This document shows positions 1-64,000 of a stretch of DNA of 64,000 bases, piece by piece. Under the pieces are notes generated by a model that worked only from the letters and a program-made list of their open reading frames with translations, did not search any database and had not been told where the DNA came from. The first letter of the stretch is position 1. Each line of letters opens with the position of its first letter. The stretch is taken from NCBI GenBank assembly GCA_965248925.1, contig CBDFLE010000006.1, positions 3,328,001 to 3,392,000 on the forward strand, in the 5' to 3' direction. The DNA is from Candidatus Multivoradales bacterium (lineage in GTDB: Bacteria > Acidobacteriota > Thermoanaerobaculia > Multivoradales > J023). The position numbers and the translations under genes are program-made.

Positions 1-718
1 TCAACTGCAACATGCCGGCGGCTTGCAGCGGCGGGAAGGCTAGCAGCAGCAGGAAGGAGGTCACCGCCTGCGCCCAGACGAAAAAGGGTAGGCGGAACAT
101 GGTCAGCCCTTCGGTTCGCAGGTTGATGATCGTCACCAGGAAATTCACCGCGCCGAGGAGCGAGGAGAAAATCAAGAAGAGCATGCCCACCAGCCACCAA
201 GTCTGGCCGGAAGAAGCGATGTTGGCCAGCGGCGGGTAAGACGTCCAGCCCGACTGGGCAGCTCCACCCGGCACGAAGAAGCTCAGGAACATCACCACGC
301 CGCCCATGAAGTAGCTCCAATAGCTCGCCATGTTGAGACGTGGGAAGGCCATGTCGGGGGCGCCGATCTGCAGCGGCACGACGAAGTTGCCGAAGCCACC
401 CACCGCCAGCGGTACGACCCCCATGAACACCATGATGGTGCCGTGCATGGCGCCGAGCTGGTTGTAGAACTCGGGCAACATGATGCCGCCGGGCATTTTC
501 TCGGGGCCGAAGAGGGCGCCCAAGATCGGCAGCGCCCGGCCTGGGTAGGCGAGCTGAAAGCGCATCAGCATTATCAGGCAGAAGCCGAAGAAGAGGAAGC
601 TCAACCCGGTCACGGCATATTGGATGCCGATGGTCTTGTGGTCGACCGAGAAGATGTACTTGCGCCAAAACCCGAGTTCCTCGTGATGCTCGTGCTCAGC
701 GTTCTCGTGATCGCTCAT
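1..718 (-). CDS. coxA: Cytochrome c oxidase subunit I (5' part; runs off window start)
   Basis: Not in the ORF track; translated by hand from ATG 718 (GGAGG RBS): MSDHENAEHEHHEELGFWRKYIFSVDHKTIGIQY...YNQLGAMHGTIMVF...FGNFVVPLQIGAPDMAFPRLN...GWTSYPPL, the classic COX1 motifs. Confidence 0.95.
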   Translation of the reverse strand, partial: MSDHENAEHEHHEELGFWRKYIFSVDHKTIGIQYAVTGLSFLFFGFCLIMLMRFQLAYPGRALPILGALFGPEKMPGGIMLPEFYNQLGAMHGTIMVFMGVVPLAVGGFGNFVVPLQIGAPDMAFPRLNMASYWSYFMGGVVMFLSFFVPGGAAQSGWTSYPPLANIASSGQTWWLVGMLFLIFSSLLGAVNFLVTIINLRTEGLTMFRLPFFVWAQAVTSFLLLLAFPPLQAAGMLQL

Positions 719-753
719 TGTCCTCCGCTTCCTCTCCTTGAAGTTGGAAGGCG

Positions 754-776
754 GGGGCCGCCTGGAGAGCGGCCCC
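754..776. other. Perfect 8-bp GC hairpin between the cupredoxin gene and coxA
   Basis: GGGGCCGC-CTGGAGA-GCGGCCCC; no U-tract. Confidence 0.5.
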
Positions 777-784
777 ACATTGCC

Positions 785-831
785 TGCTACTGTGCTTGCT
801 ACTGTGCTTGCTACTGTGCTTGCTGTATTGC
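785..831. repeat. 12-bp tandem repeat, ~3.5 copies
   Basis: (c/t)TGCTACTGTGC x3 plus a degenerate fourth copy, intergenic. Confidence 0.85.
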
Positions 832-847
832 TAGCTAAGGGTCAGTG

Positions 848-1552
848 CTATTTGCGTTTCGGAATCTTGAACGAGAAGTCCACCGTCGCACCGCCGCCGC
901 TGACCGTGACGCTGCCGGTTTGGCTGCCGAGGCGCTCGTGCCAGGCTTCGACCTCGTAGGTACCGTCGGGCACGTTGTCGATTGAGAAGCTGCCATCCTT
1001 GCCGGTGACCGAGAAGAAGGGGTGGGTCATCACCGCCAGGTAGCTGTTCATCCACGGGTGGACATCGCATTTGACCTTGAACAGCGGTTCGGGCTTGTTG
1101 AACGTCTTGTCGCTAGTCTTCACCGTCGGTGGCATGCCGATGTTGAATTCGCGATTCTCCTCGGGCAGGCCATGGACGTTGTGCAGGATGCCGTCGGAGT
1201 TCTTGAACTGCACCGTCTGGCCGACCATCGCGCCGATCACATGCGGTACGTAGAGGCAGCCTTTCTGGTCGATCACCACCGGCTCCGAGGGCGCCTTGTG
1301 GTCACCTGCCGGCGCGTTCCTGATCTGCACGAAAACGTTGGCGAGGGCGTTACCGTCGCCCAGCACCAGAAACTCCTTGGGTACTGGGCTGGAGTGCATG
1401 CTGGAGCAGCTGGGATCGGCGTCCATGCTGATCGCGCGCAGTTTGGGTAGCTTGTCGTCGTAGATGATCTTGCCGGTGATCGAGCCGGCGAAAGCCGGCA
1501 CGGGGAGCAGGGCACACACTAGTGCCGCGGTCAAAGCTCTGCTATAGCGCAT
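848..1552 (-). CDS. Secreted cupredoxin-like / carboxypeptidase-regulatory-like domain protein
   Basis: Start at ATG 1552 (AGGAG RBS), signal peptide (ALLPVPAFA), IDQKGCLYVPHV, HNVH and CDVHPWM putative copper ligands, and a C-terminal prealbumin-like segment (NVPDGTYEVEAWHE). Confidence 0.75.
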   Translation of the reverse strand: MRYSRALTAALVCALLPVPAFAGSITGKIIYDDKLPKLRAISMDADPSCSSMHSSPVPKEFLVLGDGNALANVFVQIRNAPAGDHKAPSEPVVIDQKGCLYVPHVIGAMVGQTVQFKNSDGILHNVHGLPEENREFNIGMPPTVKTSDKTFNKPEPLFKVKCDVHPWMNSYLAVMTHPFFSVTGKDGSFSIDNVPDGTYEVEAWHERLGSQTGSVTVSGGGATVDFSFKIPKRK

Positions 1553-1633
1553 GAGTTCTCTCCTGAAATATGGCGTTGGAGAGGAGGCTTGAGAACCCCC
1601 GTCTGAGTTGAACTTGCTTACCGGCAAAGAGTA

Positions 1634-3328
1634 TCACAGCCCCTGAGTTGTCTGGGCGGCGTGCTCAGTCCGATCAGGGCGCGAGGACTCACCGGCCATC
1701 CGCCTCCTCTCTAGGATCTTCAGCTCTAGCTCTGCAACCCGTCGGACGAATCGCGGGTCCTCAATGACGGGCGAGAATGCTGGGTCGATTGCCAGCCAGC
1801 GGAAGTGGAGTAAACCGCTCACGATGGCCTGGTCAAGCCATTCGAGCGCGCTTTGCTCGCGGCTTTCGGCGGCGGCAACCGCGGCTAGTGCTAGCGGCCA
1901 GCTCCACAGCTCGTCTCCCTGGCCCAGTCGATCTCGGGCGACCTCGGCGAGGGCTTCGCGGAGTTCCCGAGCGCGAACTCGGTCGCCGGTCTGCTGCAGC
2001 GCCCAGGCCAGGTAGATGCTGTCGGGGTCATTCCAGGGCTGATCCCCCAGCGCCTTCTCCAAGTAGCGTCTACTGCTTGCGGGATCGCCGTTCAATAAGG
2101 CGATCTCGCCGGCCAACTTGAGCAGCACAGGTGATTCAGGAAGCGCCTGCAAGGCAGACTCCACTTTTCGACCGGCCTCGCCGGTGCGGCCAGCCGCAAC
2201 GTCGAGCCAAGAATCCAGCCACAGACCGGGGATGTAGGTCGGGTCTATCTCGAGTGTCTTGTGGACCAACTGGCGGCTGTAGTCAAGTCGGTCGAGCAGA
2301 TAGCAAGCGTGGGCGCGGTTGAAGTAGTTGATCACCGCGGATTCTGCCCCGATGGGTTGCATCGTCCGCAGCAGCTCCAGCGCCTGGTCTGGCTGGCCGA
2401 GCTGCATCAGGATGACTGCCAGATTGTTCGCCGCTGCAACGTGGCGGGGTTCTTCGTCTAGAGCGCGGCGATAGGACGCGGCGGCGCGATGCAGCCAGCC
2501 GTGAGCCTGATAAGCGAAACCCAGTGCCTTGTGGGCGGCGGCCGACCTCGGGTCGAGGGTCAGACTGTGGCGCGCGGTCAGCAGCCCGGCCTCAAGGTCT
2601 CCGCCGAAATTCAGCGCTTGGAAAACCTGCGCATCTGCCAGACCTGCGTGGGCGACTGCCAGATCAGGCTCCGAGCGGATCGCGAGCTCGAACAGGCGAA
2701 TCGCTTGCCGGGTGCCTTCCTCGGAATAGCGGTAGAAGTAGTCGAGGGCATGGCTGTAGAGCTGGCGAGCGCTTGCATCAGCCGCGGTGGGTGGGTGGAG
2801 AACCGATGGGACTGCAGTCGGGTGCGGCTCGGGGGTTAGGCTGAGATAGGCCCACAGCCCGGCGGTGATCGCTACCGTGGCAGCAGCCAGTAGGGGGGCG
2901 GACAGCAGTAGGCCTGGCCGGTTTGCCATTGCGCTGCCGGTGCTCGAAGGGTTGGCGCCACCGGGCAATGAAGCTGCTGCTGCGGGTTCGATCTTGGCGA
3001 TCAAGCGATAGCCACGTCGAGGTAAGGTCTCGATGAAGCTTGGCGTGTGGTGGTCATCTCCAAGGGCTTTGCGGAGTCCGGCGATCGAGCGCCACAGTGA
3101 GCTTTCCGCAACCACCGTGTCGGCCCAGACCTCTCGCAACAGCTCATCCTTGCTGACCACCTGGCCAGCGCGCAGCACCAGATAGACCAGAACCTCAGCC
3201 ATCTTCGGTTCTAGGTGCTGGCACTCTCCAGGTCGCTGGAGTTCTCCACTTTCCGGATCGAGCACCCACTCGGCGAGACGGATCTTCTGGGGGAGCTTCG
3301 AGCCATCGTTGCGTTGCCCGTCTACCAT
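1634..3328 (-). CDS. CadC/ToxR-like winged-helix transcriptional regulator with TM helix and TPRs
   Basis: Trans_reg_C motifs (LEPKMAEVL, VVSKDELLREVW, IETLPRRGYRL), a hydrophobic helix, then TPR repeats. Confidence 0.9.
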   Translation of the reverse strand: MVDGQRNDGSKLPQKIRLAEWVLDPESGELQRPGECQHLEPKMAEVLVYLVLRAGQVVSKDELLREVWADTVVAESSLWRSIAGLRKALGDDHHTPSFIETLPRRGYRLIAKIEPAAAASLPGGANPSSTGSAMANRPGLLLSAPLLAAATVAITAGLWAYLSLTPEPHPTAVPSVLHPPTAADASARQLYSHALDYFYRYSEEGTRQAIRLFELAIRSEPDLAVAHAGLADAQVFQALNFGGDLEAGLLTARHSLTLDPRSAAAHKALGFAYQAHGWLHRAAASYRRALDEEPRHVAAANNLAVILMQLGQPDQALELLRTMQPIGAESAVINYFNRAHACYLLDRLDYSRQLVHKTLEIDPTYIPGLWLDSWLDVAAGRTGEAGRKVESALQALPESPVLLKLAGEIALLNGDPASSRRYLEKALGDQPWNDPDSIYLAWALQQTGDRVRARELREALAEVARDRLGQGDELWSWPLALAAVAAAESREQSALEWLDQAIVSGLLHFRWLAIDPAFSPVIEDPRFVRRVAELELKILERRRMAGESSRPDRTEHAAQTTQGL

Positions 3329-3486
3329 GCGTGGGTCAGATTACCACCCCAAATCGCCGCCATTCGACGACCATCAGGCAATCGTAGGCTTTTCATCAGG
3401 CCGTGGTTAGCCGCTGGTCGAATGGCGTTGCTAGGTTGGCGAGACATCGTGTGCGGAAAACAACCGAACTCCTCAGGAGGAACACC

Positions 3487-4698
3487 ATGCAGCAGCAACC
3501 GCAAGTAGATCTCACCCGTGAGTCGCGAACTCGTCGATTCAAACTCATGCTTTCCGGCGCCCACGCGGCTCCCGTCGCGACTGGCTTCTTGGTCTCGTTA
3601 GCCCTCTTCAGCGCTGCCATGGTGGTGGCGCAGCCGATGGACATGGGAGCTACCTATCGATCGCTGGACGCCCAGATCACTCGTGCTACGACCGAGTTCG
3701 AGGATGCCTATGCGATCACTACACGCAGTGCAGGTGGGGCGCTCGAAACCACCCTCTACTCACCTGCCGGTGAGAAGCTGGCCGGATCGATCACCTCGAG
3801 CGATAGCTTCGAGTTGGCGGGGGTCGATGCGATGGCTGGCAAACAGCGCTTCGACTTGCCCGGCTTCGAGGTGACCACCGATTGGGCCAGCTCTCAGCTC
3901 TACAGTATCTGGCTCGATCGGCAGGCGGCTGCTGAGCAGAAGCTGGCTGCCGAGCCGAGCTGGCAGTGGCAGGGAGGCTTCCTCCGCTCGGCCGGCTCGG
4001 CAATAGGCAAGGGAGAGGTCGACCGGCAGCGTGAGCTGGCCAGCAGAGCACTCGCGGTGACCACCCGTTTCGGTCGTCTGGAGGCGAGCTCCGTGCGCCA
4101 TCTGGGGCTCGCTGCTCTCGACAGCGATCCGGCGGACGAGGTGTCCCACGCGACTTTCTCCACCCGCATCATCGACCAGAGTACGGGTCAGCCCCTCGGT
4201 CTTGCTCGCTGGTTCGAGCAAGATCAGGTGTTCTCCTGGGAACTCCCCGGACTGACCAGCGGCTGGGTCGACGAAGCCCGCATGCAGCAGAGCTTTTCGT
4301 TCGCGCCCGACCTGGCCTGGATCAACATCCAGGTGTTCGCCTTCTGGCAGATGCACAGTGATCTACTGCTGCGCCAAGCCGGACCGCAAGCCAAGAATAC
4401 AGAGGGTTGCGATGGTTTGCATTGGCTCGACGACTCGATCTTTCGTCCCTGCTGTGATGAGCACGACCTTTGCTTCGAGCGGAATGGTTGTACCTCGAGT
4501 TCGTGGTGGGTCTTCGGGTCGAGTTGGAGCTGCATTCGATGCAACCTGGAGGTCGTCTTCTGCTTCCTGACCGGTGGCGGTGGCGGTGGCGGCGGCTTTG
4601 GTGGTGGCGGTGGCGGTGGTGGTGGTGGGATTGGTTGCACCCGGCCGCTCGGCGGCTGGTGTCCACCCGAGTGCATCAGCTGCGTTACCGTCTACTGA
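3487..4698 (+). CDS. Secreted Cys-rich protein with phospholipase A2-like CCxxHDxC motif and poly-Gly linker
   Basis: AGGAGG RBS before ATG 3487; hydrophobic signal segment; C-terminal GCDGLHW...PCCDEHDLCF, Gly tract, and CTRPLGGWCPPECISC. Confidence 0.65.
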   Translation: MQQQPQVDLTRESRTRRFKLMLSGAHAAPVATGFLVSLALFSAAMVVAQPMDMGATYRSLDAQITRATTEFEDAYAITTRSAGGALETTLYSPAGEKLAGSITSSDSFELAGVDAMAGKQRFDLPGFEVTTDWASSQLYSIWLDRQAAAEQKLAAEPSWQWQGGFLRSAGSAIGKGEVDRQRELASRALAVTTRFGRLEASSVRHLGLAALDSDPADEVSHATFSTRIIDQSTGQPLGLARWFEQDQVFSWELPGLTSGWVDEARMQQSFSFAPDLAWINIQVFAFWQMHSDLLLRQAGPQAKNTEGCDGLHWLDDSIFRPCCDEHDLCFERNGCTSSSWWVFGSSWSCIRCNLEVVFCFLTGGGGGGGGFGGGGGGGGGGIGCTRPLGGWCPPECISCVTVY

Positions 4699-4792
4699 GA
4701 CCATTGACATCCGGGTCGGGCGGCGCTTTGCTGGTCGCCCGGCACCCGGCTAGCTTGCCGAGACCCGATCAGGCGCCGAGCCAGTAGGTGGA

Positions 4793-5995
4793 TCAGTAGT
4801 TCTCGAAAGCCAGCGATTCCTGCAGCCGGGGATCGTTCACCGGCACCAGCCGGGTGCGGCTGACCCGCCAGGCGAGGGTGGCGACGAAGACTCCGCCGAC
4901 CCCTATCAGAGTCATGATGTCCACCGGCTTGAAGTCGAAGTGACCATCGCCGAAGGCCGGCATGATCAGCCAGTACATGTCGAGGTAGTGCATGGCGCAG
5001 AGCCAGACCGTGGCGGTGATCAAGCCCGCTGCGTGGCGTTTGACATCGCGCATCAGCAAGAAGAGGAAGGGAATGGCGAAGTGGCCGATCACCAGGAAGA
5101 GCGATACGTTCTTCCAGCCGTGCTCCCAGCGATGGGCGAAGAAGGCGGTTTCTTCAGGGATGTTGGCGTACCAGATCAGCATGAACTGGGAGAAGGCGAT
5201 GTAAGCCCAGAACACCATGAAGGCGAAGAGCAGCTTGCCGAGATCGTGGTAGTGCTCCGCGGTGACCACCCCTTGTAGCCGTCCGCTGCGTTGCAGCAGC
5301 AAGGCCATTAAGATGAGTAGGGCACAGATCGCGATCACGCAGCCAGCGAAGTAGTAGACTCCGAAGATCGTCGAGTACCAATGCGGGTCGAGGGACATCA
5401 TCCAATCGATGGCGGCGAAGCTCATCGTCAGGCCGAAGAGGATCAAGCCCACCGGGCTTAAAGTCTGTAGCTTGCGCAGGATCTTGGCGCCGTCGCCGTC
5501 GTCCTGGCTGGTGGCCAGGCGCCACAGCCAGGTGCCGCAGAAAGTCCACACCGCGAAATAAATGGCCGCGCGGACGTAGAAGGCGCCTGGGTTCAAGAAG
5601 GCTGCTTTGTGCTGCAACAGCTCGTCGTGGGCCACCGCTTCGGCGTGCGACCAGTGGAAGAGGTCATGAACGCCGAGAGCGATTGGGATGAAGAGCAGCG
5701 CGAACACCGGCAAGGTGCCCATGACGTGCTCGCCAAGGCGGCGGACGACCACGCTCCAGCCGGCGCGGGTGATGTACTGCACCAGGGTGAAGAACATTCC
5801 GCCAAGGGCAAAGCTGAGCCAGAACATGAAGGCCACCAGATAGGAAAAGAGCAGCCGGTCATGGTGACCGCCGCTGGTGGCGAAAGCACTTCCCAAGCCA
5901 ACGATGGCCAAGATCAGGCCGACCCTCGGCAACCGGGCCCAGAGACCTTGTGGAATCGCGACCTGCTCAGCCGCTACCGTGACCTCGTGTTCCAT
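4793..5995 (-). CDS. actF: Alternative complex III subunit ActF
   Basis: Polytopic membrane protein with AGWSVVVRR, DWMMSLDPHWYSTIFG, HYHDLGKLLFAF and WYANIPEE motifs. Confidence 0.9.
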   Translation of the reverse strand: MEHEVTVAAEQVAIPQGLWARLPRVGLILAIVGLGSAFATSGGHHDRLLFSYLVAFMFWLSFALGGMFFTLVQYITRAGWSVVVRRLGEHVMGTLPVFALLFIPIALGVHDLFHWSHAEAVAHDELLQHKAAFLNPGAFYVRAAIYFAVWTFCGTWLWRLATSQDDGDGAKILRKLQTLSPVGLILFGLTMSFAAIDWMMSLDPHWYSTIFGVYYFAGCVIAICALLILMALLLQRSGRLQGVVTAEHYHDLGKLLFAFMVFWAYIAFSQFMLIWYANIPEETAFFAHRWEHGWKNVSLFLVIGHFAIPFLFLLMRDVKRHAAGLITATVWLCAMHYLDMYWLIMPAFGDGHFDFKPVDIMTLIGVGGVFVATLAWRVSRTRLVPVNDPRLQESLAFENY

Positions 5996-6042
5996 GACTC
6001 TCCCGTGTGGGTTGTCGAAGTTGACCGCTCAGCCGCCGCCGT

Positions 6043-6603
6043 TCAGGCTAGTATCAGTTCAACCTGCAGGGCGCCGAAGCTGGACAGCAGCTCGCTGGTG
6101 CGCTCAGCGTCGAACTTGGGGTCTTCGGCTTCGATCGAGATGAAAAAAGTGTCGTCGGTCGAGCGCTCGAAACGCTCCGAGTTGAACAGCCCGTGGTGGT
6201 GGCACGGCAGCCCCGACTCAAAGAGGAAACCACCGATGGCGCCGCTGGCGCCGCCCAACACCCCGCATTCGAACATGATCGGCACGAAGGCCGGCCAGCT
6301 GAACAGCGGCTTGCCGGAGATCACCAGGCCATAGCCATAGATGCTCAAGTACCACTGCATGGCCATGCCGACGGCGGCTCCCGTAAGCCCCAGCACCAGC
6401 ATGTAGAGCGGCACCCGCGAGCGCTTCAGCCCCATCGCCTGTTCCAGGCCGTGGACCGGAAATGGCACGTGGGCATCCCACTTCTCAAAGCCGTGGTCGC
6501 GCACCTTGGCGCAAGCGTGCATCACCGCTTCGGGAGTGTCGAACTCGGCCAGCAGAGCAAAGGCTGAATTGTTCGCCATCGACTGAATCTCCGTCTCGCT
6601 CAT
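6043..6603 (-). CDS. actD: Alternative complex III subunit ActD (DUF3341)
   Basis: [32 protein letters not shown]; overlaps the actC stop. Confidence 0.9.
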
Positions 6604-7982
6604 TGCGGTCGATTGTGGACGTGGGCCGCGGGCAAGACACCCTTGACCTCAGACATCGCCACGATCGGCAAGAAACGCACGAACAGGGTGAACATGGTGA
6701 AGAACAAGCCGAAGCTGCCAATGAACAGCGAGACGTCCCAGAAGGTCGGCCGGAAATAGCCCCAACTCGACGGCAAGAAATCAGCGTGCAGCGAGGTCAC
6801 GACGATCACAAAGCGCTCGAACCACATGCCGATGTTGATGACGATCGAGACCACGAACAAGGTCGGGATGTGGGTGCGTAGCTTCTTGAACCAGAACAGC
6901 TGGGGCGACAGCACATTGCAGCTGATCATCGTCCAGTAGGCCCAGTTGTAGGGGCCGGTGGCGCGATTGATGAAAGCGAAAGTCTCGTAAGCATTGCCGC
7001 TATACCAAGCGATGAAGAACTCCATCGAGTAGGCATAGCCGACCAGCGTGCCGGTGAGCAACAGCATCTTGGCCATGCGGTCGAAGTGCAGCATGTTGAC
7101 GATGTGGGTCATCTTGAAGATTACCCGGCAGAAGATCATCAGCGTCACCACCATGGCGATGCCCGAGAAGATCGCGCCGGCAACGAAGTACGGCGGAAAG
7201 ATCGTCGTATGCCAACCCGGTAGCTGCGAAGTGGCGAAGTCGAACGACACCACCGAGTGCACCGACAGCACTAGTGGCGTCGCTATCCCGGCGAGCAGCA
7301 GGTAGGCCTTCTCATAGTGCGACCACTGCCGCATAGAGCCACGCCAGCCCAGTGCGAAGATGCCGTAGATGCTGCGCCGCAACTTGGTCTTGGAGCGGTC
7401 GCGGATGGTCGCCAGGTCGGGAATCAGACCCAGGTACCAGAACAACAGCGACACCGTGCCGTAGATCGACACCGCGAAGACATCCCACATCAGCGGGCTT
7501 CTGAACTGCGGCCACATCTCCATCTGGTTGGGGATCGGCATCATCCAGTAAGGCAGCCAGGGGCGGCCGATGTGGATTCCGGGGAAGATCAGCGCACACA
7601 TCACGGCGAAGATGGTCATCGCCTCGGCGGTGCGGTTGATCGAGGTGCGCCATTTCTGTCGCACCAAGAAGAGTACCGCCGAGATCAGGGTACCGGCGTG
7701 GCCGATACCGACCCAGAAAACGAAATTGATGATCGGCCAGCCCCAGGCCACCGGAATGTTGTTACCCCAGATGCCGGTGCCTTCCCAAAACAGCCAGGCG
7801 ATCGAAATTCCGAGCAGAGAAAGGCCGCCGAGTGAGATGGCGAGGGTTATGTACCAGCCCAGCGGCGGCTTCCATTCCGTTGGCTGTGACACCGCCTCGG
7901 TGATGTCATGGAAAGTGGGGTCGCCCTTGATCAGTGCGGGGCGGGACTCGATCGGATCGATTTCGGCTACGGCATACGCCAT
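6600..7982 (-). CDS. actC: Alternative complex III subunit ActC (NrfD/polysulfide reductase family)
   Basis: [60 protein letters not shown]; start taken at ATG 7982 (GGAGG upstream). Confidence 0.93.
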
Positions 7983-8142
7983 GGTCCGGGGACGCCTCCA
8001 GGGTCGGGGATCGCTTATCTGGCTAAGGCGGGATGTATAGCAGGACAGAGGCCGGGGGGTCAACCAAAGCATGGCTCGCGGGTAACCGGAAGGGACTCGC
8101 AAGCGGCCTTCAAAGGCGGGGGTTGAGGAATTCCGCGAAAGT

Positions 8143-9528
8143 CTAGTTTACGCCGCCGTCGAAGGGTCTGCCGAGGGCTGCTCGGGCGGCGTTGCGGCCG
8201 CTGCGGATGCAGTCCGGCAAGCCGACTCCGTGGTAGGTGCCGCCGGCCAAATGCAGCCCTGCGGGCAGTGATGCTTCGAGTTCGGCGATGCGTTCCACAT
8301 GGCCGACGTCGTACTGCGGATAGCCGCTCGGCGAGTGGAACAGGCGGCGCAGCACCGGCGCGGCGGTAGCGCCCATGATTTCGCCCAATTCTTGCTGCAG
8401 CTCGTCGAGCAGCTCCTCTTCGTCGGCAAGAAATGCGCTCTCGCCGTCGGCACCACCGAGAAAAACCCGCAGCAGAGCCATGCCCGGCGGAGCGCGGTGA
8501 TCGAACTTGGTCGAACTCCAGCTGCAAGCGAGGATCCGCCGTTGCTCGCGGTGGGGGACGAAGAAGCCAAATCCATCGAGACCCTGAGGGAGGTCGCTCA
8601 GGCGGTAACCAAACGAGGCGTTGACGATCGGCACCAGACGGAGCGAGCCGAGGCTGAAGGCGAGCTGGAAGTCGCAACCCATGAGCAGTTCACTGGCGAT
8701 CACCCCTGGCAGCGCCACCACCACATGGCGGGTGCTCAACACCTGACCACTCGACATCCTGAGGTGCCAGCCTTTACTCATGCGGCTGATGCGGACGATG
8801 GCCTTGCCGATCCGCAAGTTGCCGGCTGGCAGCTGTTGGTGCAAGGCGCTCACCAACTCTCCGAGGCCGCCTCGCAGGCTCCAGAAGAGCGGTTTGGGCG
8901 GCTCGGGCGCGTGCTCGAATGCAGCGGTCAGACTGCCGTGGCGTCTTTCCATGGCGGCGAGTTGCGGATAGGTGGCGCGCAGGCTCATGCGCTCGACATC
9001 GGCGACATGAGTGTGGGCCAGAATCGGCTCCGCCAGGCACTGCAAAAGCTCGCTGCCAAAGCGGCGCCGGACAAAGTCGCCGACACTCTCGTCGCTATCC
9101 TCGTCGCGTACTGGAATCTCCCGTTCCTGGGCCACCCGAGCCAGCCCAGCTTCGCTCAGCAACCCGGTGTCGCGGAGATCCTCCAGTCGCGTTGGCACGA
9201 ACATGCGCAAGCTCTTAGGCAGCGGCACCAGCTTGCCGTCGTGTACCAGGAAGGTGCGCCGTCGTTCATCGCGGCTCGGCAGCAGCCGATCCTCCAAGCC
9301 GAGTTCGCGAATTAGTTCCAAGGCCCAAGGTTTCTGCGGAACTACCGAGTCGGCGCCGGCTTCGAGTACGAATCCGTCTTGTTCCTCAGTGCGAACCTTG
9401 CCCCCCAGTTTCCGCCCGGCATCGATCAGCAAACAGCGCGGCGGCTTGCCGTAGCCTGGACGGAGTGCTTCGTACAAGGCGGCCAGGCCGGTAATGCCAC
9501 CGCCGAGAACAATCAGGTCGTAGCTCAT
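8143..9528 (-). CDS. hemY: Protoporphyrinogen/coproporphyrinogen oxidase (HemY/HemG family)
   Basis: [12 protein letters not shown] motif, [48 protein letters not shown]. Confidence 0.9.
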
Positions 9529-9612
9529 GGGCCTAGTCTTGCCAGAGTTGGAAGGTGGCGTCAATGTCGTTTGTCAACTTCCGCGCCAAGAGTTCGAATG
9601 GGTAAACTCCGC

Positions 9613-10872
9613 TCAGCGGTCCCCAGCCGGCGGCCTCTCCTCTTTGACGAATGACGGCATCCCCTGGAAGGCCGGGGGGCGGCCAGTGCCAGACATGCCC
9701 TGTTCCATCAGCTCGGCGGTGATCAGCCGCTCGCCGCGACTGTGGGCGAAGCTCTCCATGCCCTTCTTGACCTTCTTGCGGATAAAGGAGATCGGGATGC
9801 GCTCCAGCCGGGTGAGGGCCTCGGCGGACCACACCAGCGGGTGCTCTTCGAGTGGCAAGCCGGTAGGTTGGTAGGTACAAGCCGGGTCCTCGGCCAAGTA
9901 GTCGCCATAGGCAGCGTGAGCCCGGCAGCGGCAGCCGCCGCACAGCGAGTTGAACTCACAAGCGCCACAGCGTCCCTTGAGCTGACCGAGATCGCGCAGT
10001 TCGGCGAACACCTGTGAGCCATGCCAGATCTCGGTGAGGCTCTGCTGGCGCACATTGCCGGCCACCACATCCATGTAGGGGCAGGGGGTGACATCGCCTT
10101 GCGGGGTAATGCGGCAATACTCCGTGCCGGCCATGCAGCCGCCGCTCTCGTGGCCGCCCTTGCCGCTCTGGTAGGCTAGGCGTTTGAAATGCGGCGCGCA
10201 TTTTGAGCGCACCAGCATCGGCTTGTAGTCCTCCTGGACATCCACCAGGTTGCCGAGCAACGCTTCGGTGTCGGCGGCGGCGAGGTCGTTCATCCGCTGG
10301 CCGCGGCCGGTTTGCACCAGGAAGTAGAGGTTGAAGCTCCAGGCTCCTTTCTGGCGGGTGAACTCGATCAACTCGGGAATCTCGTCCCGATTGAAATCCA
10401 TCACCGTGGTCTGCACCAGCACTTCGAGCCCGTGCGCCTTGGCTACCTCAAGAGCGCGTACCGAGTGTTCCCAAGAGTCCGGACCGCCCCGGAACTTGTT
10501 GTGCTTGGCCGGGTCGATCGAGTCGAGGCTGATGGCTACGCCTTGGATGCCGCATTCGACCATCTTCTGCGCCACCCGGTCATTGAGCAGTACGCCATTG
10601 GTGCCCATCACCGTCCACATACCCAGTTCCGAGCAGCCGGTGGCGATGTCGAAAATGTCCTTGCGCAGCAGCGGCTCGCCACCGGTGAGGATGACCATCT
10701 CGGTGCCCAGGGCCTGCATCTCAGGTAGCAGCGCCAGGCATTCCGTGGTCGTCAGCTCGCCCTCTGCTTTTTTGCCCGCCGACAGGTAGCAATGTGGGCA
10801 ACGCAAATTGCACAGCTGGGTCAAATTCCAGGAGATAAGCGACGGGCGTGGGGCGGATGGGTCGGTCGACAT
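9613..10872 (-). CDS. Radical SAM/SPASM heme-biosynthesis protein (AhbC/AhbD/NirJ-like) with C-terminal PCP_red-like domain
   Basis: CNLRCPHC SAM cluster motif; SPASM cysteines (GCMAG, PCPY, CGACEFNSLCGGCRC); tail WSAEALTRLERIPISFIRKK; directly upstream of hemY. Confidence 0.85.
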   Translation of the reverse strand: MSTDPSAPRPSLISWNLTQLCNLRCPHCYLSAGKKAEGELTTTECLALLPEMQALGTEMVILTGGEPLLRKDIFDIATGCSELGMWTVMGTNGVLLNDRVAQKMVECGIQGVAISLDSIDPAKHNKFRGGPDSWEHSVRALEVAKAHGLEVLVQTTVMDFNRDEIPELIEFTRQKGAWSFNLYFLVQTGRGQRMNDLAAADTEALLGNLVDVQEDYKPMLVRSKCAPHFKRLAYQSGKGGHESGGCMAGTEYCRITPQGDVTPCPYMDVVAGNVRQQSLTEIWHGSQVFAELRDLGQLKGRCGACEFNSLCGGCRCRAHAAYGDYLAEDPACTYQPTGLPLEEHPLVWSAEALTRLERIPISFIRKKVKKGMESFAHSRGERLITAELMEQGMSGTGRPPAFQGMPSFVKEERPPAGDR

Positions 10873-11212
10873 CGGGCTTGCTCGGGAGAGGAGGTAGCGG
10901 CGAATGCTAGCACGGCGGAGAGTCTAGGTTGGTGGCTGGTCAGGGGTGCCCGTGGTCCCAGAGCCCTATTTCGCGGCTATCGGCAGCGGCAGATTGCGAG
11001 CTTACGGCGCATTGTTCACCTTCCAGGCGACCCATGCGGGGTCGGAGGACCGCTCCCAACCCACTCGAATCAACGGCAAAGTGCAAAACGAACTGTCGCT
11101 GCTCAGTTGACCTCACCCTTTAGGCCAATTTTGGTGAGACGGACCTCTTCGGGTTTCTGATGTCCTGGCGAAATCGAAAGTTGTTGTCCGGCCGAGCGCG
11201 TTGGGATTCCTC

Positions 11213-11386
11213 TCCACGCCTGCTCCATTGCGGTGGCTGCGGTCCATGGCATGGGCTACCTTCTTGACCTGGAATTGTCGGCACATTGCCAACGCGGAGA
11301 TTCGCCATCGGTTGACGGCCGCGGTTTTGGAGAAAGGATACGAGCTGCCGGTCATCTGCACGCCGGAAGAGCTGATAGGAGAATAA
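11213..11386 (+). pseudogene. PIN-domain toxin 3' fragment, frameshifted
   Basis: IAVAAVHGMGYL in one frame continues as LTWNCRHIANA...PVICTPEEL in another; N-terminus absent. Confidence 0.75.
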
Positions 11387-11388
11387 CC

Positions 11389-11592
11389 ATGCAGCGGGAC
11401 CCTATTGTCGAAGAAGTTCGGAGGATCCGGGAAGCCCACGCGGCCAAGTTCGACTATGACCTGGCCGCAATCTGCCGCGACCTACGCCGGCAGCAGCAGG
11501 AGCCCGGCCGCAAGGTTGTTAGCCTGTCGACCCAGCGAATTCAGCCGCGTGCTAGGGCCGCGTCTGTGCCCCAAGGCATACCACTTGGGTGA
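11389..11592 (+). CDS. Small PIN-associated (antitoxin-like) protein
   Basis: AGGAG RBS; MQRDPIVEEVRRIREAHAAKFDYDLAAICRDL, a family usually found directly after this PIN type. Confidence 0.7.
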   Translation: MQRDPIVEEVRRIREAHAAKFDYDLAAICRDLRRQQQEPGRKVVSLSTQRIQPRARAASVPQGIPLG

Positions 11593-11647
11593 ACACTCAC
11601 CCATATCGGTTGGATCAGGGGATGTGTTGCCTGCAAGGCGATCTGGT

Positions 11648-11684
11648 GATCGAGTGGGATCGAGTGGGATCGAGTGGGATCGAG
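11648..11684. repeat. 10-bp tandem repeat x3.7
   Basis: GATCGAGTGG repeated. Confidence 0.9.
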
Positions 11685-11701
11685 ATATCCTGAATATGGC
11701 G

Positions 11702-11739
11702 TAAGTTGTTGTAAACAAGTGTTCCCGACTTGGGTGGCA
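11702..11739 (+). mobile_element. Isolated RAYT-element end motif
   Basis: CCGACTTGGGTGGCA (11725-11739) is the exact reverse complement of 37936-37950 and 41590-41604. It is preceded by TAAGTTGTTGTAAACAA, which resembles 39277-39293 and 48348-48364. Confidence 0.75.
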
Positions 11740-13607
11740 CTCTGAGTGGCACAGCGCTGCCACAGATCGAGGCCTACCGCCCGCTTCTACCTTTAAGCCT
11801 GTCGGTCAATGTGGCAGTCGGCGACGCGCTGGGCCTCGAGCGACTGGCCAGCTATCACTTGGGAAACATCCTGATCCACGTCGGCACGTGCCTGCTGCTC
11901 TACTTCTTCTTCAGTGAGCTGTTGCGCTTAAGACCGGGACTTTCGTCGGCTGGCCTACCGGCTTCGCACCTTTCATTTCTCGCGGTGCTTTTGTTCGCGA
12001 TGCACCCGGTCTCGGGCGTACCGGTCAACTACATCTGCGGCCGCGAACTTGAGATGATGATGTTCTTCATGGTGGCATCGCTTTGGGTCTACGTGCACAT
12101 GCGGCAGCGCGGCGACACGATCGGCGGCTGGATCTTGGCTCTCGGGCTGCTGACTCTGTCGCTCCTGGCGAAGCAGAACAGTGTTGTGATGCCGGCGCTG
12201 GTTCTCAGCTTTGACTTGCTGGTGGCTCGAAGGCCGTTCTCGGATCGTCGGGTCTACGGGCGCTTCTTCGCCTTTGGCGCAGTGGTCGCGGCGTTCTTCG
12301 TCTGGACTGAAGTTGTGCTCGACTTTTCGGATCTTGGTCAGCTCAAGACGACCTCCAATACACCTTGGATCTACGCCTTGACCATGGCTCGAACGCACGT
12401 CTTCTACTATCTTCGCAATGTGGTCTGGCCGTTCGAGATGCGGGCATTGCCGCGCATCGACCCGGCTGAAGCTTGGACCGATCCGGCGGTGCTTCTGGGG
12501 GCTGGAGTGATCCTCGCTTCGCTCTGCCTTGCTGTCGCCCTAAGAAAACGGCTTCCGCTCGCCAGTTGGTCGATCCTGGCCTACTGGCTGCTCTTTGCAC
12601 CGACGTCCTCCATCCGTCCCTTCCGCTACTTGGCTGCCGACTACCGGCAATATCCGTCACTGGCCTTCTTGGCTCTGGCTTCGATCCTGGTGGTTTTCAG
12701 CCTTTGGAGACGGTCCGCCGTCACAGCTCTGGGGCTGGCCTTCGGGATCTACTTTTCATTCTCGACCTTCGCGATCAATCGCATCTGGAGAACGGAAGGC
12801 TCTCTCTGGGCTCAGAGTGTGCGCTACGGCACGGAAGCTCAGGGTCATTTGAATTATGGATTGAGCGTCGCCGGACGAGATCCGCAGCTCGCCGAGCAAC
12901 ACTACAATAAGAGCCTCGAGCTTTCTCCGGGCAATGTCTATTCGCTCATCAACCTGGCAATGTTCGAGATCAGTCAGGGCCGGCAAGCCGAGGGACTCGC
13001 AACCATTCGCGAGGCGGCGAACCGCTCCCCCGATTGGAGCTTGACCCATTACTGGCTGGCACTCGCCGAGCGCCAGACTGGCCACGAAGAGCAGGCTCGG
13101 ATGGCTGCTATTCGAGCCGCCGAGCTCGATCCCCGCAATCCGGAATACCTCTACCTCGCCGCGCACGAGCTCCAGTTGGCAGGACAGGTGCCTCGGTCGC
13201 TCGACTATCTGGAAAAGCTCCACGAGCTCCGACCGGGTTTTCGCGACGCGGACTTCCTTCTCGGCTTCGCTCTCTTGGGTTCCGGTCGCTTCGAGGAAGG
13301 CCTGGCGGCTAGCGAGCGCGCGATCGAGATCGATCCGGATCATCTCGACGCTCGTCACAATCTGGGCTACGCCCACCGGCAACTCTCAAACTACGAGGCC
13401 GCGGCGGAGGTCTTTCGCCAGGTCTTGGCAAGGGATCCGTCGCGGGTCGTCACGCACTACGAGCTGGCTTCGACTAATGCCGAAAGCGGTCAGCTCGAAG
13501 CGGCGCGCCAGACCTTCGGAGTCCTTTTGCAGCTGGATCCGGACCATCAGGCGGCGTTGCGCGGCCTGGAGCGGCTGGAGTCACGCGACGAGTCCTCTGA
13601 GCACTAA
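11730..13607 (+). pseudogene. TMTC-like GT-C protein O-mannosyltransferase with TPRs, apparently 5'-truncated
   Basis: YRPL, YHLGNILIH, LLFAMHP, LLAKQNS, multi-TM body, then TPRs. The N-terminal TM and DD loop expected before YRP are missing, and the ORF starts inside the RAYT end motif. Confidence 0.7.
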
Positions 13608-14887
13608 GGAAACGTGTTCCCGGTCCACAGACAATAGACGCCGAGGTTGACCGTGCGGTCGTTGAAGACGTCCTCGTTCTCAACCCGGCAGAGCCAGGCA
13701 TCGTCGTTCCCCGGATCGACCCCAGAGTAGATCAACTCGACGTCATCGGCCGACCCGGCATCGCCACAACTGCCTTCTGCTGCAATGAACTCAAATCCCA
13801 CCGTGAGCGAAAGAATGGAACAGCTGCTGGTGTACTCACAAAAGTCAGCAGTGTTGTTACAGTTTGCGGTCCTGACCAACCACCAGGTCCCCACCTTTCC
13901 TTCTAGGGGGCCACTCGGGATGACAGTGGCCGGCCCGTCCGGGCCTGCTGGACCCGCTGGACCTTGGGGGCCAATAAATGAGTCCCCCATGGGGCCAAGG
14001 TCACCCGTCAAACCGGTCGGCCCCAGCGGGCCGGTCGGTCCGGGGGGACCCTGGGCTCCATTGGGTCCTCGGGGGCCAAGGGCGCCGAGGCGAATCGCAC
14101 CTTCGGGCCCGGTGGATCCGGTCGGGCCGATCAGTCCGGTCGGCCCCGCGAGCCCGAGGGTTCCCGTGGGTCCAGACAATCCGGTCGGTCCAGATGGGCC
14201 TAAAGGCCCCGTAGATCCGATCGGTCCATCGATGCCATCGCTCCCAGTGGTTCCGTCGACTCCGGTCGGTCCAGAGGGTCCGAGATCACCGGTGAGACCT
14301 TGGGTCCCCACCTCCCCGGTCGGTCCGGGTGGGCCAGGATCGCCCAAGGCTCCTGCGGCTCCGATGGGTCCTGGCGGACCGGTCGGTCCTGGTGGACCCT
14401 CTGGCCCGGCAACGTCGCTAGGAGCACCCGCCGGTCCGGTGGGTCCGGTGGGCCCGACGGGCCCTGGGTCGCCATCAGGACCGGTTGGCCCGGCGAGCCC
14501 CTCCGGCCCGCTGGGGTTGATGGTCAGATCGTGAACGTCGAATTCTCCATCGTTGGCGCCGCGGGTCACGATGAGCAGATAGTCCCCTCCGGGACATCGC
14601 GGAGTACCCATGGCGTCCGGCGGGCAGAGCGCAAGGATCTCGGTAGCCGTCGGTGTACCCGCCACCGCCAAGGAGCCGAGTTGGCCGAGAGAGACTTGCA
14701 AAGGGCTGAGTCCGCTGTCCAGGCCTTCGCCCTCGATCTGGATCAGGTCGACGTCCCCGATGACTACGGTGACTTGGTCGATGCTCATCTGGGCGATCGC
14801 CTGACCTGGCACGGTGAGGAACATCGCCGTCGCGGCAAGGGCCATCACCGCTACCCTCTCAAACGAGGCCCCGGGGCTAGTAGACAC
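13604..14887 (-). CDS. Secreted collagen-like protein (IPT-like N-domain, GPT-rich Gly-X-Y tract, Cys-containing C-domain)
   Basis: GTG 14887 with AAGGAG RBS overlapping the upstream stop; signal peptide; ~65 Gly-X-Y triplets. Confidence 0.85.
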
Positions 14888-15926
14888 AGAAGACTCCTTG
14901 TACATATTCGGTCGCAACCTCACGGTTGATTCGACACTTCCAGGTTCTCTGCGAGCTGTCGCTTGGATCCAATCCAGAGTAATAGATCCAGTTCGGCGAA
15001 TCATGAAATCCGTCGTTTCCGGGATCCGTTCCAGCCCCACAGAGGCCGAAGACGGCCGTCATGCCTACAGGGCAAGACACAGTGTAGACAAAGGGATCGG
15101 CGCCACCGCTGTTCAAGGTTCCGATTTGGCTCCAGAAACCTTCCGGGTTGTACGGACCGCGGTCTCCCGTCGGACCGGTCGGTCCAACCGATCCGATCAG
15201 AGAGTCTCCAGGCAGTCCTTGACTCCCCTGGGTACCCTCGGGACCATCTGCGCCTGCTGGCCCCGCGGGCCCGGTCTGGCCCTCAAACCCCGCTGGGCCG
15301 GTGGCACCTTGGGGCCCGGTCGGACCGGTCGGTCCTTGGGGTCCCGTCGGTCCTACCAGTCCCGTGGGCCCTGCGGGTCCCGTGGGTCCGGCGGGTCCCG
15401 CTGGGCCGGTGGCACCCTGGAGCCCGGTCGGCCCGGTCGGTCCGATCGGGCCGGCAGCGCCCTGCGAACCGGTGGCCCCTTGGGCGCCGGTGGGTCCGGT
15501 AGCACCCATCGTTCCGGTCCCGCCGGGCACTCCAACGCTTCCTGAGGATCCGCTCGGCCCAGTGGGTCCTGTGGCTCCCGTTGGGCCTACAGCACCTTGC
15601 TCTCCGGTGGGGCCGGTCGGCCCTCCTGATCCGGTGGGCCCAGTTGCACCAGCGGGTCCCGTAGAACCTTGAGATCCTATTGGCCCTGGCGCCCCGACCG
15701 CCCCGGTTGGACCCTCGGGACCCGTCGGCCCTCGCGCACCAAGGGTCAGATGAAAGGCGTCGCTTTCAGCGTCGCCGCCGCCCCGCGCGACCACCAGAAC
15801 GAAGTCACCCGATGGGCAAGTCGGCTGTCCGGAGCCATCCTCCGGGCATTGCACGACAATCTCGGTGTCGGAAGGACTCCCGAGGATTGGCAGTGCGCCG
15901 TAGTTGCCGAGGGTGACCACCAGGGG
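14877..15926 (-). pseudogene. Collagen-like paralog 2, lacking its 5' end
   Basis: Begins mid-domain ([28 protein letters not shown], homologous to [28 protein letters not shown]), followed by a long GPT tract and a Cys C-domain. Confidence 0.75.
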
Positions 15927-16906
15927 CCGCTGGCTCCAGCGAGGCCTGGGCTTCCTGTAGAACCCTGCGGACCGCTATTCCCAGCGGCGCCCTGCGGGCC
16001 GTCGGGTCCTGTAGGCCCAGGGGGTCCGGGGGCTCCGGGAGCTCCGGTCGGTCCGGGGAGTCCGGAGATCACTTCGCCGGTTGGCCCCTGAGGACCCATC
16101 GGCCCCTCCACGCCAGCTTCTCCAATGGTCAGGTCATAGTCTGCACCTGGCCATTCCTCCCGCGCAGACGACAAGGTCAGCCGGTAGTCGCCGACTACAC
16201 AAGTCGGCACCCCCGTAGGATCTTCGGGACATTCCACTGTCAGTTGGTTGGCGGTCGGCGTGCCCACGATCGACAAAGGGGACGAAGTACCCAGACGTAC
16301 CGCGAAACCGCTGGTTGAGTCGGAAAAGCCTCCATCGAGAGCCTGCCCTCTCACGGCCAAGGTGTCTTGGGCTCCATAACCTACGGTCACACTTTGGATC
16401 GTCGGAACCGCTTGTCCGAGAGTCGAGGACCAGGCAAATGTGTTGCCGGACTCAAATCCGTCGGCAAAGATCAATTCTCCAGCAAACCCGCCAGTCTTGC
16501 TCTCGGATCTCGCTTCCAGCTCGATCGCTACCGTAGCCCGGTCTTCGAGATAGGCCCGGTCTAGGTCTCGAGCCTGTACCGTCAGCAGATAGGTGGAGAA
16601 CGCCCCTTCGGAGTCGAGTGGGCGGGCATTGGCGACGAAAATCTCACCGGACCGCGGATTGATGGCGAACGCCGATCCGGTATTGCCGCCGAGGATCGAG
16701 AATCGTAAGCGCTGCCCAGGAACACCATCTACCCTAACCTGGCCGACGCTTTGCCCTGGTACCGGTCCGGCTTTCAGGACGAACTCCTGATTCGGCAGAA
16801 AGAAGGTATCCGGCTGGCTTGCAGCCACGACCCCGAAGCTTGCAAACCAGCCGGCGGTCAAGAACAACCCGACGGTTGTGACTCGGTGGTGGGCGGAGAA
16901 AATCAT
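15927..16906 (-). pseudogene. Collagen-like paralog 1 (cadherin domain + FADGFESG motif + IPT-like domain + collagen), 3'-truncated
   Basis: Cadherin motifs ([33 protein letters not shown]). Gly-X-Y breaks at GASGP, where the sequence joins paralog 2 out of frame; the ORF reads on to 15746. Confidence 0.75.
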
Positions 16907-17172
16907 CGGCGTGTCCCTTGGTCCAGTGTGACTGTTCTAGCTCCCCTGCCACCCCAGCGTTTCAGCTTGTCATCGCTGCCGGTCCTACTCTCGGCCTGGT
17001 CGAAGGGACTCTGCCGGGGTTCAGGTAGCCTCTACATTTGAAAGCGCAGAATTCCTAGCTCTGCCATCACGAGAAACGGAAAAAGATTATTCGGAACTGT
17101 TGGAGGCGCGAGGCGTGAATCGAACGTCGCTGCCTCGGCCTGCTTGCGCGCGCGAATGGGCGCGGTTTTCGG

Positions 17173-17736
17173 TCAGCGCTGAAGCTCGTGGCGCAGCCAG
17201 GCTCGGGCAGCCTTCCAGTCGCGCTCGACCGTTGCGACCGACGTATCGAGGACCACCGCCGCCTCACGGTTGGTCAGTCCGCCGAAAAACCGCAGCTCCA
17301 CCAGCTGGGCTGGCCGCGGGGCGATTTCGGCAAAACGCTCGAGTACTCGGTGGAGGTCGAGCACGTCGACATCCGGTCCGGCCAGCGGTGTAACTCGGGT
17401 GTCGAGCGTGATCCGATCGGCGGGACTGATGCGCTTATCGGCCTGTAAGCGCCGGCCGTGATCGACGAGAATCCGCCGCATCGAACGCGCCGCCAGGGCA
17501 AAGAAATGCGCCCGATCAACGGCCTTGACGTCGGTGCCGATCAGCCGGACGAACGCCTCATTGACCAGCGCGGTGGGCTGCAACGTATGACCAGCACGCT
17601 CGCGGCGCAGGTAGGCGCTGGCAAGCCCCCGCAGCTCGTCGTACACCCGAGGCAACAACTCCGCGGCCACGTCCTCGTCGCCCGCGCGCCAGCGCGAGAA
17701 AAGTCTGGTGACGGCGCCTTCCGTCTGATCGTTCAT
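17173..17736 (-). CDS. ECF sigma factor, Ser/Thr-kinase-associated type (TIGR02999-like)
   Basis: LLPRVYDELRGLA, GHTLQPTALVNEA, MRRILVDH, VELRFFGGL, TVERDWKAARAWL. Confidence 0.9.
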   Translation of the reverse strand: MNDQTEGAVTRLFSRWRAGDEDVAAELLPRVYDELRGLASAYLRRERAGHTLQPTALVNEAFVRLIGTDVKAVDRAHFFALAARSMRRILVDHGRRLQADKRISPADRITLDTRVTPLAGPDVDVLDLHRVLERFAEIAPRPAQLVELRFFGGLTNREAAVVLDTSVATVERDWKAARAWLRHELQR

Positions 17737-17898
17737 CGGTTTATGGCTTAGAACTCGCCCAGAATAACAGCACCGTCCCGCCTTGCAGCACCGATCTCTC
17801 CAGTGTTCTGGGCGAAGACACGAAGACCAGTAAGGCGGCACAGCTCTTCACCATCAACTTCGGCGCCCCCAAGGACTTTGCTGAGGGCCAATTCAGAA

Positions 17899-20800
17899 AT
17901 GAACCAGCTACCAGCCTCCCATTCGTCTCGCTTCTGGAGCCCCGTTCGCGCTCTCATCGAAACGCTCTTCTCGACCCTCCTATCAGCATGCCCTAGCGCC
18001 GCCACGGTGCTCGGTGCTCGGTCTCGGTTGACCGTGCTCGCAGTGATGGGCGCCCTGGTCACCACCTCGGGCGCCCAAGCGGCGGAGGTGCCTCTCGGCA
18101 AGCTCACGGTGGATGGCGCGTTTTTCGGTGCGGTCTCGGTCCACGCCGCGGATGTGGATGGCGACGGAGATACAGACATTCTCGGCGCGGCAACCACTGC
18201 CGATGCCATCACATGGTGGGAGAACACGGCAGGCGACGGATCTGCTTGGACTGAGCACTCGGTCGATGACGCCTTTGACGGTGCGTTTTCGGTGTATGCG
18301 ATGGATGTGGACGGCGACGGAGATACAGACATCCTCGGTGCGGCGTTTCTCTCTGCCGATGTCACGTGGTGGGAGAACTTGGCGGGTGACGGGTCCTCAT
18401 GGAATGAGCACACGGCCGATTTTGCCTTCGGTGGCGCGAGCTCGGTGTACGCGGCGGATCTCGACGGCGACGGAGATAACGACATCCTCGGAGCAGCACG
18501 AAATGATGGTGACATCGCCTGGTACGAGAACGAGACCATCCATCGCAGCGCGGTGCATCCAGTAGAGCACACGGTGGATGGTGCGTTTGATTTCGTGAGC
18601 TCGGTGTACGCGGCGGACGTGGACGGCGACGGCGATACCGACATCCTCGGCGCCGCACAGGTGGGCGATGACATCAAGTGGTGGGAGAACACAGCCGGAG
18701 ACGCCTCCGCATGGACAGAGCACACGGTGGATGGCGATTTCGACGGTGCGCGGTCGGTGTACGCGGCGGATGTAGACGGTGACGGCGATACCGACATCCT
18801 GGGCGCGGCGTTGTTTGCCGATGACATCACCTGGTGGGAGAACCAAGGCGGTCAATTCGCTCTGCCGACTGCCGACATTGCACCAGTGCACGTGATCAAT
18901 GGCACGACGGTCGCCGCGCTCGAAATCGACGCTGTCCACCGCGGTCGCACTGGCGATCAGGACGCCGAGCTAGTGACCTTGGAGTTGCTCTTGGAGGACA
19001 GCACGGCGGCGCCCCTGACCGGGGCCCAGGCCGACGCACTCCTGGTCGAGCTAACGATCTACCTCGACGACGGCTCGGGGGCCTTGGAGCCGGGGACAGA
19101 CACTGCGGTCGAGACGATCTCCAGCTTCGCCCTCACCGCCGGGATTCTGACGGTGAGCTTCGCCGATGCAGATCCCAGCGTGCAAATCCCCTTCGCTGCT
19201 TCCAAGAAGTATTTTGTCGGTCTAACCTTCGAGACGGGAGCCTCGGCGGCGACGCCCGCCGACATCCGGGTGACTCACGTCACCGAAGCATCGAGCACCG
19301 GCGAGGACGCCGATCACGACCTACCGATCGTGTTGGAATTCTCGTCGAATACGGCATCCACCCTCGTCGAGGTCAACGACGCGGCGGTGGCCCTGAGCGA
19401 CGTGGCTGCGATGTTCGAAGACGGCTCAGTCGTCGGCAACGTGCTCGACGGCACCTTGGGGGGACTCGATTCCGATGAGGAGAACGACCCATTGACCGCC
19501 TTGCTGGTAAGCGGTCCGTCAAGCGGCGTGCTGGTTGGGGGTCTGGCCGCGAACGGTACTTTCACCTACCAGCCCAATGCCGATTTCAATGGCGTCGACG
19601 TCTTTACCTACGCCGTCTCCGACGGCTTCGAGGACGTCAATTCCGCCTCGGTGACGATCACTGTTGGCGCGGTGAACGACGCACCGAGCTTTGCGATCAC
19701 ACCGTCGGTGATGGTGGATCAAGATCTCGGGCCGCAGACCATCGCGAGTTTCGCGACCAGCGTCAGCCCGGGTCCGGCCGACGAGGCAGGCCAGAGCTTG
19801 ACCTTCAACGTCACCGGCAACACCAATGCGGCGCTGTTCAGCGCTGGCCCGCTGCTGGCGAGCGACGGCACGCTGACCTTCACTTCGGCACCGTCGGCGG
19901 TCGGTATCGCTATCCTCACCGTCGAGCTGATGGACGACGGCGGCTTGGCCAATGGCGGGGTCGATACCAGCGCAGCACTAGACTTCGAGATCGAGATCGC
20001 CGATGGGATTGCTCCCGAAGTCGTTGCGCTCGCAGCCGCATCGGGGGGCGTGGTCGAAGACTGCGCCGAGCTGGCCGGCTTCACCGCTGCTTTGATCGTT
20101 GGCTTCAGCGAACCGATGGCCGATCCACTGGGCGACAGCGATCCCGAGGACGTCACAAATCCGCTCAACTACCAACTGATCGGTTCGGGTCCGGACAACG
20201 ACCTGTCGACCCTAGGCTGCAACGCCTTAGCGGCTGACGATGTGCCGATGCCGCCAGCTGGCGTGACGTTTGATGCGGTCACCAACGAAGCGACGGTGGC
20301 TTTCGCGCCGAGTCTGGACGATGGCATCTACCACCTGTTCGTTTGCGCCACGCTCGAGGACCCGACCGGCAATCCACTGCCGGGCGAGATTGCGGTCACC
20401 TTCCGCCAGAGCGCCACCAACGTGTTCCGCAACGGCTGGGTTGACTGCGATCTTCGCGACTGGGCCCTAGCCAGCACGGTGCCAGAGGAGATTGAACACA
20501 GCTCCAAAGATGTCGACGACGCCTCGGTCTCGGGCTCGGTGCACATCACCAACCTGAGCGGAACACAATTCAGCGTCGGCCAATGCGTCCACCTGAGCTG
20601 CTCGGCGTTCGAAGTCCAGACCCGTCTGCGAATCGATGGTGCGACGGATGTCAGGGTGGATGTCGCCACGACCTGTGAGTACTTCTCCACTGCCGGCTGT
20701 ACCGGCAACGTCTTGGGGCAAGGAAGCAGCGTGGAGATGTTCGAAGAAACCGCCGGACTGTGGCTGCCGGTGACCAACGCCGCGGATGCTACAGGCGCAC

Positions 20801-20946
20801 GATCCACCTTGTGCAGCTTCGACCTCAGCCTGGTGGAGGGCACGATCTTCGACGCCTACCTCGACCAAATCGCCCTGCCGAGTCTCTTGTTCCAAGACGG
20901 TTTTGAATCCGGCAACACCTCGGCGTGGTCGGCGACCGTGCCGTGA
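17899..20946 (+). CDS. Large secreted FG-GAP/VCBS-repeat protein with Ig/cadherin-like domains and C-terminal FQDGFESG motif
   Basis: Five ADVDGDGDTDILGA repeats, FTYQPNADFNGVDVFTY, VNDAPSF, and terminal [16 protein letters not shown]. Confidence 0.88.
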   Translation: MNQLPASHSSRFWSPVRALIETLFSTLLSACPSAATVLGARSRLTVLAVMGALVTTSGAQAAEVPLGKLTVDGAFFGAVSVHAADVDGDGDTDILGAATTADAITWWENTAGDGSAWTEHSVDDAFDGAFSVYAMDVDGDGDTDILGAAFLSADVTWWENLAGDGSSWNEHTADFAFGGASSVYAADLDGDGDNDILGAARNDGDIAWYENETIHRSAVHPVEHTVDGAFDFVSSVYAADVDGDGDTDILGAAQVGDDIKWWENTAGDASAWTEHTVDGDFDGARSVYAADVDGDGDTDILGAALFADDITWWENQGGQFALPTADIAPVHVINGTTVAALEIDAVHRGRTGDQDAELVTLELLLEDSTAAPLTGAQADALLVELTIYLDDGSGALEPGTDTAVETISSFALTAGILTVSFADADPSVQIPFAASKKYFVGLTFETGASAATPADIRVTHVTEASSTGEDADHDLPIVLEFSSNTASTLVEVNDAAVALSDVAAMFEDGSVVGNVLDGTLGGLDSDEENDPLTALLVSGPSSGVLVGGLAANGTFTYQPNADFNGVDVFTYAVSDGFEDVNSASVTITVGAVNDAPSFAITPSVMVDQDLGPQTIASFATSVSPGPADEAGQSLTFNVTGNTNAALFSAGPLLASDGTLTFTSAPSAVGIAILTVELMDDGGLANGGVDTSAALDFEIEIADGIAPEVVALAAASGGVVEDCAELAGFTAALIVGFSEPMADPLGDSDPEDVTNPLNYQLIGSGPDNDLSTLGCNALAADDVPMPPAGVTFDAVTNEATVAFAPSLDDGIYHLFVCATLEDPTGNPLPGEIAVTFRQSATNVFRNGWVDCDLRDWALASTVPEEIEHSSKDVDDASVSGSVHITNLSGTQFSVGQCVHLSCSAFEVQTRLRIDGATDVRVDVATTCEYFSTAGCTGNVLGQGSSVEMFEETAGLWLPVTNAADATGARSTLCSFDLSLVEGTIFDAYLDQIALPSLLFQDGFESGNTSAWSATVP

Positions 20947-21135
20947 TGAAGAATCCTGGCTTCCTATGGCGGTGTCGGTCCCGATCGCACGGGAATTAAA
21001 CTACGCTGCGGCTGCCCCTGTCTCAAAAAGGGCATGGCATCTGGGAAGATTGGCACCTTGGAAGGTCGCTCGAGCTGGATCGGCGCCTCTCTTCTCGACG
21101 GCTTGACACCGAGTGGACGAAGATGTCTATTCTGC

Positions 21136-21807
21136 TCAGAAGCACTGAAGAAAGATGTGATGTATCTCAATAGGATGATTTTGCTGCTGAAAATGATCGG
21201 AACGATAAACATGCGGCAGAGACTCATCGAAACTTTGAGGACACAGCACTTCAGTCTTCGGAACTAAGAAGTGCTCATCCGACTTGTCTTCGAGGGAGGT
21301 ACGGATCCATGTTGCCCACTGCTCCACAGTCTCTGCTTGCAAATAGCCAATCATTCCGGCCCACGGATGGCTCTTCGCATAGCCACCAGACAAGAAAGAC
21401 CCCAGCCCTTCGCCGCCAAGATATTGTTTGAGATTCGTCTTCGGAGGGTTACACAGTCTTTTTGCTTCGATTTGAAAGCGCGGACGGGGCCTAGGACCGG
21501 CACTCACCAGCTCAATATCAACCCTCAGTCGCCGTTTCCCCTCGCGATCAGAATCGTTCACATGGCGTTCGTCCTGGATCGAAAACCGGTCTGTCCAATC
21601 AGGAGCCTCCGGGTCGTCGAGAAACTCTTCGATCGCTTGGGTGAGCAGCCCAGTGATTGCAGGTTCGGCTCTGCTGCTGAGGTCAAAATGCGAGATCTCT
21701 TGAAACCCTCTACCCAAAAGGGCGTGGACTCTACTTAGAAAATGCCATCGGTAGATCTCTGCATCAGCAGGACGACCGCGGGAACGAAATCGCGAGCGCA
21801 GGCTCAT
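21136..21807 (-). CDS. Putative PD-(D/E)xK nuclease coupled to the MTase
   Basis: RVDIELV...FQIEAKRL motif; ATGA overlap with the MTase stop. Confidence 0.6.
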   Translation of the reverse strand: MSLRSRFRSRGRPADAEIYRWHFLSRVHALLGRGFQEISHFDLSSRAEPAITGLLTQAIEEFLDDPEAPDWTDRFSIQDERHVNDSDREGKRRLRVDIELVSAGPRPRPRFQIEAKRLCNPPKTNLKQYLGGEGLGSFLSGGYAKSHPWAGMIGYLQAETVEQWATWIRTSLEDKSDEHFLVPKTEVLCPQSFDESLPHVYRSDHFQQQNHPIEIHHIFLQCF

Positions 21808-24055
21808 GCGTAGGACGTTTTGGCAACAGAATATTCTTTAGGATCCAAGGCGGCTGAAAGGATCTCGTCGGTATCGCTCATCGCCTGGCTTCGGGTCCAC
21901 CAAAGCCTTTGTTGGGGCTTGAAAATCAGCGTCCGCCCAAGATCGTAAACGAAAAGGTTACGATCGAAGTAAATCCATTGCCGGGTGATGTTCAAATGTT
22001 GTTTTTGAAGGCGTTCCATTTCTCGAGTCACCGGATCGTTCGCCTCGCGAATTTCGATCGGAATGGGTGTATCGTCAGGTCGGAGGATCAGCTCAATCGA
22101 AACGAAACCCTCATGCCGACCACGATAAACCGTCACGTGGTGAGCCGAGCCATCGGCTTTGCCGATGAAGGTGTCCAGCTCCTGGCGCAACATCTCGGCA
22201 TAGCCAGAAAGATCATCGCTAGACGGCCGCCGGGCCGCCGGCTCGCCGAGCTTGCCGTCGGTCAGGGATATGCGAATATGCACAAGATCGTGAATCAACC
22301 AGCGTTCCCGGTCCGATAAACCCAGCAGATCTTCGACCTTGAGATTGAGCCGGTGCTCTAGGTCCAAGAGCGCCTCTGACGGGCCAGCCTGTCGTTGCAA
22401 CGGACTCTCCAGATAGTTCCTGGAGGCCTCCGCCAGCTCTCGATAAAGCTCGCACCACGGCTCAAGCTCACGATCCGTCAATCCGGCCAGCGGAATCGGC
22501 AATTTCTTCAGGGTCCCCAAAGTGCTTAGGTTACCTCTTGAAATCCCTCCTTGAGGAGCAAAGAAGAACTCGAAGTAGGAAACAAAATCTGAGCTGAGAT
22601 AAAGGGCTAGTGCCTTTAAAAGAGGCGATTGAATCGCCGAGCCGGCAATTCCGATTTGGCGCGGAGGAATCGCGATGAATTCATCGGAATACACGGCAAA
22701 GGTACGAGTAGCGCTGACGATGACATGAGGAGGTCGGCAAACGGCCAAGGGCTTTTTGCGGCCCTTGCGAACGAAACATTCTTCCGCTGGGATCACATCG
22801 AGAAAGTAATCCGTCAGTGTGTGAATGTGTCCGACATCCCTGAATCGAGCCGAAATGAGTCTTTTCTTCCCGACAACTTCTGGAATTGGTTCGACGAGTT
22901 CCTTTGTAGCAGCGACCCGTAACTGCATCCCTTCGCCAACGCTTAGACTTTCATCTTTTGCCCAACTCCCGAGATCTTGGAATCGACGTCGTGCCTTTGT
23001 GATCAAGCGGCGATCTCGATCAGTCCCCCACATGGCCACTTTCCAAGGCAGACTGGAGCCAGTCAGCGTGTCCGCCCGATCGATGAGCGAAATCTCGCTA
23101 CTGTTAGGAATCAGATTCCAAACAGCTTTTCGCCGACTCCCGCTAACGGGCCTATTCGCTTCTTGATTGATCACAAAAGGCGAGTAGACCAGCACGGTTT
23201 CGGAAGGCTCTTTAAGCGAGATACGCCCATAGAAAAAGGCGGCGGCGGGCAGCCTGGCTCGGCGAGAAAAAAGAACCTCTCTGAGATTCGTAAAGTTCGC
23301 GACGGTCAGATCGGAAACCGAACCAAAGAAATTCCGACGGAAACTCGGCTTGCGGTCAGACTGTTGCTTGAACAGAGTCATTGCAGGCAGCAACAAACCG
23401 ATTCGACCATCCGTAACCGCTAAATCGAGGACTTTCCAAGCAAAGGCCTCAGCGACTTGTGCTCGATTGATCGGCCGAGCCGACTTGTTCTGGTTCGACC
23501 ACTGTTGGAGCGGCGTCTCGTTATTCGAAGCTGATTGCACGACCCAAGGGGGATTGCCGATGATCCAGTCGTATCGATGCGATCCGGCACCGCTGGCCCA
23601 AGCCGAGGACTCGTCGAAGAAATCGCTTTGATAAACATTGTGATCGTGTAATTTGGGAAGCTTGAAATGAGGTGTGCTCTGAAGGTCTGGCGGGTCGATG
23701 TAATCGAGCATGGTGAGCATCAAGCTCATTTCGGCCACCCGGCAGGCGTCTCCGTCTCGATCGACGCCGAAGATCTGTCGTACCAAAATGTCTCGCAGCT
23801 CGGCCGGTCGCAGTGGGCGTTTTTCTTTGGCCATGCTCTTTTCGATCAAATGCCGATAGCACTGAACGAGAAAAGCGCCGGAACCACAGGACGGGTCGAG
23901 CACTCGCATTCCCGGTTCGAGGGGTTTGTGGTCTTCCATTTCGGTGACCATGAAATTAACCACCGGAACTGGCGTGTAGAAGGCCCCGGATTCCAGACCT
24001 CCTGACCTACCCCTCCTAACCCTCTGAAAACACAGGACCGCCCCTCAGAGGTGGT

Positions 24056-24732
24056 GCGGACCCAAAACTGTCCGCTTTTTTCGGTGCCGAGGCATGATCG
24101 AGCATGGCACTGACGAGCGAGCACACCGTCCTGTTCCCAGACCACGCCGGGGTCCCCGATGGGGTTGTGGTGATCAACGACCGCTGCCGCCTCCAGCAGA
24201 GGGGCGGCTATCGGGTGGTGGTGGTCAGCGGCATGCCGCTCGCTCACTTCGCTGCCGGCGACAGGACAGGCGAGGCCCACGCGATGGTGAGTCTCGTTGA
24301 ATTGGGCTGGGCACAGCAACGCGAGGTGGCCCTTGCGTTCGCTTGTGATGTGCGGACTGTGCGCCGGAATCAGCGCCGCTTCGAAGAAGGTGGGCTGGCT
24401 GCTCTGGGCCGGCCGCGCGGTTTTCCCCGGGGTCAGTCTCGGGTAGCGCAGGGCCGCCTGGACGCGGTCAACGGCTGGAAGGCCGAGGGTGTGTCGAATC
24501 GCGAGATTGGCCGGCGGCTGGGCATCGATGAGAAGGCCGTTCGCAAGCTCGCCAAGCGCCTGGGCTGGAAAGAGCGGTCGGTAGTGCAGATGACGATGCC
24601 CTTCGAGAGTGCGGACCCAAAACTGTCCGCCTCTGATGAGCAGCAGGTCGACGGCCCCCTGAAAACTGCGGATCTTGCGCTCGACGCTGAGGGTGGCGGT
24701 GACCCAGCGGCTGCGGACCCAAAACTGTCCGC
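24056..24732. repeat. Three identical 20-bp interrupted palindromes inside the IS
   Basis: GCGGAC-CCAAAACT-GTCCGC at 24056-24075, 24611-24630 and 24713-24732. Confidence 0.9.
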
Positions 24733-26497
24733 TTCTGCGTCCGAGCAAGATCAGGTTCCCCTCTCGCTGGACCTCGATCCAGCGGATCGCGCCAGCGATC
24801 GGCTGCTGGCGAGGCTGGGATTCCTCGATGATGCGGCGCCGATCTTCGGAGCGGCGACCCAGCTACCGGGCGCCGGTGCTCTGCTGGCGATTCCCGCCCT
24901 GGTGGACAGCGGCGTGCTCTCCATCGCGCAGGAGCTGTACGGCAGCATCGGGCCGGCCTTCTATGGGCTGCGCACCACTCTGGTAACCCTGCTGCTGATG
25001 GCACTGTTGCGGGTCAAGCGACCCGAAGGGCTCAAGGAGCGCTCACCCCGGCATTTGGGTCAGCTTCTCGGGCTCGACCGAGCGCCGGAAGTGAAAACCT
25101 TGCGCAACAAGCTCGCTCGGCTGGCCGCGCATGGCCTGGCCGCGGATCTCGGTCGCGCCCTCGCTCAGCGCCGGGTCGCCACCAGGGGCCATGCCATGGG
25201 CTTCCTCTACGTGGACGGGCATGTGCGCGCCTACCACGGTGGCCGAGAGATTCCCAAGACACACGTAGCGCGGATGCGGATCGCGATGCCGGCCACCACC
25301 GACTACTGGGTCAACGATGCTGAGAGCGAGCCTCTCTTCGTGGTCCCCACCGAGGCCAACAAGGGGCTTGCGACGATGCTTCCCCTCATTCTCGAAGAGG
25401 TACGAAAGCTACTCGGAGACCGGCGAGTCACCGTCGTCTTCGACCGTGGGGGTTGGAGCCCGAAGCTGTTTGCGAAGCTCATCGCCAAGAAGTTCGACAT
25501 CCTCACATACCGAAAGGCCCCCTTTCGTCCGGTGCCGTTGAGCAAGTTCGGGCAGATCAAGGACACGATCCACGGGCGGAAGCTCGAGTACCTCCTCGCC
25601 GATCAGCGTATCTACCTCGAGTATGGCCCGAGGAAGAAGCGCAAGCGGCTGTACCTGCGCCAGGTCACCCGCCTCTGCGACAACGGCCACCAGACGTCCA
25701 TCATCACCTCCCGCCGCGACCTCTCCACACTCGAGGTCGCCTACCGCATGTTCGATCGTTGGAGGCAAGAGAACTTCTTCAAATACCTGCGCGAAGAATT
25801 CGCACTCGATGCCCTGGTGGACTATGGCACCGAGCCAGCGGACGCTGCCCGCGATGTGCCGAATCCCGAGCGCGGCAAGATCAATGCAGAGCTGCGCAAA
25901 GCTCACGCACATCTCGAGCAGCTCCGGGCCCACATCGGGATCGCTGCTCTTGAAAACCGCGAGGATCGGCGGCGCACGATGCGCGGATTCAAGATCGCCA
26001 ACGCCGCCATCTCCGCCAGGGTCCGGGCAGCGATAGAGCAGATCACCGAACTCGAGAACCAGCGCGCGACCCTCCCCGTCCGCGTCCCCGTCCAAGAGGT
26101 CGTCGAAGCGGATGTCATCAAGCTGTCCGTCGAGCGCAAGCACCTCACCGATATTCTCAAGATGGTCGCCTACCAGGCCGAAGGTGATCTTCTCCGGCTC
26201 CTATCACCCCACTACCGCCGCACCGAGCAGGAGGGACGCACCCTGATCCAAAGCGCTTTCGCGGCCGGCGGCGATATGGAGGTTACCGACACCGTGCTGC
26301 TCCTTTCCATCGACCCGCTCAGCTCTCCCCACAAGACGGCGGCGATCGCCGCCGTCTGCGAAGAACTCAACGCTACCGCCACCCACTTCCCCGGCACCGA
26401 GCTACGGATGCGGTTCGCGATCAAGAAGGCGCCACCCCGGAGCCTGGCCTTCCCAGGGCCTCGGAACACCTCCGGAGAGGCTCAACCGGACATTTGA
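24104..26497 (+). CDS. DDE transposase (IS4-like superfamily) with N-terminal HTH domains
   Basis: YVDGH, VFDRGG, RWRQENFFK; HTH SNREIGRRLGIDEKAVRK. Confidence 0.88.
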   Translation: MALTSEHTVLFPDHAGVPDGVVVINDRCRLQQRGGYRVVVVSGMPLAHFAAGDRTGEAHAMVSLVELGWAQQREVALAFACDVRTVRRNQRRFEEGGLAALGRPRGFPRGQSRVAQGRLDAVNGWKAEGVSNREIGRRLGIDEKAVRKLAKRLGWKERSVVQMTMPFESADPKLSASDEQQVDGPLKTADLALDAEGGGDPAAADPKLSASASEQDQVPLSLDLDPADRASDRLLARLGFLDDAAPIFGAATQLPGAGALLAIPALVDSGVLSIAQELYGSIGPAFYGLRTTLVTLLLMALLRVKRPEGLKERSPRHLGQLLGLDRAPEVKTLRNKLARLAAHGLAADLGRALAQRRVATRGHAMGFLYVDGHVRAYHGGREIPKTHVARMRIAMPATTDYWVNDAESEPLFVVPTEANKGLATMLPLILEEVRKLLGDRRVTVVFDRGGWSPKLFAKLIAKKFDILTYRKAPFRPVPLSKFGQIKDTIHGRKLEYLLADQRIYLEYGPRKKRKRLYLRQVTRLCDNGHQTSIITSRRDLSTLEVAYRMFDRWRQENFFKYLREEFALDALVDYGTEPADAARDVPNPERGKINAELRKAHAHLEQLRAHIGIAALENREDRRRTMRGFKIANAAISARVRAAIEQITELENQRATLPVRVPVQEVVEADVIKLSVERKHLTDILKMVAYQAEGDLLRLLSPHYRRTEQEGRTLIQSAFAAGGDMEVTDTVLLLSIDPLSSPHKTAAIAAVCEELNATATHFPGTELRMRFAIKKAPPRSLAFPGPRNTSGEAQPDI

Positions 26498-27592
26498 GAA
26501 AAAGGGTATGTCAGGAGTTCTGGATTCGCGGTTGGATCCTTCGATGGCCAAGAATTGCTCGTAGATCGAAGATAGCGTTTCAATTGGAATGTGGGAAAAG
26601 TCGTAAGCCTTGAAATCAAGGTGAAGCTGGTCCGAACGCACCTCGTCACCCAAGAAAACCGCAGCAGTGTCTCTTATCTGCTGCGGTGAGAGCCCCGAGC
26701 CCTGATCCAAAGACAAGGGAAAGATCTCTCCGTTCAGCCATTCATCAACTTTGTTCACCAAATCGCGCAGTGCCGGAATCTCGAGCTGCCTGCCGAAGAT
26801 TTTTTCGTTCTCAATATTCCAGGCACCGAGAAGGCGGTCGGAGAGGATCTCGCGATCACGGAGATATCTCAAATAGACAAGCTTGCCGATGAGTGCATGA
26901 GCCGATTCGCGGGGTACTCCTTCACCATGAAGGCGCTGGCCGACGGCCTCCAGATTGCTCAGAAGACGGTGGTCGACTCTCTTTTCCGGTTGGACCTTAT
27001 CGCCCCAATGCCTCCAAAGCTCGCCGCTATCGATCTGGGTGGCCCGAAAAGCCGCGAGTCGTAGAGAGACCTCATGAAATCCGATCAGGGAGCTCAACAC
27101 TCCAACGCGACTGGCTTCGGTGTCCCCTGGAGTTTCTTGATAGGCAAAGCCGGAGTAGAGGCGAATCCCTTGGGGGGTATGGACAATCAAGAAAGGGACG
27201 GCGCTTTGATTCCAGACTTGCCGGTGGATCGAATCGGCAGCATTTTGACTCTCAGCTCTTGCGACATAGACAATGGGTGTAGCAGAGCATGCAGCCGCCA
27301 GCTCTTTGCTCAGAAGATAGACCCCCTGAAGGGCACAACGCCTCTCAGCGCGACGAAAAGCATGAGCAAAAACCGGTACTTCGTCAAACCGCGGCGCAGG
27401 CAAAAAGCTAGGCGATTCTGCATAATCTAGCGCGGCGATGAGTTCTTGCGTATCCATCGTCCTCAGCTTAGCAAGCAGGAGACAACCGGCCAAGTAGAGC
27501 GAGCCAGATTCTGCACAAGTAAGGCGTAAGTCTGAGCGCGCTCGAAGCTCTGCACTTCGGCGGTCATCGTGAACCAGGTACCGAAAGCCCGT

Positions 27593-27806
27593 CAACTAAT
27601 CGGTTCGGGTCCAGACAACGACCTGCCAACCCTGGGCTGCAACGCCCTAGCGGGTGACGATGTCCTGATCCCGGTCGATGTAGTGACCTTTGATGCCCTT
27701 GTCAGCGAGGCGACGGTAACCTTCGCGTCGAGTCTGGGCGACGGCATCTATCGTCTGTTCGTTTGCGATACCCTCGAAGACCCGAGCGGCACCCCGCTGC
27801 CCGGTG
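27593..27806 (+). pseudogene. Paralogous fragment of the FG-GAP surface-protein gene
   Basis: Collinear with 20173-20385 (QLIGSGPDNDL.TLGCNALA.DDV...LFVC.TLEDP.G.PLPG); no start or end of gene. Confidence 0.85.
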
Positions 27807-27808
27807 GG

Positions 27809-29626
27809 CTACGAGCCCCCGTTGGTAAGCTCCTGAATCGCGCGCACCGCGCTGGCGAAGGCTGGATCGATCGATAGCGCCTTCTTGTAGTTGCGTTTCG
27901 CGGCCCTGCGATTGCCTTGTTCGCGATAGGCGTAGCCCAAACTGTCCCAGGTGTTGGCGGACTGGGGATAAAGATCGGTCGCGATCCGAAGTATCGCCGT
28001 TCCCAGACTAGGATTACCGTTTCGCACTAGCGTCAGCCCTTCCTCATTGAGGTAGTCCTCGGGTACCCCTTCTTCTTCCGGATTGGCCCGCAGTAGCGCG
28101 CGGTAGCCGGCAAGCGCTTTCTTGTACCGGCCCGCCACCAAGTGCTCGCGTGGCAGAGTCTCGTCTTTGGCCAGACGGCGATGCTCCTGCCGCCCACCAT
28201 CGCCGAGCACGAACCCGAAAACGGGAACACCGTCGCGTTCGGTGAACTCGATTTCGGCGGAACGATTGCGCCGCAGGAAACGATCCTCACCGACTCGCAA
28301 CAACTCTTCGGCGTCGCCGCCTGCGTAGCGCATAAACAGACGGGAGCCTCGACGCTCGACGGCAACGGCGTTCACCGCAGTGTACCGATACCGTCCTGGG
28401 AGCTTTGTCAACAGGCGCTCGCTAATCGGCTGCGGGCGGTGGGTTTTGTACCCTTCCCAGCCGTAGATCATGGCCACGGCACGTTTCAGCTCGTCCATGA
28501 ACTCCGGATGGTTGGAGTTGATTAGGATCGCGACGCCGTAGCCCTTGTCACGCCGTCCGACCAATTGAGCACAGAAGCCGGCGTCCCAGCCATTGTGGCC
28601 AAAGTAGGCGTGGCCGTCGTGCGTTTCGAGACCGAAGCCGCGTCCATAGTAGGGGTTGATCGGCTCCAGCAGCTTCTCTGCCATCGCGCGGGAGAGCACC
28701 TTGCCGCGGCCCTGGACGGCCGCTTGAACTTCCAAGACGATCTTTGCCAGGTCCTCGGCTGTCGTCCAGAGTCCGGCTGCGGCCATCTCTGGGTAGGTAT
28801 GGCGTTTCCCCGGAACAGGTGAGCCGCTCGGAAAATAGCCTGCGGCAGCGTGTTTCAGGTGGTCCGATGGCAGCGGATTCAGATACGTGCTTCGGGTCAT
28901 GGCCAGCGGTCCGAGCACCCGCGTTTCCATCAAAGCAGGGAACGACGCGCCGGCCGCGTCGACCATCATTAGTTGAGCGACCGTATAGCCGCCCCCTGAA
29001 TAGCGGTAGCGTGAACCGGGCTGGATGTCGATGACCACCGGACCGGTGTTGGCCGGTGCCTCGCCGTTGAGCACCTGGACCGTGGAAGGCACGAGCTCGT
29101 CCGGCGCATACCCGGGGAACCCGTGAACGGTCAGACCCGCGGTATGGCTCAAGAGATGCGTCAGAGTGATCGGCGTGCCGCCGAAGGCGTGCGGTGGGAT
29201 CTTCCAACTGCGCAGGACACCATGAATGTCGTCCTCTAGCGTCAACTTGTCGTCCTGCACCATCTGCAGCGCACCGATGGCCGCTACCGGCTTGCTTACC
29301 GACCCCGCTTGGAACAGCGTTTCCGGCTCCACCGGCTGGCCGGTTTCGCGGTCGCGGACGCCGTAGGTCTTCACCCAATCGATTTTGCCGTCCCAAATCA
29401 CCGCCACGCTGACCCCTGGTACGCCGTGGTGCGCCATGCGCGCCTCGATCGTCCAGCCCTCGTCGCCCTCGAACACGTTGGGCGGTGCCAGGCTGCGTTC
29501 GACCTCGGCGATTCGATCCGCCGAGTCGACCGCGGATAGCGGGTTGGCGGCCAGAGCGATGAGGAAGATCAGGGCGCAGGCATTCTGTAGAACAGCATTC
29601 TGTAGGACAAGAGTGTGCTTCTTCAT
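27809..29626 (-). CDS. Serine hydrolase (beta-lactamase/AmpC-like family) with C-terminal TPR
   Basis: Signal peptide, FQAGSVSK (SxxK), LLSHTAG, YSGGGY, GHNG, and TPR (SANTWDSLG). Confidence 0.9.
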   Translation of the reverse strand: MKKHTLVLQNAVLQNACALIFLIALAANPLSAVDSADRIAEVERSLAPPNVFEGDEGWTIEARMAHHGVPGVSVAVIWDGKIDWVKTYGVRDRETGQPVEPETLFQAGSVSKPVAAIGALQMVQDDKLTLEDDIHGVLRSWKIPPHAFGGTPITLTHLLSHTAGLTVHGFPGYAPDELVPSTVQVLNGEAPANTGPVVIDIQPGSRYRYSGGGYTVAQLMMVDAAGASFPALMETRVLGPLAMTRSTYLNPLPSDHLKHAAAGYFPSGSPVPGKRHTYPEMAAAGLWTTAEDLAKIVLEVQAAVQGRGKVLSRAMAEKLLEPINPYYGRGFGLETHDGHAYFGHNGWDAGFCAQLVGRRDKGYGVAILINSNHPEFMDELKRAVAMIYGWEGYKTHRPQPISERLLTKLPGRYRYTAVNAVAVERRGSRLFMRYAGGDAEELLRVGEDRFLRRNRSAEIEFTERDGVPVFGFVLGDGGRQEHRRLAKDETLPREHLVAGRYKKALAGYRALLRANPEEEGVPEDYLNEEGLTLVRNGNPSLGTAILRIATDLYPQSANTWDSLGYAYREQGNRRAAKRNYKKALSIDPAFASAVRAIQELTNGGS

Positions 29627-29822
29627 AGGCGGCTTCCAGTAGATTCGGCGTCGGTTGGGGAGGTCCGGTGTCAACACCTACTCCATCACGGCCTACAGGT
29701 TGCAAGAACAGACCGAAGCATGCAAGGCGGCGGACCGCCCTATCTGGGGAAAGACCTGTGTTTTAGGCCCGATGCTTCTCTTCCAGCGCGATCAATAACG
29801 GGCTTGGATCCGTGGGCCGAAC

Positions 29823-32533
29823 TCAGCCTGGGTCGGGTAGGTCGCAACCAAGGTCCAAGAGTTCCTGACGGCGGCGCAAAATTCGAGCCTCCTTACCGAA
29901 TTCGAGGACGGCTTGCAGCGACTCCTGGCAGGCCTCCTGGGCCGCCACTAATCGTCCTTGATCGAAAAGTGATTTGGCCAGCTCGCGAAAGGTCGCGCTG
30001 ACATGACTCATTGGAGATTCTTCAAGGTGTTGCAAATAGTCAATGGCTCGGCGGACAAAGACCTCAGCTTCCTCGGGGCGCGACTCGGCAGCAGCGATTC
30101 GAGCGCGCAGTTCCATGACCGCCGTAAATACCGGATATACCGTATCGTTGCCGGAGAGGTTGGCTTCCGCCGTCGCAAAAAGGGCCGCCACCTCGGCTTG
30201 CCGACCGTCTTCTTGGAGCCAAATCATGTAGGCGAGAAGAGCTGAAGCATTTGCGATGAGCGGGTGCTTTTCGGCACTCAGGCTCTGTCGGATCTCGACA
30301 CTCTTTCGGAAAGCGCTTTCCGCCGCGGGGTAGTCTTCCTGGTAGCTGAACACTCGCCCAAGAAGATAAAGACTTCGCGCAACTGGGCCTGTTTTCGAGC
30401 CGTACAGGCGCTCTTCCAGGTCGATAATACGATGCAGAACAGTCTCTGCTTCAGGATAGGCTTTGCTGTCCACCAAGCCATAGGAGAGCCGGCTCAAGGC
30501 CGGAACCACGCGGCGGGAATCTGTACCATAGGCCTCTTCGAGAACAGCAACAGCGCGACGGAAATAGTCTAATCCTTGGGGATCGAGCCGACGATGGGCG
30601 ACACTTCCGAGCTCCAGATAGATCTCAGCAAGAATATCTGGACTTGCGGGACTCGCCCCCGGAGCCGTTTCGAGAATCGAAAGGCCTCGGCTTAGTCTCT
30701 CGCTCGCTTCTTCCAACCTATTCATCATGCGAAGCGCGGATCCAGCTTGGATTTCGAGCCGGGCGCCCTGCGAGGAGTCCTCGGGGTCCGCCGCCAACGC
30801 TGCGACGGCTGAGGAATATGCTTCGTCGAAGCGTCCTTCACGAAACCGCAGGTCGGCTACCTTCTCAAGAATGTCGATGCGGGTTTGTCCAATAGCCTCA
30901 TTCGGACGACCTGCCCAGGGGCCCACTGTGTTCAGGAGGTCTCTAGCCTCCTCCAGAAGAGCCTCAGCCTGGCCGAAGTTCTCCCACCGAGCATGGATTC
31001 CAGCCACTGCACCCAACAAGGCGGCCCGTTCGAAGGGCTGGTCACTGAGCTCACTGGCCAGTCCCACAGTTCCGCGTTCAAGAATCTGGCGAGCGGTGAG
31101 TTGGTCGGGGTTTTCAAGCGAACTATCGACCTCGCCTAAAAGACTCTCAAGGAAGCCCGCCAGCCGATCGGAGCCCTGCTGGGCTAGTAAGGCTCGGTCG
31201 AGAGCCTGCTCAGCGGCCTCAGCTTCCAGATCGGCGCGGCAGGCTTCGGTACGGGCACGAACAAATCCGACCGAAGTACCTATGAAACCGACGACTAGGC
31301 TAGCGGCGATCAGGGCGGCCGCAACAAAACATCCGCGATGACGCCGCATCAGCTTGTGCAGCAGGTAGCCGAGCGTCGGCGCGCGGGCACTGACCGGCTC
31401 ACTGGCGAGAAAGCGCTCGAGATCGGCGGCGAGCTCGGCAGCTGAGCCGTAGCGCTCTGACGGATCGAACGCAATCGCCTTGAGAGCGATCCAGTCGAGG
31501 TCACCACGCAACCGTTTAGAGAGCTCGATGGCGCGCTCGCCACGCCGCGCAGCAATCGCCCGCCCGGTGTCCGGCTCGAGGGTGGTCACTCGGGTACTTG
31601 GCCGAGCGACCTGGTCGTCCGCCGAGCGCCGAAGCGCGTCCAAAGGTGTATCGCCGACCTCGGCCCAGGGCCGTAGACCGGTCAGCAGCTCGTAGAGCAC
31701 CACGCCGAGTGAAAACACATCCGACCGCTGGTCGACATCGCCGCCCTGTCCGAGAGCCTCCGGACTCATGTAGGCCGGTGTGCCGATGATCCGGTCACCG
31801 GTCGCCAAAGTGGGATCGGCCAGAGAACTGTCGAGCCCCTTGGCGATCCCCAGATCGATAACCTTGGGCACGGCACGACCGTCGATCTCGGTGACCAGGA
31901 CGTTCGACGGCTTGAGATCACGGTGTAGCAGAAGCTTGCGATGGGCGTGATCGACCCCGCTGCAGACGTCGATGAATAGCCGCAGCCGATCCTCGAGGCC
32001 CAACGAGCGCTCGTCGCAGAAGGTCGTGACCGGTATTCCGTCGATCAGCTCCATCGCGAAGTAGGGCACACCGTCGTCGGTCGTACCGGCGTCGAGGATC
32101 TTGCCGACATTGGGATGATCGAGCCGCCCCATGGCGTGACGCTCGGCCTCGAATCGCGCCCTAGCCTGGCGCCCGGCCACCGCCGTGCGCAAGATCTTGA
32201 GCGCCACCTGGCGGCGCACCGTTCGTCCTGCTGGGCCAGAAACACCCGTCCCATGCCACCTTCGCCCAGCAAACTGAGCAGCCGATAGGGACCGACCGCC
32301 GTTGGCATCTCGGGTTCGATCGTCGCCCGCCCGAGCTGCGGCGGTGCGAGGAATCCGTCACCGGTGTGATCGTCGGCGAGCATCTCCCGAACATCGGCCG
32401 CCAACGCCGAGTCACTCGCGGCGAGCACCGCCTCGCGTTCTGCCGCCGGCAGACCGACCACCCGGGCGAGCAAGGCGAACCGCTGGCGGTCCTCGGACGA
32501 ATCTTCAGATGATCTGTCTCGCTCGTTGGTCAC
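29823..32533 (-). pseudogene. Ser/Thr protein kinase + TM + TPRs with a single frameshift near 32221
   Basis: The G-loop LGEGGMG lies in ORF 32045-32533 and VALK/HRDLKPSN/DLG/GTPAYMSPE in ORF 29823-32219. One added base restores E-P-V-R-R-Q-V-A-L-K. May be a sequencing error. Confidence 0.85.
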
Positions 32534-32647
32534 AGTTCAACTCCCGATTCCGACACTGCCACTCCTAGGAGCTATATTCTCACGGAACGCTGAGCGTGTA
32601 GCCCGGCGAGAGGGCGCCCGCTCTCAAGGCCGGTGCCGAGCCGTCCG

Positions 32648-32884
32648 TCAAGGGCCAAGAGCCAGGAAAGCGTGCTCGACCGCCAAGCCGGGCGAACTGA
32701 CGGCAGTGAAGGCCGGCACACCGTCGAGCAAGCAACGGTCGCAGACCGGATCGTCATGCTGATAGCCAACCGGACCAACGCCCGTCGACTGTTCGCAGAT
32801 CGCACAAGGCGTGCCCGGCTTTTCGGCAATGCGGATGCAGTAGAAATGTTGGGCTGCCGACGTCGTCTTCGGATCTGCGGTCAT
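32648..32884 (-). CDS. Small hypothetical protein with CxxC...CxxC
   Basis: PCAICEQ...VCDRCLL; GAGGAG upstream of ATG 32884. Confidence 0.35.
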   Translation of the reverse strand: MTADPKTTSAAQHFYCIRIAEKPGTPCAICEQSTGVGPVGYQHDDPVCDRCLLDGVPAFTAVSSPGLAVEHAFLALGP

Positions 32885-33194
32885 AGCGTCGCTCCTCACG
32901 GTAGGTCTGCTCCGGCGCAAGGGGTTGATCTCGACTGCCGAGCCAGACCCTCAGAGCAAGCCACAGAGAGCCTGCAGCGCCGAAATGGAGGAGGAGTGAG
33001 TACCCAAAAAGGCCGGCGGGTGTCAACGAGGTGCCTGGCGTAACTAGCTGATTGCAGGAGCTTTGTAGCTCAACTACGCTGAACTTCGCTAAAGCGCGTT
33101 CTCAACCGATTATACCCCAGCGGCGCCAAGTCCTTTGTTACCAGTGACTGGAGCCACGGACGCCGCCGATTCTTCACTCTCGGCCGCTACGGCC

Positions 33195-33338
33195 ATGTCA
33201 AAGACCGGCAAGCGGACGGTAGTGCTGAACTCCGGCACTCTGGCGACCCTCGAAGATCTGGAGCGGATCGACGGCAACCCCTACGTCGTCCCTGGCAGCA
33301 AGCCCGGCAACCGTCACAGCACGCTTCAGAAGCGCTAG
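33195..33338 (+). pseudogene. Tyrosine integrase fragment
   Basis: SKTGKRTVVLN...RIDGNPYVVPGSKPG..LQK resembles phage-integrase internal segments. Confidence 0.45.
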
Positions 33339-33649
33339 GCACAGAACTCCACCCGCGCGGAGTGTAGGTGCTCAAGCAACGTCAGGGCATCTTCGACACC
33401 TTTCCGTTGTCTCTCATCACGACCCAGACGATCTCCCATCTTGGCAGTTTGGTTGGTGCCCCGCCCGACGTCCAGCGTTTTCGACCGACATCTTGGTGAA
33501 GGCAGCAGATGAGACGCCGTTCCCCGAGGACGACTGGGTGGGTTGTATGTAGCTCGCGATCGTCAGGGATGCCTCGGCGTCTACGGCTCGACCGCGGAAC
33601 CCGGCCGCGTCGCAATGACGATCCTGTGCTTATTGAGTCTCCGCCGTAG

Positions 33650-33740
33650 AATCTGATCCTCGAGAACGCCGCTCTTCGCCAACAGCTCGCAATTCTTCAA
33701 AGCCAGAAGCCAACACCGGCTTGGCTCAGCCGTCAGATGG
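33650..33740 (+). pseudogene. N-terminal remnant of an integrase-core transposase
   Basis: Reads NLILENAALRQQLAIL. Confidence 0.4.
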
Positions 33741-33870
33741 CCACTGTCTCGTGCGGGAAAGCGTTGACTAAGCCAGCTACCCAGCCGACCGCTCCCATGA
33801 CTATCGCCTCGAGTGCCAAGTCGTCGACGCCGCAGAAGAGACGGTATCGATCACCACAACAGCCGAGTTA

Positions 33871-34089
33871 GTGGATGCCCCCCATATGGAGCACGTTCGC
33901 ACGCAGCTCCCCTATGCCCTGGTAGGGGGCGGTGCGGCCTTGCTTGCGTCATTGGCCACCTCCGCAATCGGTCTCAGTCCGTGGCTCGCGACGGCGCTGG
34001 GTTCGGCGGCGATCATCATCCTAGTTTGGGGGCTGGGGAAAGACCCGAATGCGCCTCCGAGGGGAGCTCGACATGAACCAGACGGCTGA
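33871..34089 (+). pseudogene. C-terminal fragment of an NhaC-family Na+/H+ antiporter
   Basis: HMEHVRTQLPYAL followed by two hydrophobic helices; rest of gene absent. Confidence 0.6.
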
Positions 34090-35950
34090 CTCGATCTCGT
34101 ACTACAGCATCACCCTTCTGCTGGTTGCGGTCGCCGCGAACGCTGGCGACAAGGGGCCACTCAGCGTCGACGACGGACTGCGGATGAAGGTTGTCGAAGA
34201 GGCCGTGATGTCCCCCGACGGCGACTCTGTCCTGTTCACCGTCAGGAGCCTCGATTGGGCGAAGAACGAGTTCACTCACGAGCACCTGATGTACCGAGGC
34301 AGCACTCAATCGACGCATAAGTACATCGGCGACGGCGGCGGGGAGGATTTCAGATTTTCTCCCGACGGCCAGCTCATCGCGTTCCTGCGTGAATTGGGCG
34401 ACGAGACCGAGGGGTCGGCGCTGGCCGAAGGCAGCGAGTCTTCCCAGGTTTTCGTCATGCCTACTTTTGGTGGCGAGGCGTTGCAGTTGACCCAACACCC
34501 AGGGGGCGTTGCGAGCTTCCGGTGGTTGCCTGCGAGTGACCGGATTCTCTATCTCGCCGAGGGCCGGGACGATGACGGTACCGAGGCGGAGCGCCGCCTG
34601 GGAGACGACGCATACTTTGTGGACGAGACCCCCAACGGCAAGCAAGCGGCCAGATACACGAGCTTCTGGTCAATCGACGTCGCCCACCACGAGGAGGCAT
34701 CCAGGCTGTCGCAGCTGTCGCTGGTGGTCGGAGATTTCGCCGTCTCACCCGAAGGCGAGCGGGTGGTGTTCGATGCGCGGCCCGACACGCGGACCAACTA
34801 CCCCCACGAGGCTGAGCTCTACATGCTCTCGGTGACGGAAGGGACCGTCGCCAAGCTGACCAACAACGCGGCGCCCGAGAGCGGCGCCAGGTGGTCGCCA
34901 GATGGTAAGGCCATCGCCTATCGAGCCCCGGACGCCGAGACGTTCGAGCTCAGCAACGGGTACTTCTGGGTCATGGATCCGGATTCCGGAGAGACGCGGA
35001 AGTTGACCGAGCAGTCGATCGGCGAGTTGAGCACCGAGCCGGTGTGGGCAGCCGATGGCCGCAGCCTGCTCTACAATGAGATTCACGGAACCAGCACGAA
35101 CCTCTACCGCATTGACATCGAAACGGGGAAGGCGAAGGCGCTGACGAGAGGCGCCGGAACGCTGCGCGTTCACGGCTACTCCGCAGCCAGAGACCGGATG
35201 GTGTACAGCTACCAGAACTTCACCACCCCGTCAGATCTTTTCGTGAGCGATCTGGAGGCACGAAACCCGCGCCGCATATCCGACCTGAACCCTTGGATCG
35301 GCACGACCCGCGCGCTGACCGATGGGCAGTTGTTACGCTGGCGAAGCGAGGACGGCTTGCCGATCGAGGGGGTGTTCTTCCCAGCTCTCGCCAGCACGAC
35401 CGAAAAGACTCCCCTCATCGTCCACATCCATGGCGGCCCGGCAGGAGTCGTCGAGAACACCTTCCGAGATGATTTTCAGATTCTCGCTGGGCTCGGCTTC
35501 GCGATCCTGGCTCCCAACGTACGCGGCAGCACCGGCTACGGAGACGCCTTCCTGCGCGGCTTGGCCGGCGAGGTGGGGCCCGGGTACAACTTCGACGTTT
35601 CGCTGCGGTATATCGGGGGCAAACCGTGGGACAACCCTGCGGAGTTGCAGAAGAGATCGTCGATCACCCATGTCCGCAACGTCTCGACTCCCGCGATCAT
35701 CTTCCACGGTGGCGACGACGAAACGTCCAGCGTCGGCCAGTCCCTCATGTTCTACACTGCGCTCCGTGAAATCGGCAATGCTCCGGTGCGGTACATGCGT
35801 TTCCCCCGCGAGGGCCACGGGATCGAAGAGCCGAGGCACCGGAGGAGGTTGGCAACCGAGGAGATCATCTGGTTCATGAAGTACTTGCGCGGCCAGGACT
35901 GGCGTCCAGGGCCGCCGCTCTTCGCGGAACCCGTTCCTGCGGCCGAGTGA
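34073..35950 (+). CDS. S9 (prolyl oligopeptidase/acylaminoacyl peptidase) family protein lacking the catalytic Ser segment
   Basis: PD40 propeller repeats (FSPDG, WSPDG), HGGP, PNVRGSTGYG, HGGDD and REGHG are present; no GxSxG. Confidence 0.85.
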   Translation: MNQTADSISYYSITLLLVAVAANAGDKGPLSVDDGLRMKVVEEAVMSPDGDSVLFTVRSLDWAKNEFTHEHLMYRGSTQSTHKYIGDGGGEDFRFSPDGQLIAFLRELGDETEGSALAEGSESSQVFVMPTFGGEALQLTQHPGGVASFRWLPASDRILYLAEGRDDDGTEAERRLGDDAYFVDETPNGKQAARYTSFWSIDVAHHEEASRLSQLSLVVGDFAVSPEGERVVFDARPDTRTNYPHEAELYMLSVTEGTVAKLTNNAAPESGARWSPDGKAIAYRAPDAETFELSNGYFWVMDPDSGETRKLTEQSIGELSTEPVWAADGRSLLYNEIHGTSTNLYRIDIETGKAKALTRGAGTLRVHGYSAARDRMVYSYQNFTTPSDLFVSDLEARNPRRISDLNPWIGTTRALTDGQLLRWRSEDGLPIEGVFFPALASTTEKTPLIVHIHGGPAGVVENTFRDDFQILAGLGFAILAPNVRGSTGYGDAFLRGLAGEVGPGYNFDVSLRYIGGKPWDNPAELQKRSSITHVRNVSTPAIIFHGGDDETSSVGQSLMFYTALREIGNAPVRYMRFPREGHGIEEPRHRRRLATEEIIWFMKYLRGQDWRPGPPLFAEPVPAAE

Positions 35951-35989
35951 CCGGCGCGCTCGGTCGAGTGAGGAGAGGGGCCGGCTCCG

Positions 35990-36085
35990 TTGGTGGGAGT
36001 GACCACCGTCCTCGCCACAGCACTGCTGGCTAATCTCGTTCCAGCGTTGAAGGCGGCAAGCCTCGACCCGGTCGCGGTTCCCCGC
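35990..36085 (+). pseudogene. C-terminal remnant of an ABC permease
   Basis: VLATALLANLVPALKAASLDPVAV, similar to the end of the 60733-63168 permease. Confidence 0.45.
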
Positions 36086-36326
36086 AGCGAGTAGCAGTGA
36101 CCAAGTCCTCACAGTTCAAGTTTGCCCAGCTCCCGATCGAAGGTAGTCAATACCGATGCTATCTAACGCTCAGCGGTATGCGGATTCGGCAGCCGGTACG
36201 GCCATCGGGCGCGGCTTCGAGGGCGAAATCGAAGCGGTGCTTGGACAGCACCTATTTGGCCAGGGTCAGCCCAATGCCTGCCTTCTGTCGAGGTTCCTGC
36301 AGAGGAACCAAGCTGACTAGGTAGAG

Positions 36327-37718
36327 TTAATGGACCAGCCGGGTGTGGCTGTAAGCCGAGTACCAGCCGAACCAGAAGGCGCGGTGGGCCGGAAGTCGGG
36401 GCAGCAGGCGGCCGTCCGCGGTCGCCAGGCGGTCTTCATGCAAAGTCCAGCTAGTGCCGGATTCGTCGACCGCGGTGTGGTCACGATCCCAGCTGGCGAA
36501 GCGCAGGCCAGCGCTTTCGTAGACTCGGGCAGCGCCTGAATTGTCGGTCAGGACGACGAACGGTAGCTCACCGATCTGGTCGTGGTAGAGCGGCTTCTCG
36601 GCCAGGTAGGCGACCGCGATTGCCAGTGGCTGGTCAGGATGTTCGGAGACCTGGATGCCGAGCACTTGGTCCTTATTCTTCAGCCGCTGGTCGAGCTTGG
36701 GAACGCTGAACATCAGCTCGTCGGTGGCGAAGTAGCGCCGATAGGCGGCGCCTTCGGCGTAGTCGCGACGGTGGCCGGTGTCGAGGGATAGCACTTGGGT
36801 TCGCGGATGGCGCCGACGCCATTCGCCCCAGGTGGTGGTGACCACCGAGCGCCGTTCGAGCTCGATGTCTTGGCCGACCAGAGGGCCGATCACCGGCCGT
36901 CCCCACAGTGTGTTCCACAGCGATTGGCTGGCCTGGTCATACATCAGCTTGTTGGAGCGATAGAGGAAGCCGCTGGTGCCGAGGTGGTAGTTGGTTTCGG
37001 CGACGGTGGTCTCGTAGATGATCACCGTGCCACAGAGCGTGCAGTAAACCCCGGCCACCGGCACCGCGCCAACCGTGTCGACGAACATCTCGTGCCAGGC
37101 CAAGATCCGTTGTGGGTAGGCCCGCACATCGCCATTGATCTCGATGCCGAAGACGACGTCCTCATCGTCCAGATAGTCGGCCTCGGCGGCGCTGATCATC
37201 TGCGGCTGGCGCAGCGGTGGGATGCCGTCTTGCGGCACACCGCCCCAGCGGACCTCGTCGAGGCGGATCAAGCTGGTTCGCTGGGAGGAAAAATAGCCCT
37301 TGAACTTGGCATCGATCAGGCTGTAGATCGCCGACTTGAATTCCGCATAAGAGGGCGCCGGCTGCTCTTCTTGCTGCCACAGCCAGTCGTACCATCGATC
37401 GATATCGAAGCTGAAACGCTGGCCGGTCTGCTTCTGTAGCAGGCCGATCAAGCGGCGCTCGACGGCCCGGTCCCGCGACAGGTGGATCACCTCGAGAGCC
37501 ATCGTCACGTATCCGGGCTGCCAGCTGTCGCGGATGGTGTCGTAGGCCGCCTTGTGCTCACCGGCCGGTTCGGTGAGCAAGGTGACGAAGGCACCGGCGC
37601 CGGCTGAGCCATCGGTGGCGGCGGTGCTAGGTGAGTTGGTCTGGGCTTGGCCCAGGCTGGCTATCGAGAGCACAAAGGTAAAGGCCAGGAGGGCTTTTGG
37701 TTGGATCGACATCGTCAC
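36327..37718 (-). CDS. DUF3179 domain protein
   Basis: Signal peptide, WGGVPQDGIPPL, RAYPQRILAWHE, YCTLCG, SGFLYRSNKLMYD, FWFGW. Confidence 0.88.
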   Translation of the reverse strand: MTMSIQPKALLAFTFVLSIASLGQAQTNSPSTAATDGSAGAGAFVTLLTEPAGEHKAAYDTIRDSWQPGYVTMALEVIHLSRDRAVERRLIGLLQKQTGQRFSFDIDRWYDWLWQQEEQPAPSYAEFKSAIYSLIDAKFKGYFSSQRTSLIRLDEVRWGGVPQDGIPPLRQPQMISAAEADYLDDEDVVFGIEINGDVRAYPQRILAWHEMFVDTVGAVPVAGVYCTLCGTVIIYETTVAETNYHLGTSGFLYRSNKLMYDQASQSLWNTLWGRPVIGPLVGQDIELERRSVVTTTWGEWRRRHPRTQVLSLDTGHRRDYAEGAAYRRYFATDELMFSVPKLDQRLKNKDQVLGIQVSEHPDQPLAIAVAYLAEKPLYHDQIGELPFVVLTDNSGAARVYESAGLRFASWDRDHTAVDESGTSWTLHEDRLATADGRLLPRLPAHRAFWFGWYSAYSHTRLVH

Positions 37719-37910
37719 TCCGGGAGACTCGGTTGCGGAAGATGCTGTTACCTCGTCTGAAGTCTACGTGGCTGCTGGCAGGGGCGGTTCAATTCCTTAC
37801 GGGCACCCAGTCGGCACCCAGTCGAAGCCGGTTGGCATAGATGCTGCCCGGAGCGAGTAGAAACTGCCCAAAATTGACCGGTGTCAATGAACACCATTCT
37901 TGACGCCCTT

Positions 37911-39318
37911 AGGGCCTTCTATGTTGCTTCTATGTTGCCACCCAAGTCGGCAGAATCATCGGAGATCGCGGTCTTCCGGCTCTGAAGAACGCAAACTCCT
38001 GCTGTTTGGCGTCTCGATCGGGCGCCTTGATCGACGATTCGTGTCCTTGAGCTTGCGGAAATCTACATTGACAGAGACGGGATGTCACCCGCGCCAACCC
38101 TTTGCGAATCAAGGGCGGACCTCTCCTGTAGAGAGTTGAAGATACTCTCGAACTCGGCCCCTTGCGGGTTGGTTAAGGCGGTGATGGCAACTGTGACGAT
38201 GCTGTCAATCCGTGCGCGCGGGCCGGCCCCGCGCGGCTCCGGGGCTGTCCGGCGCCGCTCGATGTGCATGGGCGCGCAGGCGGAAAGCATCCCGGCGGAA
38301 ACTCCACCGAGTAGTCGCCCGATCGCAGGCGAGTCGCCGCTTCTCGATATGCCTCGACGAACAGGCGGTAAGCTTCCTTCAACTGTTCTCGGACCGCCTT
38401 TGATGCGGCATGCACCACCGGTGCCGGAGACCTCTTAGTGCGCAGAGGACTCTCGTGTGGGTGCTGCTTGCGGATTGCCGTCGCACCCAGAGGTACGGTG
38501 CCGCCAAGCACTACCCTCCGGGCGTTCTTAGCGTCGATTTCCGCGATCATGTCGGAGATCCGCTGGCGGATCTCTGCGGGAGGGAGGTGCTGCCAGCAGG
38601 GTAGGGGATCAAGCTGCAGCGTGTAGCGCTCGATAAAGTCCTCAGGGTCGGTCTCTTTGCCGCGGCGGTTGGCCTCGTATTCGAGGCTGCGGTCGCGCCA
38701 GATCCCTTCGAGGGTTTTGCCTTGGGTGAGAGCCTCGAGACACTGAAGCCCCGGCCAATCCCGGCAGCGTAGCACCAGATGTTCCTTCGCACCGTGACTG
38801 ATCACATACCGAAGCCGGGAGACCATCGCGGCTTCTTCTTCGCTAACTTCGATGGCTCGGAACCGGCGGCCCCAGAATTTTTCTCGCCAGTTGACCCTGC
38901 GGCCAGCCTCGCGGGCGAGATTGCCATTGACGTATTCCATGAAGCCGGACAGATCTTTGATGTCGGTGGCTCCAAGTAGGAAATGGAGATGGTTTCGGAG
39001 CCCGCCGAATGCGTAGATCTTCACCGGGTGCCTCTGCTGGGCGCGGGCGATGATGCCGACCGCAATGCTGCGGAATTGTCCGTCAGCAGGCAGAAGGAAT
39101 CGGCTTTGGAGGCATCGCGTAGTGATTTCGAAAATGGCGCCGCCGGGGCGCAAGTGTCGCAAGAGTCTTGACATACCCCCTGTAGACGGCAAGAGGGTTC
39201 CCAATCTTGACAGTTCGCGGGAGAAAAGTTGGTGGATTGTGCGGTGGGGTGGAGCCGCGGTCCTTTGCGACCGATGTAAGATGCTGAAAACAAGAGAGTA
39301 CGGTTGGGGTGGCACCCC
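37911..39318 (-). mobile_element. RAYT/TnpA-REP-like element with outward-facing TTGGG(G)TGGCA end motifs
   Basis: Left region shared with 41577-41985, right region shared with 48147-48388; motifs at 37936-37950 (minus) and 39296-39318 (plus). Confidence 0.8.
38173..39174 (-). CDS. HUH (Y1) tyrosine transposase, RAYT/TnpA-REP-like
   Basis: FEITTRC, NHLHFLL (HUH), FWGRRF, LRYVISH (catalytic Tyr), and C-terminal FPPGCFPP; start ATG 39174. Confidence 0.88.
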   Translation of the reverse strand: MSRLLRHLRPGGAIFEITTRCLQSRFLLPADGQFRSIAVGIIARAQQRHPVKIYAFGGLRNHLHFLLGATDIKDLSGFMEYVNGNLAREAGRRVNWREKFWGRRFRAIEVSEEEAAMVSRLRYVISHGAKEHLVLRCRDWPGLQCLEALTQGKTLEGIWRDRSLEYEANRRGKETDPEDFIERYTLQLDPLPCWQHLPPAEIRQRISDMIAEIDAKNARRVVLGGTVPLGATAIRKQHPHESPLRTKRSPAPVVHAASKAVREQLKEAYRLFVEAYREAATRLRSGDYSVEFPPGCFPPARPCTSSGAGQPRSRAGPARAHGLTASSQLPSPP

Positions 39319-39336
39319 GCTGGCACCCCGCTGGGA

Positions 39337-39742
39337 GCACCCCGCTGGGAATTTCGGCGGCGCCGGCTCGCAGGACGACAGAGTCCAAGTGATCGCCGTC
39401 CAGGGCGACAGCCACATGGTTCTAGGTGCGGCCGCCGAGATCGCGCCCTACACTTTCGTGCCGGTCGTCGTTCGGCTCGATGGGAGTGGTAACTACGACA
39501 CCAATTTCTCAGGCAATGGCTGGCGTACTTTTCCCGATCCGCCGGGCTATGTACAGCGCGGCACACCGTCGATCGCCCTCCAGCGTGATGGCAACATAGT
39601 AGTCGCTTGCCTCGCCGTGGCGATCGAACCCGACGACAACGATCAGATCTTCAACACCCGTTTGCTGAGTTCCCATGTGCTGTTTGCCGATGGTCTCGAG
39701 AGCGGCACGGTCAGTGGCTGGACTACGTCGGTCGGCGACTGA
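39337..39742 (+). pseudogene. 3' fragment of a delta-60-repeat secreted protein with FADGLESG tail
   Basis: IAVQGD, RLDGSGNYDTNFSGNG, IALQRDGNIVV, VLFADGLESGTVSGW; 5' part replaced by the RAYT end. Confidence 0.7.
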
Positions 39743-39877
39743 CCCGAGAGGTCGGCTCAAGGTGTTGCGGCCAGGGACCCGAGGCCGGCGTGCGGTTTCG
39801 CCTTGCCGAGCGTTTGGTCAAGTATGTCGCTCTGGATTGGCTGGGGCAGCTACTGACCGATGGTTCGGAGGCCGCCC

Positions 39878-41344
39878 ATGTTTGTTTGCAGACTCACGGT
39901 TGCTTTGCTGATTCTCGCTCTCTTCGCCGATCGAGGCTGGTCGGGTGAGATCGGTCAAGTTGGCGCCAACGACTTTCGGATCTCGGACATGGACGGGGCG
40001 CCTTTTGTCGGCATCACGGGGCCTGGCAGCGTCGCTTTCAACACCCTTGATCGGGAGTATCTAGTGGTCTGGTCGGGCACTGCGACGCCGTCGGCGACCT
40101 CCGAGATCTATGGCCAGCGCCTCGACCGCGACGGTTCTCCGGTCGGTGCCCCCGACTTTCGGATCTCGCAACTCAGCCAGGGCAATCCAAGCTTCGGCGC
40201 TTTCTCGCCGTCGGTGGTCTACAACCCACATCGCCGGGAGTACCTGGTGGTCTGGTATGGGCAGGACTTCCTGCTGCCCGACAACGGTAACGAAATCTAC
40301 GCTCAGCGCCTAAGGCCAGACGGCAGTAGCCTCGGGGGCAACTTTCGAATCTCTCAAACAGGCGACGGAACAGCGATATTTGATGCCTTCAATCCGGTTG
40401 CCACCTACAACGGAAACGACTTCGAGTATCTTGTCGTTTGGTACGCCGACCACGGTCAAGGTGCCCTGGTTAATAACGAGTTTGAGATCTACGGCCAGTT
40501 CCTTGACGCTGTCGGTGTAGAGATTGGAAGTGACTTCCGGATCTCCGAAATGGGAGGCTCTGGCGATCCCTCTGATGCTGCTTTTGAACCCGACGTCGCT
40601 TTCGATCCGATCAACGGTTGGTACCTGGTGGTCTGGACGGGTGACGCGGCCGGTGGCGCTCTGGTCGACGACGAGTTCGAAATCTACGGTCAGCTGCTCG
40701 ACGCGACCGGCCAGCAGATTGGTACCAACGACTTCTTATTGTCGGATCTAGGTGGCTTTGGCGACGCCGATTTCGACGCCGGCTCTCCGGCCGTCGAGTT
40801 CCAGCCGGTCACTCGCGAATGGTGGGTTGTCTGGTTCGGAGACGACGACGAGGGAGGGCTGGTCGAGGGGGAACTCGAGATCTTTGGCCAACGGCTGAGT
40901 ATTGCTGGCGCGCAGCTTGGCGACAATGATTTTCGTATCTCGACGATGGGCGGGTTAGGAGCCGCGGGTTTTTTCGCGTTCGTCCCCGATCTGGTTTTCG
41001 ACTCCAGCAGTGACGAAATGTTGGTAGCGTGGTCGGGCAACGAGCAGATCGGCGAAACCGAAATCCACCTGGCGCGCTTACGGGCCGATGGCCTCCTGGC
41101 CGATCGCTCAATCAGGATCTCGGACCTCGGGCCCGATGCCGATCCGAGCTTCTTTGCGGAGGCCCCCGCGCTCGCTTGGAACGAGGTTGATGGCCAGTTG
41201 TTAGTGGTTTGGTGGGGCAATGATGATCAGAGCGCGGGAGTCGCCTCCGATGTCGACATCTTTGGCCAACGGCTCACTCACCCCTTCTTCTGTGATGGTT
41301 TCGAATCGGGTGATTTCGCTGCTTGGAGCCAGGTGACGCCTTGA
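39878..41344 (+). CDS. Secreted beta-propeller-like repeat protein with FCDGFESG tail
   Basis: ~7 repeats DFRIS...P.VA(F/Y)N....YLVVW....EIYGQ.L; signal peptide; GGAGG RBS. Confidence 0.8.
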   Translation: MFVCRLTVALLILALFADRGWSGEIGQVGANDFRISDMDGAPFVGITGPGSVAFNTLDREYLVVWSGTATPSATSEIYGQRLDRDGSPVGAPDFRISQLSQGNPSFGAFSPSVVYNPHRREYLVVWYGQDFLLPDNGNEIYAQRLRPDGSSLGGNFRISQTGDGTAIFDAFNPVATYNGNDFEYLVVWYADHGQGALVNNEFEIYGQFLDAVGVEIGSDFRISEMGGSGDPSDAAFEPDVAFDPINGWYLVVWTGDAAGGALVDDEFEIYGQLLDATGQQIGTNDFLLSDLGGFGDADFDAGSPAVEFQPVTREWWVVWFGDDDEGGLVEGELEIFGQRLSIAGAQLGDNDFRISTMGGLGAAGFFAFVPDLVFDSSSDEMLVAWSGNEQIGETEIHLARLRADGLLADRSIRISDLGPDADPSFFAEAPALAWNEVDGQLLVVWWGNDDQSAGVASDVDIFGQRLTHPFFCDGFESGDFAAWSQVTP

Positions 41345-41576
41345 GCACAGGATCGGCTAGTCGCTGGTTGCGGCCAGCTCGCGCACCTTCTTGGGCAATC
41401 GCAAGGGACGGTAGACTTGCTACCCTTCAAGCCGGCCGTAGGCCATGAGCCGCCCGCTGGCGATGCCCTCCGGGGTAGCCTGCACAAAGCCTTCCCAGCC
41501 ACTTTTCATCGCTGACGAGCCTTTGCTCTTAGCGACTGAAGGGCGGTGGATGCCGGTAATCAGCTCGCCTCGCACC

Positions 41577-42008
41577 AGGGCTTCTATGTTGCCACCCAAG
41601 TCGGCAGAATCATCGGAGATCGCAGTTCTCCGGCTCTGAAGAACGCACACTCCTGCTCTTTGGCGTCTCGGTCGGGCGCCTTGATCGAGGGTTTGTGACT
41701 TTGAGCTTGTTGAAATCGTCTTTGCCAGAGACGGGAGGCCAGCCGCTCTAACTCATAGGCGTTTCTAGGGTAGACCTCTCCTGTGGAGAGTTGAAGTTAC
41801 TTTCGAACTCGGTCCCTTGCGCTTTGGTCAAGGCGGTGATGGCAACCGTGACAACGTTGTCTATCCGGGCGAGCGGGTTGGACCCGCACGGCTACAGGGC
41901 TGTCCGGCGTTGCTCGATATGCCTCGACGAACAGGCGGTATGCTTCCTTCAGCTGTTCTCGGACCGCCTTTGACGCGGCATGCACGGCTACGTTTGGGGT
42001 GGCACCCC
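41577..42008 (-). mobile_element. Non-autonomous, internally deleted derivative of the RAYT element
   Basis: Collinear with 37911-38415 (one internal gap), then jumps to the end motif CGTTTGGGGTGGCACCCC. Confidence 0.85.
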
Positions 42009-42132
42009 GAGGGCAGGCACCCCGAGGGCAGGATCTCTTGGCGTGGCCAAAGGCACATGCAGCTGCGCTCCTGTGGCATACTCACTAGGTATTTTCCACC
42101 ATCGAAATCGCTCATCGTCGTAGGGACCCCAG

Positions 42133-42750
42133 GTGAGTCGACTGCCAGCCGAGGCCGGGAGTGCTAGCGACCCGATCGCTGCCGCCATCGAGGCGTTTCA
42201 GCGTGGTGTTGATCGCGAGCGCAGCTTCCGGACCATCTTCGAGCGCTTCCACGCGCCCGTCAGGCGCTTCTTCGCCCGTCGCGGCGTGCCGGCCGAGGAA
42301 TGCCCCGATCTAACCCAAGAGGTGTTTCTCGGGATTTATCGTGGACTGGCGAGCTGGCGGCCGGAGGCTCGTTTCGAAACCTGGCTGTTTCACATCGCCA
42401 ACACCACCTGGCTGAAGCGCTTGCGTCACCAGGCGGCGAACAAACGCGCCGGCATCGAGCTGGCGACCGACGATATCGAAGCGTTCGAGCCCGCATTGTG
42501 GCTGGCGGATCGGCAACTCGACCGGCTGCTCGACGGCGAACGCCAACAGGCTTTGCATCAGGCCGTGACCGAGCTTCCCGCGCAGATGCGTAAGTGCTTG
42601 ACTCTGCGGCTCTACCACGACTTGAAGTACCGGGAGATCGCCAGCTTGCAACGGATCTCGCTGGACACCGTGAAAGCTCATCTGTTCCAAGCACGGCAGA
42701 AGCTCAAGCTCAGGCTGAGCGATTTTGCCACCGAGGAACTGCCTTGGTGA
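42133..42750 (+). CDS. ECF RNA polymerase sigma factor
   Basis: DLTQEVFL, FETWLFHIA, LPAQMRKCL, YREIA, TVKAHLFQAR. Confidence 0.92.
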   Translation: MSRLPAEAGSASDPIAAAIEAFQRGVDRERSFRTIFERFHAPVRRFFARRGVPAEECPDLTQEVFLGIYRGLASWRPEARFETWLFHIANTTWLKRLRHQAANKRAGIELATDDIEAFEPALWLADRQLDRLLDGERQQALHQAVTELPAQMRKCLTLRLYHDLKYREIASLQRISLDTVKAHLFQARQKLKLRLSDFATEELPW

Positions 42751-43553
42751 GCGGGAGGAACGAAGTGGAGAACACCGATCATCGTGCCCTGCGCGCGGCG
42801 CTGGCAGACGAGGCCAGTGGCGGTGATTTGTTGGCCGCTCACCCCATTGCCGACACTTTGCTGGCCTATCTCGAGGGCACTCTGGAGGGTGCCGAGGCGG
42901 AGCGGATCGCGGACCACTTGGTGGCTTGCCGCGAGTGTGGACGGGCAGCGATCGATCTTGGTGACTTCGCATCCGGCGAAACCGAGGAGGTTGCGGAGTT
43001 CGCTACCGTCGCCGCTTGGCGGGCTTTTAAGGAACATCTTCCAGAGCAGGACGCAAGCGCCCGATCACGACCCAGTCCGAATTCCCGATCCACCCTTCAC
43101 TGGCCGAGCCGGGCCTTAGCGGCGAGCCTGGTGGTGGCATGTCTGGGTTTGCTGCTGTGGGGCGGTGCCTTGCGGCGCTCGTTGGGCCGGGCCGAAGCGA
43201 CGGTTGTCGAGTTGGAGGCGGCCCAGCTCGAGGTGCCGATCCTCTATCTCGAAGGCGCCGTGCGCGATCAGGCGGCAGCGGTGGCGGAGATTGCCCGAAG
43301 GGCTGGTCCGGGCCGATTCTTGATCGTCCTGACACCGCCGCCAGGAGCCTCGTTCAGGGGCTTGGCAGTCGAGGTGGTGGATTCGGTGGGGCGGCCCCTG
43401 TGGTCGGCCAGTGACCTCGACTTGAGTGAGTACGGCACCTTGCGAATCGGGCTGTCTCGGGCTCAACTGCCGGCTGGCGACTTCTTGTTGCTGCTGCGTG
43501 ATCGATCTGGTGACCTGCTGGCCGAGTATCCACTGCGATTGTCCGATCACTGA
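42747..43553 (+). CDS. Zinc-binding (zf-HC2) transmembrane anti-sigma factor
   Basis: HP..LLAY.EG.L...HLVACREC, TM helix, extracytoplasmic beta domain; GTGA overlap with the sigma stop (alternative GTG at 42765). Confidence 0.85.
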   Translation: MSGRNEVENTDHRALRAALADEASGGDLLAAHPIADTLLAYLEGTLEGAEAERIADHLVACRECGRAAIDLGDFASGETEEVAEFATVAAWRAFKEHLPEQDASARSRPSPNSRSTLHWPSRALAASLVVACLGLLLWGGALRRSLGRAEATVVELEAAQLEVPILYLEGAVRDQAAAVAEIARRAGPGRFLIVLTPPPGASFRGLAVEVVDSVGRPLWSASDLDLSEYGTLRIGLSRAQLPAGDFLLLLRDRSGDLLAEYPLRLSDH

Positions 43554-43564
43554 GGGGTCGAGGC

Positions 43565-46500
43565 TTGCCGGCCAGGTACCTGCAGCTTGCCGTCTTCTCG
43601 CTGCTTTGCTGGGCGCTCCTCAGCGGCTGCGCCCCGCCCGCGGTCCACACCGATTCAAGCCAGCCCGGCCAAGCTGCCAAGACCTTGGTGGCCGGAATGC
43701 AGCTCGAACAAGTGCCGCGAGATGCCGACGATGCTCGGACTTTCATCGTCGAGATGCAAGCGGGCGACTACCTGCAACTGCACGTCGAGCAACTCGGTGT
43801 GGATGTGCTGCTGCGGCTGTCGTCGCCAAGTGGCTTACCCCTGCTCGAAGTCGATAGCCCGACCGGTCGCCAAGGTTTTGAGCGGCTGTATTTTGTGACC
43901 TCTGAGAGCGGTTCTTATCTTCTGCGAGTGGAGCCCTTTGCTGCACCCGAGATGGGTGGTCACTTCGTGCTGCGGGTCGAAGCGCAGGGCTTGGCCTCAC
44001 CGCGACAGCGCTTGCAGGCCGCCGCGGCGGCGGCGGAGTGGGCGGCACGGGTAGAGTCTGAGCCGGCCGAGGTGCGCGCTCATCTGCGGCAGGCGTGGCG
44101 TCTGTGGCAGCAAGCGGCGGCCCCCGCGGCGGTGGCTAATGTCGAGATGCAACTGGCGGAGCTGGATCAGCTCGTGGGGCACATCGATGCCGCCAACACC
44201 GGTTTTCGCAGGGCCGCCGCGGGCTTCGAGGTCGCCGGGGAGCCGCTGCAGCAGGCCACCGCGCTGCTCAGTCTGGGGTCGATGTATTACCGCTTGGATC
44301 GCTTGCCCGAGGCCATTGCGGTTTACCGTCTGGCGTTGGCGCCGGCCGCGGCTTCGACCGGCAGGCATCTCGAAGCAGATTTGCTCTTTAACCTGGGCAC
44401 CAGCCATCTGCTGCGCGGCGAGTTACAGCAGGCGCTCGACTACCACGAGCGCGAGGCCGCGGTGCGAGGCGAGGCCGAAACGATGGCCGAGCGGGCCGAG
44501 CGGCTGCACAACCTCGGCATCCTCAACTGGCAACTCGGTCGCTGGCAGCGGGCGGTGGACCTGCTGAGCGAGGCTGTTGGACTTTTTGCTCAGCTCGGCG
44601 ATCAGCGAAGGTGGGCCAACAGTCTGGTGCAGCTGGGAGAGGCACAGCGCAACCGCGGTGAGCCGGAGGCGGCTGAGGAGAGCTACCTCCAAGCCCTCGC
44701 CATTCAACGCCAGCTCGACTCAAGCCGCGAGCTTTCGACCACTTTGGTTGCCCTGGGGCTGCTGCACAAGGAAAACGGCCGTCTGGAGAGTGCCCGTGAA
44801 CTCTACCTGGAGGTTCTGGAGCGCAGCGCGGAACTCAGCCGAGCCGATCGCGCCACCACGTTGCACAACCTGGCGGCGATCGACCGCGCTCAGGGTCGGC
44901 CCGAGGCTGCGCTGCGGCGCTCTGTTAAGAGCCTGGCGCTGCATCGCCGGAGCGGCAGCGTTCACTTGCAGGCCCATGCCCTGGTGGGTTTGGCGGCGGC
45001 AGAACGTCAACTCGCCTTGCTGACCGAGGCTCGGCGGCATCTGGAACAGGCTTTGGAACTCTTTGAGTCGACCCGTTACGCGGTGCTCACCGCTAGTCGG
45101 CGGTCATCGTACCTGGCCACTGTGCAGCCGCACTACGGCAACTACATCGACTTGCTGGTCGAGCTCGGTGAGCCGGCGGCGGCGCTAGCGGCGGTCGAGC
45201 GCTCTCGAGCGCGCTCATTGCTCGATGCCTTGAGCCTTGCGGCGCTGGCGGTTGACGGTGAAGAGGATGCTGAGCTGCTGGCCGCAGAAGAGCGGGCCCG
45301 AGGCCAAGTTGAAGAGCTGGCGGCGCGCCGCCAAGCGCTCAGCCTGCGCGCGGTCGCGCCGCCTGACCTGCTGCCGCGAGTCGAGGCCGACTTGCGGCTG
45401 GCGCTAGACCGGCTGGAGGTGGCCAGCGATCGGCGGCGAGCAGGGAACCCCCGCTACCGCGAGCTGACCCGGCCTCGACCGCTCGATGTCGGCTCGATTC
45501 GGGGCTTGCTCGATGCCGACACCCAGTTGCTGGAGCTACATTTGGGCGAACGCCGCAGTTTTCTCTGGCTGGTGGATGACCAAAGTCTCGAACTCTTTGA
45601 GTTGCCACCGGCGGCTGTTCTAGAGCAGGCCGCGCGCGCCGCCTATCTGGCCCTGGGGCGCAGTCACCACCGCGAAGGCCATCGTCAGGCTGAGCAGGCT
45701 CTGTGTGATCTTTCGCGGCAGCTACTTGGTGTGGTCGGAGAGAGTCTGAGGGCTCATCGATTGGTGATGGTGGCGGATGGCGCGCTGCGCTACCTTCCTC
45801 TGGCGGTGCTTCCGGACCCTCGCCAGCTGGCCGCCGCCTGCGATGGGGTGGTACCCCTGGTGGAGAATTTCGAAGTTGTCAGCCTACCCTCAGTTTCGGT
45901 GTTGGCCGAAATACGGCGTGGCCACCGCGGGCAGGATCTGGGACTGCCGAGTTCGCCGACGCTGGCCGTGCTAGCCGACCCGGTGGTTGCTGCCGACGAT
46001 CCGCGGCTGAGGGGGCTGTTGCAGGATACAGACCTACCGTCGGCGTCGGCTGGGCTACGTCGCTTGCCCTTCTCTGGCCAGGAAGCGGCCACAATTCTGG
46101 CCCTGGCCGAGGCGGACTCAGGTTGGTCAGCGTTGGCGTTTGCCGCCGCCAAACCGGCACTGGCCGATCCCCGACTGATGGCTGCGGACATCGTCCACTT
46201 TGCGGTCCACGGAGTGCTCGACAGTGAGCATCCGGAGTTGTCCGGACTGATGTTGTCGCGTTTCGACCGCGGTGGTCAGGCACGCGACGGATTCTTGAGT
46301 GTCCACCAAGTCTACAACTTGCGTCTCGATGCCAAGTTGGTAGTGCTGTCGGCGTGTCGTACAGCGCTGGGGCGGGAGATCCGAGGCGAGGGTCTGGTGG
46401 GTCTTACCCGTGGATTTATGTTTGCCGGTGCCGAGCGCGTGCTGGTCAGCCTGTGGAATGTCGACGATGCGGCCACCGCCGAACTCATGGAGCGGTTCTA

Positions 46501-46633
46501 TCGTGCTCTGTTGCACGACCACTTGCGGCCCTCGGCGGCGCTGCGTCGCGCACAACTCGAATTGCGCCGCCAGCCGGGCCGTCAGGCACCTTTTTTTTGG
46601 GCTGGTTTCGAGTTACAAGGCGATTGGCGATGA
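43565..46633 (+). CDS. Lipoprotein with PPC-like domain, TPR array and CHAT (caspase-like) protease
   Basis: Lipobox LLSGC; YLQLHVEQLGVDV; TPRs; CHAT motifs DGALRYLP, HFAVHG (His), LSACRT (Cys), SLWNVDD, WAGF. Confidence 0.93.
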   Translation: MPARYLQLAVFSLLCWALLSGCAPPAVHTDSSQPGQAAKTLVAGMQLEQVPRDADDARTFIVEMQAGDYLQLHVEQLGVDVLLRLSSPSGLPLLEVDSPTGRQGFERLYFVTSESGSYLLRVEPFAAPEMGGHFVLRVEAQGLASPRQRLQAAAAAAEWAARVESEPAEVRAHLRQAWRLWQQAAAPAAVANVEMQLAELDQLVGHIDAANTGFRRAAAGFEVAGEPLQQATALLSLGSMYYRLDRLPEAIAVYRLALAPAAASTGRHLEADLLFNLGTSHLLRGELQQALDYHEREAAVRGEAETMAERAERLHNLGILNWQLGRWQRAVDLLSEAVGLFAQLGDQRRWANSLVQLGEAQRNRGEPEAAEESYLQALAIQRQLDSSRELSTTLVALGLLHKENGRLESARELYLEVLERSAELSRADRATTLHNLAAIDRAQGRPEAALRRSVKSLALHRRSGSVHLQAHALVGLAAAERQLALLTEARRHLEQALELFESTRYAVLTASRRSSYLATVQPHYGNYIDLLVELGEPAAALAAVERSRARSLLDALSLAALAVDGEEDAELLAAEERARGQVEELAARRQALSLRAVAPPDLLPRVEADLRLALDRLEVASDRRRAGNPRYRELTRPRPLDVGSIRGLLDADTQLLELHLGERRSFLWLVDDQSLELFELPPAAVLEQAARAAYLALGRSHHREGHRQAEQALCDLSRQLLGVVGESLRAHRLVMVADGALRYLPLAVLPDPRQLAAACDGVVPLVENFEVVSLPSVSVLAEIRRGHRGQDLGLPSSPTLAVLADPVVAADDPRLRGLLQDTDLPSASAGLRRLPFSGQEAATILALAEADSGWSALAFAAAKPALADPRLMAADIVHFAVHGVLDSEHPELSGLMLSRFDRGGQARDGFLSVHQVYNLRLDAKLVVLSACRTALGREIRGEGLVGLTRGFMFAGAERVLVSLWNVDDAATAELMERFYRALLHDHLRPSAALRRAQLELRRQPGRQAPFFWAGFELQGDWR

Positions 46634-46715
46634 AAAGCAGGGAGCCGGCTAAACCCTTCGGCAGGTTTTGGATTCGAGGCTGCAGAAGACTGGATATGAC
46701 AAAGGAGCGAAGCCG

Positions 46716-47189
46716 ATGAGTGACCCCCTACTAGCGCCCTACGAAAAGATCCTTATCAACACAGAACTCGACCTGGTTCGCTTGGCTGAGCAGGTGACCC
46801 AGCAGGGCCGCTGGCTCGAAGTGGGCGGTGTCATGGTGGCCCTCGAGCTGGTGCACCGCGGTCGCCAGACGCTGCCGGGTTGGGACATCCAACCCTCCAA
46901 TCCGGAGAAAGTCGATCAGATCACCATCCCACCGCCCGACCCCTCTGGATTGATCGGCGAGTTGCCCCACCGTCCGGCGGCGGATTTGCTCGAAGCCGCA
47001 CTGGCCGACTTGCTCGAGCTGCTCAGAGTTGCCGCTGATAGAGAAGATCGCCTGCCGCTCAATGCTTCTCTTCCGGCGTTGCTGCTGGTCGACCGCGCCC
47101 GCCGAGCGGTATCCGGACAGATGGCGGGTGGCAGAGGCGGTGCCAAGGTCGAGCCGCCGGCGCCGATGCCTCCTGATCCCGGTAGCTGA
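46716..47189 (+). CDS. Hypothetical protein of two helical repeats, each ending in PPDP
   Basis: AAGGAG RBS; ALELVHRGR...IPPPDPSG and ALLLVDRAR...MPPDPGS. Confidence 0.65.
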   Translation: MSDPLLAPYEKILINTELDLVRLAEQVTQQGRWLEVGGVMVALELVHRGRQTLPGWDIQPSNPEKVDQITIPPPDPSGLIGELPHRPAADLLEAALADLLELLRVAADREDRLPLNASLPALLLVDRARRAVSGQMAGGRGGAKVEPPAPMPPDPGS

Positions 47190-47316
47190 GAGGCCACTCT
47201 TCTCATCCCATCTCTCGGTCCGGGCCGGGCAGCATCGCTTCCCGGGGTCGGATTGTAGCCAACCAGATGGCAGTGATTCCTTCGCCAGACGACTAGCCCT
47301 TACCTGGAGCACGACC

Positions 47317-47460
47317 ATGACGATCAAGATTCCCAAAGATCCGGCAGGAGAACTGCCGGGCGGTCTCGCAAAGCGCCCCCCTCCGCGGACCTATGACGGC
47401 CCGATGCACCCCGCCAAGCTCCCGCCGCCGACTCCGCCGCCGGTGGACAATGGCGGCTGA
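47317..47460 (+). CDS. 47-aa proline-rich peptide
   Basis: GGAG RBS; MTIKIPKDPAGELPGGLAKRPPPRTYDGPMHPAKLPPPTPPPVDNGG; followed at once by a strong hairpin. Confidence 0.5.
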   Translation: MTIKIPKDPAGELPGGLAKRPPPRTYDGPMHPAKLPPPTPPPVDNGG

Positions 47461-47512
47461 GCAGAAGCCGCGGGCATTCGCCGGTGATTGGGCGGGTGCC
47501 CGCGGGGTCTGC
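47461..47512 (+). terminator. Strong stem-loop after the sigma-CHAT operon
   Basis: CCGCGGGCATTCGCC...GGCGGGTGCCCGCGG (G-U pairs on + strand); no clear U-tract. Confidence 0.55.
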
Positions 47513-47703
47513 GACGAGATCGCGGTGGGTCGACAGAGGTGAAGGGCTAGAGTGCGAGTGAGTGCTCCCTACCGGTTCGCCGTCAGGTCCGCAGAGCGAT
47601 GCGCGGATAGACCCAGCTGCTGCATCGCCCGCTGGTCGCTCAGCCGCGGCTCCGGAAGAGCCGATCTAGGTTCTACTTCAGGGTGCCATGAGCAGGACAT
47701 GCC

Positions 47704-48084
47704 TCACGCCTGCAACCACAGCAAGACGGCGAAGATCAGCACTGTCGCGGTGACGAAGCTCTGCACCCAGCGGTGGCCTTTGAGCACCGTCAACCGGGCG
47801 CCGAGGGCGCCACCGACCATGGTGCCGGCGGCTAGCGCCAGGCCGTAGCTCCACCACACCTTGCCGTGGTAGGCGAAGACCGCCAGGGCGAGGCCGGTGA
47901 GACAGAGGATGGTGAGCACTTTGACCGCGTTGCCGCGCACCATGTCGAGGCCGGCGGCGGTGGTGGCGGCGAGCACTAGAAACCCGACTCCGGCCTGGAC
48001 GAAACCACCGTAAGTGCCGACGGCGAAGAAACCCGCGGCAAGGGCCAACGGGTGCGCCGGGCCGGTCACTGGTTGGCTGGGTGC
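47704..48084 (-). pseudogene. Duplicated 3' half of the TauE/SafE gene
   Basis: 381-bp direct repeat of 58740-59120 with about 10 mismatches by eye. Confidence 0.92.
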
Positions 48085-48388
48085 GAGTACGGTTTGGGTG
48101 GCACCCTGAGAGGGCTATGCGCCGCCCCGAATCTCCTCTGCCGGCAGATGTCGCCAGCAGGTAGAAGGAATCGGCATTGGAGGCAGTGCGTGGTGATTTC
48201 GAAGGTGGCGCCGCCGGGGCGAATGTGTCGGAGATGTCTTGCCATACCCTCTCTCGACGAGGAGAGGGTTGCCAATCTTGCGGTTTGGAGGAGAGAAAGC
48301 TGGCGGATTCTGAGACCGACTGGGAACGCTGTTCCTGGCCTGTCGGATAAGTTGTTGAAAACAACAGAGTACGAGGTGGGTGGTGCCC
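48085..48388 (-). mobile_element. RAYT remnants: lone end motif (48085-48106) plus 5' transposase fragment and right end
   Basis: GAGTACGGTTTGGGTGGCACCC; 48147-48388 is collinear with ~39075-39318 (MARHLRHIRPGGATFEITTHCLQCRFLL). Confidence 0.82.
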
Positions 48389-49520
48389 TTGTGGGCGCCG
48401 ATGCCTCCTGATCCCGGTAGTTGACCTTCAGATCGTCACTTTGGCGAGCCAAGTGAGGTCGGTTTGCCAAGAACGGCGCAACTTGACCTCGCGCTCGAAC
48501 ATAACTGGTGTTTTCCGCAGGAGTAGCGTGTAGGGGCTGCCGCTGCGGCGTGTGGTGTGGCCTACTGGCAGCTCGTGCTGGTCGAGCCTTTCATGCACAT
48601 GCCTTCGTCCTTGCTTGGCAAGTGGCCATTCGAGTTCCTGCCGCGATGGACTGGACAGAAAACGGCGGAGTTTGGCGCAGAGCCGACAGTGGCAATCTGT
48701 CGGTAGATCGATGGACCAATCACCCGGCTTGCGGGGAGCTGAAGTGAGCTGCGCCTTCAGCCGCCGTTGACAGATTTGCTGGATGGCGGTGAGGGCAGGG
48801 GAGGTCTTCCATTGGGTTGGTTTCTTCCGCCCAGCAGTCCGCAGTAGTTGCATCAAGCAAGGGTGCAGCGCCGCATTCTTCTTGAGGCGAAGAAAGGCCA
48901 CTACTTCGTTTCGTAGAGCTGCCGCCCCGCTGGCCGCGGCACCTTCGAGGATGCCGAGGATCGGCTTGGCGAGAGCCTTCACCTCACGCTCCTGGATGCT
49001 AGGTCTCATACCGCAGCGTAGAGTTTGCTGTATTTCCTTTCTCAACCATGCCCAGCGCTCTTCTAAGAGCAGCTTCGCACACCTTCGACCCCGAGTACTG
49101 ATGGCACCTAGGGACGCGCACAGGTGGGGTAGTGAGCCGAGCCAAGTAAGTGGGTTCCGTTGGCGGTAATCCTGCTGGGCGGCCCACTGTGAGAGTAGGG
49201 ACCTGGTCCAGTCTTCGCCATAGCCCTTGGCCAGCGCTATCCAAGCGGACGCACACCTCGCTCTGAGGTCCTCGACGCAGAAGGGTTCGAGGAGGCCAGT
49301 GGCCAACGCTGGGCTGGCCAGAGCCTCGGCGACTTGCAGAGTTTGATCGAAGAATCCACGACGTTTCTCGGCCGGGACGGTCTCTGCCCAGAAAGACATC
49401 AGAGAGGTGGCCAGATCCTGGGCCTCGGTGAGCTTGCCACGGCGCAGGTGCTGCCTCAGGCTTTGTAGGGCCCAGGCGGGCGGAATGTGTCAATGAGAAT
49501 GAGACACTTTCTTCTGGGAA

Positions 49521-50642
49521 TTAGTACGGAATCGGTAGTGGCTCCGGCACCATCGCTTTCAACGAGGGCGCGCAGGCAGGTGTCTCGCCTGGTGCGTCGT
49601 CGTCTACGCGGTGTGTCACCTCGTTCTCGGTATCGGCTGGGTCAGTGCTGGTGGTGGTGATCGGCGGGTTGATCCAGACCTCGCCACTGGGCTCCGGCAA
49701 AGCCGGCGTTCGCCGCTTGAAGCGGCTCGGATGAGCGGCTGAGGCGGCGGCGAGGACTTCTCGACGTTGCTCCAGCACTGAGGCCGTGAGGCCGTAGTGG
49801 ACGGTCTCTGGCGTCAACAAACCGAGTCCTGTGTGGTAGTGCTGCGTGTTGTACCAGCCGAGGAACGAGCGGCAGAACGCTCGTGCATCTTCCAGTGATC
49901 CGAAGCGGTCGGGAAAGCTCGGATGGTACTTGAGCGTCTTGAACTGGGCCTCAGAGAACGGATTGTCGTTGCTCGTGTAGGGCCGGTTCAGCGACCGTGT
50001 CATCCCGAGATCGGCCAGCAGTAGAGCCACTGGCTTGGATGTCATGCTCGAACCGCGGTCCGAGTGCAAGGTAAGTCGATCTCGCTCAACACCTTGCTTC
50101 TCAACACTGTCGGCGATCAACCGCTTCGCGAGTCCTCCGGACTCGCGGGAGGCGAGCATCCAGCCGACGATGTAGCGGCTGAAGACGTCCAGAATTACGT
50201 AAAGGTAGTAGTAGGTCCACTTCACCGGGCCCTTGAGCTTGGTGATGTCCCACGACCACACCTCGTTCGGCCCTGTGGCCAGCAGTTCGGGCTTGGTGTA
50301 GTTGGGATGACGCCGCTGACGGCGTCGCTCGCGCAGCTCGCCCTCAGACTCCAGGACCCGGTACATGGTGCGCACCGAGCAGATATGGCGCTGGTCCTCG
50401 TCCAGCAGCGCCGCCCAGACTTGACGCGGCGAGCGGTCGACGAAGCGCTCCGAGTGCAACACATCGAGGACCTCCTGGCGTTCAGCGGGCGTCAATGCCA
50501 GCGGCGGTCGACGCCGCGTCAATAGTCTCGGCCCTGCGCTCTGCTGCCGACGGCGGCGATAGAAAGTGGCTCTGGGGACCGCCAAGGCGACGCAGGCTGC
50601 TTGCACCCCCACCGTCAATGCCAGCGGCGCCACAGCGCTCAT
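49521..50642 (-). CDS. IS3 transposase OrfB (rve integrase core)
   Basis: WSWDITKL, LHSDRGSS, NDNPFSEAQFKTLK. Confidence 0.92.
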   Translation of the reverse strand: MSAVAPLALTVGVQAACVALAVPRATFYRRRRQQSAGPRLLTRRRPPLALTPAERQEVLDVLHSERFVDRSPRQVWAALLDEDQRHICSVRTMYRVLESEGELRERRRQRRHPNYTKPELLATGPNEVWSWDITKLKGPVKWTYYYLYVILDVFSRYIVGWMLASRESGGLAKRLIADSVEKQGVERDRLTLHSDRGSSMTSKPVALLLADLGMTRSLNRPYTSNDNPFSEAQFKTLKYHPSFPDRFGSLEDARAFCRSFLGWYNTQHYHTGLGLLTPETVHYGLTASVLEQRREVLAAASAAHPSRFKRRTPALPEPSGEVWINPPITTTSTDPADTENEVTHRVDDDAPGETPACAPSLKAMVPEPLPIPY

Positions 50643-51052
50643 GACTGGCTCTCGCTCGGCTCGATCCCTAGCAGTCGGGAAAGTTTTTTTTGGACATCGA
50701 TGATCGTCTCGGCTTTGTACAGCTGATGCTTGAGCCGGGCAATCTCACGCTCAAGCTCCGCGACGCGGCGGGCCTCAGCAGAGACCGACCGACGCTTACG
50801 ACCGCGCTTCTTCGACAAACCGGCCAGAGCACTGGCATCGCGTTGTTGGCGCCAATTCGATAGTAGAGATGAATACAGACCCTCCCGGCGAAGCAGGGCG
50901 CCAATCTCGCCGGGCTTGCTACACGCGTCGGCGGCCTGGACGATGCTCAGCTTGTACGACGCGCTGTACCGCCGCCGCTTCGCCTTCTCAGTTACCTCGG
51001 GATCTGGTCGGTCAGCACTCATATCTCGCAGCTCGTGGCTTGGACTCGCCAT
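50639..51052 (-). CDS. IS3 transposase OrfA
   Basis: RRRYSASYKL, GALLRREGLYSS, coiled coil, IDVQKK. Confidence 0.9.
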   Translation of the reverse strand: MASPSHELRDMSADRPDPEVTEKAKRRRYSASYKLSIVQAADACSKPGEIGALLRREGLYSSLLSNWRQQRDASALAGLSKKRGRKRRSVSAEARRVAELEREIARLKHQLYKAETIIDVQKKLSRLLGIEPSESQS

Positions 51053-52722
51053 GGTGTTTGCTCTCCACGCCCTCACTAATTTATCGGTACGGGAGTGTCT
51101 CACTTACATTGGCACAGAGGGGGCGACGCTTCGGCTCGCACGACGAAACTCTGCTGGCGCGGCCACAAAACGATGGCCGCTCGGCGATACCAGCGATCCA
51201 TAGTGTTGCCGGCATTGCCCGTGAATCCCTCGTACTCGGAGGTATGCGCTTCGAGGTCTGAGGATGGGGTGGTGGAGCACACTTCCTCGCTGCCGACGTT
51301 GGTGACGATGGGCACTTTCTGGGTTTGCGAGGAGTCGATCCAATGGGTCAGAGTGATTTCAGAATCGATCAGCTCGCCCAGTTCATAGACGTCCGGATCG
51401 TCGGTTGGCGGGTCGTCCTCGTACCAATCCTCATCCTCGTCGCGTTGCCAGCTGCGGTGCCTACGGTTCCTTCTGTCGTCCCAGTCGGAATCCATGCAGG
51501 TCCACGATTCGTGAACCTCGGCGAGGGCCAGTGCCGCTTCACAATCGCCGCTACCGGCTGCCTCTAGTAGGGCCTCCGCGCGTGCTCGATCATTGCCCTT
51601 GAGACGCTGCCAGCTAAGTCCCCGTTCGGTGTATTGGTGATCAAGAAGGTACACCAGCCGCAGCGGCGGCTCTCGCTGAGCCGCATCTTTCTGCCATTCC
51701 CAGCGCGGGGGGAGGGGGGTCTCGAAGTGCTCGCGCAGGTGTTGCAGCAGCTTTCGGGTCGGTCGGGTCGTTGAAGCAGCGCCTGCGAGTCGCAGCTTGG
51801 CTTCCTCGCCAACCAACATCAAGTTGTAGGTCAGGACGATTCGGTAGCCCTCCTTGACCGGCCGCACCTCATGTTGGCAATCAGCGTAGAAGGCGAGGAA
51901 CGATAGGTACTTCTTCGAGCCGCGGTAAGTGGCACTCTTGCCTTGATGCTCGATGATCATCGCGCCGCCCTTGAACGAGGAGGGCAGGGTTACGACCAGG
52001 GTGCCGACCATCTCGTCGGCTTTCTCCGAATCCTGATGGGGCAAGAAGAACTGGCCCGGAGCGTAGACCAGCATGGCGTGTAGCTCGGCTTTGAGCTGCA
52101 AATCTTCTGGAATCCCGAGGTCCATTCCCAGCTGCTCGAGGGTTGGTAGCAGAGTCTGCTTCCAGCGCCGCAGGTCGATCTTCACGCGGCTCTTGGGGAT
52201 CTCCCAAGTGTCCCGAACCTGCCGGTCGAGCAGAGTCTTCTTTCCTTGCCCGAAGCGTGCCGGCCGGCCGATCTGGCACAGCTGCTTGGCCTGCTGACGA
52301 GAAATCGGAAAGCGCAATCGTCCGACCCCCTTCACCTCCAGCCGCAGGTCCTCGGTTGGCCGAGATTGGCGAGCGCTGAAGCTGCCAGGAGTGTCGATCT
52401 TGCCGAGCAGATCGGCGATCAGTCCGCGGGTTGTAGTGGTCACGGGGAGGCTCCTGATTCTGTTACCAGTGAAGCTGTGATGGTGTCACATCGAGCTCCC
52501 GCTGTGCTTTGCGAAATGGAAGCAGGGCTGAAGCCGTCTTGCCGACCACTTTGGTGCAGAAGTCGACAGTAGACTTTTACAGGAAGGGCTATTCCCGATA
52601 CCATGGCAGCGCATCAGAGATATCCGTTTTCTGCATGAAGGTGGTTGGCGGCTACCGAGAATTCGTGAGTTCTAAGGGATGAAAGTTCAACGGGAGTCAC
52701 CGGCGCTCCGCCGGGGTCAATT

Positions 52723-55029
52723 TTGATCTGTACTTGGAGTCGTGGGCGAATGGTAGTTCTTGTCGTATTGGTCTTGTTGGCGGTTGTAATTGCAGGTGTT
52801 ATGGCCGCTGGCCAGGGGGAGAAGGCCCCTCCGAATGCCAGCTCTCGGCTCTTAAGCGAGCGAGAGGAGGGGCTCAGTATTCAAAGGACGGTCCCGAACT
52901 ATCGTCATCCGCCTTCGCACAAGCCACCATCGACCAGTCGCCAGTGCTGGCAGCCCCAAGATCGGGAGGTGGAGATCGGTAGCCATACGGTCAAGGGGGG
53001 GCTGATCTATGTCGGCACTAATCTCCCGAGCGTCTCTGAATGGCTTGGGACCGAGCCGGCGCTTATCGACCCGAGCCTTGCTCGTGACATCAGGAATCCG
53101 GACCACGGTGGTGCGGGAATGGCCTACTGGCCGGCCTATGAGTCGATTCACCCGCGCTGCCGATCGGCCTATCTCGCATGGCTCGAGGGGGGTAGAAGTG
53201 ACCCTGGAGCCTATATCGGATACGTATTTCTGTACTTCTATGGGCTAGAACGGCGAGCCTTGCACGACGCTGCGAACCGGTCTGCTGCCGACCGGGAATT
53301 GCCGCAGATCGAGACTGAAGTCCAACGGTTGCTCTCGGTCTACGGCCAGAATCGCTCCTTTCGTGGCTACGCTTTACAATTTCTGGAGATCCTGCGGCTG
53401 CGAGCCGGTGATTGGCAGCCAGAATCAGAGCCGCCGCAGGGGTTGGTCCACAATGAGCTTTCCCTCGCCTTCCGCTTGGCCGTGGGCCAGATGGCAACTG
53501 CGGGCTCTCCACTGCCGGCCAAATGGGCGTTGGCGTGGGCGAGGTGTGATGGGAATATCAATCTTAGAACTCCTGCCTATCGATGTGAGGAGGAATTCAA
53601 TAAAATATTTCAGATTTGCTATTTCGAGAAGCACGGTGAGGGTCTACGGCTGAAGAAATGTAAGCGGAAGATCTTGGCCAGATACCGTCCGGCCAGCCCT
53701 TCCTTCCGCGGCTCCATAACTGTAGAAACGCCTTATCCGGAGGTGACGAACCTGGTAGGGCCGCGCCGCAAAATACAGCAAGTGGCGCTGGCCTGCTGTG
53801 ATGCCTTAGACGCTTACAGCCGCTGGCTCGGCCGCAACAAGAACGGTCGCGGCTCCTTGTTGGCCGCGGCGCTGATGCCGCCTGAGCTGTTGGCCTCGCA
53901 CGCGCCGGAGGAGTTTTCTAGCCTGCGGAGTCTGCTCCAGCAGAGTGTAGGCGACCGGCCCGCCGCTCTACTGCCAGCGGTAGAGGTACTGGGCTGTTGG
54001 TTCGGCACTGGAGAGAACACCAAACTAACCAAGAGCCAAGCAGTGCAAGCCGCGCACCTTTTGGGCCGAGCTGGGTTTGGTTTCGAACCGGATGTTCGGT
54101 TCTGTGGCCAGAAACCTGAAAGTGCAGGCCAGGTCGTAGTCTTTCCGTTGGCCGGTGATGAGGGCGTCTGCCCCTCTCTAGAATACTTGGCCGCTGTCGT
54201 TCTGCTCCATCTTGCGGTGATGGTTTCGGCCGCTGATGGGGAGGTTGGCCTGGATGAGCAGCAGCATCTCAGGGACCATCTCGCGGGGGGTCTTGAACTC
54301 CAGCAGGCCGAGATTCGACGGTTGGGTGCCTACCTCGAATGGTTGTTGCTCTATCCTCCTGGGAGTCTGGGAGGTAAGAAGCGAATCGAGCATCTTGCAC
54401 CGCAACAGCGTGCGACTATCGGTGAGCTTTCGGTCGCCGTAGCCTGTGCGGACGGTCGCGTAGATCCCGACGAGATCAAAATGCTGACGAAGATCTTCCG
54501 GTTTCTCGGCCTCGACCCTGGAACCGTGCATGAGTGGCTGCACAGTTACCAAACTTCTGGTGACATCGGTCCCGTCCTGGTGACCTCAGGCAATCGTCAG
54601 TGTCATCCTGGCCACCCCTTGCCAACTCCCCTTGATGGCACCGCCCCAGGTGGAGCGGTCGTCCGGCTGGATCCTGCCCTGGTGGCGGCAAAACTGCGGG
54701 AATCGGAGAAAGCCGCGGTGACTTTGGCCGGCATCTTTGATGATGAGGATCAGGAAACTCCTGCGATACCGTTGCCGTCTACCGGGCCGGCAGGCGGCAC
54801 GGTCGAGGGTCTGGATGGAGCCCATTCAGCCCTCTTCCGGAGGCTGGCGAAGAGGGCATCGTGGCCGCGGTCAGACTACGAGGACCTCGCGGACGAACTC
54901 GGACTCCTACCGGATGGCGCTATAGATTTGCTGAACGACATAGCCTTTGAGCTGTGCGACGAGCCCTTCATTGAGGGCGATAATCCGTTGGAGATTAACG
55001 AGCTTGTAGCATTGGAGATACTCGAATGA
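52723..55029 (+). CDS. TerB_N + TerB-like + TerB_C domain protein
   Basis: YWPAYESI, YLAWL.GGR, IGYVFLYFYGLERR; AADGEV and ACADGRVDPDE TerB motifs; LLPDGAIDLLND. Confidence 0.88.
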   Translation: MICTWSRGRMVVLVVLVLLAVVIAGVMAAGQGEKAPPNASSRLLSEREEGLSIQRTVPNYRHPPSHKPPSTSRQCWQPQDREVEIGSHTVKGGLIYVGTNLPSVSEWLGTEPALIDPSLARDIRNPDHGGAGMAYWPAYESIHPRCRSAYLAWLEGGRSDPGAYIGYVFLYFYGLERRALHDAANRSAADRELPQIETEVQRLLSVYGQNRSFRGYALQFLEILRLRAGDWQPESEPPQGLVHNELSLAFRLAVGQMATAGSPLPAKWALAWARCDGNINLRTPAYRCEEEFNKIFQICYFEKHGEGLRLKKCKRKILARYRPASPSFRGSITVETPYPEVTNLVGPRRKIQQVALACCDALDAYSRWLGRNKNGRGSLLAAALMPPELLASHAPEEFSSLRSLLQQSVGDRPAALLPAVEVLGCWFGTGENTKLTKSQAVQAAHLLGRAGFGFEPDVRFCGQKPESAGQVVVFPLAGDEGVCPSLEYLAAVVLLHLAVMVSAADGEVGLDEQQHLRDHLAGGLELQQAEIRRLGAYLEWLLLYPPGSLGGKKRIEHLAPQQRATIGELSVAVACADGRVDPDEIKMLTKIFRFLGLDPGTVHEWLHSYQTSGDIGPVLVTSGNRQCHPGHPLPTPLDGTAPGGAVVRLDPALVAAKLRESEKAAVTLAGIFDDEDQETPAIPLPSTGPAGGTVEGLDGAHSALFRRLAKRASWPRSDYEDLADELGLLPDGAIDLLNDIAFELCDEPFIEGDNPLEINELVALEILE

Positions 55030-56435
55030 AGAGCACCAAGACCATCCGTCCGCGAGATCGTGATGCCATCCTGCAGAGTCTGCGGGCGGGGGTCGTGCCA
55101 CGACGCGGACATCGCCATATCCAGGTCGGCCGGCACCAAGAACTCGCCGCAATCGTACGCGATGTCGAGCGGATAGCCGACGCGGGCTCGGCGATCCGCT
55201 TCATCATCGGTCCTTTCGGCTCCGGCAAGACCTTCTTTCTCAGTCTGGTGCGCGCCGTCGGATTGCAGAAGAAATTGGTAGTCGTACACGCCGATATGGC
55301 ACCAGACCGCAGGCTTTTCTCGACCGGTGGCCAGGCCCGCCTTCTCTATGCCGAATTGATGCGCAATTTGGCAACTCGCTCTCGGCCCGACGGTGAGGCA
55401 CTGCCGGCGGTTGTCGAAAGGTTCGTCAGTTCGGCACTCAGCGAGGCGCGAGAGCGCGGTGTGCAGACACCGGTGGTGATTCAAGAGCGGCTGGAATCGC
55501 TTTCTGAGATGGTCGGTGGTTACGACTTTGCTCATGTCATCGGGGCCTATTGGCAGGCCCACGACAGCGGTGATACACAGCTTCAGACGCAGGCGATCCG
55601 CTGGTTACGGGGCGAATTCTCGACCCGGACAGATGCCCGCAAGGCCTTGGGCGTGCGAACCATTGTCGATGACCACAACGTCTACGACCAACTGAAGCTG
55701 ATGGCCCGGTTCGTGCGCCTGGCCGGATACGGTGGTCTGTTGGTCTGCATTGATGAGCTGATCAACCTCTATAAGCTGTCGAATAAACGGGCACGCGACT
55801 CAAACTTCGAGCAAATCCTGCGCATCCTTAACGACTGCCTCCAGGGGTCGGCGGCGGGGCTCGGGTTCATCTTCGGCGGGACGCCGGAGTTTCTCACCGA
55901 TACTCGCCGCGGTCTCTACAGCTACCAGGCTCTCCAGTCGCGGTTGGCGGAGAATACCTTTGCCACAGACGACCTGGTCGATTTGAGCGGCCCGGTGCTG
56001 CGCCTTGCGAATTTACTGCCGGAAGATATCTTCGTACTGCTCTCCAAGCTCCGGCATGTTTACGCCAGTGGTGATCCTGATCAGCATCTGGTGTCCGACG
56101 AGGGACTCAGCGCATTCATGGAGCATTGCTCGCGGCGGATCGGGGACCGATATTTCAGAACCCCCCGCAACACCATCAAGGAGTTCGTCAGTCTGCTGGC
56201 GGTTCTCGAACAGAATCCTGGGACCAGCTGGAACCAGCTGCTGCCGAATATTCGGGTTGAAGAAGAAGGCAATCCGGATCTGGCGCCGCTGCCGGAAGAT
56301 GTGGAAAAGGAGGACCCGTCCGAGCGTCAAGAGTCTGCGGCGGAAGTGACTCGGCCGGCGGAGCCGGCGACAGATGGCGGCACGGATGAGGAGTCTGCTG
56401 AAGCCGATGACGACCTGGCCTCGTTTCGGCTCTGA
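55026..56435 (+). CDS. DUF2791/BrxD-like P-loop ATPase
   Basis: SLRAGVVP, GPFGSGKT Walker A, LLVCIDE Walker B, YQALQSRL; ATGA-coupled to the TerB gene. Confidence 0.88.
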   Translation: MKSTKTIRPRDRDAILQSLRAGVVPRRGHRHIQVGRHQELAAIVRDVERIADAGSAIRFIIGPFGSGKTFFLSLVRAVGLQKKLVVVHADMAPDRRLFSTGGQARLLYAELMRNLATRSRPDGEALPAVVERFVSSALSEARERGVQTPVVIQERLESLSEMVGGYDFAHVIGAYWQAHDSGDTQLQTQAIRWLRGEFSTRTDARKALGVRTIVDDHNVYDQLKLMARFVRLAGYGGLLVCIDELINLYKLSNKRARDSNFEQILRILNDCLQGSAAGLGFIFGGTPEFLTDTRRGLYSYQALQSRLAENTFATDDLVDLSGPVLRLANLLPEDIFVLLSKLRHVYASGDPDQHLVSDEGLSAFMEHCSRRIGDRYFRTPRNTIKEFVSLLAVLEQNPGTSWNQLLPNIRVEEEGNPDLAPLPEDVEKEDPSERQESAAEVTRPAEPATDGGTDEESAEADDDLASFRL

Positions 56436-56447
56436 GGAACCTCTCCC

Positions 56448-58676
56448 ATGACCGAGGAACCTGCCTTCGCGGCTTTCGAGCTGCTCGACGATCGAGTGAA
56501 GCAGTGGATTGGGAATGCCGGTTGGACGGAGCTTCGTGACATTCAGGCCGCCGCGATTCGGAGCATTCTCCAGCTGCGAACGGATGTGATCATCGCCGCG
56601 GCAACGGCTACCGGCAAGACCGAGGCGGCTTTTCTACCGATCTGCTCCGCGCTGGTGGGTAAGGTCGGGAATAGGGGTATCCAGACCCTCTACGTCAGCC
56701 CCCTCAAGGCGCTGATCAATGACCAGTATCGCCGACTCACTGACCTTTGCCAGGGCTTGGAGATTCCGGTGCATCGCTGGCACGGGGATGTGCTGCCCGG
56801 TCACAAGAAGAAGGTCTTGGCGCGGCCGTCCGGGATTCTGCTGATCACCCCTGAGTCGCTGGAAGCTCTGCTCGTCCTTCGCGGGCACCTCATGGGGCGA
56901 TTCTTCGCTGCCCTTGACTGGGTGGTGATCGACGAACTCCATGCTTTCATCGGCACCGACCGCGGTCGCCAACTACAGTCGCTGCTACACCGGATCGAGT
57001 TGCGAGTGCGTCGCCGGATACCTCGCGTCGGACTGAGCGCTACGCTCGGTGATCTCACGTTCGCGGCTCGCTTTCTGCGTTCAGCCGATAGCCGGTCGGG
57101 TGGTCAGCAGGCGGTCGAAACGATCGTTTCTCGCAGCGAGGGCCAAGAGCTTCTGCTCCAGATTCGAGGCTACGTGGAGCCCGCGGCGCAACCCGAGGAC
57201 GCCCCTGCTCAGTCAGAAATTGAGGTCGGCGGCGTCGCGGGGATTGCCGACCACCTGTTTCGAACCCTTCGCGGCCAAGATCATCTGGTCTTTGCTAACA
57301 GTCGTGGCAATGTTGAGCAGTACGCCGATCTGCTGCGGCGACGCTCGACCGCTGAGCGCCTTGCGAACGAATTTTTCCCCCACCATGGCAACCTTTCGCG
57401 GGAGTTGCGCGAGGTGGTCGAGGAGCGTCTCAAGGACCCGACCGTCCCGACGACCGCCATTTGCACCTCGACTCTCGAACTCGGGATCGATATCGGACGC
57501 GTGGCGAGCATCGGCCAGATCGGCGCTCCTTTCTCGGTGGCGAGCCTGCGCCAACGGCTGGGCCGCTCTGGACGCCGAGACCAACCCGCGGCTCTTCGCA
57601 TCTATATCCATGAGCCGGAGGTCATGGCCCGAAGCCATTTGCTAGATCGTCTGCGCGCGGGCCTGGTGCAGGCCGTTGCCATGGCTGAGTTACTGATTGA
57701 GAAGTGGTGTGAGCCGTCGACCGAGGGCGCGCTCCATCTCTCGGCCCTGGTGCAACAAATTCTGTCCCTGGCTGCCGAACATGGAGGGGTGATTGCTCAG
57801 GATGCCTGGCGGGCACTGGTCGAGTCCGGACCGTTCGCCTCAGTGTCCTCGGCGCAGTTCCTTCGCTTGCTGCGCTGCATGGGTGCCGCGGATCTGCTGA
57901 TACAGTCGGCAGACGGCACCTTGCTGCCGGGCGAGAAGGGTGAGCGGATTGTCAACCATTTTACTTTCTATACGATTTTCCAGACGCCAGAAGAGTATCA
58001 GGTGCTTCATCAAGGACGTTCGCTAGGCACTTTGACGTTCGACCATCTGCTTGCCGAGGGACTCCACATCATCTTTGCCGGACGTCGCTGGAAAGTTGTT
58101 GGGGTCGACACAGAGCAGAAAGTTGTCTCGGTCGAGCCCTCTCCTGGTGGCCGCGTTCCGACCTTCCTCGGCAGTTCGGGCGGGAGGATCCACGACCGGA
58201 TCCGGACCAAGATGAGGGAGGTTTGGTCGGAGGGAGAGGTTCCTCGGTACCTCGACAAGGGTGCCAGAAAGTTGCTCTTGCAGGCTCGGGCCAAATACGC
58301 CGGGCTGGGACTGGGGGCGGATCGCCTGATTGCATCTGGAAAGGATACGATCGTTTTCCTCAGCCGGGGGGACACGATTATGAACACGGTTGCCCTCCAG
58401 CTCTTGGCACGACAGATGGAGGTCGCCCAGATAGGGCCCGCGCTTTCTATTAGCTCTGCAACGCCAGGAGAGGTGCGAAGAGTTCTGACCGCGATGGTCG
58501 ATGAAGGCCCTGCGGATCCCCTGGAACTCGCCAGCCATGCCAGCAATAAGCAGATCGGGAAATACGATTGGGTATTGGATGAGGAACTCTTGGATGCTGA
58601 GTATAGCGCGTCTTCGCTCGATCCGAATGCGGCCCATATTGCGTTATGTGAACTACTGGGTCCTGAGAGTGCATGA
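56448..58676 (+). CDS. Lhr-like DEAD/DEAH helicase (BrxHI-like)
   Basis: ATATGKT, PLKALIND, TPESLE, DELH, SAT, HHG, TSTLELGIDIG, QRLGRSGR. Confidence 0.92.
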   Translation: MTEEPAFAAFELLDDRVKQWIGNAGWTELRDIQAAAIRSILQLRTDVIIAAATATGKTEAAFLPICSALVGKVGNRGIQTLYVSPLKALINDQYRRLTDLCQGLEIPVHRWHGDVLPGHKKKVLARPSGILLITPESLEALLVLRGHLMGRFFAALDWVVIDELHAFIGTDRGRQLQSLLHRIELRVRRRIPRVGLSATLGDLTFAARFLRSADSRSGGQQAVETIVSRSEGQELLLQIRGYVEPAAQPEDAPAQSEIEVGGVAGIADHLFRTLRGQDHLVFANSRGNVEQYADLLRRRSTAERLANEFFPHHGNLSRELREVVEERLKDPTVPTTAICTSTLELGIDIGRVASIGQIGAPFSVASLRQRLGRSGRRDQPAALRIYIHEPEVMARSHLLDRLRAGLVQAVAMAELLIEKWCEPSTEGALHLSALVQQILSLAAEHGGVIAQDAWRALVESGPFASVSSAQFLRLLRCMGAADLLIQSADGTLLPGEKGERIVNHFTFYTIFQTPEEYQVLHQGRSLGTLTFDHLLAEGLHIIFAGRRWKVVGVDTEQKVVSVEPSPGGRVPTFLGSSGGRIHDRIRTKMREVWSEGEVPRYLDKGARKLLLQARAKYAGLGLGADRLIASGKDTIVFLSRGDTIMNTVALQLLARQMEVAQIGPALSISSATPGEVRRVLTAMVDEGPADPLELASHASNKQIGKYDWVLDEELLDAEYSASSLDPNAAHIALCELLGPESA

Positions 58677-58739
58677 GAGCTCCCGGGCAGCCGCCGCCAC
58701 CTGGGAGCATTCATGCGCTGCGTCACTCAGCCACTATTC

Positions 58740-59498
58740 TCACGCCCGCAGCCATAGCAAGACGGCGAAGATCAGCACCGTCACGGTGACGAAGCTCTGC
58801 ACCCAGCGGTGGCCTTTGAGCACCGTCAACCGGGCGCCGAGGGCGCCACCGACCATGGTGCCGGCGGCTAGCGCCAGGCCGTAGCTCCACCACACCTTGC
58901 CGTGGTAGGCGAAGACCGCCAGGGCGAGGCCGGTGAGACAGAGGATGGTGAGCACTTTGACCGCGTTGCCGCGCACCAAGTCGAGGCCGGCGGCGGTGGT
59001 GGCGGCGAGCACTAGAAACCCCACTCCGGCCTGGACGAAACCACCGTAAATGCCGACGGCGAAGAAACCAGCGGCAAGGGCCAACGGGTGCGCCGGGCCG
59101 GTCGCTGGTTGGCTGGGTGCCGATTGGCCGGGGCGTAGAGTCCATAGGGTGATGGCGACCATCAAGCCGGCCAGCAGGCGTTGGAAGGCGCGGTCGCTGA
59201 TCTCTAGCGCTGCCCAGCTGCCGAGGGCGGCGCCGAGGGTGGCGGGCAATGCCGCCCACAGCAGGGAGCGCAGATCGAGCAGGCCGTAGCGCTTAAAGCT
59301 GTGCACCGCCGAGACGTTCTGCAGCAAAATCCCCACCCGGTTGGTGCCGTTGGCGATACCGGGCGGCAGGCCGAGGAAGATCAGGGTCGGCAGGGTGATG
59401 AATGAGCCGCCGCCAGCGAGGACGTTGAGAGTGCCGCCGATCAAGCCGGCGCCGGCCAGGAGCACATAGCCGGTCCAATGACCGTCGAGAGCCTGCAT
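58740..59498 (-). CDS. Sulfite exporter TauE/SafE (TSUP) family permease
   Basis: AGGGSFITLP, ANGTNRVG, YGGFVQAGVG; multi-TM. Confidence 0.9.
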   Translation of the reverse strand: MQALDGHWTGYVLLAGAGLIGGTLNVLAGGGSFITLPTLIFLGLPPGIANGTNRVGILLQNVSAVHSFKRYGLLDLRSLLWAALPATLGAALGSWAALEISDRAFQRLLAGLMVAITLWTLRPGQSAPSQPATGPAHPLALAAGFFAVGIYGGFVQAGVGFLVLAATTAAGLDLVRGNAVKVLTILCLTGLALAVFAYHGKVWWSYGLALAAGTMVGGALGARLTVLKGHRWVQSFVTVTVLIFAVLLWLRA

Positions 59499-59740
59499 CT
59501 GCTACTAGCTTTCGCCGCTGGCCAGGCCGCCTTGTGAGGGCTGTCGGCTGGGCGGCGGGGGGGGATCTAGGCTCATCTGGGGACTCCTCAACGGGGTGGG
59601 CAAGGTAGGCCGAGCATAGCAGTCGCCGGGCCTAGCCCGGCCCGGCGCGTCTTGACATCCGCCGGACTCGCGGCCACCGTAGACCCCAGTGAGAGCACTG
59701 GCGCGGTCGCCAAGTCTCGATTTTCGGAGACTGGGAGTAG

Positions 59741-60607
59741 TTGATGAAGAAGCAAAGTAGGAAGAATTTCGGCAGACCAAATATTTCGCTAGCGGTTCGC
59801 TGCGCGGCTCTGCTGTTGCTGTTGCTGGCGCCGGTAGCTTTGGCGGCGCCGGCAGCCAAACTCTGGCCCCGCTGGGAGGTTCACAATGCGAGCGCCACGG
59901 CGACTCTCGATCACGGGCATTGGGCGAGTTTTCTCGCCAAGTACATCTCGGCCGGTGACGATGGCATTGGCCGCCTCGCCTACGGCAAGGTGACGCCGGC
60001 TGACCAGGCGTTGTTGGGCGCCTATCTGGTCCAGCTACAACGCACGGCGATCAGTGAGTCCTCCCGCGGCGAGCAGCTGGCTTATTGGATCAATCTCTAC
60101 AACGCCACCACCGTCAAGGTGATTCTTGATCACTATCCGGTGGACTCGATTACCGACATCGATATTTCTCCGGGCTTCTTCAGCAATGGCCCGTGGGATG
60201 CCAAGCTGGTGCAGGTCGAGGGCGAGGATCTCAGCCTGAACGATATCGAGCACCGCATCTTGCGGCCGATCTGGCGCGATCCGCGGATTCACTATTCGGT
60301 CAACTGCGCCAGCATGGGCTGTCCTGATCTACTCGACCAGCCCTACACCGGCGCCACCGCCCAGGCGCAGCTGGACGCCGCCGCGGGCCGCTTCGTCAAT
60401 CACCCTCGGGGTGCTCGTTTTGACGGCGACCGGCTGGTGGTGTCGAAGATCTACAGCTGGTACCAAGTCGATTTCGGCGACAGTGACGCGGGTGTGGTCG
60501 AGCATCTGCGGCTCTACGCCGAGGGCGAGTTGGCCAAGAGTCTGGCGAGCTGGAAGGGAAACTTGAGCAGCGACTACGATTGGCGCCTCAACCAGCCTGA
60601 CAAGTAG
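59741..60607 (+). CDS. DUF547 domain secreted protein
   Basis: AYWINLYNA, LSLNDIEH.ILR, DPRIHYSVNCASMGCP, YDWRLN. Confidence 0.92.
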   Translation: MMKKQSRKNFGRPNISLAVRCAALLLLLLAPVALAAPAAKLWPRWEVHNASATATLDHGHWASFLAKYISAGDDGIGRLAYGKVTPADQALLGAYLVQLQRTAISESSRGEQLAYWINLYNATTVKVILDHYPVDSITDIDISPGFFSNGPWDAKLVQVEGEDLSLNDIEHRILRPIWRDPRIHYSVNCASMGCPDLLDQPYTGATAQAQLDAAAGRFVNHPRGARFDGDRLVVSKIYSWYQVDFGDSDAGVVEHLRLYAEGELAKSLASWKGNLSSDYDWRLNQPDK

Positions 60608-60732
60608 CCTCCTCGCAACCCTCTTCTAGAGGTCGGCCGGCAGTCGCCCGAGGGCGTAACTTTCTCTCTGCTGGCGGGTAGGTTGCAGTAGAACCGTCTC
60701 AGGCTGCCAGCTTCACCAACTCAGGAGACTTC

Positions 60733-63168
60733 ATGGGCGATTTTGCGAGAGACCTTCGTCACGCTCTGCGGATTTTTCTAAGGCGCCCGACTTTTACTCT
60801 GGCGGCGCTACTCGCTCTCGGCCTTGGGGTGGGCGCCAACACTGCCATCTTCAGTGCCTTCGACGCGGTCCTGCTGACTCCGCCGGACTACCCCGAGCCC
60901 GAGCGGCTGGTGCGGTTGTGGGAAGTCAACCCAGCCAAAGGGCAGACCGCTAGCCCGATGTCGCCGGTGGCCTTTGCCGATATCTCGCAGCGCAGCAAGA
61001 GCTTTGCGGGCCTGGCCGGTTGGTGGTTTCCCGATCACAACCTGACCTCCGGGGAGGGCGATCCGGAGCGGGTGCGGGCGATCAACACCACGGATGCGTT
61101 CTTCGATGTGTTGGCTGTTCTGCCGCAGCTGGGCAGGGGTTTCGCGCCTGGCGAAGACGCTCGAGGTCGGCCCTTGATCGCGGTTCTCAGCCATCGGCTC
61201 TGGCAGCGTCGCTATGGTGGCCGTGGGGATATTCTCCAGCAGCAAGTCCGGCTCGACGGCCGGGACTATCAGATTGTCGGCGTCATGCCGCCGGGATTCG
61301 ACTTTCCGCGACAGACCGATGCCTGGTTGCCACTGGGCTGGAATCCTGCCAATCACAGCCGTTCCGCGCGCTTTTTCAATGTCGTTGGCCGGCTGGCGCC
61401 GGGGGTCAGTGTTGGTGCCGCCAAGGCTGAGGTAGCCGATATCGCGGCCTCCCTCGCTCGCGATTTTCCGGCTAGTAATGAAGGCTGGGAGGCGCGGCTC
61501 GAAACGGTCCCTGACGACCTGGTTGCAGAGGTCCGCGGGCCGTTGCGGCTGCTGCTCTGGGCAGTGTTCGTGGTGCTTCTGATCGCTTGTGTCAACGTTG
61601 CTAACCTGCTCCTCGCTCAGGCGGCATCGCGGCAACGGGAGGTAGCTCTGCGTGGTGCCTTGGGGGCCGGACGCTGGCGCTTGGTGCGCCAGTTTCTCAC
61701 TGAGAGTCTGGTTCTCGGTCTCGGCGGTGGACTGCTCGGCCTGGGATTGGCTTACGCTGGCATTCGCTTGCTGAGGGCGCTGGCGCCGAGCGGTACTCCG
61801 CGCATCGAAAGCCTGTCGATAGATTGGCGGATGCTGGGTTACACCTTGGTGGTGGCGCTGTTCAGCAGTCTGCTCTTCGGCCTGGTGCCGGCGTTTTTCG
61901 GTACTCGGGTGAAACTGGTGGATTCGCTCAAGGAGGGTGCCCGCAGCGTAGCCGGCGGCTCGCGACGCTGGTTGCGAGATGGCCTGGTGGTGCTGGAGGT
62001 GGGGTTGGCGGTGGTCTTGATGCTGGCGGCCGGATTGTTGGTGCGGAGCTTCTATCAAGTGCTGGCGGAGAGCCCCGGCTTCAGTCCCCAGAATCTGCTG
62101 TCGTTCAATGTTCAATTGCCGCGGTCGACCTATGAGGAGTGGTCGGCGGTGACTTCATTCTACGACCGCTTGGTCGAGCGCCTGGCAGGCAAGCCGCAAG
62201 TCGAAGGCTCGGCGGTGACTAGCTTTCTGCCCCTGGAAGCCGGTTGGCGGATCAATTTTCTGATCGATGGCCAAAGAGAGGAGAGCGATCGCGACCAGCC
62301 GGAGGCGCAATATCGACCGGTGTCGCCGGGCTATTTTCGGCTGCTCAGTATTGCCCTGCTCGAAGGGCGTGACTTCAGCAATCACGACGATGCCGATCAG
62401 CCCGGGGTAGTGATCCTCAACCGAGCCGCCGTCGACCGCTACTTCGCTGGCCAGAGTCCGCTGGGGGAGATACTCGGTGGCCAAACCCGTGCCATTGGGC
62501 CGCTGGGCCGGGTGCTCACCGAGGGGCTCGAAGTCGAGGTTGTGGGCGTGGTGGCCAATGTCAAGAACTCGGCTCTCGAAGCGGCGCCAGAGCCAGCGAT
62601 CTATTTTCCTCAGCGCCAGTTCGCCTACCGGGCAATGAATGTGATGGTGCGGGTGCGGGGAGATCTCAACACTGCACTTGCCGCCGTCCAAGCGGCGGTT
62701 TGGGAGCTTGATCGTCAGCTACCGTTGGCGGATCTGCGCACCCTCGAGCAGCGCCTCGATGCGGCGGTGGCCAAGCGCCGTTTCGTCATGCTGCTGCTCA
62801 GTGCCTTTGCCATCCTGGCCCTGTTGCTGGCGGCCATCGGAACCTACGGCGTGATGTCCTACATCGCCGGTCAGCGGCGTCGCGAAATGGGCATCCGCAT
62901 CGCCTTGGGCGCTCGACCCGGAGATGTCCTGCGCTTGCTGGTGAGCCGGGGGCTGTTGCTGGCGGTTCTCGGCGCGGTTCTCGGCCTGGTGGTTGCCTGG
63001 CCCTTGCGGGGTTATCTCAGCGAGCAGCTCTATGGCGTGGCGACCACTGACTGGCCGACTCTGGTGGGAGCCCTGAGCCTGCTGCTCTTGGCTGCCCTGC
63101 TGGCATCTTTCCCGCCGGCGCAGCGCGCCGCCCGGCGTGATCCGTCGGCGGCTCTGCGATTGGAGTGA
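60733..63168 (+). CDS. Duplicated orphan ABC permease (ADOP, MacB_PCD/FtsX x2)
   Basis: LGVGANTAIFS, LIACVNVANL, RQREVALRGALGAGR, RRREMGIRIALGA. Confidence 0.93.
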   Translation: MGDFARDLRHALRIFLRRPTFTLAALLALGLGVGANTAIFSAFDAVLLTPPDYPEPERLVRLWEVNPAKGQTASPMSPVAFADISQRSKSFAGLAGWWFPDHNLTSGEGDPERVRAINTTDAFFDVLAVLPQLGRGFAPGEDARGRPLIAVLSHRLWQRRYGGRGDILQQQVRLDGRDYQIVGVMPPGFDFPRQTDAWLPLGWNPANHSRSARFFNVVGRLAPGVSVGAAKAEVADIAASLARDFPASNEGWEARLETVPDDLVAEVRGPLRLLLWAVFVVLLIACVNVANLLLAQAASRQREVALRGALGAGRWRLVRQFLTESLVLGLGGGLLGLGLAYAGIRLLRALAPSGTPRIESLSIDWRMLGYTLVVALFSSLLFGLVPAFFGTRVKLVDSLKEGARSVAGGSRRWLRDGLVVLEVGLAVVLMLAAGLLVRSFYQVLAESPGFSPQNLLSFNVQLPRSTYEEWSAVTSFYDRLVERLAGKPQVEGSAVTSFLPLEAGWRINFLIDGQREESDRDQPEAQYRPVSPGYFRLLSIALLEGRDFSNHDDADQPGVVILNRAAVDRYFAGQSPLGEILGGQTRAIGPLGRVLTEGLEVEVVGVVANVKNSALEAAPEPAIYFPQRQFAYRAMNVMVRVRGDLNTALAAVQAAVWELDRQLPLADLRTLEQRLDAAVAKRRFVMLLLSAFAILALLLAAIGTYGVMSYIAGQRRREMGIRIALGARPGDVLRLLVSRGLLLAVLGAVLGLVVAWPLRGYLSEQLYGVATTDWPTLVGALSLLLLAALLASFPPAQRAARRDPSAALRLE

Positions 63169-63175
63169 CCCGCTG

Positions 63176-64000
63176 TCAGACCGGCCTGGTTCCGCCGCCG
63201 AATAGTTCTTGAAAACGCTCGCGGTTGGCGACTTGGTCGAAGGCTGTGAAGCGCTGGTGAAAACGCTCCCGCTCTTGCCGTTGCCGCTCGGCGAGGTACT
63301 TGAGCAGCCGGGCGACAACTTCTGCGGTGGCACTGCCGGCTGGGTGGCTGGCGGCGAGTTGGCTGCTGCAGCCGCGCAGGTGGTGCTGCTGAACCTCCAA
63401 GTCATTGAATTCGCCGAGTACTTCTTGCAGCTGTTTGAGTTCTCTGATCAGTGATCGCATCCCGGCTTCCGGGTACAGGCTGTAGAACAGTTCCAATAAG
63501 TAGCGCAGCTTCTTACCCTGGATGCGCAGCCGGTGCACGGCTTCGGGCGCGGTCCGTGGGTCGATCTTGCGCCCGCGCTGGGCGAGTCTGCGGTAGGTCT
63601 TCCAGATCTGTGCGCTGGCGACCTCCAGCACCGGTTGCCGGGCGTTTGGGGCCGCCGCTACCTCGCCTTCTGGCACCGGGTGGTCGAGAAACTCGCCCCA
63701 GGTTTGCACCAGATCGGTGTAGCGCTGGCTAGCAAGAGCCTGCGCCAGGATCTTCTGCTCGCCGACTTGGTGTCGCTTTAGTAGCTCGACCAGGGGTTCC
63801 AAAGCATGACCTTGAGCACCGTCGAGATGGGCGCTATGGCCCGGTAGCTGCAAGAGAAAGACATCGAGGTCGCGAGTCGGGCCGCTGATTCTGCCCAACC
63901 AAGCGAAGTCCTTCTTGAATCTCCCGGTCGCGGCCGGCGAGAAAACTCCCGGAACTTGACTCAACGCCGAGCGGGTGCGTCTGACGGCGACGCGGAAGTC
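63176..64000 (-). CDS. CHAD domain protein (3' part; runs off window end)
   Basis: DFRVAVRRTRS, RDLDV, VHRLRIQGKKLRY, LQEVLGEFND. Confidence 0.9.
   Translation of the reverse strand, partial: DFRVAVRRTRSALSQVPGVFSPAATGRFKKDFAWLGRISGPTRDLDVFLLQLPGHSAHLDGAQGHALEPLVELLKRHQVGEQKILAQALASQRYTDLVQTWGEFLDHPVPEGEVAAAPNARQPVLEVASAQIWKTYRRLAQRGRKIDPRTAPEAVHRLRIQGKKLRYLLELFYSLYPEAGMRSLIRELKQLQEVLGEFNDLEVQQHHLRGCSSQLAASHPAGSATAEVVARLLKYLAERQRQERERFHQRFTAFDQVANRERFQELFGGGTRPV

Follow-up and report, generated by a model that had tools for sequence, protein, structure and literature searches.

The analysed window, 64,000 nt of a Candidatus Multivoradales bacterium contig, contains one intact gene for a 333-aa Y1 HUH transposase (P0001; 38173-39174, minus strand), which lies between inverted ends and has as neighbours two end fragments and a copy with an internal deletion. 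In particular, the left terminal inverted repeat (37939-37957, minus strand) reads ...GCCGACTTGGGTG^ on the inner side of the putative nick, and the right end (39277-39311, plus strand) reads ...GAGTACGGTTGGGGTG^ on the inner side of its own. Starting from the left-end nick, placed between 37939 and 37938, an 11-nt stretch of flank, GCAACATAGAA, is present twice (37917-37938, minus strand), and 115 nt outside the left end an 11-nt unit, GCACCCAGTCG, is present twice (37803-37824, plus strand) at a pseudo-site CG^GCAC, being preceded by CG, not TG. The right end runs into a prefix-nested array of 11, 14 and 14 nt (39312-39322, 39323-39336 and 39337-39350, plus strand), with GCAC at the start of each unit. 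The register of this array is fixed by the pair of 14-mers, which has zero slack and starts exactly at G|GCAC, as the initial annotation had claimed. Logan contigs cross the array (39312-39350) unchanged, and contigs from the matching sequencing runs, which represent one sample that is probably the source of the assembly, contain no array length variants.

The internally deleted copy (41576-42001, no strand assigned) retains a left end with the nick at 41593|41592 (minus strand), a C-terminal coding remnant and a right end reduced to its final ~16 nt, and is followed by a 15-nt unit present twice from its nick (42002-42031, plus strand); with this pair, all four duplication sets of the initial annotation are accounted for. 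A solo right end (11702-11748, plus strand; nick 11736|11737), at which an ORF for a TPR protein starts, continues into one 12-nt GCAC unit and then a second TG^GCAC at 11748|11749. A minimal right-end site (48085-48114, plus strand; nick 48100|48101), with 16 nt on the 5' side of the nick and about 14 nt on the 3' side, is fused to a TauE fragment, and a fragment of a further copy (48152-48388, plus strand) comprises a transposase N-terminus and a degenerate right end. Exact matches to TTGGG(G)TGGCA in the window are at 11730 (+), 37936-37945 (-), 39304 (+), 41590-41599 (-), 41994 (+) and 48094 (+). The six exact sites and the degenerate copy (48367-48388) named in the initial annotation are therefore present, the first of them 5 nt from the 11725 given for it.

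The TauE fragment marks a junction at nucleotide resolution. Specifically, the duplicated C-terminal half (47703-48084, minus strand) is 97% identical to positions 58739-59120, in the region of an intact TauE gene (58740-59498, minus strand; Pfam E 2e-38), and the homology ends exactly at a minus-strand GCACCC, at which the intact gene reads CG^GCACCC. The duplicated half thus starts at GCA, as the initial annotation had stated. The same had been stated of truncated TMTC and delta-60 genes; both fragments do abut a nick site, but the gene names are weakly supported, the "TMTC" fragment containing TPR repeats only in a profile search and the "delta-60" fragment matching delta_60_rpt with E 0.0013 and 18.5 bits (cut-off 76.5). 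Unlike TauE, these two fragments have no paralogue to mark where their own sequence starts.

P0001 matches the Pfam profile PF01797 (Y1_Tnp) with 33.6 bits, above the cut-off of 23, and the same profile is matched by 57 of 66 family members. Its HUH motif is N61-H62-L63-H64 and its single catalytic tyrosine is Y123, which the profile alignment pairs with the tyrosine of ISDra2; among the 66 family sequences H62 and Y123 never vary, and H64 is kept in at least 90%. The tyrosine motif of the family is Y-V/I/L-I/L-S-H/Q-G, represented by YVISHG in P0001 and YILSQG in the L012 subfamily. A profile search against the PDB returned 2xm3 (E 5.6e-6). The AlphaFold model of P0001 has a pLDDT of 93.7, and its best structural match is TnpA-REP (4er8_A; Z 13.1, rmsd 2.8 Å over 156 of 165 residues); Foldseek matched the model to 4er8 with E 4.2e-6 and also returned IS200/IS605 matches. 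P0001 is, as modelled, a Y1 HUH endonuclease with an IS200/TnpA-REP fold and a catalytic core closest to that of E. coli TnpA-REP. Family proteins are ~310-333 aa long and have a conserved C-terminal half without a Pfam match. The genome encodes 11 copies at the level of Pfam matches, which constitute all of its Y1_Tnp matches, and 26 tblastn matches.

We collected all perfect tandem duplications with a period of 9-40 nt in the 7.98-Mb genome, obtaining 552 runs, or 1104 oriented views. The commonest 6-mer at their boundaries is TG^GCAC, with 52 views where its genome frequency predicts 1.19, and AG^GCAC accounts for 13 further views. This is the genome-wide register bias, far above expectation, that the initial annotation had predicted. 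In nine of the 52 TG^GCAC runs the register has zero slack, and all nine start at G|GCAC with no microhomology. Because the duplications at TG^GCAC all begin exactly there, they look like a natural record of enzyme activity in the cell. Among runs with a period of 10-40 nt, about one fifth begin at G^GCAC (51 with TG and 13 with AG, of 311), and short tandem duplications in these genomes would accordingly seem, judged by their boundaries, to be largely enzyme-linked. The zone within 1 kb of transposase matches makes up at most 0.85% of the genome and contains 15 of the 75 G^GCAC runs.

The 3' boundaries of the units behave differently from the 5' boundaries. Units are 9-20 nt long overall and 9-17 nt in this genome, with a mode of 15, and in 12 prefix-nested arrays the 5' start is common and the 3' ends vary by 1-5 nt within an array. 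The last base of the unit is G in 35 cases, A in 14, C in two and T in one (n=52); G occupies 34% of positions +9 to +17 of unduplicated sites, and the excess of G at unit ends has a binomial p of 1e-6. A further 26 oriented runs have TGGCAC nearby, outside the register window: about 14 of these copy the whole site, with boundaries near -13 to -26 and +9 to +16, and seven begin at GCA^C, 3 nt further on. Two element copies that are 99.92% identical over 1257 nt lie at different loci and have different arrays.

The TG^GCAC sites are found as the inverted ends that border transposase genes, as REP-like solo copies dispersed through the genome and as clusters; the solo minimal sites are ~30 nt long (for example, 48085-48114 and C5:2082709). 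Exact TTGGG(G)TGGCA has 49 matches genome-wide, of which six fall in the window, that is, in 0.8% of the genome. With up to one mismatch, the 11-mer form occurs five times in the window against 0.97 expected, and none of 100 shuffles reaches five; the 10-mer form occurs seven times against 4.0 expected, and seven of 100 shuffles reach that number, so the 10-mer count is weak alone. TGGCAC itself is not over-represented in the genome (5045 sites, 5348 expected). Comparison of the recognised short sites suggests that only ...TG^GCAC(C/T) is constant across the family.

The same register is found in other genomes. The comparison covered 80 loci, each surrounding a homologous gene with 37-52% identity; they derive from Acidobacteriota, Myxococcales and deltaproteobacterial MAGs, and at least 10 are from a single MAG. 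The top boundary word is again TG^GCAC (36 of the 300 oriented views that 150 runs provide), and the 50 G^GCAC runs are spread over 29 of the 80 loci. Forty of the 50 lie no more than 600 nt from the gene, in 12% of the sequence, and 37 of these 40 face outward. Periods are mostly 10-16 nt, and the last base is G in 29 of 48 units. The cut register thus appears to be conserved from Acidobacteriota to Myxococcales. A palindrome covers the site in two subfamilies (GGGTG-G-CACCC and GTGCC-W-GGCAC), and duplicated sites in these other genomes have stems no better than those of random TGGCAC sites (mean 2.7 and 2.96 bp, respectively). The proposal in the initial annotation that targets are chosen by pairing of GGGTG with CACCC therefore fails as a general rule, a stem enclosing the nick being found only in some subfamilies.

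We regard it as probable that the enzyme nicks G^GCAC and that the tyrosine-linked 5' end is then joined to a downstream 3'-OH. In the first step, the strand would be nicked between G and GCAC, and the enzyme would be held through its tyrosine on the 5' GCAC... end. The phosphotyrosine would then be attacked by a 3'-OH on newly synthesised DNA of the same strand, 9-20 nt downstream, this 3'-OH being either a growing end primed at the nick or an end generated by a second, relaxed cut. The strand would thereby gain one extra copy of the bases just past the nick, which the next round of replication would fix, and repeated rounds would yield arrays with a common 5' start and unequal unit lengths. 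Acting at look-alike sites in genes, the same chemistry would link GCAC... to foreign DNA, of which the TauE half-gene would be an example. Anatomy, register, statistics, cross-phylum conservation and protein fold are observed; that cutting occurs, which strand is cut and that a polymerase takes part are what we infer. For the single cut position G^GCA(C) put forward in the initial annotation, and for duplications that run from it to variable 3' ends, the boundary statistics, the 80 loci, the nested arrays and the final G give indirect support.

The nicking, extension and rejoining proposed in the initial annotation agree with the amplification model that Ton-Hoang et al. 2012 (PMC3333891) draw for E. 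coli TnpA-REP in their Fig. 7B (nick, extension, attack on Tyr-5'P), a model that lacked in vivo evidence. For the same enzyme, the part of PMC8266576 available to us reports that the 3' base of the attacking end has to be identical to base -1 of the cut site and that upstream sequence matters little, and the preference for G at the end of our units parallels this requirement; microhomology could also account for the one identical G at the joint. Two observations go beyond the simple nick-and-rejoin scheme. Breakpoints ~16 nt upstream of the nick recur in the deleted copy, at the TauE junction and in the arrays of relatives, and are not predicted by it. Whole-element copies have 7-16 nt past the nick in common, indicating that the nick is not the element boundary and that the scheme leaves mobility unexplained. 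The near-identical copies at different loci and the dispersed solo sites indicate that mobility and local remodelling both occur, so the contention of the initial annotation that this is remodelling rather than plain transposition was too strong, although its local remodelling stands.

The same enzyme and cut site could also operate on units that travel as excised single-stranded pieces and are reinserted at the same or another nick site, with a second, relaxed cut ~12 nt away or ~16 nt upstream (compare Fig. 7A in the available text of PMC3333891). Such pieces would account for the duplications of whole sites with boundaries near -13 to -26 and +9 to +16, for ~30-nt minimal sites as solo copies (48085-48114, C5:2082709), for element copies with 7-16 common nt past the nick and for the favoured G or A at unit ends; we nonetheless consider them unlikely, as the 3' boundaries show no sequence consensus past the last base, the 3' ends differ by 1-5 nt within one array, and the available data show no circular or free intermediates. 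Replication slippage or unequal exchange, enzyme-free and stimulated by secondary structure at the repeat, would fit the site palindromes of the two subfamilies and the one-base length differences that in some cases fall in G runs. It is made quite improbable by the nine of 52 events with no microhomology at all, by the combination of a fixed 5' and a variable 3' boundary, by stems in other genomes no better than those of random TGGCAC sites, and by the clustering of events, facing outward, at the ends of transposase genes.

Insertion sequences that target REPs are known (PMC3333891, in the text available), and excision of another insertion sequence targeting the repeats would leave a target-site duplication as its footprint. 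We give this very little credence: target-site duplications would not vary in length as widely as these units do (9-20 nt), the arrays show nesting, and no insertion sequence lies between units in the 75 own-genome or 50 foreign runs. Least credible of all is that TGGCAC arrays are selected regulatory or protein-binding sites unrelated to DNA cutting, such as sigma-54-like -24 elements. TGGCAC is identical to the sigma-54 -24 core, and an 11-nt duplication puts a second TGGCA near -12; however, periods are spread over 9-20 nt, the sites are the inverted ends of transposase genes, and the fixed register and the nesting would be left unexplained.

Compared with known systems, the cleavage and rejoining that we favour would be carried out by an enzyme most like TnpA-REP/RAYT, with which P0001 shares the Y1 HUH core (4er8, Z 13.1) and a gene placed between inverted short repeats that are also dispersed and clustered in the genome; the published amplification model has the same steps (PMC3333891, as available). 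Unlike RAYTs, the P0001 family has proteins of ~310-333 aa with the C-terminal half that lacks a Pfam match, and P0001 scores 44.3 bits, below the cut-off of 80, with NCBIfam NF047646 (REP_Tyr_transpos). As far as the available descriptions go, RAYT class 2 has a Y---NP motif (Quentin et al. 2018) that the P0001 family lacks, RAYT REPs carry a 5' GT[AG]G tag at the foot of the hairpin whereas P0001-family sites have neither the tag nor a general stem, and RAYTs typically number one gene per family per genome, in contrast to the many paralogues here (11 Pfam-level, 26 tblastn). The proposed cut of the P0001 family is internal to the repeat (TG^GCAC), and that of RAYTs is at a CT beside the hairpin. 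TIRYT/TIRtron elements (Di Nocera et al. 2013, PMC3733652; subclass 2.1 of Quentin et al. 2018) are alike in having a tyrosine transposase gene between terminal inverted repeats, in TIRs that in some genomes are dispersed as dimers or clusters, and in having Acidobacteria among their hosts. Compared by motif text, GGGGTGGCA has G where the TIRYT motif GGGGWSAS, that of the majority and not of all, requires A, and subclass 2.1 proteins are described with Y---NP and helix-turn-helix tails, unlike the P0001 family. The portions of PMC3733652 available mention no nick register or anchored duplication.

The IS200/IS605 elements (IS608, ISDra2) share the catalytic fold and motifs (2xm3, Foldseek matches). 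Their proteins are ~130-150 aa, compared with 333 aa for P0001, and their elements act on one strand, are cleaved to the outside of subterminal hairpins and lack inverted terminal repeats, whereas the P0001 element has TIRs; P0001 scores 13 bits with NCBIfam transpos_IS200, below the cut-off of 55. G^GCAC events are divided evenly between replichore strands (26 and 26), so the bias known for IS608-type single-strand elements is absent from them. TnpA-Y1 class 3 is described in the available part of Quentin et al. 2018 by a Y----Q motif, a length of ~178 aa and repeats with a CnGA foot. The P0001 family resembles it in the HuH motif NHLH, in a Y motif starting with YV and in overlapping hosts, but P0001 lacks the Q at that position and the family is 310-333 aa long. 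The large ~310-aa family does not appear to match any of the subclass and family definitions tested here, among which class 3 was compared by description. In rolling-circle initiators such as pT181 RepC, termination leaves ~10-12 nt of new DNA, from just 3' of the nick, on the tyrosine. This is the same stretch, of similar length, as in the duplicated units; RepC, however, belongs to another HUH family and acts at a replicon origin, and the attached oligonucleotide, which inactivates RepC, is not incorporated into DNA.

According to the available texts of PMC3333891, PMC8266576 and bioRxiv 10.1101/2024.07.17.603846, neither the means by which REP-type repeats multiply nor the cellular role of RAYT-like enzymes is known. 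The genome records here a reaction with a single-base cut register, a distribution of added lengths and a preferred joining base, and these turn the published cartoon model into predictions testable with a few oligonucleotides. It is a tentative possibility that this unclassified Y1 family, present in several phyla, cuts inside its own terminal repeat and constitutes a natural "nick and write" machine. Such an enzyme would write short copies at a fixed address, duplicate entire sites of 25-40 nt and fuse gene fragments at look-alikes, and footprints at about -16, 0 and +12 would imply a reaction unlike both IS200/IS605 peel-and-paste and the hairpin-side cleavage by E. coli RAYT. The phenomenon is far more general than the window alone indicated. 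The relatives of P0001, which at 50% identity form at least 932 clusters with E<=1e-30, appear to be widespread, unclassified relatives of REP-associated tyrosine transposases.

Our analysis confirms the register of putative nicks at G^GCAC, and the tandem duplications anchored there, and generalises both beyond the window. The gene for P0001, a RAYT-like Y1 HUH transposase of 333 amino acids (38173-39174, minus strand), lies between ends in inverted orientation: a left end on the minus strand, ...GCCGACTTGGGTG^GCA, with the putative nick between 37939 and 37938, and a right end, ...GAGTACGGTTGGGGTG^GCA, with the putative nick between 39311 and 39312. A second copy of the element (41576-42001) has lost its interior; its left end survives together with a remnant of the C-terminal coding sequence, and its right end is reduced to the final ~16 nt. 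Directly downstream of this copy are an ECF sigma factor gene (Sigma70_r2, r4_2) and then a zf-HC2 anti-sigma-like gene (42133-43553). At a third locus (48085-48388), a minimal ~30-nt site precedes an N-terminal transposase fragment whose end is degenerate, and a solo right end is present at 11702-11736. A 10-nt tandem repeat, GATCGAGTGG, of about 3.5 copies lies at 11645-11685, some 20 nt upstream of that solo end, and is outside the GCAC register.

All of the tandem duplications named in the initial annotation were found, at the positions it gave. Contigs from four sequencing runs (one sample, probably the source) match the sequence through all arrays, with minority variants not visible in contigs, and break only at the left-end repeat common to the copies. 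The element and its neighbours show no synteny in family-level relatives across 36300-41400; the only part of this stretch kept in those relatives is a DUF3179 gene (36327-37718), at 71-75% identity.

For a boundary analysis with no prior motif, we listed all perfect tandem runs with a period of 9-40 and at least two copies in the 7.98-Mb source genome (62% G+C), obtaining 552 primitive runs, which give 1104 oriented views, and scored in each view the 6-mer spanning the run start, allowing for the register slack of the run. The top boundary 6-mer was TG^GCAC, with 52 views versus 1.19 expected from the frequency of TGGCAC in the genome, and AG^GCAC accounted for 13 more. The word TGGCAC occurs no more often than expected (5045 sites versus 5348). 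Nine of the 52 runs have zero slack, and all nine begin at G|GCAC. The table of far-end boundaries merely mirrors the table of starts and is not a control, and register slack blurs the shift series for the solo-site family. With every G^GCAC start included, the total is 75 oriented runs at 56 loci. Of these, 15 have a transposase match within 1 kb, a distance that takes in no more than 0.85% of the genome, and the others occur at dispersed solo sites and in clusters.

The solo sites include a palindromic family, GTGCC-W-GGCAC, with 140 oriented sites, 24 of which carry a perfect duplication at the nick and only 10 of which have a transposase match within 2.5 kb. In the arrays at positions 1089040-1089420 of contig C6 (CBDFLE010000006.1), duplications occur on both strands, each running outward from its own nick. 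Clusters of palindromic solo sites outside the window, at C6:1089040-1089420, C6:1206380-1206720, and C5:1397700-1398040 (C5 being another contig of the same genome), form BIME-like arrays with duplications outward on both strands.

The same boundary recurs around homologues in other genomes. A scan with the family alignment, using one genome per species, yielded 80 foreign loci from Acidobacteriota (mostly Thermoanaerobaculia), Myxococcales, and deltaproteobacterial MAGs, encoding proteins 37-52% identical to P0001. Among 150 tandem runs in these 742 kb, the top boundary word is again TG^GCAC (36 views), and 29 of the 80 loci contain a total of 50 oriented G^GCAC runs. Of these 50, 40 lie no more than 600 nt from the gene, in a zone comprising 12% of the sequence, and 37 of the 40 are directed away from the gene. 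The 61 unique sites of the source genome and 48 foreign sites share a consensus: A at −9, G at −5, then S-C-T-G^G-C-A-C-C-T.

P0001 scores above the curated cut-off of Pfam Y1_Tnp (33.6 bits; cut-off 23) and below that of NCBIfam REP_Tyr_transpos (44.3; cut-off 80). The 11 Pfam Y1_Tnp matches in the source genome all belong to the P0001 family, and tblastn gives 26 matches, among them another four full-length copies (76-78% identity) and a lower tier at 38-44%; a simple k-mer search for inverted repeats around the latter paralogues gave nothing useful, and their ends were identified by eye. Among 1.84 billion representatives searched with a profile, at least 932 proteins scored E ≤ 1e-30, nearly all of 300-330 amino acids, and H62, Y123, P141, and G142 are invariant in 66 aligned members. 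The best structural match to the AlphaFold model of P0001 (pLDDT 93.7) is, by a wide margin, Escherichia coli TnpA-REP bound to a REP hairpin (4er8; Z 13.1; Foldseek E 4e-6), with IS608 TnpA at Z 7.9. The C-terminal half has no Pfam family match, and a search with the whole P0001 model gave no structural match clearly covering it. The source label of one homologue is 'REP element-mobilizing transposase RayT', and none of the subclass signatures that Quentin et al. 2018 (PMC6006769) tabulate fits the tyrosine motif of the P0001 family, Y-V/I/L-I/L-S-H/Q-G.

The duplications have a fixed start and a variable extent. The unit period is 9-17 nt (mode 15) in the source genome and mostly 10-16 nt in the foreign loci, and the 52 TG^GCAC runs contain two copies (46 runs), three copies (5 runs), or four copies (1 run). 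In 12 prefix-nested arrays, the units have the GCAC start in common and differ in 3′ extent (e.g. 11/14/14, 15/20/20, and 14/12/12); such nesting of unequal units is not a product of equal-period processes. The last base of the unit is predominantly G in the source genome (G 35, A 14, C 2, and T 1 in 52 units, versus a background of 34% G at unduplicated sites; p 1e-6) and is G in 29 of 48 units in the foreign loci. In one MAG, two element copies differ in their arrays despite 99.92% identity over 1257 nt, indicating that duplication events are fast relative to substitution. The events show no lagging-strand bias, dividing 26 versus 26 with respect to replichore.

HUH enzymes cut single-stranded DNA, keep the 5′ end on the tyrosine, and have the link resolved by a freed or foreign 3′-OH (PMC3333891, PMC8266576). 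In the model of Ton-Hoang et al. (PMC3333891, Fig. [quoted passage not shown] (PMC8266576) report that the covalent complex can be resolved by an added oligonucleotide as long as its 3′ base matches the −1 base of the cut site. The duplicated stretch is always 3′ of the nick position and therefore, under HUH chemistry, the cut strand would be the strand reading TG^GCAC. A reaction of this type would leave footprints like those observed, in which the 5′ anchor is fixed and the 3′ end varies, G is favoured at the joint, and microhomology is not required. The attacking 3′ end would come either from the strand as it grows or from a second, relaxed cut. Strong but indirect evidence supports the core of the interpretation, a putative cut at G^GCAC with duplications running from it, and the nick-and-rejoin scheme of the initial annotation agrees with the published model. 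Its further proposal, that targets are chosen by pairing of GGGTG with CACCC, is rejected: a hairpin with the nick in its loop is not a general feature, nick-enclosing stems averaging 3.5 bp at 43 sites of the source genome and 2.7 bp at 35 foreign sites, versus 2.96 bp at 3000 random TGGCAC sites. Its description of the system as remodelling rather than transposition is overstated. In the literature examined, no report connects a tyrosine transposase with TGGCAC or with duplications anchored at a nick.

A simple nick-and-extend model leaves two sets of results unexplained: recurrent breakpoints ~16-18 nt upstream of the nick and tandem duplications of whole 20-40-nt sites (window 41986-42001 and 48085-48100, 6140-6260 of the foreign locus L060, and C6:891968). 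Breaks near −16 to −18, a second preferred boundary, are seen in the deleted copy and in several arrays of relatives. In the source genome, 26 oriented runs have TGGCAC nearby but outside the register window; ~14 of these are whole-site duplications of 20-40 nt, with edges near −13 to −26 and +9 to +16, and seven begin three bases later, at TGGCA^C, defining a minor second register (e.g. C5:710083, C6:1206392, and C6:4208451).

On the minus strand, the duplicated TauE half (47703-48084) stops precisely at GCACCC; the intact gene reads CG^GCACCC there, and the junction is consistent with a cut at a look-alike site. Its partner end corresponds to the complement of a right-end site at position −16. 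Copies of whole elements have 7-16 nt in common beyond the nick on each side, and the nick would thus be internal to the functional end. In the near-identical pair L059/L060, the left side starts immediately at (G)CAC and is in direct orientation with the right nick, an arrangement that would allow nick-to-nick single-strand transfer in that case. A larger repeat is present in the source genome in three copies (L012, L013, and L014, at C6:3632750, C5:709130, and C5:1438300). It has no recognisable site at its left boundary and joins the apparent C-terminal end of a ComM/Mg-chelatase-like gene, judged by eye, to a transposase of the 38% subfamily; two of the copies are 98.9% identical over 2238 nt.
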